A stretch of 64,000 nucleotides of DNA, taken from a virus (Duplodnaviria > Caudoviricetes). The DNA lies in the IMG/VR virus record IMGVR_UViG_3300032038_000065, positions 6,450-70,449 of that record; one strand, written 5' to 3'. A program made the translations under genes and the position numbers. The notes beneath the pieces were generated by a model, which ran no database searches, was not told the DNA's origin, and saw only the letters and a program-made list of their open reading frames with translations. This document shows positions 1 to 64,000 of this stretch, piece by piece; within the stretch, counting starts at the first letter, position 1; each line of letters opens with the position of its first letter.

Positions 1-577
1 AAGGGATGCATTGCCCCAAGGCCGCAAAGAAGAGCATATCCGCCAGTCTATGGAAGGTATGGTAGATAATTTTAAAAGGAAGTATGAGAACTTTGAATAT
101 GGAAGCATCAATCTTTATACTGATGATTCTAAAAAAGATGAATTAGATAGAGAGATTTTTGCTGATATTACTCTTAATCATTTTCCTGCCCGCGAATTTA
201 ATGGATTATTAAATGGATTGACTGATGTATTAGGTAGTTATGAAAAGTTAAATAAGCGCAATAGAAAGAAAGATGAAGAGCATTTGAACAAACACGCAAT
301 GCACCTTATCCGCCTTTATCTTATGTGTCTTGATATTTTAGAGAAAGAAAAAGTAATTACCTATCGAGAAGATGACCGAGATTTTCTGCTTGAAATTAGA
401 AATGGTAAATATATGAATGAAGATGGGACTTATCAAAGTGAGTTTTTTGAAATGGTAAATGATTTTGAAAGACGCCTTGATTATGCTAAACAGAATACTA
501 GTTTACCAAAAGTCCCAGATTATCATGCTATTGAAGAATTTGTCATGGATGTAAATATGACGGCGGTAAGAATTTAA
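1..577 (+). CDS. 5'-truncated Pol-beta-like nucleotidyltransferase (RlaP/Nuc-transf-like), C-terminal part
   Basis: Frame is open from the window start (RDALPQGRKEEH...). KHAMHLIRLYLMCLDILE resembles the conserved helix of this family (recalled). Ends TAA, no TAG. Confidence 0.6.
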   Translation, partial: RDALPQGRKEEHIRQSMEGMVDNFKRKYENFEYGSINLYTDDSKKDELDREIFADITLNHFPAREFNGLLNGLTDVLGSYEKLNKRNRKKDEEHLNKHAMHLIRLYLMCLDILEKEKVITYREDDRDFLLEIRNGKYMNEDGTYQSEFFEMVNDFERRLDYAKQNTSLPKVPDYHAIEEFVMDVNMTAVRI

Positions 578-588
578 AAGATTGTTTG

Positions 589-617
589 TTGATTTTCTTA
601 AAAAATTATGATATAAT
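589..617 (+). promoter_or_regulatory. sigmaA/sigma70-type promoter
   Basis: TTGATT-17 nt-TATAAT, upstream of the ATG at 640. Confidence 0.8.
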
Positions 618-639
618 ATATATAGAAAGAAGATGAAAA

Positions 640-1308
640 ATGATTGGTATATATAAAATAACCAATATAATAAATGGAAGTGTTTATATTGGCCAGTCAA
701 AAGATATATATGCTCGATGGCAAAAACATAAATCTGTTTTTAAAAACGAAGCAAACCATAGGTATAAGCTATATCGAGCCATGAATAAATATGGTATTGA
801 CAATTTTTAGTTTGAAATTATTGAAGAATGTTCACCAGAAGATTTAAATAAAAAAGAACAATATTGGATTAAATATTATAATTCATATTATAATGGTTAT
901 AATATGACTTTTGGTGGAGATGGATTAAATGGAGCAAATAATAAAATTGTAATTCAATATGATTCTCATGGAAATTATATAACAAAATTTGAATCTGCAC
1001 ATGAGGCAGAAAGATAGACTGGAGTTACATTTACTAATATTTGTAAAGTATGTCGAGGAGAACGGCCCCACGCTGGAGGCTATATTTGGAGATATGAAGA
1101 CAGCAATATTCCAATAAAAGACTTAGGATAGGTATTAAAAAGGGGAAAACAAATTTTACAATATGATTTAAATATGAATTTAATTAATATATATCCTACA
1201 CGAGCTGCTGCTGCAAAAGCAATAGGAGTAAGTAAAACAACGATTGGAAATGCTTGTAGTGGGAAATTTAAAACAGCTGGTGGATTTATTTGGAAGGTTG
1301 AAGATTAA
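640..1308 (+). CDS. Free-standing GIY-YIG homing endonuclease with two NUMOD1-like repeats (222 aa, 3 in-frame TAG)
   Basis: MIGIYKITN...VYIGQS; two QYD...GG(Y/F)IW repeats. TAG at 808, 1015 and 1129; ends TAA. Missed by the ORF track. Confidence 0.85.
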
Positions 1309-1392
1309 TTAAATAATGCTAATTTTTTTCTAAGAAAGGAATGATAGTTATGTTGGATGCGGTGTTTTAATTACTTTTAAGGAGGAAATTAG

Positions 1393-1716
1393 ATGAGTAG
1401 ATCATACAAGCATACCCCTTATTGTGGAATAAAAAAGGATAGGTTTTATAAAAAGTATTTCAATAGAAAGCTGAGACGGAATAAAGATTATGATGAAGAT
1501 GATGAAAATCTTCAGTATAGCCAGTATAAGAAGAAAACTGACACTTGGAGCATTTGTGACTATGATGAAATTGGAACGACCAATTTTCAGAAATACTATG
1601 AGCGGCAACTGAGGTTGCATGAGGAATATAAGCAGCGGTTTTCTCATTTTAATGATCCACCTCCGACAAGAGAACAGTGTTGGAAGGAATGGAAACTTAC
1701 TTACTTTAGGAAATAA
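1393..1716 (+). CDS. Hypothetical phage protein (MSRSYKHTP...)
   Basis: GGAGG RBS, intact 107-aa ORF. Confidence 0.7.
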   Translation: MSRSYKHTPYCGIKKDRFYKKYFNRKLRRNKDYDEDDENLQYSQYKKKTDTWSICDYDEIGTTNFQKYYERQLRLHEEYKQRFSHFNDPPPTREQCWKEWKLTYFRK

Positions 1717-1720
1717 AATA

Positions 1721-1788
1721 TCGACACTTGCAGCAAATTTTCTTATTATAAAACTGAAAATTTTATTAAATAATCCATAAGGTGTCGA
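1721..1788 (+). ncRNA. RCAGCAAAT hairpin element, copy 1
   Basis: TCGACAC(1721) pairs with GTGTCGA(1782-1788); GCAGCAAAT follows the 5' arm after TT. Confidence 0.5.
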
Positions 1789-1849
1789 GCACAATAATAA
1801 CAGGAATAGCTCCATAAGATTTAAGAATTGGAGCGGAAAGAGGTTTATT

Positions 1850-2149
1850 ATGAAGATTCTTTATCAGAGTGAAATTACCGGAAAGACATATGAAACCAAG
1901 GAAGCTCTTGTTGAGGCGGAGGCCGCGGTATCTGCCGTTAAGAGAGCTGAGGAAGAAAAGAAGAAGGCAAGGGCGGAGGCCGCTAAGAAGGTAGAAGAAA
2001 AGTTAGCCATTGCTAACGCCGCAATTAAAGATGCTAATGACGCGCTTGCTGCATTCTGCAAGGAATTTGGTTCATTTAAGACAACCTTTAAGGGAGATAA
2101 TCTTAAGAATCCATTTTCTATTCTCTTCGATACTTTCTGGAATCTTTGA
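1850..2149 (+). CDS. Hypothetical coiled-coil protein
   Basis: GAGG RBS, 99 aa, Ala/Glu/Lys-rich, ends TGA. Confidence 0.7.
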   Translation: MKILYQSEITGKTYETKEALVEAEAAVSAVKRAEEEKKKARAEAAKKVEEKLAIANAAIKDANDALAAFCKEFGSFKTTFKGDNLKNPFSILFDTFWNL

Positions 2150-2183
2150 TGCGGGAGCGGGGGTTATAATCCCCCTTCCATCT

Positions 2184-2274
2184 GCCGCAATACCCAAGTT
2201 GGTGAAGGGGGCGGTTTGCTAAACCGCTAGTTCTATGATGAATAGGAGCGCAGGTTCGAGTCCTGCTTGCGGCG
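2184..2274 (+). tRNA. tRNA-Ser(GCT)
   Basis: Acceptor GCCGCAA/TTGCGGC; anticodon arm GCGGT-TTGCTAA-ACCGC; long variable arm; T arm GCAGG-TTCGAGT-CCTGC; G73. Confidence 0.92.
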
Positions 2275-2307
2275 TTAAATATTTTAAAATATAAGGAGAT
2301 TCTATTC

Positions 2308-2850
2308 ATGAATGAAGATTATATCCGCCTGAAGCTGTCGCCGCCTTGGGTGACTTTCGTTAATGAGATTGAAGCTATGTTTGGTAATGACCATGAAATC
2401 AATATTGTTTATGATAATGATGAAGTGGCAATTCGTCTTTATGTAGACAATGGCAAGAAGGCAGAAGCCATTTCTATGCTTCTTCCCGAAGAGAAGTGGT
2501 TTGGTAATGTGTGTCTTAAGGTAAGCGTGATTCCCGCAAATGACAAGGTGTTTGAAGGACTTGAGACTATTAATAATGACTCTGTCTTTTCTATTGCTTT
2601 TGAAAATAACCCCGTCTTTGCTTTTGTTAAGACTATCCGCACTCCTATTCTAAGTAATGATATTACTTATGTCGTGTTTAAGAATAAGGTTGTGCAGTTC
2701 TTTAATGATAATCTGAATGACATTCATGGTAATTGCAGCACCCTGTATGAAATCATTGCTAGAGATCTGTTTGAAGGCACGGTACTTCAGGGACTGTTCT
2801 ATTGCACGGATATTGAAGAAAAGGTTGGGGTAGTCACAAACTGGCCGTAA
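2308..2850 (+). CDS. Hypothetical phage protein
   Basis: AGGAGA RBS, intact 180-aa ORF, no TAG. Confidence 0.75.
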   Translation: MNEDYIRLKLSPPWVTFVNEIEAMFGNDHEINIVYDNDEVAIRLYVDNGKKAEAISMLLPEEKWFGNVCLKVSVIPANDKVFEGLETINNDSVFSIAFENNPVFAFVKTIRTPILSNDITYVVFKNKVVQFFNDNLNDIHGNCSTLYEIIARDLFEGTVLQGLFYCTDIEEKVGVVTNWP

Positions 2851-2860
2851 GATTCTCTTC

Positions 2861-2889
2861 TTGATTTTTTAAAAAAAATATGATATAAT
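2861..2889 (+). promoter_or_regulatory. sigmaA-type promoter for the hairpin/tRNA/HPr-like/DUF2828 cluster
   Basis: TTGATT-17 nt-TATAAT with TG near the -10 box. Confidence 0.8.
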
Positions 2890-2905
2890 ATATATGTAAG
2901 ATAAA

Positions 2906-3029
2906 GAGAGGCACACAGCAAATATTCTGTAAATTTAACGGATGGAAAAAGTCTCTCGCTATTAAAGGCACGTGCAGCAAATATTATATAGATAAAATTT
3001 GGTTTGATTTATTTTTTACTACGTGCCTT
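2906..3029 (+). ncRNA. Two tandem RCAGCAAAT hairpin elements (2906-2957 and 2965-3029)
   Basis: GAGAGGC/GTCTCTC and AAGGCACGT/ACGTGCCTT stems. (A/G)CAGCAAATATT lies at or within 2 nt of the end of each 5' arm. Confidence 0.55.
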
Positions 3030-3035
3030 GTTTTT

Positions 3036-3170
3036 GCAACTGTAACTCAGTAGGTAGAGTAACTGACTTTGGTTGTTTAGTTTAAGTAAAACATCAGAAA
3101 TGAAAATATAAGTGCAAATCTTATAACAATCTTAATCAGTAAGTCGCGAGTTCGAATCTCGCCAGTTGCA
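3036..3170 (+). tRNA. tRNA-Lys interrupted by a 62-nt insertion in the anticodon loop
   Basis: Acceptor GCAACTG/CAGTTGC + A73; D arm ACTC-AGTAGGTA-GAGT; anticodon stem ACTGA/TCAGT; T arm GCGAG-TTCGAAT-CTCGC. Removing 3071-3132 gives loop CT-TTT-AA. Confidence 0.85.
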
Positions 3171-3244
3171 TCTATGAGTGGTGATCATAGAGTCATGTGG
3201 TTTCTCAAGCGTTTGCGGGTATCGCTCCGAATAACCCGAGATAT

Positions 3245-3318
3245 GGCGGGTTCGTATACTAGCAGTACCACGGACTTTGACTCCGTTAGAGATGGGGCAG
3301 AACCATCACCCGCTGCCA
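3245..3318 (+). tRNA. tRNA-Gln(TTG) with atypical D and T loops, encoded CCA
   Basis: Acceptor GGCGGGT/ACCCGCT, G73, CCA; anticodon arm ACGGA-CTTTGAC-TCCGT; T arm GATGG-GGCAGAA-CCATC lacks TTC. Confidence 0.75.
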
Positions 3319-3353
3319 AACTTAACCTAAATATTGAAAGACAAGAGGAAGAA

Positions 3354-3575
3354 ATGAAGAAGTACAAAATTATTCTTGATACGGTTTCAGATGTCAATAA
3401 GTTTGTTTCCATAGCCAACTCCTTTGTGAATGCGGAGATCACTGTCACAGATAATCGTGGTCTCCGCGTGAATGCAAAGTCTTTGATGGGAATGCTTTAT
3501 GCTCTTGAATTTGAAGAACTTTGGTGCGAATCTGAATCTGAAATTTACGAAGCTATTAGAGATTACGTTATTTAA
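3354..3575 (+). CDS. HPr-like protein (Ser46 motif present, His15 absent)
   Basis: VNAKSLMGML matches the HPr Ser46 signature; RBS GAGG. The 5' extension in the ORF track overlaps tRNA-Gln and is rejected. Confidence 0.75.
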   Translation: MKKYKIILDTVSDVNKFVSIANSFVNAEITVTDNRGLRVNAKSLMGMLYALEFEELWCESESEIYEAIRDYVI

Positions 3576-3625
3576 ACATCAGGCTATGACAATAGCCGCA
3601 ATTAAGGATTGAAAAGGAGAAAAAA

Positions 3626-5137
3626 ATGAACACTTTCATGAATGCTCTTAAGCATGAAACTAACTTTACTTATACTGAAAATCATGCTCTTACTCGTTCT
3701 ACAACCGAGTCTGCGGTGTTGGATATGTTTGCACAGGCTGCCGCATATAGAAACCGTTCAGAGGAAGATTGTATTCTTCTCTTCAAGAATGCTCTTGACG
3801 AAGATAGAGATCTTGCAATGAAGTGTCTGTTCTGGGTACGTGACGTCAGAGGCGGCGCGGGCGAGAGGCGATTCTTTAGACTATGTTATAGATGGCTGTG
3901 TCAGAACTACCCTCAGACCGCACTCCAGAACCTTGAGTGGGTTCCTGAAATGGGTAGATGGGACGATCTGCTTTGTACTACTGTTGATACAGAAGTCGAG
4001 AAGGGCGCGCTGATGCTGATTAAATTGCAGCTTGAGCTGGATATGAGAAGCAAGACCCCTTCCTTGTGTGCAAAATGGGCTCCGTCCATTAACGCCTCAA
4101 GTCCAGTGACAAAGCGGTTTGCCATTAAGGTAATGAATTTCATGGGTATGACTGCCCGCGAATACCGCAAGATGCTGTCTGAGCTTAGAGGTAAAATTAA
4201 GGTACTTGAGAAGCTGATGAGCGCTGGCCGGTGGGACGACATCGAGTTTGATAAGATCCCCTCGCGAGCCGGACTCATATACAAGAATGTATTCGCTCAT
4301 AAGGAGGTAACTGCGGCGAGATATGAAGCATTCATCAAGAGCAAGTCTACTAAGGTGAATGCGGGAGTTCTTTATCCGTACGACATCGCTCACCGCATCT
4401 TTAATGATTATGCGCTTTCTCGAATGAGTCCCAATGATACAGATAGACTTGTTCTTAATAAATATTGGGAGAATATTCCCAATCTGTATGAGGGAAGAGA
4501 AGAGAATGCGATTGCTGTTGTCGATGTTTCTGGTTCTATGAACGGACAGCCTGTGGAAGTTGCAGTTTCTCTTGGTGCTTATGTAGCAGATAAAGCAAAG
4601 GGGCCTTTCGCTAATCACTTTATCACTTTCTCTGAAAAACCTAAACTTTGTAAGTTTGAAGGCGTAGATATTGTTGATAAGTTCATTCGATGCAAAAACG
4701 CGGAATGGGGTTATAATACAAATATCGAGGCTGTATTTGACCTTCTGCTGAAAACCGCAGTCCGAAATCATGTTAGACCCGAAGACGTAGTTCAGCGACT
4801 GTATGTTTTTTCGGATATGCAGTTTGATAATTGTGTCTGTTTTGGCCATACAGAGTATAATCTGTGGAGCAGACCTCATGCTACTGAAAGACAGATCAAA
4901 ACAGACCTTGAGAGAATCGCGCAGAAATGGCATGAGTATGGTTATGAGCTTCCGCAGGTTGTTTTCTGGAATCTGAATGCAAGAGATAATAACTGCATTC
5001 CAGCGCTTGGTGAGAGGTTCAGTTATGTAAGCGGTTTTTCGCCCAATATCCTGAGGCAGATCCTTACGGGGAAGAGTGGTTATGATTTGTGCCTTGAGGT
5101 TCTCCTTTCTGACAAATACAAATCTATTAGATTTTAA
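3626..5137 (+). CDS. DUF2828-like TROVE/vWA (Ro60-related) protein
   Basis: RDVRGGAGER and GRWDDLL motifs; vWA MIDAS VVDVSGSM; FSDMQFD; VFWNL. 503 aa, no TAG. Confidence 0.8.
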   Translation: MNTFMNALKHETNFTYTENHALTRSTTESAVLDMFAQAAAYRNRSEEDCILLFKNALDEDRDLAMKCLFWVRDVRGGAGERRFFRLCYRWLCQNYPQTALQNLEWVPEMGRWDDLLCTTVDTEVEKGALMLIKLQLELDMRSKTPSLCAKWAPSINASSPVTKRFAIKVMNFMGMTAREYRKMLSELRGKIKVLEKLMSAGRWDDIEFDKIPSRAGLIYKNVFAHKEVTAARYEAFIKSKSTKVNAGVLYPYDIAHRIFNDYALSRMSPNDTDRLVLNKYWENIPNLYEGREENAIAVVDVSGSMNGQPVEVAVSLGAYVADKAKGPFANHFITFSEKPKLCKFEGVDIVDKFIRCKNAEWGYNTNIEAVFDLLLKTAVRNHVRPEDVVQRLYVFSDMQFDNCVCFGHTEYNLWSRPHATERQIKTDLERIAQKWHEYGYELPQVVFWNLNARDNNCIPALGERFSYVSGFSPNILRQILTGKSGYDLCLEVLLSDKYKSIRF

Positions 5138-5235
5138 ATAATAGATATTAGAATCCTTGGGTAAGATAAGATATCTGCTCAAGGATATTTTTTATATTTA
5201 ATAAAAAAGAAAAAAATAAAAAGAAAGGTTGACCT

Positions 5236-6195
5236 ATGGCAAAATTAATTGATTTAACTGGACAACGATTTGATAAAGTAGTTGTATTATAGCAAGCGCC
5301 TTCGCGCGCTCGTCATGTTTATTGGAAGTGCAAATGTGATTGTGGAAACGAATGTTAGATTAGTGGAGACTCTTTAAGAAAGCCTCTTCGTCATCATGAT
5401 TGCGGATGTGTAAAACGCTAGCAAAAACAAATAAAACTTCAATAGGAAAAAGAAAGACAAAGAAAAATCCAAGAAAAACAAAATTGGTTAATAAATCAAC
5501 GTTTTGGAAAATTATTTGTTTTAGAAAAAACAGAAGAACGAATTAGTAATTCGGTTGTATGGAAATGTCAATGTGATTGCGGGAATATTAAATATGTTCC
5601 AACTCATTTATTAACATCTGGAGACACTCAAAGCTGTGGTTGCTTAATAAGGGAAGCTCATTGGAAAGATATTACAAATCAAAAATTTGGAAAATTAACT
5701 GCATTATATCCATTACCAAGAACAGAAAAGGGAGCTTTAATATGGCATTGTATATGCGATTGTGGGACTGAGTGCGATATAAATGGAAGTAATTTAAGAA
5801 GAAAACTTACGCAATCATGCGGTTGCCTCAGTGGATCTGTTGGCGAATAGAATATTAAAAATATTTTACAACAAAATAATATTAAATTTAAAAGAGAATT
5901 TACTTTTTCGGATTTACGAAATAGTAAAACAAATAAAGCTTATAGATTTGATTTTGCTATTTTTAATGATGACTTAACTTTGAAAAGATTAATTGAATTT
6001 GATGGATAGCAACATACCTTATCAAAAAGGGGTAGGAATTGGATGGATAAAGAATCATTAGAAGAGAGACAATTTAGAGATACAGAAAAAAATTAGTATT
6101 GTAAAAATCATAATATCCCACTCGTAAGAATCCCTTATACAGAGAGAAATGATATTACACTTGATATGCTATTAGGAGATCAATACTTAATTTAA
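5236..6195 (+). CDS. Free-standing homing-type endonuclease: three Cys-rich W-C-C-D-C-G repeats plus DUF559/Vsr-like nuclease domain (319 aa, 7 TAG)
   Basis: WKCKCDCGN/WKCQCDCGN/WHCICDCGT repeats; RFDFAIF...LIEFDG*QH. TAG at 5290, 5356, 5419, 5443, 5848, 6007 and 6094; ends TAA. Confidence 0.85.
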
Positions 6196-6237
6196 GATTC
6201 TGCTTTTAAAAGGCACAAGAAAATCAGATGGTAATAT

Positions 6238-6265
6238 AAAGGATGCTTAAAAGCATCCTTTTTTT
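6238..6265 (+). terminator. Rho-independent terminator
   Basis: AAAGGATGCT-TAAA-AGCATCCTTT followed by a T run. Confidence 0.75.
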
Positions 6266-6367
6266 CTTTTGGATTTGTATTGAGGATCTCTTGGATTGCT
6301 TGGCATGAAAAGGCTCGTATATAGGAAACCGAGAGGGGTCTAGGAATTTTTTAATCCAAAAATGCGG

Positions 6368-6410
6368 TTGGTCAAGTAACATTAAAATTCCCTTGATAAA
6401 TTTAATATAT
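6368..6410 (+). promoter_or_regulatory. Putative phage-specific (late) promoter TTGGNYAR-N25-TTTDATAT
   Basis: TTGGTCAA, 25 nt, TTTAATAT. Same spacing at 14839, 48824(-) and 62493. Confidence 0.5.
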
Positions 6411-6446
6411 AGTGAACAACGAAAATCCTTCAAGGAGGACTAATAA

Positions 6447-6929
6447 ATGTTAGAACTATTATCAAAATATTCAATTACTGAAATCTTAATCTTTATTGTC
6501 ATCTTAGCCCTGGCAATTAAAAGTACAATTTCCTTTTTTGATTGGGTACTAGATAAATTTCATAAAGCATCCAATAAAGAATATAAAAAGAAAATTAAAG
6601 AGACAGAAATTGAAAAACATTTAAGAGAAGAAAATGAATTAATTAAAGAATTACAATAGAAACAAAAGCTCACAGATAATACTTTAACTAATCTTTCACA
6701 GAAAATAGATGTACTTTTACGATCTGATAAGGACGCAATTAAAACTTATATTACTAAAGAACATCATTTCTTTTGCTACTGTCAAAAATGGATTGATGAT
6801 TTTAGTTTAGATTGTTTGGAGCGGCGATACTCTCGGTATCAAGAGTAGGGAGGTAACTCTTTTATAGCTGGGTTTATGAATGAGTTAAGACAGCTGCCGC
6901 GTCAACCAATCAATACAAATAATGATTAA
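6447..6929 (+). CDS. Holin-like membrane protein (160 aa, 2 TAG)
   Basis: N-terminal TM helix; C-terminal Y..YQE*GGNSF motif; TAG at 6657 and 6846; ends TAA. Confidence 0.65.
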
Positions 6930-6965
6930 ATAAATAATATCAAGAGATAAAAGGAGAATAGCGGT

Positions 6966-9900
6966 ATGGCTATACAAAATACAATGTATCCTCCTATTGT
7001 ACCAGATGCGCTACCCGCATTTATCCAAGGAGGATCATGTAATATACATTTTCAATTGTCTCCTGCAACTAATAACAATCAAATTAAAAATATTCAGGTA
7101 TCAATTGTAAATGCTAGAACAAATAAAACTATTTTAAAGGACGCTCCAAATGGAATTTATGTAGTTCCATGGAATGATAGTTATGTAAGACAATCAGATA
7201 CAAACAAATCCTTTCCATATTATATTACAATTAATTCTAATATAGTAAATTTTTAGGCTAATGAATTATATAAAATTCAGATGCGATTTGGGTCTGTTGC
7301 TGCACAAAGCATATATCCTTCTGCAACATGGTTTAATAATAATATAAATTCTTTTTCAGAATGGTCTTCTTCTTGTTTAATAAAACCTATTTATCAACCA
7401 AGAATAACTATTGCTGAATTTGATTTAGAGGATGCGAATGATAGCTCTAAAACAAAAGAGTTTGATTCTTTTTATGCAATATCTAATATTATTGGTGAGC
7501 TTATTTTTATTGATGGAAGCAATAATAAAATTAGTGAACAAACAGAGTATTTAAAAAGTTATAAAATAAAATTAGAAGAAAGTAAAAGCGGGATTGTTAC
7601 TACTGTACATGAAACAGATTGGCTATATCCTAATTCTTATACCCCAAATAATTTTAGTTATGCAGTTCCTTATTTATATAAAACTGATGGTAGCAAATAT
7701 AGAATTACAATATCTTATATAACAAATAATTTATATGAGAACAGTGACTATTTTATGTTTCAATTATCAGATTTTTCAATTTATTCAATTGATGCTTCTC
7801 TTGCAGTAGAAGAATAGCCTGAACGTGGTCGCATGAAAATTCAAATAATCGCAGATCAAAATAGTGATTATTTCTTTACTCCTGAATCACAATAGCCTGC
7901 CACCACTCTTATAATAAGAAGAACATCTTCTGAATCTAATTTTGAATTTTGGGAAGATGTTTATAAATTATAGAATTGTCCTACAACTGTAAGTAATAAT
8001 AATGGACAAAATACTATTGTATGGTATGATAATACAATAGAAAGTGGCATTTGGTATATATATGGAATGGCACGAGAAGATTCGCAGGGTCGCCGCGGCA
8101 CCATGAAAAAAGAGTCTGAGTCTGATGCTGAGAGAATGTGTTTATTTGAAGACATTTTTCTTACAACGGAAAATAAACAATTAAGGATTAAATTTAATCC
8201 TTCATTAAGCCAATTTAAATATAATGTAACATAGTCACAACAAGTAACCCTAGGTGGAAAATATCCATTTGTCAAAAGAAATGGAAATAATTATTTTAGA
8301 TCTTTTCCTATTGGTGGATTAATTAGCTCTTTTATTGATACAACAAATTGGCAACAGTCTTACGTTGATGAAGGAGAACATTCTAATTAGTTAAGTTCTA
8401 AATTATATGCTCCAAGTGAAAAGGATCAAAATAGTATATTTACAGTATCAAATAACGGTTTTAATAAAGAAAATGAATTAGCATTATTTACATCAAAAGA
8501 GGAAATTTATGGTGCGGCGGCCGCACCTCTTTACGCCAGCTATAATGAAGCACACAATATTGATTAGTATAATGATGTAATTTATGAGAGAGAATTTCGT
8601 GAAAAAGTATATTAGTTTTTATATGCTAATAATGTTAAATTATTTAAATCTGCAACCGAGGGCAATATATTGGTTAAAATAATGGATATTAATTTCCAAC
8701 CTATTGAATCTCTTGGGAGAAGATTATATTCTTTTACAGCAAACGCAGTAGAAATTGATTAGGCAAATGCAATCAATTATGCAAAATATCATATTTCAAA
8801 TAGTGCAACTTATACTGTCACTACAACTACTCCAGAATAGGGAGCAGAAATTCCTGATATTCCAGATACTCCTGATGATCCCGTTACACCTGATGGACCC
8901 TAGGTTAAAAAAGAAACTCTTTATAAAATGGGTCAATTTCAATTTTCATCTGATGATTATTTACCTAATACTAATATTATTTCAGAAATTAAAAATAAAT
9001 ATAATATAGAGATTGCTACGACATAGTAGAAAGAAGTTAATGGTGAAACAGTTACAATAGAAAACAAATAGTGGTATATACCTAAATCTGTTAAACATTT
9101 AACATTAACAATTACCTCGCCACCGCAGCTTATTACTCAAACATCTGATGGTAAACTCGCTTATATCTAGCATGGATCGGCAATTGCTTCAGGTTATATT
9201 GTTACAATAAAACACACCGCAGCAAATGATGAAACAGAAGAAGTTGAAGAATAGATTCTTATTCCACAGACTCAATCACATCTAGATACTCCTATTGGAT
9301 ATTATGATCTAGATTGTACGAATATTAACTTAGCATCATTATATTTTAAAGAGCCAGCTTCTTCATACTCCTTAATTGCTACTATTGATTATGTTATTTA
9401 GGTTGAATATGGTAAAAACGTTCCTAAAGAATAGGATTCAACTACACCTGAAAGTTCTACAAGAACAAGCTCTGAAATAAAATTAGGTCAAATATATGGG
9501 ACTTCAAATGTTGTAACTTCTATAATCAATCAAACAATACGAGATAAATATTATCAACTTAATAGGTCTCCTTATTTAAATATTGAATTTCAATAGGCAT
9601 GGGGATTCAGAATTGAAGCGCCTGTTGGTTCCGTTATTTATATTGCTTCTGGTACCACCGTTAATAATCAAATTTTAAGTAAACACATTTTAAATAATGG
9701 ATATTTAGAATTAACCGATGATGAAGGTGGAGATAACATAATAGTTAGTGGAATTTACTTTTATGGAAAATCATTTTATAAGCGAGAAATTAATTATATA
9801 ACAACAACAACAGGTTAGAATGGAGCTATAATATAGACTATTAATATTCCTCAGTTACAAGACAATGAATGTATTGAAGTAGATGGCACTTATGATTCAA

Positions 9901-10196
9901 TAAATGATATTACATAGCCTATTGATAATGGAGTTTATACATTAAATACTTCTTTTGGACTCTTTTCTGAACCAATTCCGTCTGGTAATCAAACTACTGT
10001 TTATAATAGAGCAGATGATTTATATTATACAGAATTATTAAAAATCAATCTTAGAACAATGTTTTTAAACACAATAATTTATTATCATGGCCAATGGTAT
10101 CCTTTTGATAATACTAACAATGAAATTATCTGTCCTCTTGATTATATTATTAACTATATTTGTAATATTAAAGAAACCAAGGAGGTTGGTATGTAA
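6966..10196 (+). CDS. Large virion/tail structural protein (1076 aa, about 22 TAG)
   Basis: Frame traced from ATG 6966 to TAA 10194 with only TAG interruptions. TLGGKYPFVKRNG and LFKSATEGNILVK motifs typical of gut-phage tail modules (recalled). Confidence 0.8.
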
Positions 10197-12178
10197 TGTA
10201 TAATTTTCCTTATTTAAATGATACCAGCTTCTTAAGAAGATTTGATAAAACTAAATTAAAATAGCAGTTAGTTAAAATTGTCGTTTTAAACTTTTCATAG
10301 CAACCAATACAAGAGATACAGGGTAAAGTAACGGGCGGCAGCCTGTCTTTAAATGGCGACTCCGCAATGCGAAGAACTTGTAGCTTGTCAATGGTTGCAG
10401 ATGTTGAAGAAAATAATTTAACTGATACTAAATATTTACTATCTATTAATAAAAAAATTGAAGTATTAGTTGGTTTTATAAATACAACAGGATAGTATCA
10501 AGATTATCCTGTATTATGGTTCCCGCAAGGAGTTTATTTAATTATTACACCAAATATTTCTTTAAGTAACAGTGGAATTAATATTTCTTTAACTTTACAT
10601 GATAAAATGGCGCTGCTTAATGGGGAATGCGGCGGCACTCTTCCCGCATCTATGATCTTACATGAAACAGAAGACATAGACGCATAGGGGAATACAATTA
10701 TTAAACAATTAACAATTAGACAAATTATTTCTTAGTTAGTACATCATTTTGGCGGCTAGCAATTAGGGAAAATCATTATTAATGATTTAGATGACCGCGC
10801 CAGAAAGGTTATGAAATGGACTGGTGACGCCCCCATTTATCATTGGAAAAATGGATAGTCTCATTTTCTATCAACTAATTATAATGAATATAGATCATTA
10901 GGATAGCCCACTCAATATGATTATGGAAGCAATATTGGATATATTTTAACAGATTTAGTTTATCCGGGAGAATTAATAAGTAAGCCCGGAGACACAATAG
11001 TGTCTATTTTAGATCAAATTAAAAATACTTTAGGTAATTATGAGTATTTTTATGATATAAATGGAAATTTTATTTTTCAATAGATAAAAAACTATTTAAA
11101 TAAATCTTATTCAACTTTTCAAATTAATTAGATGAATAGAGATAATTATTTAGTAGATTATACAAATGGAAAATCTGTTTATACTTTTGAGGATTCTGAA
11201 ATAATAACTGCGGTAAGCAACACCCCGCAATTTCAACAAATTAAAAATGACTTTGTTGTATGGGGCAAGAGAAAAACAATAAGTGGTACCGAGGTTCCCA
11301 TTCGTTATCATTTGGCTATTGATGACAAACCAACAATAAGATAGACATATGATGGATTTTATTATGTAGACCCAGACGATGAGATAACAAAAGTCAAAGC
11401 TCCTATCAAGGTTAATACCCTGCCCACAATTGGAATGAGTGGGGAATATTATTTGTGTAATAATAAGATTTCTTATTTTGAAGATGGTTAGTGGGTTGAT
11501 ACAGATTATGTTATGACTAAAATTCAATCGACGGATTTTAGAAGTGCTTTATATCTTGATGGTATGGAAAAAGAACCTTTGGGTTTAGAAAGCAATTATT
11601 ATTATGCAGAATTAAAAAATGAATGGCCTAAATTATATGATTTGAAGAGCGGTAGCTTTTATAGTTCAGTTTTACAAACATCTGACTCTATTGATTATTT
11701 TTTAGATTTTATCGATGCGGACGCCGCGCTTGCAGAGTTTAGCGTAAAAAATATAGGACGTAGAACTATGGTTATTTCAGATGATAAAATTAATTGTATT
11801 TTTGAACCTACTATGACAGATTTGGTTATAATAGAAGAGGGAACTAGTCAAACCACAGCATTAAGAACCGAATGTGAAAATAAAAGACAATAGTATGTGC
11901 AAGTAGACTCTGGAATTTATAATATGTTAGTTTAGGGCGGGACTGTACGATCCGCATATGAGCAAATTAAAAATGAATTATATCAATATACTTCATATAA
12001 TGAACAAGTTTCATTAACAGCATTGCCTATATATTATTTATAGCCAAATATACGAATAACTATTATAAATCCACAAACTGGAATTAATGGAGACTATATG
12101 ATAAAATCACTTACTTTACCTTTTGATATAAATAGTACAATGAATATTACTTGTATTAAGGCATTACAAAGATGGTGA
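10196..12178 (+). CDS. Baseplate hub/tail protein, DUF5048-like (660 aa, many TAG)
   Basis: TAATG overlap with the previous gene; DKMALLNGECGGTLPAS and FQ*IKNYLN motifs. ORF-track fragments 11132 and 11513 are in this frame; ends TGA. Confidence 0.75.
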
Positions 12179-12200
12179 TTTTAAGAAGGGAGATAAAAGG

Positions 12201-12899
12201 ATGGCGAAGATTGGCCAATTAAGATTTGATTCTAATCTTGCGGCAGTTGGAGAAAATGGGTATGTATCGTAGTTAAGAGAAGATACTAATAGATAGTTTG
12301 TATTTAACTCAAGTTTAAATCAATACAATTGGAATTTTCTTAACAATGAAAATGATATGAATTTTAACATAGGAAATACATATCAAATAATTATTCAAAT
12401 GCCGCGAAGATAGATGCAAAATGGAGAAAATATTCCAGATATTTATGAGCTATTTATTGAAAACACTGAAAAAAATTTAACTTTAAAGATTGGGACAATA
12501 TCAATTTCTCCTAAAATAAATAACGAAGATAGTAATTATAAAAGCTATTCATTTTGCATTCAGCCAAAATATAATTTTAATAAAATATATATTCAAAGCA
12601 AATCAATAGCGCACTTAGGATTTGGGCATATTTTTGTTCAGGGGACAGATGGAAAAGCCATATGTTCAACATATACATTAAATAATATGATTAATGGGAA
12701 AAAACTTTCAAAATTAGGATTGCATAGCAACCAACAAATAAACTTTTGTGTAAATGGAGAGGCAATAACAACAGGAACAAATGGGCTTTATTAGTTTTCA
12801 CATAAACAAGTTCCTATTACTTTTGTTGGTTTTCCTATTGTTACGGGTTTTACACCGTACTTTGTTATGGATTATTAGTATTAGGAGGTGATTAATTAA
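12201..12899 (+). CDS. Baseplate-associated protein (232 aa, TAG readthrough)
   Basis: Contains fragment 12414-12794. C-terminus KLGLHS...NGEAITTGTNGLY*F resembles the 48445-48726 protein; ends TAA. Confidence 0.65.
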
Positions 12900-13366
12900 T
12901 GAATACTTTTTATGGCGGGAGGCCTGGCGCCTCTTTTAAAATAGTAAAGAAATTTGATAGCATAAATGCTATGACAACAGCTTTTAATCAAGGTGTTAAT
13001 TACACAGATGTAAAATATGGAGATTATGTTATTGTTCAAGACAATAATGAAAATTCTTTATATAGAAGAGTCTATAATGGAGCCGATTATATAGGAAGTT
13101 TAAATGTTAATATTATTACTAATGAAACAAATAATATAACTAATACTACAACAGTTTCTGCAACCAATCAAGGGGATATTGATATTGCTGATTTTATTTA
13201 GGACTGGTTAGAGCAACATTCTGGATTAACATTAGACAGTACAATTACTAGCACAGGTGAAAATCCAGTTGCAGGAAAAACAATATATAGTTTTGTTAAT
13301 AACAAAATTGGAGATATTGAAACTGCAATTGCCGCAATTAATACTATCATAGGAGGTACACCATAA
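12899..13366 (+). CDS. Tail/baseplate protein (FYGGRPG N-terminus; 155 aa, 1 TAG)
   Basis: GGAGG RBS; readthrough of TAG 13199 reaches TAA overlapping the next ATG. Confidence 0.7.
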
Positions 13367-14394
13367 TGCCAGATAAAACAATAGCAGAACATCTAACAGA
13401 CATGGCTACTAATTTAAGTGGTATTTTAGAAGATTGTAAAACTTCTTTAGGTAACAAAAATGTATCTACCGACAATAGTACGACATTAAGCGATATATCA
13501 GATAAAATTGATGAAATTACAACAGGATCTGGTTCTATTACTATTGAAGATAGTGAAGGCAATCCAGTTACTTTGTCTAGTGACACTACGGCAGATCCAT
13601 CTGAGGTAAAGCAAGGAGAAACATTTATTCAATATGATTAGACTAATAATAAATTTATACAAACAACAGGAACAATGAATATAACATAGAGAACATCAAG
13701 CAATATTACGATAACTCCTGGCTCTACAATAACTGTAAGTGGTTTGGCGGGGCAATATCAGAGCATATACAAAACAGTTTCTGCTCCTTCCGCGTCATTT
13801 TCCGATGGTGTATATAATAACCTGGCAAGCAATGGTAATGTTTATGTTAAAATACCTATATCTACGGCAGGATGGGTTAGTAGCGATCAATATGTTTGGG
13901 TGAATTTAAACGATAATCCTACCGGTTCTGGATTAAAAGCAGAAAATATTGTTTCTGGTGCAACGATTCTTGGCATTCGAGGGAATGGAGGAAGTAGCAG
14001 TAGTAGTTCTTCAACTTTGTACACCGATTCTGGGTCAATCAGTTCAGCAGCAAAGGGAGATGGCACATTTGAATGGAGACAATCTATTTCAATGCATGAT
14101 CATCCTTTTTTGGTTATTTTAAAAGACTATAATAATACTGCACCTTTAAGCTCGATTAATGGCATGATTTTTTGTTTTTCTGCTCCTCCATCTGTGATTT
14201 CATGGATTCAAGTTTATTATAAATCATCAACCATGGGTCCTTCAACATATACTACTTGGAATGCTTTTTATAATGCCTGTGGTATTACTGCCGTAAGTAT
14301 TACTAAAACACAACTTTATATTAATTCAGACCCCAATGCAGGTTCATTTTTAAATTCAGATACTGTACTTTCTTATAATATTTTTTCTTTATAA
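13366..14394 (+). CDS. Tail fibre-like protein (342 aa, 2 TAG)
   Basis: ORF-track fragments 13366 and 13744 share a frame, joined across TAG 13639 and 13687; LKAENIVSGATILGI repeat typical of fibres. Confidence 0.7.
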
Positions 14395-14397
14395 AGG

Positions 14398-14769
14398 ATG
14401 TATAATAGTTTTATGAACACAATAAATAAATTTTATGGCAGCTATCATCATAATTCAGATAGCTACGATAATCTTACTAATCTTATTGGAGAAATAAAAA
14501 CAGAACATAATATTAGTTCTAAAGCCGTTTTAACAAAAGTTAGTTTTTTATACGATTCTACTTATAATGATTTAAGTAATACCGATAATCAAATCATAAT
14601 AAGGTTTCAAAATGATGATGAAACAACTAATAGTATAGATTGGAAATGTTTAATTAATCCTGTTTTTGAGATATAGAATATTTCTTTAACTCAACTTTTT
14701 ATTGATGTCCCGAGTCAAATGAGAGACAGAGTTTTTATAACCTATACTCTTGAAGAAGTCCAATAGTAA
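14398..14769 (+). CDS. Hypothetical structural protein (123 aa, 2 TAG)
   Basis: Readthrough at 14674; ends CAA-TAG-TAA. Confidence 0.6.
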
Positions 14770-14774
14770 TTTAT

Positions 14775-14803
14775 TTGACTTAAATAAAAAATTTTTTTAT
14801 ACT
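14775..14803 (+). promoter_or_regulatory. sigmaA-type promoter
   Basis: TTGACT-17 nt-TATACT. Confidence 0.7.
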
Positions 14804-14838
14804 AATTTTGAAAAAGAAAATATATAGCACTGAAAATT

Positions 14839-14879
14839 TTGGACAGGGGTAGATATTTTTCTTTTTGTAATTTTTATAT
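14839..14879 (+). promoter_or_regulatory. Putative late promoter motif
   Basis: TTGGACAG-N25-TTTTATAT. Confidence 0.5.
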
Positions 14880-14930
14880 TATATTGTAAGGGGGAAAACT
14901 TACAATAGGAATTCAAAGGAGATTTTTAAA

Positions 14931-15248
14931 ATGGATCAAAGATTAAATCTTGGGATTCCAACTGTCAATCCTAACACTACACAGCAGCCAGCTGTTCCTA
15001 ATAATGGAAGACAATTCCAATCCCCCTATAATGGAAATCCTATGCTGCAAAACACTCCATTTGAAAATTATCTTGGAGCGTTATATCAACAGCAGCAAGT
15101 TGTTCCACAGTTTTTAAAATGCAGACCGGTCTCTTCGCGCAGTTAGGCAGATGCTTATCAAATTGATTTAGATGGTTCATTATGGGTATTCCCAAGTGTC
15201 GCTAATGGAAGAATTTATGAAAACCAAACTAATGGATTGCACAGATAA
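14931..15248 (+). CDS. Gln/Pro-rich protein with RPVSS...IDLDGS motif, apparently C-terminally truncated
   Basis: Readthrough at TAG 15144 gives ADAYQIDLDGSLWVFPSVANGRIY, then an unrelated short tail and TAA. Confidence 0.55.
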
Positions 15249-15819
15249 AGCGATGGAAGATCTTAAACATGCGGACACCAAAGAACTTGGTGAAGCTGTT
15301 GATATGATTAAAGATCTTTCAGAAGCTATTTATTATTGTACTATTACATAGTCAATGAAGGCGGTTGAACAAATAAAACCGACTGAGGTTAATTATTATA
15401 CAACCCCAGTCTATCAGAAAATGAGTCCTGAGTACTGGCCGCCCGACCCGTACCAAGACAAAAATAGAGACAGAGGGTATAGAATGTATTATCCTAACGC
15501 TGGTGGCTCTGGGAATTCTGGGGCAGGAACCGGCACTCCGGGTAATGTAAATTATTATCCCGCCGCACTCCCATCTGATTTAAAACCAGATTGGAATAAC
15601 CAAATGCGCGATCCAAGAGAAGGAAGATCTGCAGTGAGAAGGAGAATGTATATGGAAGGGAAAGAGGCTCATAACGATCCTGATTCTCAACTTAGAGAAT
15701 TAGAGGTTTATCTCCAAGAACTTTCAACTGACTTAACAGAAATGATTAAGGATGCTTCTCCGGAAGAAAGGGTAACACTGCATCAGAAAATGATGACCCT
15801 AGCTAATAAATTAGCATAA
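15217..15819 (+). CDS. Conserved phage protein (DMIKDL family; 200 aa, 1 TAG)
   Basis: KELGEAVDMIKDLSEAIYYCTIT*SM continues in frame into the ORF-track 15355 ORF. Confidence 0.7.
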
Positions 15820-16133
15820 TGTTTGTAATAAATAACATACCGTGGAAATTATCTATTGTGCCCTAGGGCTTCCCATTATTGCGGAGACCCTAGGGTGGAT
15901 ATACAATAGGGGCATGCGATAATCTGACAAGAACTGTTTATATATGCGAGGGATTATCAAAACAACAATTTAAAAAAGTTTTATGTCATTAGATTACGCA
16001 TGCCGCAATGTTTTCTTATAATATTGGTCTTTTCACAGACCAATAGGAATTGGTAGCTGATTTAATTTCTACATATGGAGATTAGATTATTTATATTACA
16101 AACAAAATATTTTCAAAATTAGAGAATATTTAA
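15819..16133 (+). CDS. Small zinc metallopeptidase-like protein, HExxH motif with Glu encoded by TAG (104 aa)
   Basis: KKVLCH*ITHAAMFSY (TAG 15990-15992); ATG overlaps the previous TAA. Missed by the ORF track. Confidence 0.8.
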
Positions 16134-16148
16134 TAAGGTTATGCGAAA

Positions 16149-16190
16149 TGGTCATTGGCGCTTTAAGGGTGCTAATGACCATTTTTTTTT
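16149..16190 (+). terminator. Rho-independent terminator
   Basis: TGGTCATTGGCGC/GTGCTAATGACCA stem plus T run. Confidence 0.75.
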
Positions 16191-16214
16191 ATGCCCTAGA
16201 AAGGAGAAAAATAA

Positions 16215-17498
16215 ATGGCTCAAAAAATTAATGCTATTAAAATTAAACAAGCTAATGGATCTTATACAGGAGAGATTCCTTTTGGAATCAATGCTGCAAA
16301 TGTTTTTTATCAAAAGCGTCCTTTAACTGGTGTTTTAGGCGATATTGACACTACAACTACATTGGCAGAGCAGTTTACCGCTCTTCAAGGGGAATGTGAA
16401 GCAATTAAGCACAGCACTGGAACGCCAATTGTTATTAAAGATATGGCAGAAAGAATAGACGAAGATAAAATTTATGTATATAATCCTGATACTCCTGATA
16501 CAGACAGTGGAAAATGGTATTATTATGATAAAGATACCTCTTCTTGGGCTGAAGGTGGACAGTATCAGTCTGCTTCTGTCACTGTCGATGCCACCCTTCA
16601 AGCACAAGACGTGCCCGCAGATGCAAAAGCAGTTGGAGATGCTATTAAGATAACAAAAAAAGAAACTATGCAAGCAATAGCAGATGAATATGATGCTACT
16701 AAAACATACTATCCTTTAGCTTATACTTTAAAAAATAATATTATATACAAAAATAAAAGCGATAGTTTAGTTACTGGAGCTTGGAATAGTGACAAATGGT
16801 AGCCCATTAACTCTTTAACCGAAGAAATAAACAATGAACATGCTGCAATTAGAGAATAGGCAAATACAATTTTAATGGCGACCTATGATGAAAATTCAAC
16901 AATTTAGTTTGTTGAGACAGAAGCAAATAAGAACTTTGCCTCTTTAGAAGTAAAAATTACTGATTCTTCAAAATTAACCGCTAGATCTGTTGCTATTACT
17001 CATACTGGTGCCAATAGTGAAAGTAATGTTATTACTATTAAGCTTCCCGCCACGGGAGATCTTACAAATAGTATAATTGATGTTGTTAACAGTACAATTA
17101 CATTAAATAATGGAACTACTGCGGCAGTAACGGTAACAAATAGTAATGGTCAATTACAACATTATCTTGGCTTAAATACTTTAACTCTTGTCCCCGCAAA
17201 TTGTGGAGTAATAATTTTTTCACACGATTTAAATATTGATGGACATTTAGCCGTTAATAATTATAAACTTGCTTCTTCTTTAATTAATGAAAATAATTTA
17301 ATGAGCGCTACTGCTTCTAAAGCCTATGCTGTAAATGATTATTTAATTATGAATAATATATTATATCGAGTAACAGCCCCTATTGCATCTGGTGAGTCTA
17401 TTGTAGAAAATACTAACGTTGTTACAACAACAGTTACAGAAGAATTAACTCGACTTGCTGAGATTTTAGATAATCTTTCTAATAATTCTAATCCGTAA
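16215..17498 (+). CDS. Tail fibre protein 1, MAQK module (427 aa, 3 TAG)
   Basis: Frame continuous across TAG to the 17301-17498 fragment; ADAKAVGDAI and KAYAVNDY fibre repeats. Confidence 0.75.
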
Positions 17499-17514
17499 TA
17501 AGGAGGGTTAATAT

Positions 17515-19542
17515 ATGGCTCAAAAAATTAGTGCAGTAAAAATTAAATATCGAAATGGCACTTATTCAAGTGAAATTCCTTTATATATAGATTCTTCTAA
17601 AGTAATATATGATAATGGATCTCCGCTTGAAAGTATTTTTGGTATTTTAAATGAAACAACAAGCGTTGCAAAACAATTAAATGATTTAACTCAATAGATT
17701 AATATAATTAAAAATAATATGTGCGCCTATGCAGTTGTTTTAAACGAATCTTAGTTCAATGATGCTGATAATCCACTTAATACAAATGTTGTTTATATTT
17801 GTAAAGACCCAAATGCTGTTACATATAGCACAAATCACTGGTATAGTTGGAATGGATCTCAGTGGCTTGATGGAGGCATTTTTGGGAATGCTTTAATTGA
17901 AACAAATAAGACTTTACGCGCGCCAGGTATTGCAGCGGATGCGGCATCCGCTGGAGATGCAATTGCTGAAATAACCCAATATACTATAAAGCAATTAGCT
18001 AAATAGTATGAGACAACTAAGACTTATAATTCTGGGGATTATGCTTTATATGAAAACAATGTAACGCATGAATTAGAATTATATCGATGCAATGATACGA
18101 CAACATCAACTTGGAACGCTAGTAAATGGGATAAAGTTACAATTTTTGATTAGTTTGTACGAGATCACAACTCCTTAAGAAGGCAAATTGCAGAAATTGT
18201 AAACGGAACAAGTGATTTTAAAGAAAGCGCAACATTTACTAGCAATACATAGAATATTATACCACTTTTACAAGTTAAAATCGATCCAGCGCGGGGACGG
18301 TCCGGAGATCCCTCGCCTGATAATGTGCAGCCAATTTCCGGCTTCACGGGGGCGCGGGTCGTGCGGTGCGGGCGGAATCTCTCCGTGCTGCGCAACGACA
18401 CCAATCAGGACGCGTGGAAGTTTACCTATTCACTCCAGGATGGTGGAAATATTACCTGTGTAAAAAACGCCGCGGAGAACCGCTTTTTCGCCAAGTATCT
18501 GTTCCCCGCCGTCAAGGGCACGGCATACCGATTCAAATTCGACAGTTTCACGCTCAACGGTGCGGACTCCCACATTCCCACATACCTGTACCGTGACGCG
18601 CTGTGGGGCGAGCAGCTTGGCTATTTCATCATTCCGTTATCCGGAGAGGCCACATGGACCGCGACGGAATCCGGCCTGATCGTTCTGGGATTGTACGCCT
18701 CCAGTCAGTGGTTTGGTGAGGGCGCTCAGCTCGCCATGAACGGCTTCCGCGTCGGCCTGGCTGCGGAGGAGGACAAAGGGTACGAGGCATCCGTCTGGGA
18801 TACCGTTGACGTCGCCTTCCCCTCCGAGGCCGGGACGGTAGGCGCTGGTACGCTGGACCTGACGGCGGGGGTATTGACGGTGACGCACCTGTTTAAACAG
18901 CTCGACGGAACGGAGACGTGGACACTTGCTGGAGAGGATGGCACCCCATATTTTTCTACGCCTTTTGGCGCTACATTGAAAAATGCAGCAAGTGGATGGT
19001 GTTCTCATTTTAAATGGGCACGGGTCCGCAAGACAACCTCAAGTATTGGCGTGGATGTGTTTAATTCAACCATCGTAGCTCGTCCCCCAGCTGACATCGC
19101 GCAAACGGTCGACGACTGGAAAGCCTGGCTTGCAGGACAAGCAAATAATAATACACCAGTGCAAGTAGTCTGTCCTTTAATTGAACCACAGACATATGTA
19201 TTAACTCCAATACAAATTATGACACTTATAGGAAACAACACAATTTTTGCGGATTGTGGACCAGTTAAAACTATATCTACTAAAATTAATATTAATACAA
19301 TTATAAAGTAGGGCAATAATGTTTTTAAATCTATTGTTTCTAATTCTGATATAAATACTATGATAGCAGATAAGAATTATAGTAAAGACAATTATTTAAT
19401 TATAAATAATATTGTTTATAAAGTGATAGCAGACTCTTTATTATAGGGAGCAGACATTATTGTTGAAGGAAATAATGCGAATGTTAGTAAAACTAATATT
19501 TGTGAGGAGTTAACATATTTATTTAACACTTTAGGAGTATAA
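17515..19542 (+). CDS. Tail fibre protein 2 with GC-rich internal module (675 aa)
   Basis: MAQK start; includes ORF 18325-19311 in frame; ends TAA 19540. Confidence 0.75.
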
Positions 19543-19545
19543 GAA

Positions 19546-21972
19546 ATGGCTCAAAAAATTAGTGCAGTAAAAATTAAATATCAAAATGGCACTTATTCAA
19601 GTTAGATACCTTTCGCACTTAAAGCAGAAAATGTGTTTTTTGATAAAGTGCCATTAAGTTCTTATTTAGAAAATTTTAAAAATAAAACTAATACTGATAT
19701 TGAAAATATCAATAATGAATTAGATTCTGCTGTTACAACAATAAATACTCACGTTGAAACAGAAATAAGAACAATACAGCAAGAAGTCGCCACTTTAAAG
19801 GGGCTTGTCGGCAGTCCATTAATAGCTAGTTCTGTTGCAGATATGACAGATAAAGAAAAAATTTATGTTTATAAAAATAATGATAGCACAGATACAAACA
19901 ATGGAAAATGGTTTTATCATGATGGAACTAATTGGATAATTGGTGGAATTTATCAATCTGATGGCTTAGATACCGACAAAACCTTACTGGGAGAAAATAT
20001 GGCTGCAGACGCAAAGGCTACCGGCGAGGCGATTGATAAGTTAAAGACACAGATAAATCTTTCTGACAATCAGCGGTTTATCAATTTTGGTAAGATTCTG
20101 AACAATACTCAGATTAAAACACGGTATCAGTACGGCAGATACAATATCAACGGATTTACAGATGTCATAACAACGACAGCGAGAAACAGTGTTGCGTATC
20201 CGGCAGGGACATATAAAGTCAGTGCATTTGCAATCTCTAATCGTCCGTGCCTTTATGGAACAGATTCAAGCGGTACATGGCTCACGGAGAATTATACTCT
20301 TTCGGAATATACGTTTACGGCAAGCGGTAAATGGTATATGAATTTCTACAATTCAGCGGGATTGTCTTCTGCCGATATTGAAAGCATAAACAATAACTTT
20401 GTAATTGTTTTGGTTTCCACTGATACAATTGAGAAAAAAGTATCAGATCTTGAAGATGCCGATGCGACTTTGCAAGCGGATATAGACGAACTTTCCGACG
20501 AAATAGGAAATATCTCAACCGAAACTCCATCGTTTAATTATAATCCCGGAAATTATGTTGGCGGTTATATTACGCCAACAGACGGAACATGGACAGACAG
20601 AGCGATTGAAGCATCTCCGTCGTACATGGGAACGAAAGAATTTGTCGAAATCCCGTCAGACTGCATTTTTGTAATTCACGGTTTCGCAGGTTCAAGCAAT
20701 ATTTCATTGAGATATGCGATCTATGACGCATCGAAAAACTATCTTGACGGCGCAAGTGTGGCAAACACAGACCTGACAGTTATGTCAAATCCGTTTACAG
20801 CGTCATATTTCAGTATTTCAAACCATCAAGCAAAATATATTAGATTCTCTGCATTGACAAGCACTTTCTCGCTTGTTAAGTTTGAGATTCAAAAGGGATT
20901 TGTACCCTCTGTCTATACAGAATACGGCGTGAGTACTCTAAGCAAAACGCAGTATTTACCGGATTCCGCAAAAAGTGAACTGTATGGTAGCAGACCAATC
21001 AACAACAAAGCCGCAACACTGACGGCGAACCAGTATTTATATCTTCCTGTTGTAAACAGTTTGAGAAAAAACAAGGTATATCACTGGTATGCGGATATTG
21101 ATAATACTTTTGAGTCGATGAAATTCGGTCACGGCGAAGGGGAGTATTCACTTTATTGGATTATTGACGGAACAAATCTTACTTTCTATACAAACGGTAC
21201 AGCGGGTACGGTAATTGCTCACGGTCTTACGTTAAGTACATATATTGACATTGTACTCAAAGTGGGGAGTACGGGAACGGGTGATATTGTCATCAATACC
21301 CTCGGCGGGCAGTATAAATACACAATATCTGTTGTAAACGGGTATAAAGGTTCTATTTTCCTTTGCTCGACAACAAACGCATTAAGCAATGCTTATGTTT
21401 CTTGTGCTTCGCCTGACTATGTTACACCAATATGGTTCTTTGGGGACAGTTATTTTACTCACACATCAGTAAAAAGATGGCCCTATCATTTGATTGATAT
21501 GGGGTTTGACAAATACGTTTTGGACGGATATCCCGGAGCTAATAGTAAAGCAATGCTCCCGCAGGTATTTGACTTCGTAAATAATTATGGATGCCCGAAA
21601 TACCTTGTATGGTGTCTGGGCATGAATGACAAAGATGATACTGCAAATCAAACACCGAACGCGGACTGGCTTGAATGCGTCAATTTGCTGTCTGATTTCT
21701 GCGAAGAGCGCGACATTGAATTGATTCTTGCAGTAATTCCGAACACCCCGGCAACAAGTACGGCTTACTGCAATTATTACAAGGATACATGGATTAAGTC
21801 CCACGATTTCAGATATATTGATTTTGCAAAAGCTGTCGGGGCAGAAACTCTTAATTCCGAATGGATACCGGGTACCCTTGACGATGTATGCCATCCTACT
21901 GAACAGGGCGCAAAACTTCTTGCATTGCAAGTACTCAAAGATTTCCCGGAAATCGAATTAGGTATTGGGTGA
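19546..21972 (+). CDS. Tail fibre/spike with C-terminal SGNH hydrolase (808 aa, single TAG at codon 20)
   Basis: MAQK module with TAG at 19603. SGNH blocks FFGDSY, GYPG, GMND and DDVCHP. Confidence 0.8.
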
Positions 21973-22057
21973 TGTAAAGAAATCTTTAAGTTACCAACCG
22001 GAAGCAAGGGGGAGGCCGATCCCTCGAATGACAATATAAGAAAATTGGAGAGTTATT

Positions 22058-23221
22058 ATGCCTGAATTCATTTTTCCCTTTAAAGGAAGAATTAACTTTT
22101 CTTCTCCTTTTGGAAACAGAATTCTAAATGGAGAAAAAAATTGGCATGCGGGAATTGACCTTGTTGGTCTTGATAATAAAACAGTTATTGCACCTTGTGA
22201 TGCAACTGTTGGTGTATCTACTCTTGTGCCAAAAGAAACAGATATGACATTAACATGGCAATGGGGTAATTATGTACGTTTAGATACTAAAAATGGTTTA
22301 AAAATTTATTTATGCCATCTTTCTCAAAGGCTCGTAAAAGCGGGAGATGTTGTAAAGGCAGGAGATCCAATAGGAATAGAAGGAAATACTGGATATTCCT
22401 TTGGGTCTCACCTCCATTTTGAAGTAAGAAAAAACGGACAATCTGTTTCCCCATGTCCATATTTAGGAATAGAAAATAAGGCGGGAGTGGTGCTGAATGT
22501 CACCTCAACCGCATAGAAGCGGTTAGACACTTATGTTAAAAATGGTTTAACATTTAGACGCTTAAAATCTTTTAGAATTGTATATCATGATGCTACAAAA
22601 GCAAATGCAAACTATTATTATTATATAAATGCGGGTTTCTTTGGTAATTTCAGGGCTTACAACAATGCAATATTTACTTTGCCCGTTGCTAATCTTGTAT
22701 GCGACCCTTGGAATATCCCAAGCTAGGGAAGAAAAGAAATTATGCCACATATTAAAAACAACAAATTATATTGGTCTTGTGCAGATAATCATTCAGATCA
22801 ATTTAAAAACAAAAAAGTGTCTACATTAATTATTCCAGCAAGCGGCGACCCTTATGTTGCAGATCTTTCAGCGCCTCCGAAAGACTGTCAATATGCTATA
22901 AGTGGTGTTCCCGCAGTAAGGAATAAAGATGATGTAGATTATTACGGATATGTAAAGAAACAAGGCTGGGATGATTCCTGCATGGGACCTGCTGCCCGCA
23001 ATTGGATAGGTATTAGAGAAGGTTAGCTCTGGATTATAAGCGGAACTACCTCTTCCCGCAATTATATATATGGTATGGAATTCTGGAAAAAAGTTAAAGA
23101 TGAAAAATTCGATGACATTTTAACTTTAGATGGCGGCGGTTCATATATTTATAGAGACGGCGCTAAAGTATCTAAAACCGCAGAGAATAGACGAATAAAT
23201 AATTTAATTATTTTTAATTGA
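22058..23221 (+). CDS. Endolysin-like: M23 peptidase plus C-terminal NAGPA/phosphodiester-glycosidase-like domain (387 aa, 3 TAG)
   Basis: HAGID, GNYV, YLCHL, GNTGYSFGSHLHFE (M23); LDGGGS in the C-terminus. TAG after TSTA, NIPS and IREG; ends TGA. Confidence 0.8.
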
Positions 23222-23274
23222 TAAGAGGAAGTTTTTTAACTTCCTCTTTATTTTTTTAGCAAAAGGAGAATAAA

Positions 23275-25149
23275 ATGGCTCAAAAAATTAGCGCAGTAAA
23301 AATTAAATATAAAAATGGTACTTATTCAAGTTAGATACCATTTGCCTTAAAAGCAGAAAACGTATTTTTTGATAAAGTGCCATTGAGTTCTTATTTAGAA
23401 AATTTTAAAAATGAAACAAAAGAAATTATAGATACAATTGGAATGAAAGTTAATTCTAATTGCGTCACTCCAGAAATGTTCGGGGCAAAAGGTGATGGAG
23501 AAGCGGATGATACAGCGGCTATTCAAAATGCTATAAATAATTCAAATAATATTTTATTTGGTAATCAAAAAACATATAAAACTGGTAAAATTATTATAAA
23601 TACTAGTAATACAACTCTTGATTTTAATAATTCTAATATTATTTGTACAGAAGACACTTTCCTTGAATGTGTAAATGATTTTAATAATTTATTATATACT
23701 GGAGAATATGTTGCAAACACGAATTATGGAATAACTGAATTAAATAATTATTAGGGATTAGTATCTATTGATTCAGTTATTAATGTTATGCCTGGGCGAG
23801 TTTATTATTATGGAGGTTGTGTAACAAAATGTAATAAAGGAATTTTAAGTACTTCATTACCATATTCATTATCAACTTGCAATATTTATGGACAAACTAA
23901 TAATATTAGTAATATTATTATAAAAAATATTGCTTCAATTACTGGAGGGCATTCTTTAAATAAAGGTTTAATATAGTTTTCTGGCATTTCGGATGTTATT
24001 TTTGAAAATGTTCGTTTCACTTCCGAACAGTACATAGGAATATCATTAAAAAAATGTACAAATATATTTATTAATTATTGTATTATAAATGTTTAGACAA
24101 AATAGTATTTTGATAATAATACATATGGAATTTGCATACAAGATGGTTGTAGTTATACAACTGTAGAAAATTCAGAGTTTTATTCTGACACGTGGCATTG
24201 TATTACAACTGGTGGGCAGCATACAAATATTCATACTAAAATTAATAATTCTATAATTAAGAATCTACCAGGTAGTAATTATGCCTATTTAGACCATGGA
24301 AACACTATTGATACAGTAATTACTAATTGTACAATATCAGAGTCAGTATTAATTACAGATGGAATTGTATCTAATTGTAATTTTTTAAATATTTCATCTT
24401 CTAATAAAAAACCAACTATTGGTTTTTCTGGTTGGCTAGGAAATTATTATCATTCAAAATATATAATTAAAAATTGTAAAACAAAATTTTCAAATTTATC
24501 TTTTATAATTTGTCACGATCTTGGCCAAGTTAACGCTCCTCCGGCCTCTTAGATAATTGAACAAATAGATTTAATATCAATATCAGATTGTTTTGCTTCA
24601 TAGGATCTATCATTTTTTATGGCTAGTCCAACAATTGCATCAAGGTATGCAGATTATTTAACAGATTTTTCAATTAAAACAGTTTTATTAAATAATATTA
24701 TAAATTTAAATTATTATTTAGGAAACTATACTGAAGAATCATATATTACAAATTGTCAGATTAAAAGCATTTTACATTCATATCCTAAATATACAGAAAT
24801 TTTTAGTAAAACTTCAACTATACGATTAATAAATTGTAAGTTAATGAGTAATTTCCCTGCAAATATATATATTAATAATTTATATATGGATAATTGTAGC
24901 ATAGAAGCAACTGGCAATAAACGATTTTATGTTACAGATAAATGCCTTATTAATAATTGTTACTTTAATGCAAATTTTGATTATACTAAGGCGGTTACAA
25001 GCTGTGAATATAATCTTTCTTCTTTAAATACAAATAATGATACAAGCAACCGTGTTGTAGATTTTTATAAAGCAGCGAATACTACTCTTGGTTATCGAAG
25101 ATCGGCTCCATTTGCCGATTGGTATTCGTATTAGACAACTCCAATATAA
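23275..25149 (+). CDS. Tail spike/depolymerase with pectate-lyase-like beta-helix (624 aa, several TAG)
   Basis: MAQK module; VTPEMFGAKGDGEADDTAAIQNAI; Asn/Cys ladder repeats; frame traced to TAA. Confidence 0.78.
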
Positions 25150-25181
25150 AATTTAATAATTATAATAATTTAAAATAATGT

Positions 25182-25217
25182 AAAAGGACTAGATAATTAA
25201 ATCTAGTCCCCTTTTTT
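25182..25217. terminator. Bidirectional terminator between convergent modules
   Basis: AAAA-GGACTAGAT-AATTAA-ATCTAGTCC-CC-TTTTTT. Confidence 0.75.
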
Positions 25218-25383
25218 ATGTTAATGGAGCAACGCCTTCTCCAACAGTACAAACACCTCCTTCACTCCATTTTTCTGCTAATTCTTTTAATATTTGCTAA
25301 AAATCTTTTAATTTTCCATTTTCATCTACAATAGAAATTTTGAAGTCTTTTAAATTAATAAAATCACCCCCAGTTAATTTCAT
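25216..25383 (-). CDS. Small hypothetical protein (55 aa, 1 TAG)
   Basis: MKLTGGDFINLKDFKISIVDENGKLKDF*QILKELAEKW...; overlaps the end of the RuvC-like gene. Confidence 0.4.
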
Positions 25384-25852
25384 TATTATTTTTAATCCAA
25401 TAGGCATCAAATATACAAATTGCATCTGCCTAATCATCATTAACTGTAATATTATATTTATTCTTTACATATTCAATATCGCGCGGTTTCAGCTATTCAC
25501 GTTTTATACCTCGCCCTTGTTTGATTTTAATCGCGGCCCGCCACTAACTCGCATTAACAAAGCTATATTCAATTTTTTTATCAATCTCATATGCGGCGAC
25601 GATTATCACAGCTTGAAGCCACATTAATACCTTGTTTGTATGCGAATTAACCTCTGGCCGCACCTATTCCATAACAATTTTATTTATATTATATTCTTCA
25701 ATTAATTTACTTATCTAATCTCGCATTTTGATAATTCTTGCAACTACATCTTTAGAGGACGCCGCAACACAGGTATGAAACTATAATTCAGATTCTGTTC
25801 CTATTGCGACGCCAGTACTATGCGTAGAAGCATCAATTGTCATTATTCTCAT
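25364..25852 (-). CDS. RuvC-like Holliday junction resolvase (162 aa, 6 TAG)
   Basis: MTIDASTHSTG, IVME*VRP, AS*WR, NDD*ADAICI; ends TGA. Absent from the ORF track. Confidence 0.8.
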
Positions 25853-25889
25853 ATATATACCTCAATTCAGAAATCTTCTATTTGACATA

Positions 25890-25918
25890 AGTATAAAATA
25901 AATTTTGTCTTAAGTCAA
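25890..25918 (-). promoter_or_regulatory. sigmaA-type promoter for the RuvC-like gene
   Basis: Minus strand TTGACT-17 nt-TATACT. Confidence 0.75.
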
Positions 25919-25928
25919 GTAAAAAAAT

Positions 25929-25960
25929 AAGGGAGACTACTATTTAAGTAGTCTCCCTTT
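25929..25960 (-). terminator. Rho-independent terminator
   Basis: AAGGGAGACTAC...GTAGTCTCCCTT inverted repeat with A/T tracts. Confidence 0.75.
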
Positions 25961-26156
25961 TTTCTGTTTCTATTTTCTTTTGTAGCCTATCAATTTCATT
26001 GATTGCTTCTGTTATAACCTATTCTAATAATGTCATAGAGCCAGCTAAATTATTAAGATTAGCTCTGCCACTTACTTGAACACTATCTAAAGCCTGCATA
26101 ATCTTTTGTGCTTTCTCAATGATATTATCTGTAATGTCTTTTTCTTTTGTTTCCAT
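25944..26156 (-). CDS. Small coiled-coil protein (70 aa, 1 TAG)
   Basis: GGAGAG RBS; METKEKDIT...; ends TAA. Confidence 0.65.
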
Positions 26157-26170
26157 TTTTTACTCTCCTT

Positions 26171-26941
26171 TTAATCCGTGCATTTTTTCCAAGTAGTTCC
26201 ATTGAAGATATAAGGAGTTGCAGGATGCCAAGCTCCATTAAAATAAATATAAGGTTTGGCTTTTCTCCATCTATTTTCATGATAAATCCAAACATAACCA
26301 TCACCTGTTGATGGAATAGGGTCATCTCCTCCACCGCCTCCATCAGTTGAAAATTGTTCATAAGAATTATTATTAATAGATTGAATCTATTGCCTACTTC
26401 CGCCTGCTTGATCTGTAGAAATATCAACCCACAATCTAAAATCATTATTTGAAGGAAGAGTTATTGGTAAAGTAAAGTTTTTACTCCAAGTTCTTCCTGA
26501 AACCTATCCATCATAGGCAACAGAACTTGTTGATAAATTTTGTAAATAAGGACTAATCCAATAGTCATCTGCATCATATACAGTAATTGACAGAGTTGAT
26601 CCGGAAAGAGTATAAGACCATCGCGGAGTCGCACTACTACCGCCACCGCTTCCCGTAGTAATAGTTAAAGTAGCCCAGTTCTAAGCTGTTGCAGGGTCTG
26701 GTTTCCAATCATTGTCTTTATAACAAAAAGCTCTAACCTAACAAAAGTAAGAAGTGTTTTCTTGCAGTCCAGTTATAAGAATAGTAGTAGATGAAGTTGC
26801 GGTAGCTGTATAGTTTCTATAAAAACTTCTATCTAAATAAACATCAAATTCTTTAGAAGTATAGTTTGGGTCCAATCCATATATTTCTATTATAACGCTA
26901 TTACTAGTTACAGCACCTTGATATACATTAATATATGCCAT
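26171..26941 (-). CDS. FN3-containing minor tail protein (256 aa, 4 TAG)
   Basis: ITGLQENTSYFC*VRAF FN3 motif; Trp/Tyr-rich C-terminus (YIYFNGAWHP..YIFNGTTWKK). Confidence 0.7.
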
Positions 26942-26944
26942 ATA

Positions 26945-29900
26945 TTATGACTCCAATCTAAAATAAACTTGACCCGTCTGTACTATTAAAGAATACCCCC
27001 ATCCTCCTCCAGAAAAATAATCTGATGGATGTTGAGTCCCAAAAGAATAATTTTGATTTACAGCAAAACCTCGGTCTAATCGAGCTAAACTTCTAAAATA
27101 AATACTATAATCAGTAGAAAAAGTCCCCTACGTTCCCGCCTAAAGAGACATATTGCCGGCGCTCATTAATTTTAAAACCGTGTTGTTTGTTGTTGTAAAA
27201 ATGACTCGATTTTGAGAATCGCCTTGACTTGTATTACCATTGGTATCATAACAAATATATCCTTTTCTATTGCTATGAGTGCTATTTGGTAAACCTTCAT
27301 AAATATAGTAGGCAGCCCGCTGGGTTGTTGTCATGCTAGAATTTGTCTCATAACGCCCTTGTCCAGTTGCATAAAACTGGCCGCCATATATTAATGGAGA
27401 CGAAATTGTTTTACCATTAATAAATGTATGATCTATATAGCTTGGGACACCCGTGCCATCTACTATTCCCTATATAATAGCCTATAAATTTGTCGTATTA
27501 CTACCCCATGTAATTGGAGTGTCTTTTGATAAACTAATTGAATTTGCATCAATAGAAATGGTCCCATTATATGTGTCAGCTTTAAATAATGTTTTGCCAT
27601 TGCCGCGTAAACTAATTCCATCAGTGCCAATATAAATACCATTGCGATTATCATCATCAAGATAACGCTTTCCAAATCTAATATAGCTATTAGTATTATC
27701 ATCACCAATTATCCATTTGTCAGTGCCAGAACCTATTGTCCCACTAGTTGCATTAATAGCTCCAGTTATAGTTACGCTTCCATTTTCTGCTTTAAAGTTA
27801 TAATTATTATTGCTAACACGTCCAGCATATATGTCGCCTGTATTTGCTACTTTAAAGGCTCCATTTCCTAATGACAAATTACCACCAGAATCTATTTTTA
27901 AATTATTATTTCCAAACCTTATCTATGGTGTTGTTAAGTCAATCAACATACCAGACCCCTTTTCATTGGTACTTAAATAGCTTGAAGGGAGTCCCTAATC
28001 ATTATAATCTTCCCAAAAATTACTGCTATACAACATTGCTCGATTATTTTGATCGTTCTACCTTGTAGGATCAATAATAATTTGCCCAATACTTTTTTTA
28101 CCAAAGATTGCAGCGCCATTCTTACTATTTAAAAAGAAAGATCTTTGTCCCTAATGATAGCCAAACAAACCTACTTGTGACTAACTTTTACTAGGTTTTT
28201 TAACCTATCCCATTAAAACCCCAGTAAATCTGTTATTACTATCTTTTTGTCCTGCCCCCATTTGCGGAGCTAAAATGTACCCCTCAGCATCACTAATCTT
28301 GATACTATTGCCATCCCAATCATTTAATTGATGTAATTCATATCTGTTTAACATTAAATGAATTGGAATGTGTATCCAATAAGATCCTTGGCTATATACT
28401 AAAGCATTAGTTACACAAAAGCCATCATAACGCGGGACCGGTCTAACCTAACACTTACCAATTTCTGATTTAACAATTGTTAAACCCTGTTCTGCGGCTG
28501 AATGACAGGTTATACCAAAGTTCGAAGTCGTTCCTCCAACAATAGTAAAAGGATTGGCACTATCATATTGCGGCTGTGTACCATCTGAAGCATAAATGGC
28601 ATACATAAAACCGGTGCCATCTTGTAATTTCAATGAGTCTCTTGAAGATGCATATGCAGTAATTACTGGCATTGTAGCATAATAATTTTTATCTTTATAT
28701 TTTATTGTGCATTTTATAATATTTGCCCACGGACTCCAACTAGAATATCCACTAAATGTAAAATAACCACTATTTCCACCAGAAAAAACAGAGGGGTCAT
28801 ATGAATTATAGCTATATTGTCTTCTTAAGACTTCCCATGTCTAAGTATAATCAGAAGTAATTCGATTTTCATTGTGATAAAATTCAACATTAAAAAATTT
28901 ATATGAACCGTTAGAAGAAATAGATTGATAAGTATTAGCTGATCCAATTCCATAATTTAGATAATAGCTACTTCCAGTTTTTGTTATCGTGGGGCGAGCA
29001 GGAGGGTTGCTCATTAGAGTATTAGGCACAATTCTAACAAAATACTAGGTACCATTTGTTCCGGAATCTCCCTATTTTACAAATACAAATCGAGTTTCCG
29101 CAATATAAGTACGACCATTATAATTAACCTATAATCTAATTTGATTATTAGTTTTTGAATAATCATATCTCTCTTTAATTTTATAATCTAATGTGGGGCC
29201 GCCAAATACTATATAATCACCCTATGTCTAACCTCCGCTCATTATACTTGCATCAAGTAAAGTATTAGTATTAGGTACGAACCACTTCACAATAGCAGAA
29301 GTTAATGGAGTGTTATTATTATATAGTTTAATTTCTTCTCCATCTTCTCCATAAAGAAGAAAAGATAATTGCTTAATTTCTTTTGAATTTTCTAAGCTCT
29401 TACTTGTGGGAGCTACACCATTTTCGTTATATTTATAAATAGCGTCCCCATTTGTAATTCTTACAACATTAAAACCTTCACCCTAAGTTGAATTGGTTAA
29501 TACAATAGATCCAGTTCCTAATAATGCTCCATTGCTATAAACTGTACATTTATAAGTGGCAAAATTAAAAATCTCATTCGCGGCAACCGTTATGCTACTT
29601 CCATTACCTGGTACATCCTCCGCTGCCATTCCATTGTTTTCTTTTGTCCAATAGTAAACAAGATTCCCATTTGTTCCCTTGACATTACAAGTTAATATAG
29701 TCTATCCAACTCCATAATAAAACTTAGTACCAAGAGAAGAGGTAATTGTTATATGATCCGTCTCTTTACTTAAATTTATAATATTAATTTCTTTAGTAGC
29801 CACATTCCCGTCATATACAATAGCAACTTTGAGTCTATTGTTATAAGACTTAGCTGATTTCTTTTTATAATAATAAGTATTGTTAGCGGGAACCCACTAT

Positions 29901-30991
29901 ATGAGATCATCCTAGCCATTTGCGGTCTTATTGAGTGAGTTATACTCATTCAAACATTGCCATCCTCGCCCCAAATGCTTATTGTACTTTAATGATTCAG
30001 GTTTTATGCTTACGTCTTCAATACCCCAATACACTTTCATATTGGTTGTAGAAGAAGCTAACTTACCTTTGATTTTTAACTGTGCGGTTATGGGTAAAAC
30101 AGTCTCATCATCGTCTGAATCCTTAAAGAACGTTCCCTTTGGAGTGAAGAATGAAATAGATAATCCATTTAATTCCTCCTAAGATAGTCGTACAGCACCA
30201 CTTATCTCGAAAGCAGAAAGGATTATATCTCCTTCCCGCAGCCGGCCAGCATTACGCCCTTCTGTGTCACTATTTGGGAAATTATCACTAAAAATTTCAA
30301 CACTAACAATTTCTTCAAAATTCTTTCCATCAATCTCAAATATTCCATATTGTCTTGTATCAACTGTTAATTTATATGGATTATTAACCATTGTTGATTC
30401 ATCCACGACATAAGACCTATTGACAGATTGGCCATCCGCCCCTTTAAATTTTAGAGTGAAGACCATCCCATAGTGGCCGCCGCGTTGATTATCTGGGTCA
30501 ATATCAGTCCTTATTTTAGCACCAACAATAAGATGTGTTGATTGTTTTAAATATTGATAAGGCGCAGTTGGATCAATGGATAAATGATTTGGATAAATTT
30601 TATAACTATAATTTTTATATTTTGTGTCTAAGTAATATAAATCATCACTTGGCAAAACGCAATTTGTTCCAACTATATTATATGCTTCGTCTCCAACAAG
30701 AGTAGAAGTATAATTAATGCCCAGTTTATCAACTGAACCCAAAATAGTTTTATCTTTGCTCATGTCGTTCCCAGGTACTAAAACATATACCATTGTTCCT
30801 TTGGAATATTTAGTATCTGGATCTCCATATGCAAAGAATATAGCATCTTGAAATTTACATTTATATTTGCCAAGAGACTAATCCTAGCATGACATAATTT
30901 GAGCTTGAATTGTTTTATCAAACTTTGCCTATTGAATAGATTTATCAGTTAGAAATTCTATTACATCTAAAATTTTTTCGCCTAAACTCAC
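26945..30991 (-). CDS. Large tail/baseplate hub protein (1348 aa, many TAG)
   Basis: GTG start with GGAGG; FDKTIQAQIMSC*D..GKYKCK N-terminus. Five ORF-track fragments (30179, 28841, 28448, 27482, 27140) are in this frame; ends TAA. Confidence 0.75.
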
Positions 30992-31021
30992 TGAAAAACC
31001 TCCTTTTATCTCCTTAAAATA

Positions 31022-31050
31022 AGTATAATACAAATTTTTAAAAAAATCAA
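31022..31050 (-). promoter_or_regulatory. sigmaA-type promoter directly after the tape-measure terminator
   Basis: Minus strand TTGATT-17 nt-TATACT; hairpin AGAGGGAATAAA/TTTATTCCCTCT at about 31050-31080. Confidence 0.7.
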
Positions 31051-31090
31051 GAGGGAATAAAGTAAGTTTTTATTCCCTCTTATATTTTAC

Positions 31091-34000
31091 TTATCTTTTT
31101 AATGCTCTTTGCGCGGCGAGGCTCATGAGATCACTAAACGCGTCTTCAATTTCCTTCTTGGTATTAACATTCGGGAATGAAGCATTAATATGAACATTCT
31201 GTTCTATTAAATCAGCAGAATCATTAATCGGCCCTTTAAATCCACCATTTAATCCGCTAAGTTTTGAGTTAATACTACCGCCAAGCATTTGAACAATATT
31301 TCTTAAAATAGAAACACTATCTAACATATTTTTGGTATCAGAAGCATTTAACACAAGCTACTTTTGGTGTAACATTGCAACGCGGCCTTCGGGCCCCCAT
31401 GCGCCTGTGTATCCGCCAGTATCAAATGCACTTGTATTATATTGATGTCTACCATAGTGGGACGCCAATTCTAAAGGATCATATCTTTTTTTGTAATAAT
31501 CTGCATAACTAGTAGGCGGCTCAATTAAACGAATACGCCCTAAAGCCTGCATAACCTAATCATAAAATTTTGTAGATTTCTTTTTTGGTTGACCAAGGAA
31601 CTATTCAAACATTTGTTCTAGATATGATCTGCTTCTTCCATACGCCTAATAATAAGTAGACCAACTGCCTCCATAATAAATGTTTGCTGCGATTCCTTCG
31701 GCAAGAGAAATGTATTTGCTAAGGATCCCAGTTTGTATATCTTTTGTCGTATCTTTTTGTGATGGTCTCTTTGTATCACCAGATGCGGCGGGGGTATCTG
31801 TAGTTCCAGTTGCTGGTGAGGTTGCAGGAGGAGTCGCCGCAATTGGAGCGGGTTCAACATTCTGAGGCGCGGCTGGCAGCTGTCTATCTATTTGCGGAGG
31901 CGTTGGAGGTTCATACGCTTGATTAGCCTCAGCATAACCCGCCATTGCCTCTCTGTAAGCATCTAATGCCTATTGTGCTTTTGTTGCAGCATCTGATGCT
32001 TTTTGCCATACTTGATCATAAGATGATAATAATAAATCAACTTGCTTTTTTAAATTATCTACTGCCGGAATCTACTCTTCAAGAATTTTCTTAATTAGAT
32101 TGTCATTTTCTCCAATTAATAATTTAAAACTCTAAGTAGTAGGATCAATAGAACCAGTTCGTATTAATTCAAAGTCTGTGTTCGCGGCCTCCTACAAAGC
32201 CTTAATTTCAGCTTGATAATTATGAGTTGCTTCTACAATTTTATTAAAAGCCTATTCACAAGCAGGAACAAATCCTTCAGGACCCGCAAAGTAGTCTGCC
32301 ATCTAAACCAAGCCATTCCGCCACGTTGGGATTAGATCGCCTACAAACAGCTCCTTCTCCGCATCGTGCATATCTTTATATGCTTGATAATCGCCTTCAT
32401 ATAATGCTGCATACTCAATAAACGCGGAATCCATTAAATTAACTCTAAACTTCTTATTTTCTTCTGCTTTAAAGTTAATGTACTCACCATACTGTTCTCT
32501 TAATAAAGTAAGCTGTCTTACGCGCTCTTCTTCTGACAGCGAAGTATCTAATACAATTTCTTTATAGCGGTTTTGGAATTCTTTCCATGCAGAAAGCATA
32601 TCTTCCAAATTTTTCTGATAAGCATTTTTATCAAAGTTATAAAGTTCATTCTGTAATCTAGCAAGTTCATCTGCTCTATCTTCAACCTCATCCTCATCTG
32701 CACTATAAACATAAGAATAATTACCTTGTGCATCACGCTTTAATCTTAGAGATGTTTTTGAGTTGCGGGTTTCTTCAAGAGCCATTCTAGCTTGCTCAAT
32801 CTGCAATAGCTTCTCCGCCCTGTCAACGTCATATTGTGTTAGCTTATCTCTTGCCTTTAAATTATTTAATTGTTCATCCATTAAATTCTTTAAAGTTTTC
32901 TGATTTTTAACACTATCTGCTCCATCAATAGCCTTCTGATATTTAGATTGTAGCTCTTGTATAGCATACGCGGAATTAATTGTATCTAAATACTCATTAG
33001 CATTTTTATTAATTAATTCCCATTCCATCTAAATATAATCAGTACCAAGTCCGCCAGTAACCCGCTTATCAAGAGTATCAAAGATCTCATTAATTGCGGC
33101 GGTGTACTTATCTTGTAATGTTTTAACAGAAGTCTCAACTAAAGCATTAAGATCATTAACTAAATCTTTATACTGCTGTTTTAGCTTCTTCGCGGCTTCG
33201 GTATTACCCTATTTCTCCTAATACTACCACCGCTCCTTGACGAGATCTATCGCTTGCCGCAGCATATCTACCTATTGTAATTGATTTTGATGCTGCGAAG
33301 TATAGAAGGATTGCAATGCGGCATACTGTTTATCGCCATACAATAGCTGAAGTAAATCAGCTTGATGCTCAATTAAGCCATTAACAAACTAATAGTCATC
33401 AATCTGATCATCAATTTGGTCTTTAATATCATCATACATATCTAAATATGCTTGATGAACCGCATTGATTTGAGCTTTGACATCTGTCATAGACCCCTTA
33501 AGTTTGTCAAAATATTCTTCTAAAGCCTATTTAGCTTGAGCCATATTGGTTCCAAACCACTTAGACTCTCCGCCATTGTCAATAATCTCCATCTAACGGA
33601 GAATATCATTCACGTGTTGAGCTTGTTCAGCAAGCTGGCTATTCTCTCCGCCTTCAAAGTAGGTTTCAGCCTGTTTTCTAGCTAATCCCGCCTCACTCAA
33701 TAGGTTATCAAAGCTACTATTAATTAACGGATCAAGATCATCACTAATATCACGCAAGAATTTATTCCAGTCTCTGCGGGCTTCACCCATTTCAAGACGA
33801 ATATCTACCTACATGTTGAATCTTCTAATATTGAGTTCGATTTGCTGTTGTGCAATATCAGTTAAATCATCCCCAATATCTTCCATTTGAGACTCTAAGC
33901 TATCATATGCCTTAATAGCATTCTCAATCTATTTGTAATAATCATCCGCATCTTTAAGAGCTTTTTCAGAAAGTTCAAGCTATTTCTTAATACCTTCTTT

Positions 34001-37000
34001 TGTCTCTTTATCAGTTGTAGCATTATATCTTTCTACAATACCATTATATTGTGCGGTCAGACCATTAATAACACCCTGCTGATGCCCTAAAATATCAAAA
34101 TAGTTAGATATATGGCCGGCCTCATTGAATGTAGCTCCCATTAGCTTCAGGGCTTCACGCTGCTGAGCCAGGTCTTTTCTTTGTAACTCTAACTTCTATC
34201 TTAACCTAACCTTTTGCTTTTCAAGAATATCGGTTTGTTTATTAAGATTGTCAATTAACTATTTGCCATATAATTTATCTTGTTGCTTTTGAACTCGTTC
34301 AAGCTCTCTTGCAATATCAGATAGTTCAATATTTATGTCATGATAAATATCTCTGCTATCTTTCATTGATTTTTTAGGATCTTTTGTTGAGGTGTCTGGC
34401 TTTACTTCTTTTGTTTTAGCCTTGGCTTTTTCTGCCTACTCTGCTCTTCGTTTAGTACCTGCGGCGCCCGCACCTTGTGAAGAATGCTTCCATTTAATCT
34501 TACCACCAGATGCCTTACGTGCATTAAGAATCTTTAAACCAAATCCAGTTGCAGAGATCGTATCTTCATATTCAACTGGTTTCGCCTCAAATCTAACACT
34601 AGGAATTCTATAAGGAGTTCTTTCACCATTAACGGGGTTAAAACCATCTGGGATCTCAAGCACAGTAGCATTGGCTTCAAATCCAGTAACTGTTTTCTTA
34701 TCTTTCTATTTTCTTGTCTATTGAACAACTTCTGCATCAATACCAAAAGCAGAATGTAATAAATCAGACGCTTCCTATGCAGCTAAATCTAAATTATTAA
34801 TTAAATCCTAAAGTTGTGCGATAAAGTTTTCATCATTTAAATTAACACCAACTTCAAGCTCATGGAACTTTTGTTCTTCTAGAAGATCTAAAATGCCTTG
34901 GAATCTTGCAACATCTTCTGGGTCAAATTCAATATGAGAAATAATATCTTGTCTTGCGGCAGCCATTAATTCATCATAAGCATCAATATTACCATCGATC
35001 GCTGCTTTCATTAATTCAAGATTCTATGCACTTCTTAAGAATTCAGTAGATAAAGAAGAGCCTTCTAAGTCTAATAAATCAGCATAAGCGTCTCTTAATT
35101 CTGGAAGCCTTTCAGCGAGCTATTGAGTAGTAAGATTTTCATTCGTTAAAACCGCAATCCAATCTTCATAATTCTTAACAACATCTTCAATAGCATTATT
35201 AAATCTTAAAATTGCTTCTGCAACAGAATCTGCGGCACGGGCATCATTCTCTAAAGAATTAGCAAGCTAGTCAGATAACGGAGCCAGTTCTTGTAAAACA
35301 TCTTTTAAACTTTCAAGAGCCTAAGGTTTAATGTCAGAGTCCGTTGGGAACATGGCATCATACATTTGCTCATATTCTTCTTTGCGCAACTAAATTAACT
35401 ATTGAATTCTCTCAGCGGCGTTCTAGGTTTGGTCTCCTGCTTGAGCAATCAACTCGTCTATTCGTTTAACTGCTTCTTCTGAAATATTATGACTTTTTGT
35501 AAGATCCTACCATATTCTGATTTGTGCCTGAAGCTCTTCATTGCTATTATGAACCGCTTTTAAATACTCTAATTGATTTTGGACTACATCATAATTAACT
35601 AATGCTCCAGTTTTTGCTTCAGCTAATTTTTTCTCTGATAATCCTAATTCATCAGCATTTGCCCCATCAAGAATTTTAGAATAATCTCGATAATATAAAC
35701 TACTGCCACGTGATCCCTCTTGACGAGAAAGTGCATCATAATCAAAATTTTTCTATTGTATTCCTTGCAGTCTTTCTATTTCTCTATTAGTAGCATCAAT
35801 AGCATCAATAAAACCATTAATTTTTAAAGAGTTAACTTTATTATAAAACTCCTAAGCATCGCCCGTCATTTTATATTGGCCATTTGCCATCATAGTGAAA
35901 TATTTTTCAAGCTATGGAGCTAAAGGAAGAACTCTTTCTGTAAGCTATTTTTCAGAAATCTGTTTTCCGCCTCTTATTTGCTATTCTAAACTACTAAAAA
36001 TAGCATAGCTTGTAGCTGCCTGCTGTTGAACTTGTTCAGGAGATCCTCCATATAAAGAATCAAGATTTTCAAAGCTAATTTGAGATATTCTATTAAAAGT
36101 TCCTTCTAACTATTCCCAAACTGTTATATCAGTTAAATCTAATCGTGTTAAGAAATTAAATTGTTCATCATTTAAACTCTACAATGCTTTTAAAGCTTCT
36201 TTAGTTTGAGCTTTAATAGGCAACTATTCAAAGAATTTTAATTTTTCATTATATTGGTTATATAAATTATCATAATCTTGTTTTAAATAATTATCAACAG
36301 CTGCTGTTGCCTATTCATTAGAAATCCACATTGATCTTTTAAGTTCATTTATGGTATCTTCTCTAATTCGAATATAATCATTAATTCCTGTATTAGTATT
36401 AAGTTTATCTAAGGATGATGATTCATATATTTTCTGTTGGGTTTTAGAATTTCTTAATGACTATTGAATAGAACGTAAGTAATCTACTTCATCTTTCATC
36501 CCTTCAACCCAAGTTGAAATTTCATTATAATATGAAGATTTAGCTCTTTCACTGTCTGATAAAGCACGTATCTATTCTGAATTAAGTATAGCATTTAACT
36601 AATCATAAAGACGAACAATGGAATCTGCACTTTGGTTCCTATTAAAAGTGATAGTTTTATTATCAAAGAAATGTCCTATATTACTAGCACCGTTATCAAA
36701 GACACGTTCCTATTTGCCACCAATCTTTTTTAATGCATTAATTAATACTTCTGGCTCTGCGTAATTCCCTCCGTCAAATCCAGAACCAAATTCAAGCACA
36801 TAGCGGTTATCTCTAGTTGCAAATCCCTGCCCTGCACTCGCCGCAGCAACGACACTGTCTTTTGCTTTGGTTTGAGAAACTTCTAAAGAAGCAGCATTTT
36901 CTTTTTCTTTTTCAATTCTTGTCTGTCTAATTTTATCTGCTAGTCCCTAGTAATTTCCAATTAATTTTTCAATGCTACTAGATTCAATTCCATATTTCTA

Positions 37001-39994
37001 ACTTAATTTTTCAATCTATGCCCTAAGCTAAGCTCGAACAATTTTTCCTTCACCATATTGATCATTTAATTTTTTTAACTACTTTAAAAAATCCTGTTCA
37101 TTTTTAATTGCCTATCGACGAACTCTCTGAGCCTATAGTTCTTTTTGACGAAGCTCTTCTTGCTTCCTCGCAGTCTACTACATTTTCCCAGTAATGGCAT
37201 TGAAGGCGGCCACTGCAGCTGCAAGTACCGTTAAAAAGGCGCCAAGAGGATTTGCAGCAATAGCAGCTCCAAGAGCTTGAACTCCCTGTTTAGCTGCATG
37301 GGCGGCAACTCCTACTGCTGTTAAAGCACCAGCATGTGCGCTTTCAGCTGCTGCGCCTTGTACCGCTGTATTATTAGCCATTTTTTTGACTGCTATTAAT
37401 TTTGTAAATCCAGTATTAAGCATTGAAACAGCAGGAATTAAATTAGATATAACCATAGTCACACTAGTGATGGTCTGGAAGATTTTTTCTCCTGTTGTAA
37501 GATCTTCATTGCTCCAAATTTTACCAAGATTTTTAACATTGTTTAAAACAGCAGCATATCTTGTCAATCCATTAGCAATATTCCCAATACCGGTAATTAC
37601 ATCTTCACGTTTTTTAGGATCTAATAATGCGCCCCAAAAACCTTTAGTTTTAGTTAATTCTTCATCAGCCTATTGTAATCTTGAAAGTGCGGCCCCCGCA
37701 TTGTTAGCTAATTGTTCAGGAAGGTCTTCTGCAGCGGCCTGCATACCATGACGAGCATTTTCAGCAATTTGTTTTGCTTTTTGTGCGATTTCCTGTAATT
37801 TAGCTACTAAAATATTGGGACTTTCAGACTGCGCCGCAGCCTAAAATTCCTATTGTAATTTTTTTATTTGCTCTGCGTGCTGTTTGGCAGGTCCGTTATC
37901 TGCGGCCATCTACTGTAATTTATTTAGATAATTTTGTAAACTAGCTGTAGCAGCCTAAGTTAATTTAGGAAAATCTTTATTGGCTCTTTCAAGTTTCTAA
38001 AAAACATCTTTGTTTTGATTTAATTGTTGCTATAATTTCTAGGCTTGGGTAACTTCCTAATAAAAATTATCTATAATTTTTTGTTGTTCTTCTGCGCTTC
38101 CTTTAACTGCTTTTCTAAAAGCCTCATCTTGTTCTTTCCAAGATTTTGCTGTTTTATCAATAGCAGGAGATAATCTTTGAACGGTTTCTTCATATACTTT
38201 AGTAGCAGTCCCTAAAGCATTTGCTTTCTCAACCATGTCATTGTAGACCTATTGCATTCTTGCGGTTTCTTCTGGGTTAAGAATACCATGAGAAGCAAGC
38301 GTCAACATTTCTTCGCGCTGTTGCAACAGCCCAGAAGTAAGGCCATCCATGCCTTGAAGCCCTTGCATTTGATTTAATTCTAATAATTTAGATTTAATCT
38401 CTGCAAGATTGGCCTTCATTGTGGCTGAATTATTTATTGCGGTAGTAATGCTCCCTGCAATTTGTTTTGTAAATGTATCGGAGGCAAGAGCGCCAAGATT
38501 AACTAGTATTCCAGCTCCGCCGCCAATACTATCAACAAATTGATTAACTAAACCAATTAATTTAGTAAAAACATCAATTAATGGGTTAATGGAATCAGGC
38601 TGTAATATTGATTGATAAAGTTTTTCAGTTGCGGTGGTCATCTGATCTAAATGGGCTCGAGTAGATTCCATATAGATGTCTTGCTGCGTTTGTAATGTAC
38701 CTGCCGCATTTTGAGCAATACTCAATGCTCTATTATATTCTTCAAAGTTATCAAATAACGCAATTAAGTTAGAATACTGTCTCTGGCCGGCCATCGTTTG
38801 AGCAAGAGAAATCTGTTGCTCACGAGTTAAGGTTTGCCATCTGCCGCCAATTTCTTCAATAACAGTACCCATATCGCGGAGATTATCATTAACATCTAGT
38901 ACGTTAAAGCCCAACGCCGCCATCTTGCCTGAATATCTACCTAGGTCTACTCCATCCTACGCGATACCCGCTTTGATGTCCGTAATCCGGGCCAGGATTG
39001 TTTTAAGGGCAGTTCCGACGCTTTCAGGAGCTTGCCTTGTAACGGAAATAATAGTAGACAATGCGGCGGCAAGCTGGTCTTCTGTCATACCCATCGCATT
39101 TGCGGCGGCCGCAACTTTACTCATACCTGTTGACAGCTATTCAAGGTCAGATGCCGTAGATGCGGCAACCGCAGCTAACTTGTCAACTGCCAGCTAGGTA
39201 TTTGCAGCATCAATCTGGAAACCGTTCCATACAGCAGTTAACTGCTATGAGACCTCCGCAGTAGATTGTCTTGTAACATTTGCTGTTTTAAGAGTAACAT
39301 TGGTTCTTGCGGCAACCTCTTCGTCGCTTAAACCCGCCTGGTAGTAAATTAAACTAGCCTATGTGTAGTCTCTTGTTGTCTTACCTAAAGCACTTGCCGC
39401 CTGATTTGCTTGTACAGCAAATTTTCCCATTTCTTCAGCAGACTTTTCGGTAACAATTCTAATATCATTTAAAGAAGTATCTAAATTTTTTGTAAAACCC
39501 CAAGCCTGTTGTATAGACTGGGTAACTGAATTAATGGCGGTAGAAGCAATATTCCACTTAATTGTATTTGCAAGAGTAGTGGAGATTTTCCCCATTAAGG
39601 TCTGACTCTATTTTAACTGTACGTTAGTTTTTAAAACTTCATTGGATAAAGTTCTAAAAGCATTCTAACCTGCAGCTCCGCCCTGTTTTAACGTGCTATA
39701 TAATTGTTGTAAAGAACTATCATTTTTTACTAGCGCCGCATTAAACTGTTCAATATTAACAGTATTTAATTTCGCATTATAGGCTGACCGCAATGCCGCC
39801 TCAATGTTCATTATCTAACCCTTAATATTTCCCAGCATTTGAGTGGCATGGCTAGCGTCAGTCTGATTTATTTTTACTAAATCAGTAATAGTTAATTTTT
39901 TTAACTACTCTAACTAAGATTTTATTTTATTCAGATCAACTTTGTTAGTCTAAAAGCCAATCCGATATTTAATCTAAGTATTTCTACTCGCCAT
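31091..39994 (-). CDS. Tape measure protein (2967 aa, dozens of TAG)
   Basis: Ten ORF-track fragments share one frame. TP901-like core (NTIKWNIAS, LTAVWNG, RQAPESVGTALKT) and C-terminal FDTGGYTG...LHQK*LVLN; ends TAA. Confidence 0.9.
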
Positions 39995-40108
39995 TATCCT
40001 TTTATCTCCTTTATATTAAAAATATAAAACAAAAGGGCAAGTCAATATTTTAACTTACCCCTTTATTACTTACTCTATATCCCAACAAGCGTTGACTCTC
40101 ATCTCCCG

Positions 40109-41803
40109 TTAGGCAGTCTTAATGATAATCGCATTGCCGAAATAGTATTTATTACCCGGGATCGAATTCGTCTTAACGAAGTATTGATTGAAACTCGCCG
40201 ACCCGCCCATCTGAAGCAGGAGTGTCGCAGGGACGTTTACCCGGTCCGTACAGTGCAACACGCAGTAGGCCTCAATGCCGCTCGACACAATGTTCTCAGG
40301 GAATCTGATGAGCCATGTGCCGGAGGGGACGTCGGATGGCTTGGTCCGGAACGCAATGTTGCACATGTAGATTTTCTCGGCAATCTTATAGCACGTAGAG
40401 TAGTTCTACTGGATATACGAAGTATTGTAGGTAAGCGTAACCTTCTTAGGAGTCGCCACATAGTCTCTTACCGCCTTTGCCGAAGGAATTTGAGCCGTAG
40501 TGCTACTTGCAGAAATCGTGTCAGACTTCGTATAGGCGCCATTTGTACTGGTAATAAGACCATCAGTATTCATAGCGAATGCACGAATGTAGTTGGTTGT
40601 TGATGCCGCAATTGCAGTCGTTAACTTTGGAACGTATTTACTAAGGTCACTCTTCAATGCAATTCCAATCTGTGTGGCTGTCCATGTCGTCCCTGTAATA
40701 CTGCACGATGTGAGATCTACTGTGTAATTACTTGAAGAACCCGCAAGAGACATGTACTGGACAGAAGCTGTATATATACCAGCAGAAGCCATTATTGCCG
40801 GACGTAATATTCCAGTAATGTCTGAGTAGACATATACCGGAGACCCGGAGTCAATAGCGGCCTTAAGCTGTTCATGACTTGTTTCGTTGATCGTGGCAAT
40901 GAACGGAGCAGGTTTTTCCTTACTAATGCAAATCCATTTACTTTGAAGATAAACATATTCATCAAGATGATAGCCAGCATTACTTGTATCTGTTACCTTA
41001 ACTAAATATCTTACATCAGCCTCTCCTGTTGTGGGTAATGAATTAACAATTGTTAAATTTTCAAAATTATTTATTAAAACCCAAGAGTAACCAACAACAT
41101 CTTTTTCGGCAGTTCTATAAAGTCCTAAACCATCTGTATCTGTTAAATAGTCTGTTTCAGTCTAAAGCGTAGCAATTTGAGACTTATTTGTTGCAATGAA
41201 TTCTCCAGAAGCATTGGTCGTTCCAGTATATACATTATCACCAACCGCGGGATTCAAATTTTCAACATAACAAGTAGTGATTGGAGTAGTTCCAGTTTCC
41301 CATGCGTAATAATTTTTTGGTGCGCACCAATAAAACTTACCAAGATTTTGTAAATTTGAAGTTCCTGTATATTGCAACACTCTATTGCCAACTGCGGCAG
41401 TCGCAGGGGGTAAGGCCGTTACCTGGATATCAGACATTTCTACTTCTGTGCTACCAAGAGTAGCCATTGTATAGGCATCTGGATTTTGACTGGTTAAAAC
41501 CTTCTTGTGCTGTGTATATACATTGGCCTGTCCAGCAACAGGAACAAGATAGATGATATTCGGTGAGGCATCGGCCACCGCAGGAACCTCTGTCACTATC
41601 ATTGCTTTAAGAAGGTTTGCATCATTCAGTGCCTGTTCAATTAATGTAACAACCTAATCTTTTCTATAATAATTCTGTGTTAAATTATTCCATGTGGAGT
41701 CAATACGTCCCTTGGCATATCTCGCACCAAGAGATGCTTCATCTGTGGCTCCTGTATTATCAATAGAATTATAAACCACCATTCCATTTTTCTTTATTTT
41801 CAC
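40109..41803 (-). CDS. Tail fibre protein (564 aa, 3 TAG)
   Basis: GTG start with GGAGGTG; fragments 41162, 40406 and 40109 joined across TAG; NIIYLVP repeat. Confidence 0.72.
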
Positions 41804-41815
41804 ATTCTCACCTCC

Positions 41816-43114
41816 TTAACTAATCGGGAAACTGATGACAGAGCAGCGGGCAGCAGCCGCATTCGTAGTGCCATTATAATCCCACTTGAATGTGATTGAT
41901 GTCCCATCTGTACTGTATGCACCTGAGCCAACCCTTCCGACGTATGACGTGCTACCGCTCGTGGTGCTGGCAACTCCAGTTGTACCGAGGCACCCGCCGA
42001 CGAATGGATAGGTTGCCTGTAAACTTCGATACTGCTTATCATAGAGCCACTTCGCAAATGAAGCATATGTCTCTGTTGTATTCGCGGTTATTATAGCAAT
42101 CCAACCCATCGAATACTCCTTCGCATCATTGTTATGGCGGACAAGTAGATGCAGATATCTCCTGCGGTTGGTAAGCTGATCATTAATTAGTGTCAAGTCC
42201 GAATCAACCTAGGACTTGGTATAGTAGTTCTCAAGATCAGGTTCCGTAACAACATCAGATGGAACAAGAGCATCGGCATAAGCCTTTGTAACAAACTGGG
42301 AAGTTCCATCACCATCATTTTGAAATTCAGAAAGTTTATTGAAAAGCGGGACCCATGCATAGGATGTTACGTTAGAACCATCAGCGGCAGCATACGTTCC
42401 GCCCTTATTATCGGTCATGTTCCCGGATGTCACACTTGTAACCTTAGAATACTCTGTTGCAACAAAGTTTGTACCAGATGTCGCTCCAGTATATACGGAA
42501 TCATCTGCAACAGGAGTTCTGCTCAGAGTATAGACAGTTGCGGGATCGCCAGTTCGTGTCCAGGCATAGTATGTTGTGGCCTTACACCAGTAAAATCTAC
42601 CTCTTTCCAGAGCCCCGCCGCTTCCAATATACTGCATGACCCTATTTACAACGAGAGCACTTGGATGGGGGAGTTCAGTAGTCTGAATATCCTCCACTTC
42701 AACCTCTGTACTTCCGAGAAGAGCCATCGTATATGTATCAGGATTCTGACTTACCAACACCTTCTTATACTGTTGATACACATGCTCCTCCCCCTCAGCA
42801 GGAACGAGATAGATAATGTTAGTGGCGGCCTCCGCTACTGTGGGAACTTGTGCCACGACCATCGTCTTCAAGATGTCAGCCCCATCAATCGCTTCCTCAA
42901 TAAGAGTAAGAACCTGATCTTTGGTATAGTAATCCTGTGTAAGATTATTAAAAGTATTATTAAGATTTGTAATATTGTTTGCAAAATTTTCTAAATAAGA
43001 ATTTAAAGGCACTTTATCAAGGAACACATTCTACGCTTTTAAGGCAAATGGTATCTAATCTGAATAGTTGCCATTTTCATATTTGATTCTTATTGCGCTA
43101 ATTTTTTGAGCCAT
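41816..43114 (-). CDS. Tail fibre protein with MAQK module (432 aa, 3 TAG)
   Basis: TAG at 43055, 43031 and 42209; joins ORFs 42209-43027 and 41816-42196. Confidence 0.78.
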
Positions 43115-43188
43115 TTTTTTACTCCTTTCGTAAAAGAATTAAATTATTTACTCGCTTTAATACTTTAGCGACTCTGAGCCACCGCATT

Positions 43189-43281
43189 TTAAAGCAAGTC
43201 AATGCGTCCCTTGGTGCAAAACATACCAAGGGACGCTTCATCTGTGGCTCTTGTATTATTAATGGAATTGTAAGTTCCCAT
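43189..43281 (-). pseudogene. 30-codon remnant paralogous to the N-terminus of the 41803 fibre gene
   Basis: YNSINNTRATDEASLG..KGRID versus YNSIDNTGATDEASLG..KGRID, then an immediate TAA. Confidence 0.5.
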
Positions 43282-43297
43282 TTCATTTTTCTTCCAA

Positions 43298-46200
43298 TTA
43301 AAGGGCTGTCAAGTTGATATTGTACCATCTACCCCATGTACCATTTGTCTTGGCGATCATTGCGGACTTAGACCCCTGCCAGTCGGTAACCCGCACAATG
43401 CCGGTGGTGTTATCGCGCCAAATTGCCTCAAGATAAACGGCGTCAGCATTCCATGGTCTATTGGCACAGTTATTCCACTGACGGCAGTATGCTACGGCAT
43501 GACCCACACCAATGTTGCTTAATCCAAGTTTTGCCAAAAGATTATCTAGCTAAATTTTTGACGAACCAGCCTCTCCAGCGAAACTTGCTAAACGCCTATT
43601 GTTATAAACTGCGGCAACGGTCGGGATCTTAGCTGCCTCAGCTGACGTTCCGCTTATTGAAGTTGCAATTCCACGCACTTTTTGAGTTGCTCCCTAGTGT
43701 ACATACACTTCATTTACACCGCTTGTAGTAACTTTATCAACCTTCTTGTCAAGCTCTACTTTAGATGCATTCGTAGTTAAGAATGAAGTAGCATTAGGGG
43801 TGGCGGGCATTTCATCACACACGACTCCAGTGCGGAAGATATCTGTCCGCATATTTCTTAATGTATTAGAACCACCATCAATCCACTTATTAGTTAAAGT
43901 AACAAAAATGTCTTTAGTAGCATTAGCTAAGGCATTAGGGGAAATATCATTTTCAAGAGTAATGCCACCTACTTTCCGCGTTGACTAAACATAACCAGTT
44001 AGACTAACATTAGTACCACCAGCCGAATGTACATTACCAAGAGAATCAATAATATATTGATCATATCCTTCTTCATTTAATCTCTCAACAAAATAGATAG
44101 TATTTTTTGCGGGCGGGTCTGGCATCTCGTCGACAACTAACACCTGCATTTTTGCGGAGAGTATTCTTCTAATATCATCAATTTCTGTATTAATATAATA
44201 GTTAGAAGAAGTATAATTATTAGCATATTTTAATGTTGGATCATCATTAATTTCTGAAAGTTCAATAGGATCATCTGGTGTTCCTTCAGGAAGAATAAAT
44301 TCCATTCCTGTTGTTTTACTAGTTGGTTCTGTCACAAAATCAAGCTCACTAATAAGACCTAAACTTTCATGAGTGTTATTACCTGCTTGAAGCACATGAG
44401 TATCAATCTCTGGTTTGTTAATTACCTGAGAACCATAATCAATCTGCTCAAGAGAAAGAGGAACGTTAGACACATAAGTTAATTCCATGTCTACGCCATT
44501 TGACCAGATTGTATTTAAACCATGGTGAGTCTTAATGGAAGTTGTATCAAAATTATAAGTTGCGGGTTCAATTAATTTATAAATAATTTCGACTGGCGTT
44601 CCATTAGCATGTTCATTAGCCAAGAAAGTTTTAAAATCATTTAAACTTGAAATCTCATTTGGATCAACTTTTATTACAATTACACCATCCGTAGCAACAG
44701 AACAACCTTCTACGGAACTGCTAGTAAGAGACTCAAAATGCGAACAAATTTCAGAACGATTAACTATATTATCTGCCTGTTCTGTTGCATAATAAATAAA
44801 TGATTGACCTGCTAGTCCCTCGTCAACAACAGTCCAGTTTTCTGTTCCATCAAACTCTAAACCAATATAATCAGTTGAGAGTGTCCCATTAACAACATCA
44901 ACATGGGCTTTATAAAGAATTGGACATGCAGTAGGCAAATCAATTACAGTAACATCCGCATTATCATCAAAAGCATAAACAAATAAATCTGAATTCATTG
45001 GAGCAGAAATTCTAATTCTATTCTCTTCTGCGGCAAGATTCAGGCTAAATGCCTCAGACCATTCAGTCTATGTATTGTTTAAAACCTTATGCGCTTTTGC
45101 CGCGGTTGGTATATAAACAGGAGAACTAGAATTGTCTACATATTTAAAAGCATAAACTGTGATTTCGGGATTAGCAACTGTGGATTTATGCTTGTTCCAT
45201 CCTACAATAAAGCTGGTTCCATTTGTTACATCTATATAATCTGTAACATAATATCCGCTATCATAAATTTCCCAACCTGTTGAATGGTTTAATTTTATTC
45301 CATCAGTAACAGCTGTTACTAAACTATCACCATTTGATTGCCAAATAGTAATATTTCTAGCTCCACCAAGCGGGACTGGGTTTGTGCGAGATACGGTTGT
45401 AGCTTCTCTGCCAGTATCATAATCAACTTCCAACTTGGTCATAGACCATTTATTAGCACCATCTTCAAACGTTAAATATGCGCCTTGAAGATCTTTAAGC
45501 ATGAATGCTCTTTCTTCAATATCTCTAATGCGGTCACCGGTTATTTTTGCATCTGCGGCGTCACCAGATATTGACAGCGTCTAATCTGTGGTAATAGTTG
45601 CATCACTTCCGCCGCCGCCATAAGGAACAGGCATACTAGTAAGATATGATGCATTTAATTGTGCACTTTCTCGATTGCTCCATAATATATATTTACTTGG
45701 GGTAGAATCTGTAAAATATACAATATCTGAAGTAAGCGTAGGATCATCTATTGCAAAAATAAGAGTTTCAGAATTGTCTATGACTCGCATTTGTAACTGA
45801 GCTGGAGTTCCCGCATTATATAAACCTTCAAGCGCGGATTTCAGTGTGTCAACATTAACAGTTTTTGCCCAGCGGCTATTAGTTCCGATACCCATATGAA
45901 GAATTACGCAATCTTGAGCTACATTGTATTCGATATTTGCGCTCCACATATTTGTGCCATCTACATTGTAACCATTGTTACTATAATCTTTAATAGTAAC
46001 ATTACTGCTTCCACCCCTCATATATGGAATGATAGTAGTCACATTACTAGTATTATATAAATTTTTCATGAATTTATATAATTCATGCTCAGTATCACGA
46101 ATCGTCACTGTATCCCAGTGAGTTGAACTACTAGAAGCTAAAGAGAATTCTTCGTTTCCTGTAAAGGTATAATATATAAAACCTCTATTAAGTGTTGCTG

Positions 46201-48427
46201 TGCTATTTCCTTTTTCTAATGTATATGTTATATCACAAGAGGCTAATGGATACTGCTTTAAACTCTCAAATGCAGTAGATCCAACTACATCCTCTGCTGC
46301 ACCGACTCCATTCTGCGGCAATAGCCAGAAAGTAATAGGAGGAGCAAAGTTATAAAAAGGATGAGAAATTATAATTGAATATGATTCAGTATCAGAAATA
46401 TTAAGGGTAATTGGTTGAGATAAGAATCTTTCATTATATCTTCTATTTCTTCCATCACTGGAACCCGGAACATATAAATTTAAAACTTGCTTCTAAGTAC
46501 CAGAGCTATTTTGAATAGCAACAGTAACATAAAAGGGTTCTTTAATGAGAACATCAGATAAGGATTCCATATGAAGCATCAATGCAAAATACATATCTTG
46601 TAACTGATAAGGCATTACCGCATGTGTACTAATATAAAATTTCTAATTATTTGCAAGAGGAACAATATCTCCTGTAACTCTATCTAGCTTCCCTTCTGTC
46701 CTTGTTGCGACTACAGGGTACAGTGCATGCAAGCCAGACTTATAAATAGTTAAAGGTTCAATATTATCTTTATTTAAAATAGTGCTAAAGGGGAAAGATG
46801 TTACTTGATAATCCTTTTGCTTAATTGTTAAGGGGCTAAAAGGCCAATGATTAGCACCATTTATAATAGGAACCATATTAAATGTTCCTAAATCTTTAGT
46901 AGATTTAACCCTTACATTATATGTATCATCAACCGAAGCTCCAAGTAATCTCTTATTAAGAGCATCAAGTTCGTCTGTATTTTTCTGAATGCGGTCTCCG
47001 GTCTATTTCGCATCTGCAGCAGCTCCCGTTATACTTAAAGTCGCATCTGTTACAACATCAGAGGTGCCACCGCTGCCGCCATAAGGAATTTCCATCTAAG
47101 TTAAATAAGATAACTCGATTTGTGCTCCACCGCTAATTTCAACAAAATAATCTTCACTATAAGTGTAAAGTTCTGTATTAGTAGTAAAACCAGAATAAAT
47201 TACTTCACCAACTGCACGTGGCTTAAAAACAATAGCAAAAGATTGATTGTTTTCATTTCGATTTTGTAAATATGTTTTAAACTAATCTAATGTTGCTGTT
47301 GTTCCAGCCTGACCTGGAATCGTAACACTTGTTAACTTACATCCTAATTCATTCCAGGATCCGCCCATGCTTAAGGTGCCATCTCTTGCCGCATGCGGAC
47401 TTGATGTAGCCGTTGAAGTGGAGGTATCAATAAATGAAGCATTATTAAATGCAGTAGCTCCAGTTCCCGCATATGGTTGTAAGTTCTCATACCAAACTTT
47501 ACTACCTTTTATAATCGGGAAGGCGCGACCAAATGTGTTAGAAGCAGAGGCATATGCCCAGTTTTCTGAACCATCTTGAATATCACAAAGAACATTATTA
47601 AGAGAAGTAGAATAAACTTCTTTTCTTGCTAAGTCAATCTGGCCATTTACAACAGGAATCAATTCATCAACTGTTACTGTTGTACTTGTCTTTAATAAAG
47701 ACTCCTGTCTGTTCCATGCCGCCATTAACTTAGTATTCTTAGAAATGATACAATAATAATTACCCGCGGTAGCGTTACTTGGAAGACTAAATCCAAATGA
47801 TTCAATTTCATTCGACTGTTCCATTTCATAAACAGTAGTAACAGTACTTCCATTCACTCTTACAATCTTTAAATTTTGTACTTCCTAGTCATACCCGGTT
47901 CTAATCCATCCAAGTTTTAAAGCGGCAATTGCAGAAGAACTACCTCCATTAAATCTAATTAAATTTGTCGTTTCTGAATCAACAATTGCGCCTGTATCAT
48001 CAATTGTTTTATCGGCCTGCCAAATTGGAACTTGTAATGCAGGATATGTGTTAACAATAATATTTCTGTTTGATAAGTTAAATCCTGAAGAAGTATCAAG
48101 ACTATTTGGTACAAAAGTACCATTATCATAGGTAACTTTAAAAGAACCATAAGGCCAATGATTTGCGGCATTATGAACAAGAACTAAGTTACCAGAAGAA
48201 TGTTCCATGCGGAGACCTCTGTCACGCATTTCATCATTATTTAATTTTGCTAAGGTCTATAATTTTTCTTGTTTCTATTTTAAATCTTTTAATTCATCGC
48301 CAACAACTTTGGCATCTGCGGGCTGGTTTGTTACAGTCAGTGTTTTATCAGTATTAATAACAACAACTGGTGCTGCTCCACTACCATCCCCACCGCCGCC
48401 GCCGTAGAATGATACTCCTGCGCGCAT
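43298..48427 (-). CDS. Giant modular tail fibre/adhesin (1709 aa, many TAG)
   Basis: Seven ORF-track fragments in one frame from ATG 48427 to TAA 43298; recurring D.TL....AADAK.TGD.I and HWP(Y/F) modules. Confidence 0.75.
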
Positions 48428-48444
48428 TTTTTCACCTCATTTCT

Positions 48445-48726
48445 TTAATATACAAAATCGACTATTGTTGAACCATCTGACCCATTAGGAAAAACTAATG
48501 TCCTAATATCAACAGTATTATCTAGTTCATAAATGCCAGTTTTGCCAATAACAATCGGCACACCGTTGATTTCAACAATAGTACCAACAGCCGCTTGAAT
48601 GCCTAATTTACATAATATAGGCTTTGATGTTTCTGGTGTAAAAGCACCAATGGGGCCATTATCTTCAAGCAGATCAACGCCCGCATCAAAAGGACCAAGT
48701 ACCTGTCCAACTCTTCCATTTAACAT
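48445..48726 (-). CDS. Small baseplate/tail-associated protein
   Basis: GGAGA RBS; KLGIQ...INGVPIVIGKTGIYEL; 93 aa. Confidence 0.7.
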   Translation of the reverse strand: MLNGRVGQVLGPFDAGVDLLEDNGPIGAFTPETSKPILCKLGIQAAVGTIVEINGVPIVIGKTGIYELDNTVDIRTLVFPNGSDGSTIVDFVY

Positions 48727-48783
48727 TGTTAAAATCTCCTTTTAATCTTTATATATGTGGGCTTTTTAAATCCCCTATATTTT

Positions 48784-48824
48784 ATATCAAAACTACTATA
48801 ATTAAATTATTTAGCACTACCCAA
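48784..48824 (-). promoter_or_regulatory. Putative late promoter heading the minus-strand tail operon
   Basis: Minus strand TTGGGTAG-N25-TTTGATAT. Confidence 0.5.
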
Positions 48825-48899
48825 AATAAAATTTTATGATAGAAGATCCTCGCCGCCGCAATATTTTTCTTAATACAGCTAATATAGGTTCATCTTCTC

Positions 48900-48928
48900 T
48901 TGAATTTTTTAAAAATTTTTGATATAAT
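48900..48928 (+). promoter_or_regulatory. sigmaA-type promoter
   Basis: TTGAAT-17 nt-TATAAT. Confidence 0.75.
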
Positions 48929-48959
48929 CTTTTTAGAAAAAAACAAAAGGAGAAAGAAA

Positions 48960-50198
48960 ATGCTTAATTCTGAAAACATCAGAGAACTAGCCTTTGTGGC
49001 AGAAATCGATGCCATTGAACCTATTGAAGGGTCAGATAATTGCGAATGTGCAGTTGTTGGCGGCTGGCGAGTAATGGTGCGCAAGGGCGAGTTTAAGAGA
49101 CGTGATGTAGCTGTTTATTTTGAAGTTGACTCTAAACTTGACTCTACAAATCCTGCTTTTGCTTTTATGGCAAATAAAAAGTATAAAGTGCTTCCTCAAA
49201 GATATACTTTTGGCGGGAAGGGTAACTTTATTTCTCAGGGGCTGCTAATGTCTGCACAAAGTCTCGGTTGGACGGCTTTCTATGATGACTTTTATGGAGA
49301 AACATATATTATTGATGAAGAAAACAAATCCCATTCTGTGAGAGATGAATCTCGTTTTCTTACTAAGAAATTAAAAGTTACTTATGCAACAGCAGAAGAT
49401 AATATTAGAAAAGCACCTGCCGCAGATATGAGTTCTATTAAGAATGTTCTTAATAGATACCCTAAAATTGCAAAAAGATTTGGTAAAATTATTGTAAAAA
49501 ATAAAATTTTAAGCAAACTTTTTATGTTTTTCTTTGCCAAAAGAGCAAGTAAAAGAGATGCATGGCCTACTCATATCGCGGAGAAAACAGACTGTGAGAG
49601 AGCCCAGAACATGCCATACATTCTTCAAGATAAGACTCCGTTTGTGGCTAGCGAGAAAGTTGATGGTTCGTCCTTTACTGCCGCGGCAGAGCGTACCAAA
49701 TTTGGTAAAATTAAATATTATGTTTGTTCCAGAAATGTTTCTTTTAAAAATGAAGAGCAAACCTCTTATTATGATACTAATATTTGGTATGAAATGTATA
49801 ACAAATATAATTTAAAAACAATCTTGACCAGTATTCTAAAAGACCTTAGACTTAAGAACGTCGCAATTCAAGCTGAGATCTACGGGGAGGGAGTACAAAA
49901 ACGCGATTATTCTACTGCTGATCACAAAATGGCTGTATTCCATATTGTGACAAATAGAGAAAAATTCCCTATGGATAAAGTAGTTGAGATTTGTAACAAG
50001 TATGGTTTACCGCATGTCCCCATCATTGATTGGAATTATATCCTTCCTGACACCATGGAAGAACTCCAAGAGTATGTAGAATCTGCCCCCTCTCTTATTG
50101 ATGGAAAAGAAAAAGAAGGAATTGTATTCTATGATAAAAAAACAGGACAAAAATATTTTAAGTTTGTTTCTCCAAATTTCCTCTTACATTTTCATTAA
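48960..50198 (+). CDS. RNA ligase (Rnl2/DRB0094-like)
   Basis: Motif I SEKVDGSS, AIQAEIYGEG, KEGIV, FKFVS; N-terminal IEPIEGSD domain; no TAG. True start is ATG 48960 after AGGAG. Confidence 0.85.
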   Translation: MLNSENIRELAFVAEIDAIEPIEGSDNCECAVVGGWRVMVRKGEFKRRDVAVYFEVDSKLDSTNPAFAFMANKKYKVLPQRYTFGGKGNFISQGLLMSAQSLGWTAFYDDFYGETYIIDEENKSHSVRDESRFLTKKLKVTYATAEDNIRKAPAADMSSIKNVLNRYPKIAKRFGKIIVKNKILSKLFMFFFAKRASKRDAWPTHIAEKTDCERAQNMPYILQDKTPFVASEKVDGSSFTAAAERTKFGKIKYYVCSRNVSFKNEEQTSYYDTNIWYEMYNKYNLKTILTSILKDLRLKNVAIQAEIYGEGVQKRDYSTADHKMAVFHIVTNREKFPMDKVVEICNKYGLPHVPIIDWNYILPDTMEELQEYVESAPSLIDGKEKEGIVFYDKKTGQKYFKFVSPNFLLHFH

Positions 50199-50233
50199 AA
50201 CTTCAAATGGGCGTGTATTAAAAGCACGCTCAT

Positions 50234-50262
50234 TTGTTTTTTAAAAAAATTTTTGATATAAT
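50234..50262 (+). promoter_or_regulatory. sigmaA-type promoter overlapping the terminator at 50204-50242
   Basis: TTGTTT-17 nt-TATAAT; hairpin CAAATGGGCGTG/CACGCTCATTTG. Confidence 0.7.
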
Positions 50263-50291
50263 ATATATAGAAAAGATAAAGGAGAATCAAT

Positions 50292-50549
50292 ATGAGACTT
50301 TATTTTGTAAGAAGCAATAGAGAAAGGGTGCCATTAGGACAAGTTTATAATAATCATGAAACAGGGATTATTATTAAACAGTTCATGGATGAACACAATT
50401 TTAAATCATACTATACAAGAATGTGGTATGAAGAAAAGGACAAAGAGCTGTGGTTTGATGTAGGGTCTCATACTGAATTTTTTGTAGTTACTCAAGTTGA
50501 ACCAAACTCTGAATATTATAAAAGTTTTTTAAAGGAGCGTAATTTCTAA
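50292..50549 (+). CDS. Hypothetical protein
   Basis: GGAG RBS, 85 aa. Confidence 0.7.
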   Translation: MRLYFVRSNRERVPLGQVYNNHETGIIIKQFMDEHNFKSYYTRMWYEEKDKELWFDVGSHTEFFVVTQVEPNSEYYKSFLKERNF

Positions 50550-51052
50550 TGGGTAAAATTTATATTATGATGGGCCTTCCCGCCGCGGGCAAATCAACAT
50601 TTTTGAAAAAATACGCAGAACCGCTTGACAATGCGGAAATTGTATCAAGAGACAAAATTAGATTTTCTCTTTTGAAAGAAGGAGAAGAATATTTCTCTCA
50701 TGAAGAAGAAGTAAAAAAGATCCTTTGGGAAACAATCAATAATGCGTTAGACAAAGGAAAAGATGTATATATTGATCAGACATCTTTAAATAAGGCTTCA
50801 AGAAAACTTCTGATTGACCATATTAACAAAGATGTAGAAATTAATATTATTTTTGTTATTACTCCCCTTCTTCATTGTTTGGTCAATAATGAATCAAGAG
50901 CAGGAACTAAAGCATATGTTCCTAAAGGCGTTATTAAAAGAATGAATAGTCAAATGGAATCTCCTGAATATAGCGAAGGGTTTAAACATATTTATATTTA
51001 TGATATTTTTACAGATAAAGTAATTCTTGTCTCTAATTGGGATAAAGATTAA
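50549..51052 (+). CDS. P-loop polynucleotide kinase (AAA_33-like)
   Basis: GLPAAGKST Walker A, VSRDKIR, DQTSLNKASR. Confidence 0.82.
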   Translation: MGKIYIMMGLPAAGKSTFLKKYAEPLDNAEIVSRDKIRFSLLKEGEEYFSHEEEVKKILWETINNALDKGKDVYIDQTSLNKASRKLLIDHINKDVEINIIFVITPLLHCLVNNESRAGTKAYVPKGVIKRMNSQMESPEYSEGFKHIYIYDIFTDKVILVSNWDKD

Positions 51053-51067
51053 AATGAAGGAGAATAT

Positions 51068-51604
51068 ATGGACTCTAACATCTGGTTTATCTCCGACACT
51101 CACCTAGGGCATGATCGGGATTTCATCTGGGAAGCTCGCGGGTTTCAGTCTGTTCAAGAAATGAATGAAAATATTATTGAAAAATGGAACTCTTGTATCA
51201 AACCTAAAGATACTGTATATCATCTTGGAGACTTCATTCTTGGAGATCTTGATGCGGGACTCAAAATGATTAAATCTTTAAATGGAAAAATCAAGTTAGC
51301 AATAGGTAATCATGATACTGATAATCGCCTTGCCGCATTTAAAGGTATTCTTGATGAAATCCAATTTGGATATAGAATGAAATGTAAGGGCGGTGCCCTC
51401 TATCTCTCACATTATCCAACCCTCACTGGGAATCTTGATGGATTTAATACTTATTCTATTCATGGACATACGCACTGTCCTAATCCATTTTGTGAGTTCC
51501 CGCTTATGTATAATGTAAATTGTGATGCTCATTATTGTAATCCTATTGCTCTTGAAGATGTTTTATATGATATTTCAAATCATTTGAAGGACAATGATGA
51601 TTAA
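51068..51604 (+). CDS. Calcineurin-like metallophosphoesterase
   Basis: ISDTHLGH, HLGDF, GNHD, SHYP, HGHTH. Confidence 0.88.
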   Translation: MDSNIWFISDTHLGHDRDFIWEARGFQSVQEMNENIIEKWNSCIKPKDTVYHLGDFILGDLDAGLKMIKSLNGKIKLAIGNHDTDNRLAAFKGILDEIQFGYRMKCKGGALYLSHYPTLTGNLDGFNTYSIHGHTHCPNPFCEFPLMYNVNCDAHYCNPIALEDVLYDISNHLKDNDD

Positions 51605-51671
51605 TTAAACTTTATTAATTTTAATAGATATTAGAGGAATCTAATATCTATTTTTTATGGAGGTGTAAAAA

Positions 51672-52118
51672 TTGCCACCAAAAAATATTGAAGAAAAAAT
51701 ATAGGAAATTAATCTATCTACAAAAGAATGGGATAAATAGGAAGAATATCTTTTGAAAAAGAAAGCATTAAAAGATAGAAAAAAACAATTATCTTCTTTT
51801 AAACTAACTACGTCTAAATTACTAACTTTTCTTTTGTTTCTAAACTGTACTGCTATTGAAATATTTACCGGTTGGGTTATTATTAACAACATTAAAATTG
51901 CAACTATATTAATGACACCACCAGACTTATCTCCACTAATAGCATTAATAGGTGCGGTTGTCGGAGAAACAATAGGGTTTGCTATCTATTGTATCAAAGC
52001 CGCAAAAGAAAACTGTAAAGGTGGTATTATATATTAGCAAGCAATGTTAGATAATACTCGAATTTATACTTAGACATTAAATGAAAGTGAGGATCATTAT
52101 GATAGAAATTTTAAATAA
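51672..52118 (+). CDS. Two-TM membrane protein, holin-like (148 aa, 4 TAG)
   Basis: TTG start after GGAGGTG; two hydrophobic helices; KENCKGGIIY*QAM; ends TAA. Confidence 0.65.
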
Positions 52119-52446
52119 TTGGCCTATTATTCTGGCGGGGATCGCGGGAATTATTGTAATTATTTATGCTATTTATACTTTTATTAAAAGACCTACATCC
52201 GCACAACTACAAAAGGTAAAAGAATGGTTATTATATGCGGTGACTGAAGCAGAAAAAGAACTTGGAGGTGGTACTGGTCAAATTAAATTGCGCTATGTAT
52301 ATGACCGTTTCTTAGCTAGGTTCCCGCATTTAACTACAATTATTCCTTTTGAATTATTTAGTAAATTGGTTGACTAGGCTTTAGACAAATTTAAAAGTAT
52401 TTTAGAAAATAACAATAAAGTTCAAGAATACGTTTATCATAAATAA
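52099..52446 (+). CDS. Holin-like protein (115 aa, 1 TAG)
   Basis: N-terminal TM; KVKEWLLYAVTEAEKELGGGTGQIKLRYVYD; LVD*AL; ends TAA. Confidence 0.72.
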
Positions 52447-52488
52447 AATATATGGGGGGAGGAAATCCTCCCTTATTTTTTTGTCTAT

Positions 52489-52518
52489 TTGACTTTTGAA
52501 AAAATTTTTGTGTATAAT
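52489..52518 (+). promoter_or_regulatory. sigmaA-type promoter after the terminator at 52454-52482
   Basis: TTGACT-18 nt-TATAAT. Confidence 0.75.
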
Positions 52519-52555
52519 AACAATAGAATGAAATGTTAAGGAGGGATTGAGTTCT

Positions 52556-53059
52556 ATGTTGCATTTCTACATTGATGGCTCTGCATTAAACAATGGAAAA
52601 GCTAATTCATCTGGCGGATATGGCATTGCTATATTTGATGATAATAATAATTTAATTGATGCTTACCAAAGCCGCGAATAGAATACAACCAATAATAGAA
52701 TGTAGTTAATGGCTTGTTTAAAATCATTTTAGTTATTAAATAATAAATATAAAGGATAGAAAGCAAAAATTTATTCAGATTCCGCATATACAATTAATAT
52801 TCTTACCTCTTGGATTTATAAATGGAGTATGAATGGATGGATTAATAGTAAGAAACAAATTGTTAAAAACTTTGATCTTATTCAATCTCTCTATGAATAT
52901 TATAACATTAATTTTTTTATTTGTCAAATTGAGTTTGTAAAGGTCGATGGTCATTGCGGTATCATAGGTAACGAAGTTGCGGATGCCCTTGCCTCTTTTA
53001 ATAAAGGGAAATTAACAGCATTAATCTTACAGAACAAGATAAACCTAGCTATTGAGTAA
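52556..53059 (+). CDS. rnhA: Ribonuclease HI (167 aa, 4 TAG, one at catalytic Glu)
   Basis: YIDGSA, TTNNRM*L, IYSDSAY, WINS...KNFDL, VKVDGHCG..GNEVADALA. TAG at 52679, 52703, 52730 and 52757. Confidence 0.88.
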
Positions 53060-53064
53060 AAAAT

Positions 53065-53093
53065 TTGCAAAAACAAAAAAAATATGTTATAAT
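53065..53093 (+). promoter_or_regulatory. sigmaA-type promoter
   Basis: TTGCAA-17 nt-TATAAT. Confidence 0.75.
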
Positions 53094-53125
53094 TTGTATA
53101 GAAATGGAAAATTAAGGAGATTTGA

Positions 53126-56100
53126 ATGGCTGAATATAATGCGTCAACTGTAAAAACATTAGCGCCTCTTGAACATATGCGGCAATACCCTGGCATGTAT
53201 ATAGGTTCAAAAGACGCTGATGGATTACAGCATTTAGTTAAAGAAATTGTTTCTAATAGTATTGATGAATACTTAAATGGTGCGGGAAGCCAGATTCTTG
53301 TCCAATTAAATCAAGATGGTTCTATTTATATTGAAGATAATGGACGCGGGATTCCGCATGGTAAACATGAATCTGGTTGTTCTGTTTTACAGGCTTGTTT
53401 TGGTATCGCAAATACCGGAGGCAAGTTTGACAATGCAACAGGTGAAACTGGTTATAATACATCTGGCGGTGAACATGGAACCGGAGCTAAAGCAGTAAAT
53501 GCTTTATCTACTAAATTAATTGTAACGACTTCAAATGAAGGAATAACTGAAATAGTAGAATTTAGCAAAGGTAATTTTGTTAATTATGAACAAAAGAAAT
53601 GTGATAAAAATAAAACAGGATTAACAGTTCAATTTTATCCAGATCCAGAAGTATTAGAAGTTGTTACTTTTGACGGACAAAGAATTAAAACAATGCTACA
53701 AGAATTTAGTTATCTTTGTACCGGTCTTAATTTTGTATTTAAAGATAATATTAAAAATGAAGAAGAAACATATTATTCTAATAGAGGATTATATGATTTT
53801 CTTGATTATCTTTCAAAAGATAAATTAATTACTGAACCTTTTTATTTTACAAAACAAGAAGGAAAGTTTCAACTTGAAGCTATTATAGGATATAGTTCGT
53901 CTTATGGTAGTGCAATAAAAATTTATACTAATAATATTCCGCAAGAAAAAGGAACTCATTTAACTGGTTTTAAAACTGCATGGACTTCTGGATTAAATCA
54001 GTTTGCAAGAGGTGCGGGTATCTTTAAAGAAAAAGATAGCAACCTAACTGGTAGTGACCTTGATGAAGGACAGATTCTAATCTTAAACTTTAAAATGATT
54101 GATCCTGTATTTAAAGGACAGAACAAAGAGGAATTATCTTCATCAGAAGGAAGAACATATGTTCAGCGATTTACAACAGAAGCTATTAAAGAAAATGAAA
54201 ATAGTTATAGTAAGAATTTTAAAATAATTATTGAAAAGGCGGTTGCCGCTCGAAAAGCAAGAGAAGCAGCAAAGAAAGCGCGGGATGCTGCAAGAAACGC
54301 AGCTCCAAAAAGTAAAAAACAACAATTCTTAAATCTTCCTACAAAACTTGTAGATTGTTGGGGGAAAAATCGTCTTGAATGTGAATTACTAATATCAGAA
54401 GGTGACTCTGCCGCAAGTGGATTAATTGAAAGCCGTAATGCAGAAAAAAATGCAGTCTTTCCTATTAGAGGAAAAATAATTGCAGCTTATAAAAATTCTA
54501 TTGACAAGATTTTTGCTAATCAAGAAGTTCTTAATCTAATTAAGGCAATAGGACTGGAATTAGATTCGCAAAGAAATAAACTTATTTATGATATTAAAAA
54601 ATTAAGATATGGGAAAATTTTACTTTGTGCAGATGCCGATCCGGATGGCGCTAGTATTAGAAATCTTCTAATCGAAATGTTTTGGTGGCTATGTCCTGAA
54701 TTAATTTTAAACGGGCATCTTTACACTACAACACCTCCACTTTTTCGTATTACAACAAAGAAAAATGAATACATTTATCTTAAAGATGAAAAAGAATTAG
54801 AGGAATATAAGAAAAATCATAAATCAGAAAGTTTTTTAATTAACCGGAATAAAGGGTAAGAGATAGTCTGGCCCTTAGTCGCTTTTCCGCTTATCGGCGG
54901 GGTTAAAATTTAATTTTAGCTAACGAGGGAGTCTAAACTGAAAAAATTAGGGTAACACTGGTTAACCGAATTGGTATATTTTTAATATAAGATAACCAAT
55001 TATATATTTTAACAGCACGATAATCTCGTGGGAAAGGAAATTTTAACAAATGAGCATGGGAATTTATAAATATACAAATAAAATTAATAATAAGATCTAT
55101 ATTGGGTTAAGCCGTAATATTGAACAAAGATATTTTCAACATTTATCGGCTGCGAACTCATAGGAACAATTAAAAGGAATTGATTCTGCTATTCGAAAAT
55201 ATGGAATAGAAAATTTTACTTTTGAAATTATTGAACTGTGTACAGAGCAATAGCTCGATGAAAAAGAAATATTTTGGATTGCTTATTATGACTCTTATAA
55301 TCAAGGATATAATTTGACAAAAGGTGGAAGAAGTCTTCATGGAGAGAATCATCCAAGAAGCATCTTAACTTAGAAATAGGTATGGAGTATTAGGTAGCAG
55401 TATGCTCAAGGGATTCAAAGAAATAAAGTTTTTGCTCCATTTATATAGAAGGGCATAACTGCAAGATGCTTAAAAAAAGTTTGGGATAATGAAACTTGGA
55501 TTGGTGTTCATAGTGATGTTTACACCTAGGAAAATAAAAATAAGCATAAAAATAATAGCGGTCATTCGGAAGATCAATATGGCAAATCTAGTTTAGATAG
55601 AGCAATCAAACAAGCTGATATTGATTTGTGGGTAGCAGAATTCAATTCTGGACTTACAATTAATGCTATTGCTAATAAATACCATAGAGATTATGGAACT
55701 ATACAAAGATATATTAATAATCCAAAAGAAATTACTCAAGTTCAATATAGAGGCAGAGCAGTCAAAAATATAAATACTGGTCTTATTTTTAATTCTATTA
55801 GTAAAGCAGCAAAGTGGGCAGGATGTGGGAGTACAACATTGACACGTCACTTGGCAACGGATAAAATTGCAGGGAAGGTTCCTGACACTCAATAGGATGC
55901 TCATTGGATAGAATTATTCTAACCTGTATCGACTATCCTCTTTGTAGAGGAGTACAATTACTATTGATACGTAATTGGAAAAGGCGACCTATTAAAAATA
56001 TTTAATAGAAGAAATAGTCAGTACCTTTAGAAATAAAGGAGAATATGTAGGCGAACAAGATAGCGAAGAGCTTGCTCAAGCGCTTATCAATGAAGACACA

Positions 56101-56235
56101 AGAAACATTGCACAAATTGTCGTATCTAATAAAAAAGAAACGGAAGAACTTATTGAAATTCTTCTTGGTCCATCAGTGCCTCCAAGAAGAGAATTCTTAT
56201 TAAATCATGAAAATGAAGCAAATGTTTTTGATTAA
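53126..56235 (+). CDS. gyrB: Type IIA topoisomerase B subunit, spliced: exon 1 53126-54857, exon 2 56048-56235 (639 aa)
   Basis: EIVSNSIDE, DNGRGIP, GGEHGTG, SEGDSA, FPIRGK, ADADPDG. Splicing restores RNKG-LGEQ...RREFL. No TAG in the exons. Confidence 0.9.
54858..56047 (+). mobile_element. Group I intron (1190 nt) in gyrB
   Basis: P1 AAGGGU/GCCCUU with U.G at the splice site; P10 GUCUG/UAGGC; P7 GACUAU/AUAGUC; terminal G at 56047. Confidence 0.88.
55050..55922 (+). CDS. Intron-encoded GIY-YIG homing endonuclease (290 aa, 8 TAG)
   Basis: MGIYKYTN...IYIGLS; GYNLTKGG; C-terminal NUMOD1-like AVKNINTGLIFNSISKAAKW; ends TAA. Confidence 0.85.
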
Positions 56236-56246
56236 AGGAGAAAGAA

Positions 56247-58592
56247 ATGAATAATAAAACTATAGAATTAACGCAAGAATTGTCTCAAAATTTTCTTGAT
56301 TTTTCTCATGAAGTTAATTATCAAAGAGCATTTGCTGATGCAAGGGATGGACTTAAACCTGGACAGCGCGCCTGTTTATGGGAAATGTATCAAAAAGGCT
56401 ATAAAAGTAATAAACCTCATGTTAAATCCGCGAAAATAAGCGGCGGAGTAATCAGTAATTGGTGGCCACATTCGGATGCTGCGATTTATGAAACATTCGC
56501 CAGAATGTCTCAATCTTGGATCAATAACATACCTGAGGTTGATTGGCATGGAGCAAATGGTTCTGTCCAAATCAGTGGGGAGCCTGCAGCCAGTCGCTAT
56601 ACTGAAGCAAGATTATCTAAACTTGTTGAAGAAGGAATGTTATTAAATATTAATAAAAATAATGTTCCTATGAAGCCCAATTTTTCTGATGATGAGAAAT
56701 GGCCAGTTGTTTTCCCTGCAATTTTTCCTCGACTATTAGTAAACGGATGTCAAGGAATCGGAAGTACCATCGCCAATGTTTGGCTTCCTAATTGCTTCTC
56801 GGAAGTAGCTCAAGTTATTGAAGAATATTTGACCACAGGTAATATTAATTATAATTTACTTGCTCCCTCTTTTCCAAGTGGCGGAATAATTATTAATAAA
56901 AATGATATTAAGACAATTTATACAACAGGAAAAGGAAAAGTGATTCTTCGTGGAAAAGCAGAAATTAAAAACAATATTATTATTATTACAGAAATTCCAT
57001 ATCAAGTATATGTAGAACCTTTAATTGATGAAATTAAAAAATATGCGATAGAAGAAAATAGTAATATTGAAAGCGTATTAAATAAAAGTAGCAAAAAAAT
57101 TTGCATCGAAGTAGAATGCTCTGGGAATCCAGAATACGTATTACAACAATTATACAAAAAGACTAACTTACAAAAAATTTATAATGCTAATCAATTTGCG
57201 CTTACAGAAGATGGAACCCCTAAGTTATTAAATATTGAAGAATATTTAAAAATTTATGTAAAGCATAATATCACTTGCATTTTAAAAGAAACTAAATTTG
57301 ATTTAGACAAAGCCGAAAATAGGCTTGAAATTGTAAATGGCTTACTTCGCGCTCTTGAAGACATTGATAATATTATCGCATTAATTAAAAAGTCTGAAAG
57401 CGCGGCGGCCGCCAAAGAAAACCTAATTGAAAAATATCAGTTTACAGAAAATCAAGCAAAGGCTATTCTTGCGATGAAGCTTTCTTCTCTTGCAAGACTA
57501 GAAAAGGTAGAACTTGAACAAGAAGCAGAAGAACTTAAAAACAAAATTAATGATCTTCAAAATATCCTTGCGAATAAAACCCGCCAAAAAGATATTCTTA
57601 AAAATAGACTTGCAGATCTTGTAAAAAAGTACGGAGATTCACGCAGAACCGAGCTTTTAAATATTGAAATTCCAAAAGAAGAAAAAGAAGTTGAAGAAAT
57701 AATCCCAGAAGATGTTGTAGTTATTTTAACTCAAACAGGGGACATTAAACGTATTCCTAAAAATGCTTTTAAAGTTCAAAGAAAAAATGGTAAGGGCGTC
57801 AAGAGCAAAGATGAAGCTATAATGTCAACAATAGCAACAAATACTGTTGATAATTTACTTTTGTTTACTAAAAAGGGAAAAATGTTTAAGATCCTTGTTA
57901 ATGATCTTCCTGTGGGAACTAATGCTTCAAAAGGAACAAATGTCAGATCATTAATTAACTTAGAAGATGATGAAGTCATTGCAATCACGTCACTTGTAAA
58001 GAGTACTACTGCAAAATATGTTGTATTCTTTACAAAACAGGGTTTAATGAAAAAGACTTTGCTTGATGAATACACCTCAGTAAAAAAGAGTTGCGGCATT
58101 GCAGCAATTAAATTAAAAGAAGGAGATTCTATTGCAAATGTAGAGTTCCTTAATGAAGAAGATGTTTTAGTAATCACTAAGAATGGTATGGCAATTCATT
58201 TTGAAAGCAAGAGTGTTAATCCAATAGGAAGAGTAACTGCTGGGGTTAAAGCAATTAAACTTGATGAAGATGATGAAGTAATTGTAGGATTACCAATTCA
58301 TTCAAATGAAGATGTTATTGGTATTTTCTCAAGTAAGGGATATGGGAAGAAAACTTCAATTAAAGAATTTACAACACAAGTGCGGGGCGGAAAGGGTTTA
58401 ATTATTTATAAGCCGACTGCTATATATGGTCATGTTGCGGGAGCCACAGCAATTCAGGATTCTAACGCGGTACTCCTAGCTGGTCAACCGTCTTCTATCT
58501 GCGTTTCCGCAACAGATATTCCTTTAGCAACAAGAACAAGTTATGGTAATATCATGATTAAATCTAATATTGTTTCTGTTGTGAAAATTTAA
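56247..58592 (+). CDS. gyrA: Type IIA topoisomerase A subunit (gyrase-like)
   Basis: DGLKPGQR, AASRYTEAR (active Tyr), GyrA-box-like QRKNGKG, beta-pinwheel repeats; 781 aa, no TAG. Confidence 0.9.
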   Translation: MNNKTIELTQELSQNFLDFSHEVNYQRAFADARDGLKPGQRACLWEMYQKGYKSNKPHVKSAKISGGVISNWWPHSDAAIYETFARMSQSWINNIPEVDWHGANGSVQISGEPAASRYTEARLSKLVEEGMLLNINKNNVPMKPNFSDDEKWPVVFPAIFPRLLVNGCQGIGSTIANVWLPNCFSEVAQVIEEYLTTGNINYNLLAPSFPSGGIIINKNDIKTIYTTGKGKVILRGKAEIKNNIIIITEIPYQVYVEPLIDEIKKYAIEENSNIESVLNKSSKKICIEVECSGNPEYVLQQLYKKTNLQKIYNANQFALTEDGTPKLLNIEEYLKIYVKHNITCILKETKFDLDKAENRLEIVNGLLRALEDIDNIIALIKKSESAAAAKENLIEKYQFTENQAKAILAMKLSSLARLEKVELEQEAEELKNKINDLQNILANKTRQKDILKNRLADLVKKYGDSRRTELLNIEIPKEEKEVEEIIPEDVVVILTQTGDIKRIPKNAFKVQRKNGKGVKSKDEAIMSTIATNTVDNLLLFTKKGKMFKILVNDLPVGTNASKGTNVRSLINLEDDEVIAITSLVKSTTAKYVVFFTKQGLMKKTLLDEYTSVKKSCGIAAIKLKEGDSIANVEFLNEEDVLVITKNGMAIHFESKSVNPIGRVTAGVKAIKLDEDDEVIVGLPIHSNEDVIGIFSSKGYGKKTSIKEFTTQVRGGKGLIIYKPTAIYGHVAGATAIQDSNAVLLAGQPSSICVSATDIPLATRTSYGNIMIKSNIVSVVKI

Positions 58593-58615
58593 ATATGGGG
58601 CTTACCGCCCCATAT

Positions 58616-58644
58616 TTGCTTTTTATAAAAAATTATATTATAAT
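58616..58644 (+). promoter_or_regulatory. sigmaA-type promoter overlapping the terminator at 58591-58625
   Basis: TTGCTT-17 nt-TATAAT; hairpin AAATATGGGG/CCCCATATTT. Confidence 0.72.
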
Positions 58645-58675
58645 ATAATATAAAATCAAAAAGGAAGAAAAAATA

Positions 58676-60637
58676 ATGACAATTGCAGAAGCTAGTTATA
58701 AAATAACAGAACTAATTAAAAAATTAAATACTTACACAGAAGCATATGATAATGGACATCCTCTTGTTTCTGATAAAGAATATGATGATTTATATTTTGA
58801 ATTAGAATCTTTAGAGAATAAATATAATCTTGTTTATCCTAATTCACCTACTCAAAATATCCATTGGAATATTCTTTCTAAGTTAGAAAAGGTAGAGCAT
58901 AACCATCCTATGCTGTCTCTTGATAAAACAAAAGATATTGTTGAATTAGCAAAGTTTTTTGGCGGAAAAGAATTTGTTTGTATGTTTAAAATGGATGGTT
59001 TAACTCTTTCTCTGCTATACGAAGATGGAGAATTAGTTAGAGCAGAAACCCGCGGCAATGGGACAATAGGAGAAGATGTAACACATAATGCGAAGGTAGT
59101 TAAAAATATTCCTCAAAAAATTCCTTGCAAAGAAAGACTAGTTATTGATGGGGAAATCATTTGCCGCAAAGATGATTTCCAAAAGTTTAAAGATGATTAT
59201 AAAAACCCTCGTAACTTCGCGGCGGGGAGTATTAGACTTCTTAACGCGCATGAATGTGAGGAACGTAATCTAACTTTTGTTGCGTGGGATTTAGTTGAAG
59301 GACTGCAAGAAGATGTTGTTAGATTTCAGCAAAAATTATTTAAATTGGCAAATTTAGGCTTTACTGTTGTCCCATATACCATTTCTGATAATGTTGAAGA
59401 AGCATTAGATGCAATGGATTTTGAATTAGATTATCATGATATTTATCCTACTGATGGATATGTATTTAAATTTTCTGACCTTGAATATGGAGAAGCTCAA
59501 GGTCGTACGGAACATCATAGAAAAAATGCAATCGCGCTGAAGCTATATGATGAAACGTACGAAACAGAGCTTATAAACATTGAGTGGACCATGGGAAGAA
59601 CATCTCTTCTTACTCCTATTGCTATTTGTAAACCAGTTGAAATTGATGGTGCAGTTATAGAAAGATGTTCTCTTCATAATGTTAGTGTTATGACGGAATT
59701 GCTTGGAGAATGTCCATATGTAGGGGAGCCGCTAGAGATCGCAAGAGTGAATCAAATTATTCCTCAAGTATATAAAGCCGGACCTAAATATGATTATTTA
59801 ACCGTTATTAAAAATAAATTATCTCCATTAAATAAAATTGAATATTGTCCAATTTGTAATTCAAAAGTAGAATACAAAACAAGTTTTGATGGAGTTACTA
59901 ATGCCTATTGCGGGAACCCCCTATGCGAAGGGGCTCTTATTAATCGACTGGATCATTTCTTTGGAAAGAAATCTCTTGATGTAAAAGGGTTATCAAAAGC
60001 AACATTTGAAAAACTTATTGCATGGGGATGGATTGAAAAGATTGAAGATGTCTTTACTCTTGGAGAGAATCATTGCGGCGATTGGATAAATAAGCCTGGG
60101 TTTGGTCAAGCATCTGTAATGAAAATTCTTAATGCTATTGACAATGGGAAGAAAACAACTTTATCCGCCTTTATCTCAGCAATTGGAATTCCCCTTATAG
60201 GTCAAACTAATGCCAAAGAATTAGCAAAGAAATTTAAAACATATGATGAATTCCGCATAGCAGTTGATGACCCTGATTATTCTTTTACTTCAATTTATGG
60301 TTTTGGAATTGAAATGAATAATAGTCTTAAAAAATTTGATTATGCGGAAGCCGATAAATTAGTTACTTATCTTACTTTTGATATGCCCGCCGCAACAGAA
60401 AATGGGAACAGCCTTACAGGAATGAATATAGTTATCACAGGCAAATTATCTACAAATAGAGATAGCTTTAAAAAACTTATAGAAGAACATGGCGGGAAGG
60501 TGACTTCCGCAATTAGCTCAAAAACTTCGTTGCTTATTAATAATGATATCAATAGTACAAGTTCTAAAAACAAAACTGCGAAAGAGCTTGGGATTCCTAT
60601 TGTGTCTGAACAGCAGTTTATTAACGACTATCTTTGA
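58676..60637 (+). CDS. ligA: NAD-dependent DNA ligase
   Basis: SDKEYD, HPMLSL, KMDGL, RGNGTIGEDVT, NPRNFAAGS, Cys4 finger, C-terminal BRCT; no TAG. Confidence 0.92.
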   Translation: MTIAEASYKITELIKKLNTYTEAYDNGHPLVSDKEYDDLYFELESLENKYNLVYPNSPTQNIHWNILSKLEKVEHNHPMLSLDKTKDIVELAKFFGGKEFVCMFKMDGLTLSLLYEDGELVRAETRGNGTIGEDVTHNAKVVKNIPQKIPCKERLVIDGEIICRKDDFQKFKDDYKNPRNFAAGSIRLLNAHECEERNLTFVAWDLVEGLQEDVVRFQQKLFKLANLGFTVVPYTISDNVEEALDAMDFELDYHDIYPTDGYVFKFSDLEYGEAQGRTEHHRKNAIALKLYDETYETELINIEWTMGRTSLLTPIAICKPVEIDGAVIERCSLHNVSVMTELLGECPYVGEPLEIARVNQIIPQVYKAGPKYDYLTVIKNKLSPLNKIEYCPICNSKVEYKTSFDGVTNAYCGNPLCEGALINRLDHFFGKKSLDVKGLSKATFEKLIAWGWIEKIEDVFTLGENHCGDWINKPGFGQASVMKILNAIDNGKKTTLSAFISAIGIPLIGQTNAKELAKKFKTYDEFRIAVDDPDYSFTSIYGFGIEMNNSLKKFDYAEADKLVTYLTFDMPAATENGNSLTGMNIVITGKLSTNRDSFKKLIEEHGGKVTSAISSKTSLLINNDINSTSSKNKTAKELGIPIVSEQQFINDYL

Positions 60638-60727
60638 TAACTTTAAAAATTTTTAGTATAATAAAATGTAATAAAAAATTAAAAGTTAAAAATGCTTTTT
60701 GACTTTTTAAAAATTTTTTAGTATAAT
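60634..60727 (+). promoter_or_regulatory. Tandem sigmaA-type promoters (60634-60662 and 60699-60727)
   Basis: TTGATA-17-TATAAT and TTGACT-17-TATAAT. Confidence 0.75.
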
Positions 60728-60798
60728 AAAATAGATGATAAAGAAGAAATAAAAATTCATCGAAAAAATATTTTTTAAATTAAAAGGAGAAAAGAAAA

Positions 60799-61083
60799 AT
60801 GCTTAAGGAAAATAGTAGACTTGTTTATGATTTTGTGAAGAACCATGATGGTGAAGATTTTACGGCTCAGGACATTGCTGATGCTACCGGTCTCGGCGTG
60901 AAGACTGTAAATGGCATTGTTACCTCTGCTTTCCAGAGACACAAGGATAAGGATAAGAATGAGGTTCCGCTGATGATTCGTGTCCCTGCGGAAATTGAAG
61001 ATCCTGTTACCAAGCTTCATAAGGCTGTTAAGTTCATTCAGCTTACGCCCGAGGGACGCGCTTTCAATCCCGACGAAGACTAA
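60799..61083 (+). CDS. Small winged-HTH DNA-binding protein
   Basis: FTAQDIADATGLGVKTVNGIVT helix-turn-helix; AGGAG RBS. Confidence 0.7.
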   Translation: MLKENSRLVYDFVKNHDGEDFTAQDIADATGLGVKTVNGIVTSAFQRHKDKDKNEVPLMIRVPAEIEDPVTKLHKAVKFIQLTPEGRAFNPDED

Positions 61084-61147
61084 TATAAGAGCTGTATTTA
61101 AATAAGGGGTAGGTACTAATATATCTACCCTTTATTTTACGACTAAT

Positions 61148-62089
61148 ATGATGACATTAATTATTTCAATTATATTTATATTTTTAGGTTTATGTGCAAT
61201 TGCGATAGGTTTTGTTTTGTTTTATAAAGCAAATCAATTAAAAATTTAGCATGACTAGTAGCAATAGTTAATAAATCAACATTTAAGAGACGAAACCAAA
61301 TCATGGCAAAATGCTTTATATGAAGCACAGGTATAGTATAATAAAAATAAAGAATAGTTATAGAAAAGCAATGACATTTGGAAGAAAAATAAAGAAGAAG
61401 AACTACAAACTTGGCTAACTGAAAAACAAAATTATTATCAACAAAGAGCGCAAAGTTCATAGGCATATTCTGAATAGCGTATTGAATAGGCAAACCAACA
61501 ATTTAAAATGTATCAAGAGTAGATTCAAAAAGAAAAAGAAGCTGCTAATAAAGAATTGGAAAAAATTAAATCTTCTCTTACCGCGGGAATCGAAGCTAAT
61601 TTAAGATAGCAATAGAAAAAAGAAAAAATTAATTTTTATAAAATATCTATTAATGAAGCAGATATGGCAGACATCCAAATGCTAGAAAATTTAAAGCTAT
61701 CTTTTAGAAAACCTGTTGTTCTAAGTAAACTTATATGGTCACAGTATTTTCAAAAACAAGTTACTTAGTTATGCGATAGACTTACTGGTAAGAAAACTAT
61801 TTGTGGTATTTATAAAATTACAGACTTGCTTACATAGCAATGTTACATCGGGCAAAGCGTGGATATAAGCTAGCGCTTTAAATCCCATTGCAAATGCGGG
61901 CTTGGGATAGATGCTCCTGCAACCAATAAATTATATAATACAATGCAAAAAGATAAATTATGGAATTTTACTTTTGAAATATTAGAAGAGTGCCCACGCG
62001 AGCAACTAAATGAGAAAGAGGCATTTTGGATCAATATGTATCAAAGCAATGTTTTTGGTATGAATGGGAATAAAGGAGTAAATAAATGA
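61148..62089 (+). CDS. Membrane-anchored coiled-coil protein with C-terminal GIY-YIG domain (313 aa, 16 TAG)
   Basis: N-terminal TM helix, coiled coil, CGIYKIT...CYIGQS; ends TGA overlapping the next ATG. Confidence 0.78.
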
Positions 62090-63883
62090 AATTTGAAAAT
62101 ACAGAGGTTTGGGGATTTTAGGCCGCTCTTCGTGGGATGAGAAATCCTAAAAATAGTTGGTAGAAAAATGATACTATTATTTATGATGAAGACACCTCTT
62201 CTTTTGATGAAGGACAAAATCTTGGTAATACTCCAATGTGTGTATATATCGGCCCGAATGATATGAAACTTGCTCAAACCCTTATTAAAGCTGGACCCGA
62301 ACATAGAAAATTTCTTAGACAAATTTTTGTTACTGTTGATATTACAGCTCCACTTTATTGGTATTAAGATCTACTTCTTTCTGCCAATGAAATGCTTTTC
62401 CTACTTATCGGTAGGGGTCACTAATATTTAGTGGCTAACGGGGAACCACCCATTGGAATCCCGTGGGAAACTTTTATAAATTATTAAAATTTTTGGTCAA
62501 AATCAAATTATTCGTATCCTCTATTTTTTATATATATTAGAAACAAATAGGAGGATTATTATTATGAAAGAAAAACAGGTAAGACAATCAAAGCCGAGAG
62601 TTGATTTAACTGGTAAAAAATTTGGAAAATTAACTCCGTTATATTATATAAAAGGCGGTAAATGGCATTGTAAATGTGACTGCGGAAATGAATGTGATGT
62701 AGACACAAGAAATTTAAATAGTAATCATACTCAATCTTGTGGCTGTTTAGTTAAAGAAAAAGCAGCTAACAATGCTATAAATATGATAGGCTATGAAGAT
62801 GATAATTTCAAAGTTTTAGAACGAGATGGTTCATCACCTCAAGGAATTGCTTATTGGAAATGTTTATGCAAACATTGTGGAAATATTTTCACCACAAAAG
62901 GTAGTAACATTCGTTCTGTTGGAATTCAATCTTGTGGTTGTCAACATTCTAAAGGTGAACAAAAAATTACAAAAATGTTAATTGATGAAGGATGCACTTT
63001 TTCGACTCAATATACCTTTCCTGATTTAATTGGAGTAGGCGGAGGTAGATTAAGATTTGATTTTGCCATCTTTTTAAATAATCAGTTAGATTGTCTTATA
63101 GAATATAATGGCTTACAACATTATGAAAAACCTCAAGGAAAATGGGGTGAAGAGTGGGAAAAATTAATTGAGAATGATAAAAGAAAAAAAGAATACTGTG
63201 AAAAACATTGTATTCCATTAAAAGTTATAAAATATGACCAGGATTTTACAATTTTAGATTTAATATAATTTATAAAAGAACCTGTAGAGACTATCCCCTA
63301 TGCCTTATAGGGCGGGGGAGTAGGGGTATTATTGATACGTACCTAGGTTTTAGGAAACGAAGCCTATGAAAACCGAAATGGCATCCTCTTATATAAGAGT
63401 AAAAGATAGTCCAAAAATGGGAAAGAAATGGACACTTATAAAATCGGCACAGTCGCTAATAGTACGTCAACTATGCATAAGTTAACAAGCAAACCAATCA
63501 CCCTTGATTGTTTTGAGACAGATGATTTTAATTCAGATTTAGTTTATTATACTGAACCAAATCCATATTCTGATGTTTATATTGAAATGGAAAATACAAC
63601 AGGTATGCTGTCTGATATTATAATTGAACAACTTGAATTTCTTCGTCAAAAATATCTTGAAACAAAAGATAAGAAATATTGGAAATAGCTTGTGCGGTGG
63701 CTTCCTTAGGGATGGCTTCAGACTAGAACTTGGACAGCAAATTATGAAGTCATTCGAACTATGGTTCATCAACGATAGATGCATAAATTAAATTAGTGGA
63801 GCGGTTTAGATGATCCATCTAAAAATAATTTTATAAAATGGGCTAAATCATTACCCTATGCTAATGAATTTATTTTTAATTGA
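62086..63883 (+). CDS. Conserved phage protein, possibly ThyX-fold, spliced: exon 1 62086-62362, exon 2 63420-63883 (246 aa, 6 TAG)
   Basis: GF*AALRGMRNP, EHRKFLRQI. Splicing restores ITAPLYW-WKEMDTYKIG; YWK*L, HKLN*W. The ThyX link is recalled only. Confidence 0.75.
62493..62533 (+). promoter_or_regulatory. Putative late promoter motif inside the intron, upstream of its endonuclease
   Basis: TTGGTCAA-N25-TTTTATAT. Confidence 0.5.
62564..63268 (+). CDS. Intron-encoded endonuclease (Cys-rich repeats + DUF559/Vsr-like domain), no TAG
   Basis: WHCKCDCGN..SCGC repeats; RFDFAIF...LIEYNGLQHY; paralogous to 5236-6195. Confidence 0.82.
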   Translation: MKEKQVRQSKPRVDLTGKKFGKLTPLYYIKGGKWHCKCDCGNECDVDTRNLNSNHTQSCGCLVKEKAANNAINMIGYEDDNFKVLERDGSSPQGIAYWKCLCKHCGNIFTTKGSNIRSVGIQSCGCQHSKGEQKITKMLIDEGCTFSTQYTFPDLIGVGGGRLRFDFAIFLNNQLDCLIEYNGLQHYEKPQGKWGEEWEKLIENDKRKKEYCEKHCIPLKVIKYDQDFTILDLI

Positions 63884-63908
63884 AAAATAAAAAATAAAAT
63901 GTTATAAT
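63880..63908 (+). promoter_or_regulatory. sigmaA-type promoter
   Basis: TTGAAA-17 nt-TATAAT. Confidence 0.7.
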
Positions 63909-63948
63909 ATAATTATAAAATGAAAATTATGTTATAGAGGAATAAAAA

Positions 63949-64000
63949 ATGAAGCTTGAAGGAAATAGAAAAGAAAAGTTTATACAAATGCTTGAAAAAG
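63949..64000 (+). CDS. 5' end of the next gene (truncated by the window)
   Basis: GAGG RBS, ATG, MKLEGNRKEKFIQMLEK. Confidence 0.5.
   Translation, partial: MKLEGNRKEKFIQMLEK

Follow-up and report, generated by a model that had tools for sequence, protein, structure and literature searches.

A tRNA look-alike in the anticodon loop of a phage tRNA-Lys gene: an apparent remnant of mobile introns, most likely removed by proteins

The phage tRNA-Lys gene described here is interrupted in its anticodon loop by a 62-nt insert that itself has the shape of a small tRNA. Sequence comparison indicates that the insert is an ORF-less member, or relic, of a mobile family of tRNA-shaped introns whose longest members carry GIY-YIG genes, and that the mature tRNA-Lys(UUU) most likely arises when proteins remove it. 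A scheme in which such a relic is cut out by RNase P and an RNase Z-like enzyme and the exons are then sealed by an RNA ligase is, in our judgment, the probable one, and we hold it with moderate confidence. The gene lies near the start of the window, a stretch of 64,000 nucleotides that corresponds to bases 6450–70449 of a 70,449-bp IMG/VR virus record (G000; estimated completeness 45%, G+C content 34.5%). TAG is a sense codon in this phage, in which frames of up to 2,974 aa are open only with TAG readthrough. An earlier note on this DNA had recognized the split gene; the present analysis adds that the insert is tRNA-shaped, that it is an ORF-less member of a mobile family with GIY-YIG genes, and that its shape fixes the anticodon as UUU.

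The split tRNA-Lys gene and its diverged relative

Window positions 3036–3170 (+ strand) match the Rfam tRNA model (RF00005) over model positions 1–71 with 60.8 bits (E 1e-10; cut-off 29 bits), and in the alignment 65 nt stand in place of the three anticodon bases. The gene is missed by default ARAGORN; the intron mode of the program reports a tRNA-Lys with a 62-nt intron, and the joined exons, with 3071–3132 removed, are called tRNA-Lys(ttt) by default. The tRNA-Lys split by a 62-nt insertion that the earlier note had described is thus borne out by both the Rfam score and the ARAGORN intron mode. The gene and its insert are composed of the following parts (G001 is a relative introduced below):

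3036–3070, + strand: tRNA-Lys 5′ exon (Rfam tRNA alignment, ARAGORN intron mode, exon alignment with G001)
3071–3132, + strand: intron, inner tRNA look-alike (Rfam tRNA model on the insert alone, G001 homolog, family table)
3071–3077 paired with 3125–3131, + strand: 7-bp acceptor-like stem of the insert, GGTTGTT / AACAATC
3078–3079, + strand: U8 A9 of the insert
3080–3092, + strand: D-like hairpin of the insert, 4 bp
3094–3103, + strand: reduced anticodon arm of the insert, 3 bp and a GAAA loop
3108–3124, + strand: T-like arm of the insert, 5 bp and a 7-nt loop (ATAAG, TGCAAAT, CTTAT)
3132, + strand: discriminator U of the insert, with no CCA
3133–3170, + strand: tRNA-Lys 3′ exon (Rfam tRNA alignment, ARAGORN intron mode, exon alignment with G001)

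The 5′ exon contains the acceptor 5′ strand, the D arm, the 5′ strand of the anticodon stem (3062–3066) and loop residues C32, U33, U34 and U35. The 3′ exon starts with U36, A37 and A38, continues with the 3′ strand of the anticodon stem (3136–3140), the variable loop, the T arm and the acceptor 3′ strand, and ends at discriminator A3170; CCA is not encoded.

As the earlier note had pointed out, the register of the insertion is ambiguous at the level of the letters: removal of 3071–3132 or 3070–3131 leaves the anticodon UUU, and removal of 3069–3130 leaves CUU. We assign the register 3071–3132 for three reasons. The tRNA model, when run on the insert alone, spans exactly these positions; related uninterrupted tRNA-Lys genes of this body type have the loop CTTTTAA; and default ARAGORN calls Lys(ttt) once 3071–3132 is removed. 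The comparison genes come from loci fetched via the neighboring DUF2828 protein (80 metagenome and 6 IMG/VR loci), where the loop is CTTTTAA in all uninterrupted tRNA-Lys genes of the same body type, including those of L021 and L027, which are the closest and give the best match to the joined exons. The alternative PrrC-related register between nucleotides 33 and 34, which would yield CUU, finds no support, as the tRNA shape of the insert fixes UUU.

Neither exact-match scans of viral contigs with either tRNA half nor a megablast search of the phage collection gave a match. In IMG/VR, a gapped pattern of the exon halves recovered one relative, G001 (55,286 bp), which is syntenic with G000 at 70–82% nucleotide identity and contains the same interrupted tRNA-Lys; blastn aligns the two at 82% over 152 nt spanning the interrupted gene. 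Because this diverged relative keeps both exons and the insert, the split gene is not a chance resemblance. The earlier note had made conservation of the insert or the tRNA body in relatives part of its test for a pseudogene, and G001 retains both. Between the two phages, exon-stem pairs 3-70, 4-69, 5-68 and 27-43 differ, each by a double, compensatory change, and no disruptive exon-stem change was found. Because four exon-stem changes are compensatory and none is disruptive, selection maintains the split gene as a tRNA. The G000 and G001 records yielded no other tRNA-Lys, and AAA, at 51 per 1000 codons, is among the commonest codons.

The gene is part of a tRNA array that is surrounded by a sigma factor, an RlaP nucleotidyltransferase, a GIY-YIG gene and a DUF2828/DUF7788 (TROVE-vWA-like) gene, the last located 450 nt downstream of the split tRNA-Lys. 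RNAs with a closing stem and a CAGCAAA motif are found just upstream of the split gene. Two further tRNAs of the G000 array are interrupted, both outside the window (L001 denotes genome positions 1–10500 of G000):

G000 genome positions 113–261: interrupted tRNA with a 75-nt insert (L001 148–222)
G000 genome positions 5226–5512: interrupted amber-suppressor tRNA(CUA) with a 212-nt insert

The 212-nt insert of tRNA-Sup(CUA) matches the group I model with 26.6 bits (E 5.5e-5) and is probably a group I intron. G001 has uninterrupted Ile(tat) and Sup(cta) genes where the G000 counterparts are interrupted.

A family of tRNA-shaped introns with and without a GIY-YIG gene

When the insert is scanned alone (window 3069–3134), the Rfam tRNA model matches exactly 3071–3132 over model positions 1–71 with 41.6 bits (E 2e-8). 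The pairing of the insert ends, GGTTGTT with AACAATC, which the earlier note had observed, therefore corresponds to an acceptor-like stem. The D-like and T-like loops are partly degenerate (AAGUA and UGCAAAU), and the inner anticodon arm, with 3 bp and a 4-nt loop, offers no usable 7-nt anticodon loop. The insert is a tRNA mimic and not a decoding tRNA. Its 62 nt hold no endonuclease ORF. The corresponding G001 Lys intron (17439–17502) scores 44.5 bits against the Rfam tRNA model and is followed by CCA; ARAGORN does not call it as a tRNA. The two introns share about 80% identity over aligned columns, with indels. Their stem pairs 1-72 and 2-71 swap between G-C and G-U. In the mini anticodon stem, the third pair is A-U in one intron and G-C in the other.

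A scan for the T-like arm identified 19 IMG/VR loci and three MAG contigs labelled Eubacterium, Bacilli and Acutalibacteraceae. We tabulated 13 distinct introns of the anticodon loop, from at least 9 phage records, and the family has at least this many members. We define the family by a G at position +1, a 7-bp paired stem followed by UA, a T-like arm that abuts the 3′ strand of the stem, a discriminator with or without CCA, and restoration of a 7-nt loop upon removal. Insert 3071–3132 has all of these features, as a member without CCA, and it shares with Glu and Gly tRNA introns of other phages a 5′ TAGTTTAA(A)GTAAAA motif together with the T arm. The 75-nt insert of G000 (L001 148–222) is a member of the NCCA type, with the stem GGGGGGT / GCCCTCC.

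The features of the family are close to uniform. G+1 is present in 13/13 introns, UA follows the stem in 12/13, and a pyrimidine precedes the intron (position −1) in all 13. We tabulated the stem pairs by position in a script for the 13 introns and did not build a covariance model, because MAFFT alignments of the introns were gapped inside the stems. All 91 acceptor-stem cells are paired, with 3–5 pair types at each of positions 2–6. The tail is N followed by CCA in 11/13 and a single N in the other two, which are insert 3071–3132 and the G001 Asn intron. With a structural descriptor of the NCCA type, real sequence yielded 7 short introns and reversed sequence none. By contrast, the CCA-less descriptor performs at chance level (12 real versus 12 null; 101 versus 99 with long introns allowed). 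Because it is unspecific, the insert is placed in the family by its homology to the G001 intron and by its score against the tRNA model.

The introns fall into two size classes. ORF-less members measure 58–158 nt, and ORF-bearing members measure 847–907 nt and encode a GIY-YIG protein of 247–261 aa (TAG read as Gln; PF01541, 34–49 bits). The ORF occupies the place of the inner anticodon arm, with its stop codon inside the T-like arm; the non-coding RNA of the long members amounts to about 100 nt. The same tRNA site can hold different lengths, 847 and 158 nt in Gly and 132 and 95 nt in Glu, and the short forms still keep the last codons of the ORF. Read from sequence, this length series is the decay series expected of a homing element, and the insert in tRNA-Lys would be one of its ORF-less products. 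Free-standing GIY-YIG genes also occur in the window, one of them 38% identical to an intron ORF in the catalytic domain.

A single boundary rule describes all of these introns. Removal of everything from stem base 1 through the discriminator, including CCA if present, restores a 7-nt anticodon loop in 13/13, each with U33 and A37. The restored anticodons are Lys UUU (two), Ile UAU, Asn GUU (two), Gly UCC (five), Glu UUC (two) and Arg UCU (two), in agreement with the isotype of the tRNA body or of its relatives. Once the introns are removed, the four genes of G000 and G001 that hold them are recognized by default ARAGORN as Lys ttt, Ile tat, Lys ttt and Asn gtt. The cut in the outer tRNA lies at 34/35, 35/36 or 36/37, in each case at the base of the inner helix. 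As the sites vary relative to the exon and are fixed relative to the intron helix, the determinants of the splice sites lie in the intron.

Excision, sealing and the alternatives

Our searches gave no indication of catalysis by the RNA. The group I core (RF00028) has no match at E ≤ 1 in the insert, which is 62 nt long and ends in U, and the statement of the earlier note that it is too short for a group I intron and lacks a terminal G and a ribozyme core agrees with this result. Known self-cleaving ribozymes (hammerhead, twister, pistol, hatchet and HDV-like; Rfam) gave no match at E ≤ 1 in positions 1500–4500, and the same models, with theta ribozymes covered via the HDV-type Rfam models, gave none at E ≤ 10 on the insert alone. 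An HDV-like (theta ribozyme) topology was also fitted by hand and rejected, since the helix order does not fit. A bulge-helix-bulge, for which the earlier note had proposed a fold check, is absent from the predicted fold: this consists of the anticodon stem, an internal loop of about 4 × 4 nt and the 7-bp stem, with no two 3-nt bulges around a 4-bp helix.

A protein-dependent intron is the best reading of the insert. Family members are constructed like a tRNA: G+1 opens a 7-bp acceptor-like stem, and U8 A9, D-like and T-like arms, a discriminator and usually CCA follow. Bacterial RNase P classically recognizes G+1, the 12-bp acceptor/T stack, the T loop and NCCA. G+1, the 12-bp stack and the T loop are all present in the family, which makes its members predicted RNase P substrates. 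RNase P would then cut 5′ of G3071. RNase Z cuts after the discriminator of CCA-less tRNAs, and this enzyme, or a similar tRNA 3′-end endonuclease, would cut after U3132. The mini-tRNA would be released and the nicked tRNA-Lys would stay together through its acceptor, D, T and anticodon stems, with a 3′-OH on U35 and a 5′-phosphate on U36. A Naegleria-type, nick-sealing phage RNA ligase would probably then seal the nick to give tRNA-Lys(UUU); the predicted ligated junction is exon ...GACTTT joined to TAATCAGT...

The window encodes candidates for the joining step in one block, 48900–51604:

48900–50198, + strand: RNA ligase with an N-terminal OB domain and a PF09414 nucleotidyltransferase domain (PF09414, 65.6 bits; PF21189, 53.4 bits)
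50549–51052, + strand: P-loop kinase (AAA_33; Pfam)
51068–51604, + strand: metallophosphoesterase (Pfam)

The nearest solved relative of the ligase is the Naegleria gruberi RNA ligase (5COT, E 2.7e-19), and an ortholog is present in G001. NgrRnl seals nicks with 3′-OH and 5′-PO4 termini, which are the ends left by RNase P and RNase Z, and the phage protein is a candidate sealing enzyme for the split tRNA-Lys. The kinase may serve in 5′-end healing, needed only if the cuts leave a 5′-OH, and the metallophosphoesterase is a candidate for 3′-end healing. A search for RtcB found no homolog, and no EndA homolog was noted. The T4 Rnl1 family (PF09511) had no match in the five intron-bearing records G002–G006, in a search that matched no control genome either. 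The phage ligase set to which the earlier note had appealed is thus present. Its proposal of a protein-spliced intron is partly supported, by the real tRNA-Lys, the lack of a ribozyme core and the RNA-repair set.

The scheme has two weak points. NCCA members must, under this scheme, be cut after A76, whereas most RNase Z enzymes cut behind the discriminator and are blocked by CCA; the Thermotoga maritima RNase Z is an exception, known to cut after A76. The CCA-less insert 3071–3132 fits an ordinary RNase Z, and for this intron the scheme would be complete. The second weak point is that a clear PF09414 ligase occurs in only three of the seven intron-bearing records in which co-occurrence was counted. 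Two more lie just below the cut-off, and two near-complete intron-bearing records have only proteins of 452–458 aa that match weakly, at ~18 bits, and show the same OB plus ligase layout.

The same block of genes could be read differently. A dedicated endonuclease of phage or host might cut the RNA to leave a 2′,3′-cyclic phosphate and a 5′-OH, which the kinase and phosphoesterase would heal before the ligase seals, comparable to the repair of PrrC damage by T4; the tRNA shape would then serve otherwise, such as in stability or in expression of the endonuclease gene. A complete heal-and-seal set in one block fits such ends, whereas RNase P and RNase Z products would need no healing enzymes. 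The cut after CCA in 11 of the 13 members, untypical of RNase Z, and the RlaP and TROVE/vWA-like genes that flank the tRNA array also point this way. However, we identified no candidate splicing endonuclease and no bulge-helix-bulge, and the splice sites follow the tRNA-like helix precisely and G+1 never varies, which is RNase P geometry. Moreover, an embedded tRNA element of 41.6 bits would be hard to hide from RNase P, and the repair set is independently explained as a defense against anticodon nucleases. We regard a dedicated endonuclease as unlikely, though a serious rival.

It is also conceivable that nothing is spliced, and that a homing-endonuclease cassette entered tRNA-Lys and later decayed, leaving a dead gene. 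The ORF is indeed gone from the insert, and the CCA tail seen in the G001 intron has been lost. The compensatory exon changes are evidence against a dead gene, as the four pairs changed without disruption while neighboring DNA diverged by about 20–30%. The fully paired and covarying inner stem, the canonical loops restored in every intron and the lack of a second tRNA-Lys in either record argue in the same direction, and we judge a dead gene to be distinctly improbable.

A third possibility is that the 135-nt RNA works unspliced, either as a decoy for an anticodon nuclease or as the partner RNA of the neighboring Ro60/TROVE-like protein, whose DUF2828/DUF7788 gene is so close downstream. The CAGCAAA RNAs just upstream of the gene are in keeping with a partner RNA, and relatives have long tRNA-like RNAs with a hairpin and CAGCAAU module, to which the insert offers a CAGAAAT after a small, 4-bp hairpin. 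We examined this module as a candidate and rejected it. The insert lacks the handle of those small RNAs, a conserved CAGCAA(U/A) within 2–4 nt of a closing stem or hairpin. The likeness is also unsupported because the orthologous G001 intron reads CGGATGC in place of CAGAAAT; in the insert, CAGAAAT instead aligns with the 3′ end of the endonuclease ORF that has been lost. The handle RNAs of relatives are of a different kind, since their module is placed between the D arm and a degenerate anticodon hairpin of its own standing and not within a perfect loop. A decoy, moreover, would not need exon halves that rebuild an exact 7-nt loop. The decoy or nuclease-resistant tRNA offered by the earlier note is thus disfavored, with perfect loops restored in 13/13 and exons that co-vary like those of a working tRNA, and we consider a function of the unspliced RNA very improbable.

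Finally, a self-splicing or self-cleaving RNA of a new kind is extremely improbable: phages of this group do use theta ribozymes next to tRNAs (PMC10879173) and G000 has its group I intron in the suppressor tRNA, but the insert matches no ribozyme family at E ≤ 1, members as short as 58 nt are nearly all tRNA-like helices, and there is neither a terminal G nor a conserved unpaired core beyond the tRNA features.

Comparison with known systems and implications

The only published counterpart that we found is in the Lak megaphages, whose tRNA introns were termed 'enigmatic', with the remark that one of them might code for a tRNA (Devoto et al. 2019, PMC6784885, Fig. 4 and Table S6). Like the insert, Lak introns are short, lie in the anticodon loop, occur in TAG-recoded gut phages and have no Rfam ribozyme match (PMC6784885), and the Lak Tyr and Phe introns (Table S6) end in an acceptor-like stem and a T arm with a GGTTCGA-type loop. 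They differ in an extra 5′ hairpin of ~26 nt, so that the 5′ splice site is not the +1 position of the mini-tRNA. That paper describes neither forms with an endonuclease nor a boundary rule or mechanism (PMC6784885). We found no sequence homology between the Lak introns and the present family, and no paper that explains such introns. Theta ribozymes, the tRNA-associated HDV-like ribozymes of recoded gut phages (PMC10879173), are a different device from tRNA-shaped introns.

Group I introns of bacterial, plastid and phage genes, such as T4 td with I-TevI, are likewise mobile, can carry a peripheral GIY-YIG ORF and lose it again, and can sit in a tRNA anticodon loop. Unlike these, the insert has no P3–P9 core, terminal G or Rfam match, and the RNA that is conserved is a tRNA mimic. 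Archaeal and eukaryal tRNA introns are marked by a bulge-helix-bulge and removed by a splicing endonuclease, after which RtcB or Trl1 ligase acts. They resemble the insert in being short, protein-dependent and located in the anticodon loop, with exons rejoined by an RNA ligase. The insert differs in lying at 35/36 and not 37/38 and in having no 3-nt bulges around a 4-bp helix, and its family differs in that splice sites are fixed relative to the intron and vary relative to the exon.

The proposed mode of cutting would be like that in the tRNA punctuation of mitochondrial transcripts and in MALAT1 mascRNA, where an embedded tRNA shape marks RNase P and RNase Z cuts. This would be an analogy and not family membership. 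In those systems the flanks are not rejoined, whereas here the flanks are two tRNA halves that would need ligation. T4 Pnk and Rnl1 are a kinase/phosphatase and a ligase that act on a broken tRNA-Lys anticodon loop, and the comparable set at 48900–51604 may do likewise; T4, however, repairs damage at 33/34 of a mature tRNA, while here a planned excision at 35/36 would break the loop, and the ligase is of the NgrRnl/DraRnl type, unlike T4 Rnl1. T4 SegB is also a GIY-YIG endonuclease associated with phage tRNA genes. SegB lies between genes, whereas the ORF of the present family lies inside an RNA scaffold inside a tRNA, with both kept intact.

Enigmatic tRNA introns of phages were reported in 2019 (PMC6784885), and the present locus ties a 62-nt insert to a family design of a tRNA inside a tRNA, with or without a GIY-YIG gene, and to a boundary rule from which each mature anticodon can be predicted. 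Because standard tRNA finders miss such genes, too few tRNAs are counted in recoded gut and rumen phages, and this undercounting touches the tRNA sets used to judge codon reassignment. Three enzymes, namely RNase P, RNase Z and an RNA ligase, would suffice to check the proposed mechanism in vitro, and a small, protein-excised cassette of this kind could serve as an RNA-processing tool. In bacteria and their viruses, no tRNA splicing is known other than that of self-splicing group I introns. Mobile tRNA-mimic introns that have neither a ribozyme nor a bulge-helix-bulge and are excised by RNase P and an RNase Z-type cut, with a ligase rebuilding the anticodon loop, may constitute a third route of tRNA splicing, a proposal that we put forward tentatively and as a serious possibility. 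If true, this would be a splicing route so far undescribed, with the 62-nt insert as a near-minimal natural substrate, and it would represent a new way for homing endonuclease genes to inhabit essential RNA genes.

Further members of the tRNA-shaped intron family

Additional members of the tRNA-shaped intron family were found in the window's own genome (L001, bases 1-10500 of its record), in its syntenic relative G001 (locus L090) and on three MAG contigs identified by the T-like arm of the family.

L001:113-261, tRNA-Ile(UAU), intron L001:148-222
L090:7289-7420, tRNA-Asn(GUU), intron L090:7325-7382
L120, tRNA-Arg(UCU), intron of about 880 nt
L138, tRNA-Asn(GUU), intron of about 70 nt
L142, tRNA-Gly(UCC), intron of about 850 nt

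The second intron of the window's own genome is 75 nt long, with a GGGGGGT / GCCCTCC stem and an ACCA tail, and its predicted excision yields tRNA-Ile(UAU) instead of the Pro(tgg) guessed by ARAGORN. The 58-nt G001 intron has no CCA, and the Lys(ctt) call that ARAGORN made for its tRNA-Asn(GUU) gene is likewise incorrect. The contigs L120, L138 and L142 were binned as Eubacterium, Acutalibacteraceae and Bacilli, respectively, which hints at gut Firmicutes as hosts; two of them, at 148-158 kb, may be phage genomes.

An unannotated tRNA-Gln and CAGCAAA elements

3245-3315 (+), tRNA-Gln(UUG)
1721-1788, 2906-2957, 2965-3029, L001:5633-5720 and L001:5725-5800, CAGCAAA small elements
L004:3529-3646, L008:3288-3407 and L090:17682-17805, examples of a permuted form in relatives

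The tRNA-Gln(UUG), which has an unusual T loop (GGCAGAA), was not called by ARAGORN and had no Rfam match at E<=1. Energy minimization folds it into a perfect cloverleaf, and a called tRNA-Gln(ttg) occupies the corresponding position in G001. Each CAGCAAA element consists of a closing stem of 5-9 bp followed by 1-5 nt, the CAGCAAA motif and an AU-rich interior, and a Cys-like anticodon hairpin together with a T-like arm is also present in one of the five in the window and L001. The permuted form, a hairpin plus CAGCAAU, lies within tRNA-like bodies of the relatives.

RNA-repair-type and GIY-YIG genes

2-577 (L001:5980-7026), 3626-5137 and 48900-51604, RNA-repair-type genes
640-1308, 55050-55922 and 61148-62089, free-standing GIY-YIG homing-endonuclease genes

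The RNA-repair-type set comprises an RlaP nucleotidyltransferase, a DUF2828/DUF7788 TROVE-vWA-like protein, an NgrRnl-type RNA ligase, an AAA_33 kinase and a metallophosphoesterase; RtcB was not found. The catalytic domain encoded by 640-1308 shares 38% identity with the endonuclease that other phages encode in their long tRNA introns. Both 640-1308 and 61148-62089 contain in-frame TAGs.

TAG recoding and an interrupted suppressor tRNA

L001:5226-5512 (genome coordinates, upstream of the window), interrupted amber-suppressor tRNA(CUA)

The late genes of the window read TAG as a sense codon, as exemplified by a 2,967-aa frame at 31091-39994 (-) that harbors 80 in-frame TAGs. In-frame TAGs are absent from the early genes close to the tRNA array, for example 3626-5137. 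In the suppressor tRNA(CUA), a 212-nt intron separates U35 from A36; against the Rfam group I model it scores 26.6 bits (E 5.5e-5), short of the family's cut-off of 50. The ortholog of this tRNA in G001 (G001 12385-12459) is uninterrupted. In a phage that recodes TAG, a group I intron predicted within the suppressor tRNA could act as a gate on the code switch.

Follow-up and report, generated by a model that had tools for sequence, protein, structure and literature searches.

The window analysed here, a stretch of 64,000 nucleotides, covers about half of the genome (~135 kb, 34% GC) of a tailed phage from the bovine gut or rumen. Its main late-gene block (5236..48719, without a single assigned strand) holds 226 of the 269 TAG codons that lie in frame in a 44-gene set, and encodes an HNH endonuclease, structural and tail proteins, five tail-fibre-like proteins, an M23 peptidase, a RuvC-like nuclease and the tape measure protein. 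The latter (31091-39994, minus strand; 2,967 aa) is specified with 80 TAG codons, a structural gene of 1,076 aa (6966..10196, plus strand) contains 22 and a conserved tail or virion gene of 660 aa (10196..12178, plus strand) contains 15. Six are found in the RuvC-like nuclease gene (25364..25852, minus strand; Pfam RuvC and DUF3882), and 16 within the 313 codons of a GIY-YIG homing-endonuclease-like gene (61148..62089, plus strand). TAG is absent from two groups of genes on the plus strand, one encoding an RNA ligase, an 85-aa ORF, an AAA_33 kinase and a phosphoesterase (48900..51604), and the other GyrB, GyrA and an NAD-dependent DNA ligase with 163 Glu codons combined (53126..60637). The second group is interrupted by a TAG-containing GIY-YIG gene (55050-55922). 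The end of the phage tRNA cluster contains tRNA-Ser(GCU) (2183-2275, plus strand), followed by a tRNA-Lys body whose anticodon loop carries an insert of 62-65 nt (3036-3170, plus strand).

The phage is a distant relative of phAss-1 from the proposed Phassvirus group (Babkin et al. 2023, PMC10607447; OQ749652) and belongs to the same broad family, its marker protein being 32% identical over 99% of the length. phAss-1 is alike in its genome size (~136 kb), a tape measure protein of ~3,000 aa, large tRNA arrays and TAG codons in terminase, tail and lysis genes. The phAss-1-like family of ~130-150-kb siphophages is defined by shared marker proteins, a tape measure protein of ~3,000 aa and an array of tRNA genes, all three of which the phage has. 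The 660-aa gene served as the marker for collecting 64 related loci, which were compared with the window at the DNA level together with nine complete or near-complete relatives. In the marker tree, the window falls within an 18-row clade (support 99) inside the phAss-1-like family, and every member of this well-supported clade has in-frame TAG. The complete members compared are G001-G004, and the sister clade is represented by the genomes G008 and G009. Distant relatives of the phage family infect Bacillota.

Over the part compared, an ENA assembly does not differ from the contig of the window, and short contigs from a bovine-gut run match across nine TAG sites with zero differences and without any T-to-G variant, although this is contig-level evidence only. 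Both data sets may come from the source sample. The T at the TAG sites is not an assembly quirk, and independent support is provided by the same pattern in relatives from other samples.

TAG as a sense codon in one gene set

The window contains 29 ORFs of at least 150 aa under table 11 and 40 when TAG is read through. Readthrough yields frames of 2,967, 1,709, 1,362 and 1,076 aa with 80, 13, 25 and 22 TAG codons, respectively, and none of the 44 genes has an in-frame TAA or TGA. An earlier note on this DNA had stated that TAG readthrough restores kilobase-long frames, which these numbers bear out, and that no confidently bounded gene ends in TAG. ORF logic alone is insufficient for the latter claim, and in five genes (12201-12899, 14398-14769, 23218-25149, 48432-48719 and 55050-55922) TAG occurs 0-9 codons ahead of TAA or TGA, so that its use as a stop cannot be excluded there. 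TAA is the main terminator, ending 36 of the 44 genes, and never interrupts conserved frames. Homologue alignments that extend by at least five residues on both sides span 209 of the 269 TAG codons. The pattern expected of a recoded phage, i.e., a single stop type inside conserved genes and full-length homologues restored by readthrough, is therefore present.

The use of TAG is bimodal. Thirteen genes have no TAG at 332 GAA and GAG codons, and the remaining 31 have 269 TAG versus 799 GAA and GAG. Within these TAG-containing genes, which encode structural proteins, lysis functions and nucleases, TAG accounts for 25% of GAA, GAG and TAG combined, and GAG is still present at 1.24% of codons. An upstream region of small genes shows 13 TAG in 3,599 codons. 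A second hallmark of recoded phages is thus met, namely the concentration of TAG in one gene set, with gyrase, ligases and RNA repair compatible with the standard code, although the timing of expression is inferred. Such a distribution is in line with the published model that genes whose translation precedes the build-up of the suppressor keep standard-code compatibility.

The amino acid at TAG sites

The window proteins, with TAG written as X, were compared by tblastn with the 64 related loci, which gave 2,660 cells aligned to TAG. Their pooled composition (E 34.9%, D 10.6%, N 9.2%, K 7.3%, Q 2.9%) resembles that of cells under Glu codons of the same window (E 39.2%, D 11.4%, K 7.6%, N 6.2%, Q 5.7%) and not that under Gln codons (Q 27.8%, K 10.9%, E 10.7%). 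In a log-likelihood ranking, Glu comes first and Gln second at 1,029 nats behind, and if only standard-code relatives are used, Glu is best for the window and for each of G001-G004, with Gln 450-560 nats behind. Pooled likelihoods overstate significance because cells from related sequences are not independent, and per-site counts are the safer basis. The plurality residue is E at 45% and Q at 4% of the TAG sites, compared with 53% and 4% under Glu codons, and 10% and 39% under Gln codons. The 19 TAG columns that are at least 80% conserved comprise 18 E, one N and no Q. A mixture fit assigns a Gln share of 0.08 to the TAG columns (bootstrap 0-0.18), and a 20-component fit a Gln share of 0. The preference for Glu over Gln, the central claim of the earlier note, thus withstood a test that had been set beforehand in all four forms: pooled cells, per-site plurality, conserved columns and mixture fit. 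Its caveat of mixed Glu/Gln decoding survives only as the minor share allowed by the fit.

Other codes are recovered elsewhere in the family: the identical script puts Gln first for the sister-clade genomes G008 and G009, which also have in-frame TAG, and in a third clade in-frame TGA codons align for the most part to Trp. The alignment of TAG to Gln that defines code 15 is accordingly seen in the sister clade, which acts as positive control, and not in the window, where the profile is that of Glu. NCBI tables 30 and 31 (UAR=Glu) do not apply, as TAA terminates and is never read as sense in conserved frames. Pyrrolysine decoding was likewise dismissed, with Lys ~1,500 nats below Glu in the column profile, a judgement made without a search for pylS.

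Individual sites agree with this picture. All 24 codons cited in the earlier note lie where it had placed them and in the peptide context it gave, including the internal paralogues with GAA or GAG opposite TAG. TAG at 43031 (LKA-X-NV) thus corresponds to GAA at 19627 and 23356, and the TAG in the N-terminal module shared by the tail-fibre paralogues (YSS-X-IPFALKA; 19603..19605, plus strand; likewise 23332, and 43055 on the minus strand) to GAA at 17572 and GAG at 16272. The two Gln counter-examples are equally real (TAG 41654 versus CAG 42914, and TAG 5848 versus CAA 62960). In the 660-aa gene, TAG codons at 10298, 10733, 10757, 11081 and 12041 fall in columns with 77-89% Glu, the column at 10757 consisting of 64 E and nine TAG among 73. 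The column at TAG 8232 of the 1,076-aa gene is E in 57 of 71, and that at codon 154 of the GIY-YIG gene (61148..62089) in 119 of 119.

The argument from catalytic residues is also sound. In a 104-aa protein (15819-16133, plus strand), the glutamate of an HExxH motif is written as TAG (15990..15992, VLCH-X-ITH); both histidines are conserved in 26 of 26 relatives, and the column under TAG holds E in 25 and TAG in one. In RNase HI (plus strand; Pfam RNase_H, E=9.5e-26), the catalytic Glu48 is TAG (52703..52705, TTNNRM-X-LMA), and PDB alignments, including 3h08, place this TAG53 at the Glu of TTNNRMELMA in the E. coli and Chlorobium enzymes. A second TAG (52730, TAG62) aligns to the conserved Glu57, and relatives have E at both sites in 8/8 cases. 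Among family motifs listed in the earlier note, ME-X of the RuvC-like nuclease holds (TAG 25664; E in 33 of 42), although the matching residue of the E. coli RuvC motif could presumably be Gln, whereas NDD-X-ADAI was imprecise, as it is not the catalytic Asp position and its column contains 22 E and 10 I. Comparative columns reveal the residue needed at a position, not the one that the ribosome inserts, and neither peptide nor aminoacylation data are available.

Suppressor tRNAs of the clade and a proposed mechanism

A tRNA(CUA), which the earlier note had suggested looking for, was not found in the phage, i.e., in the window with its tRNA cluster end (2183..3170), the 70-kb contig or the 86-kb ENA contig containing it. 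The search was successful in relatives: in Glu-type lineages with in-frame TAG, the tRNA regions of ten members were read, and each of these carries one tRNA(CUA); the marker protein of these suppressor-bearing relatives is at most ~64% identical to that of the window. The label "Pyl" given by ARAGORN is merely its name for any CUA anticodon. In the cloverleaf, covariation of both bases preserves 13 of the 20 pairs, and the loop CUCUAAA is invariant. U11-A24 is present in 10/10 and also in 15 of 22 family tRNA-Glu, while C11-G24 is found in 17 of 20 family tRNA-Gln. Pair 1-72 is C1-G72 or G1-C72 in eight suppressors, G-U in two and never U-A. Both pairs contradict the tRNA-Gln body expected for code 15, and the sister-clade suppressor displays U1-A72, G2-C71, G3-C70 and C11-G24, all Gln-like.

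When ~230 family tRNAs were screened for the acceptor pattern CG(C/U)(C/U)C...G(A/G)(A/G)UG-A, only two groups matched, four tRNA(CUA) of the Glu clade and the tRNA-Glu(UUC and CUC) of a standard-code relative. Overall similarity to the tRNAs of the family does not point to Glu alone, as Trp, Thr and Gln are among the best scores (0.64-0.74). One suppressor variant may even descend from a tRNA-Gln, because it is closest to the clade tRNA-Gln(UUG), with the likeness in the acceptor and T arms. Judged by their sequences, the features of the clade suppressor are tRNA-Glu-like and not tRNA-Gln-like.

By inference from the relatives, the phage itself would carry a clade-type suppressor in the ~50 kb that were not assembled. 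The phage-encoded GluRS or RF2 contemplated in the earlier note did not materialize, since neither PF00749 (Glu/Gln-tRNA synthetase) nor PF00472 (release factor) was found in G000-G004. Because the complete relatives encode no such synthetase, the suppressor would be charged with Glu by the host GluRS, although for charging itself there are no data. Against Glu charging, the anticodon is a major determinant for GluRS in E. coli, and CUA differs from UUC at two positions; CUA suppressors in E. coli drift towards Gln or Lys identity. The strong 1-72 pair in 8/10 copies and the Glu-type U11-A24 D stem would allow the suppressor to escape the Gln route, given that GlnRS and GatCAB both favour a weak U1-A72 pair. 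Once expressed, it would out-compete release factor 1 at UAG. E. coli laboratory amber suppressors (supE and the synthetic tRNA(CUA) series) are similar in that a single anticodon change creates a UAG reader charged by a host synthetase; the natural clade tRNA differs by features expected to block Gln identity, its charging being inferred.

Competing explanations and relation to known codes

In this phage, TAG is most probably read as glutamate, with an estimated probability of about 0.87, inferred from comparative data while protein-level proof is missing. An artefact, such as systematic G-to-T errors at GAG, a chimeric contig or a decaying genome, is practically ruled out: TAG and GAG do differ by only one base and the read evidence stays at contig level, but GAG persists in the same genes, TAA and TGA never interrupt the frames, the nine TAG sites are unchanged in the bovine-gut contigs, and more than ten relatives from other samples combine TAG in Glu columns with a matching tRNA(CUA). 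Ordinary code 15, as in crAss-like phages, Lak and phAss-1, would require the Glu signal to stem from GAG-to-TAG mutation at Gln-tolerant sites and is highly improbable, even though published phage amber recodings are all assigned to Gln, public gene calls for the window's contig render TAG as Q, and E/Q interchange is common at exposed sites. A single procedure yields Gln in the sister clade but Glu in the window's clade, conserved TAG columns are 18 to 0 in favour of Glu, and the Gln-type features of the sister-clade suppressor are missing from the clade suppressor. Code 15 would also place Gln at the HExxH Glu and at RNase HI Glu48, and Glu-to-Gln replacements at such catalytic positions inactivate enzymes. 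Ambiguous decoding, mostly as Glu but with a substantial share of Gln or termination and hence mixed products, appears unlikely. It draws on six of ~120 well-covered TAG sites with Gln plurality (33029, 33272, 33593, 39608, 39665 and 52757), the 18% Gln that the mixture fit allows at most, the Gln-like arms of one suppressor variant, the five genes with near-terminal TAG, and the ready mischarging of amber suppressors by GlnRS in E. coli. Gln-plurality columns are, however, equally frequent under TAG and ordinary Glu codons, the 20-component fit leaves no Gln share, frequent Gln insertion would be costly at the 18 near-invariant Glu columns, catalytic ones included, and a 2,967-aa protein with 80 TAG needs very efficient readthrough.

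A possibility that retains TAG=Glu, and which is doubtful but the most serious of the four, is that the host lineage itself lacks RF1 and reads TAG as Glu by a chromosomal Glu-type tRNA(CUA), the phage tRNA(CUA) only boosting a rare host tRNA. When prokaryotes were scanned with one genome per species, an uncultured Clostridia MAG (L281) emerged that has a tRNA(CUA) on a chromosomal contig (ThrRS, ZnuA, M48 and M18 peptidases, 55% GC); the acceptor stem of this tRNA (CGCCCCA/UGGGGUG) comes close to that of the phage suppressor, and its body resembles the MAG's tRNA-Glu(CUC). The only class-I release factor found in this MAG is RF2 (321+167 bits versus prfB, 159+63 versus prfA), and Bacillota are the hosts of distant relatives of the phage family. 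MAG and phage are nevertheless linked by tRNA resemblance alone and differ by 20 points in GC, and the absence of RF1 is weak evidence because the completeness of the MAG is unknown. Moreover, its RpoC has no in-frame stop, seven of the 54 long ORFs that table 11 gives in 70 kb still have TAG as their stop, and the exact phage-type suppressor pattern is absent from all representative prokaryote genomes searched. The sharp split between TAG-free and TAG-rich genes is predicted by a standard-code host, although it would also be expected from a scarce host tRNA.

The glutamate reading by a phage suppressor shares much with code 15 phages (crAss-like, Lak, Agate and others; Borges et al.): TAG clusters in the genes for structure and lysis and is missing from those for DNA metabolism, the phage can do without an aminoacyl-tRNA synthetase of its own, and a tRNA(CUA) is phage-encoded (here in relatives). 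It differs in the residue, Glu instead of Gln, in the Glu-type suppressor features and in that no phage RF2 was found. In phages with a code differing from that of the host, only TAG-to-Gln and TGA-to-Trp have been observed (Borges et al., bioRxiv 10.1101/2021.08.26.457843), and phAss-1 was reported to use TAG=Gln, with its suppressors called Gln by tRNAscan (PMC10607447); in the present tally, the phAss-like sister clade indeed gives Gln, and the window's clade Glu. Eukaryotic UAG=Glu codes (peritrich ciliates, NCBI table 30; Blastocrithidia, table 31; PMC12153298) likewise assign UAG to glutamate via a tRNA-Glu-derived tRNA(CUA), but there UAA is reassigned with UAG and the code is that of a whole cellular genome, whereas here TAA is the main terminator and only part of a viral gene set is concerned. 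A published case of TAG=Glu in a phage or bacterium was not found.

If TAG is Glu, standard pipelines would mistranslate the proteins of this phage, catalytic residues included, because they assume Gln for all recoded phages. The third clade, with TGA mainly at Trp as in code 4 phages, differs in both codon and amino acid; several changes of code have therefore taken place within the phage family. A tentative and rather doubtful extension is that the TAG=Glu code is common to a gut or rumen Clostridia lineage, RF1-less and with a chromosomal tRNA-Glu-derived tRNA(CUA), and its phages. TAG may then have been captured independently for Gln and Glu within one phage family through suppressors that differ in ancestry, with the amino acid decided by their 1-72 and 11-24 pairs.

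The phage genome and its in-frame amber codons

The window covers bases 6450–70449 of a 70,449-bp viral contig and has a GC content of 34%. A CheckV-type estimate puts the completeness of this contig at 45%, and relatives with terminal repeats have genome lengths of 130–145 kb. A sequence identical over the part compared is present in an 86,339-bp linear contig of an ENA assembly (ERZ27256903 k141_2772643), which extends it by 14,991 bp on the upstream side and by 899 bp on the downstream side; an end overlap, as expected for a circular molecule, was looked for in this contig and not found. Among the sequencing runs listed, only two, both of bovine-gut DNA, contain parts of the window, as contigs; no RNA run is among them. 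Its distant relatives are phAss-1 (OQ749652) and large Enterococcus siphophages.

The late region is of the siphophage type and encodes a 2,967-aa tape measure protein, an M23 peptidase and a RuvC-like nuclease. A PDB search with the RuvC-like protein gave no usable match, and a search for related loci with the tape measure protein returned a single, already known contig. Five tail-fibre-like genes have an N-terminal module in common, and the replication and repair genes encode GyrB, GyrA, an NAD-dependent DNA ligase, an RNA ligase, a kinase, a phosphoesterase and RNase HI, with several homing-endonuclease genes scattered among the other genes. RNA ligase, P-loop kinase and metallophosphoesterase follow each other at 48900–51604, none of them containing TAG; an 85-aa ORF, likewise without TAG, separates the ligase from the kinase. 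This arrangement resembles a tRNA/RNA repair module, in a phage that relies heavily on its own tRNAs. Directly upstream of the window, the phage's contig carries genes for a sigma-70-family factor and an RlaP-like protein. The extra 15 kb of the ENA contig contain small, mostly TAG-poor genes and a 2.3-kb stretch without called genes (3452–5808 of that contig).

At every coordinate quoted in the earlier note, codon and context are as it had stated. Its claim that TAG readthrough restores long frames is likewise borne out: the late region is shattered under table 11, and frames of up to 2,967 aa without internal TAA or TGA appear once TAG is read. A set of 44 genes from the window contains 269 in-frame TAG codons, 209 of which are spanned by homologue alignments with at least five residues on each side. 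These genes end in TAA (36) or TGA (8), which is partly by construction, because ORFs were bounded at these two codons. The proposal that no gene ends in TAG can therefore be upheld only in part, as TAG termination is not excluded in five genes (12201–12899, 14398–14769, 23218–25149, 48432–48719 and 55050–55922), in which TAG lies 0–9 codons before TAA or TGA and in one case is immediately followed by TAA. These codons may be former TAG terminators that are now read into short tails. In standard-code relatives, approximately 10% of long ORFs terminate in TAG.

The use of TAG is bimodal. It is absent from 13 genes with 332 Glu codons and makes up a quarter of the Glu-type codons in the other 31 genes; GAG is still used in TAG-containing genes (1.24% of codons). 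TAG also accounts for less than 4% of the Glu-type codons in the small genes that occupy 17 kb upstream of the window. This distribution agrees with the published proposal that genes expressed early have to be decodable while the suppressor is still lacking (Borges et al., bioRxiv 10.1101/2021.08.26.457843), an agreement that is not backed by expression data. Nine TAG sites are covered by short contigs of one sequencing run and show no difference from the window, which rules out a general G-to-T artefact as a credible explanation. Weightier evidence against an artefact comes from relatives assembled from other samples, which show the same behaviour.

The amino acid aligned to TAG

Sixty-four related IMG/VR loci were gathered with a 660-aa marker protein (10196–12178) and were later supplemented by complete genomes, or large parts thereof, of twelve relatives. 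The window's proteins, with X at TAG, were compared by tblastn with the relatives' DNA, so that the result does not depend on the code assumed by any annotation pipeline. A column tally on a large protein database was abandoned, since gene calls there already place Q at TAG; in the GIY-YIG family (61148–62089), 16% Q is found at the columns of the window's ordinary Glu codons, most likely because of the same mistranslation in relatives. Due to this contamination, the comparison was made at the DNA level only. In a public protein collection (P0003 and the homologues of 61148–62089), the proteins of this contig carry Q at every TAG, and public calls for the upstream genes of the ENA contig also translate TAG as Q.

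When all alignment cells are pooled, the residue opposite TAG is E in 34.9%, D in 10.6%, N in 9.2%, K in 7.3%, S in 5.8%, T in 5.5% and Q in 2.9%. For comparison, the window's ordinary Glu codons yield E in 39.2%, D in 11.4%, K in 7.6%, N in 6.2% and Q in 5.7%, and its Gln codons yield Q in 27.8%, K in 10.9% and E in 10.7%. Under empirical substitution profiles, Glu explains the TAG cells best and Gln follows 1,029 nats behind. As related sequences are not independent, sites were counted as well as pooled cells. At 120 TAG sites with at least eight homologues, the plurality residue is Glu in 45% and Gln in 4%; the corresponding values are 53% and 4% at Glu codons, and 10% and 39% at Gln codons. 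Among 19 columns that are at least 80% conserved under TAG, 18 contain Glu, one Asn and none Gln. The Gln share is 0.08 in a two-component mixture fit (bootstrap 0–0.18) and 0 in a twenty-component fit. Thus, the enrichment for Gln that would have refuted the Glu assignment is not seen in pooled cells, single sites, conserved columns or the mixture fit, all of which are Glu-like.

Functional residues point in the same direction, as the earlier note had argued. In a 104-aa protein (15819–16133), TAG occupies the Glu position of an HExxH motif. Both histidines of this motif are invariant in 26 relatives, 25 of which have Glu at the position of the window's TAG and one of which has TAG itself. 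RNase HI (Pfam E=9.5e-26) can be compared with the solved structures from E. coli and Chlorobium, both of which have the Glu of TTNNRMELMA opposite TAG53 and the next conserved Glu opposite TAG62. By general enzymology, exchange of Glu for Gln at such catalytic positions would inactivate HExxH enzymes and RNase HI. The internal paralogues could also be verified: at positions that are TAG in three copies of the window's tail-fibre genes, two other copies contain GAA or GAG.

Four codes occur among the related loci: besides the standard code, TAG is aligned either to Gln or to Glu, and TGA to Trp, each code forming a single clade or a small number of them in the tree of the marker protein. One set of relatives lacks in-frame stops and another contains in-frame TGA, mostly opposite the window's Trp. 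In a further set, in-frame TAG is mostly found opposite the window's Gln (e.g., locus L051: Q 26, K 10, E 6), and in the window's nearest relatives mostly opposite its Glu (e.g., locus L009: E 14 of 38). A separate tally for each genome, restricted to comparison with standard-code relatives, gave Glu for the window and for four complete members of its clade, whereas it gave Gln for two genomes of the phAss-like sister clade with the identical script and database. This demonstrates that the method separates Glu from Gln within one family. On the marker-protein tree, the window lies inside an 18-row clade (support 99), all members of which contain in-frame TAG; four of the 18 have only few TAG codons in the aligned genes, and their label rests on tree position.

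The suppressor tRNA and the possible host

The main gap in the case for TAG=Glu is that no tRNA(CUA) was detected in the window, the 70-kb contig or the extra 15 kb of the ENA contig, by ARAGORN with and without introns or by Rfam at permissive E-values. These contigs encode about a dozen tRNA genes in all. A 'tRNA-Pyl(cta)' with a 212-nt intron, predicted by ARAGORN at contig positions 5226–5512, was dropped for lack of Rfam support. Two tRNA genes carry inserts in the anticodon loop: one with a Lys-type body (window 3036–3170; 62–65 nt; Rfam 60.8 bits) and one with a Pro-like body (113–261 of the 70-kb contig; 75–78 nt; 47.1 bits). The inserts are too short for group I introns, and none of the splice registers yields CUA. 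Two atypical tRNA-like genes, both without a TTC loop, are also present. The UUG-anticodon gene at window 3245–3318, flagged in the earlier note, combines a D stem of Glu type (GUAU/GUAC) with G1-U72 and is missed by ARAGORN and Rfam; the UCC-anticodon gene at 1765–1835 of the 70-kb contig is found by Rfam only (48.8 bits).

One tRNA(CUA), usually within a large tRNA array, is present in all ten records of the Glu-type lineages whose tRNA regions were read; the copy of the complete clade member G001 spans 84243–84316. The ten copies form a functional-looking cloverleaf, in which 13 of 20 stem pairs are kept despite changes on both sides, and the anticodon loop CUCUAAA and U11-A24 are invariant. 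Pair 1-72 is C-G in six copies, G-C in two, G-U in two and never U-A, and G2-U71 occurs in seven. Among the family's tRNAs, U11-A24 is present in 15 of 22 tRNA-Glu genes and C11-G24 in 17 of 20 tRNA-Gln genes. The acceptor pattern CG(C/U)(C/U)C...G(A/G)(A/G)UG-A is shared, among approximately 230 family tRNAs, only by four Glu-clade tRNA(CUA) and by tRNA-Glu(UUC) and tRNA-Glu(CUC) of a standard-code relative. A D stem of the GUCU/GGAC type and a four-base variable loop, both hallmarks of bacterial tRNA-Glu, are found in several Glu-clade variants. The sister-clade suppressor, like tRNA-Gln, has C11-G24 and starts UGGGG...CCCCA (U1-A72, G2-C71, G3-C70). Overall similarity to approximately 377 distinct family tRNAs does not discriminate the isotype (identities of 0.64–0.74 to several), and specific base pairs were therefore relied on. 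One Glu-clade variant shares its acceptor and T arms with the clade's tRNA-Gln(UUG), and on sequence grounds a descent from tRNA-Gln followed by an identity change is possible.

Further peculiarities concern single relatives. The Gln-type suppressor of the sister-clade genomes G007–G009 (e.g., G009, c122558–122656) has a variable arm of approximately 20 nt and an encoded CCA end, and these genomes also contain odd 'Ser(ACU)' type-II tRNAs with CUA in their loops, one base out of register. The complete Glu-clade genome G004 (record L029) encodes an ochre-reading tRNA with anticodon UUA (90222–90296), and TAA is still its main terminator.

Neither the window's contig nor the four complete relatives encode a Glu/Gln-tRNA synthetase domain or a class-I release factor. 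The suppressor would be charged by a host GluRS and would then compete with RF1. In tRNA-Gln, a weak U1-A72 pair is what GlnRS as well as GatCAB rely on, and the strong 1-72 pair, together with the Glu-type D stem, may keep the suppressor away from both. These steps are inferred. What has been observed is where TAG lies within genes, that the aligned residues point to Glu, and that relatives have a conserved suppressor.

Alternatively, the phage could match a host in which TAG already specifies Glu, rather than override the host's code. One genome per prokaryote species was scanned: the exact phage-type suppressor pattern gave no match, and a loose CUA-anticodon pattern returned mostly unrelated suppressors and two relevant hits. 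One is a 3.3-kb, five-tRNA contig (L219) binned in a rumen Ruminococcus MAG; it carries a phage-type Glu-like suppressor, is probably a phage fragment binned with the bacterium and gives only a weak host hint. The other (L281) is a clearly chromosomal contig (ThrRS, ZnuA, peptidases; 55% GC) of an uncultured Clostridia MAG; its tRNA(CUA) combines the acceptor stem CGCCCCA/UGGGGUG with a body resembling the tRNA-Glu(CUC) of the same MAG. This 2.6-Mb MAG contains GlnRS, and RF2 is the only release factor detected. The MAG may belong to bacteria that read TAG as Glu, or its tRNA may be a natural suppressor that inserts Glu. Of 54 long ORFs in 70 kb of the MAG, 7 end in TAG under table 11. A match to the host's code is supported by this Glu-like chromosomal tRNA(CUA) and the detection of RF2 only, but an in-frame stop was looked for in RpoC of the MAG and not found, and we consider such a match rather unlikely. 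TAG in the window would be read as Glu in either case.

Glutamate as a probable third recoding outcome

Taken together, we assign a probability of roughly 0.87 to TAG specifying mainly glutamate in the window's phage. What doubt is left relates mostly to the residue that is actually inserted and to the suppressor, which has not been seen in this phage. It is established that phages recode stop codons and, to our knowledge, all published cases turn TAG into a Gln codon or TGA into a codon for Trp or Gly. The outcome is commonly explained by host synthetases that are 'intrinsically susceptible' to suppressor tRNAs. Full-text literature searches retrieved no description of UAG being read as Glu in phages or bacteria. 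Borges et al. (bioRxiv 10.1101/2021.08.26.457843) describe only TAG-to-Gln and TGA-to-Trp in phages with a code unlike that of their host, in contrast to the TAG-to-Glu inferred for the window's phage. A theta-ribozyme study sorted 180 phage suppressors into Gln, Trp, Ile or Tyr types. For phAss-1, table 15 was used in the annotation (TAG=Gln; PMC10607447), whereas TAG aligns to Glu in the window's phage, a distant relative of phAss-1. In eukaryotes, UAG=Glu is documented jointly with UAA (PMC12153298).

For annotation, table 15 gene callers place Gln at approximately 270 positions of this half-genome, catalytic glutamates included, a mistranslation that corrupts annotation, structure prediction and profile building. 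The clade's suppressor is a candidate natural Glu-inserting amber suppressor and as such a lead for engineering. A Glu-reading amber code in a phage clade would constitute a third recoding outcome, in which the amino acid, as inferred without charging data, is set by the body of the suppressor and not by the CUA anticodon alone. With the standard code, TAG=Gln, TAG=Glu and TGA=Trp in one family, the evolution of codon capture is open to study there.
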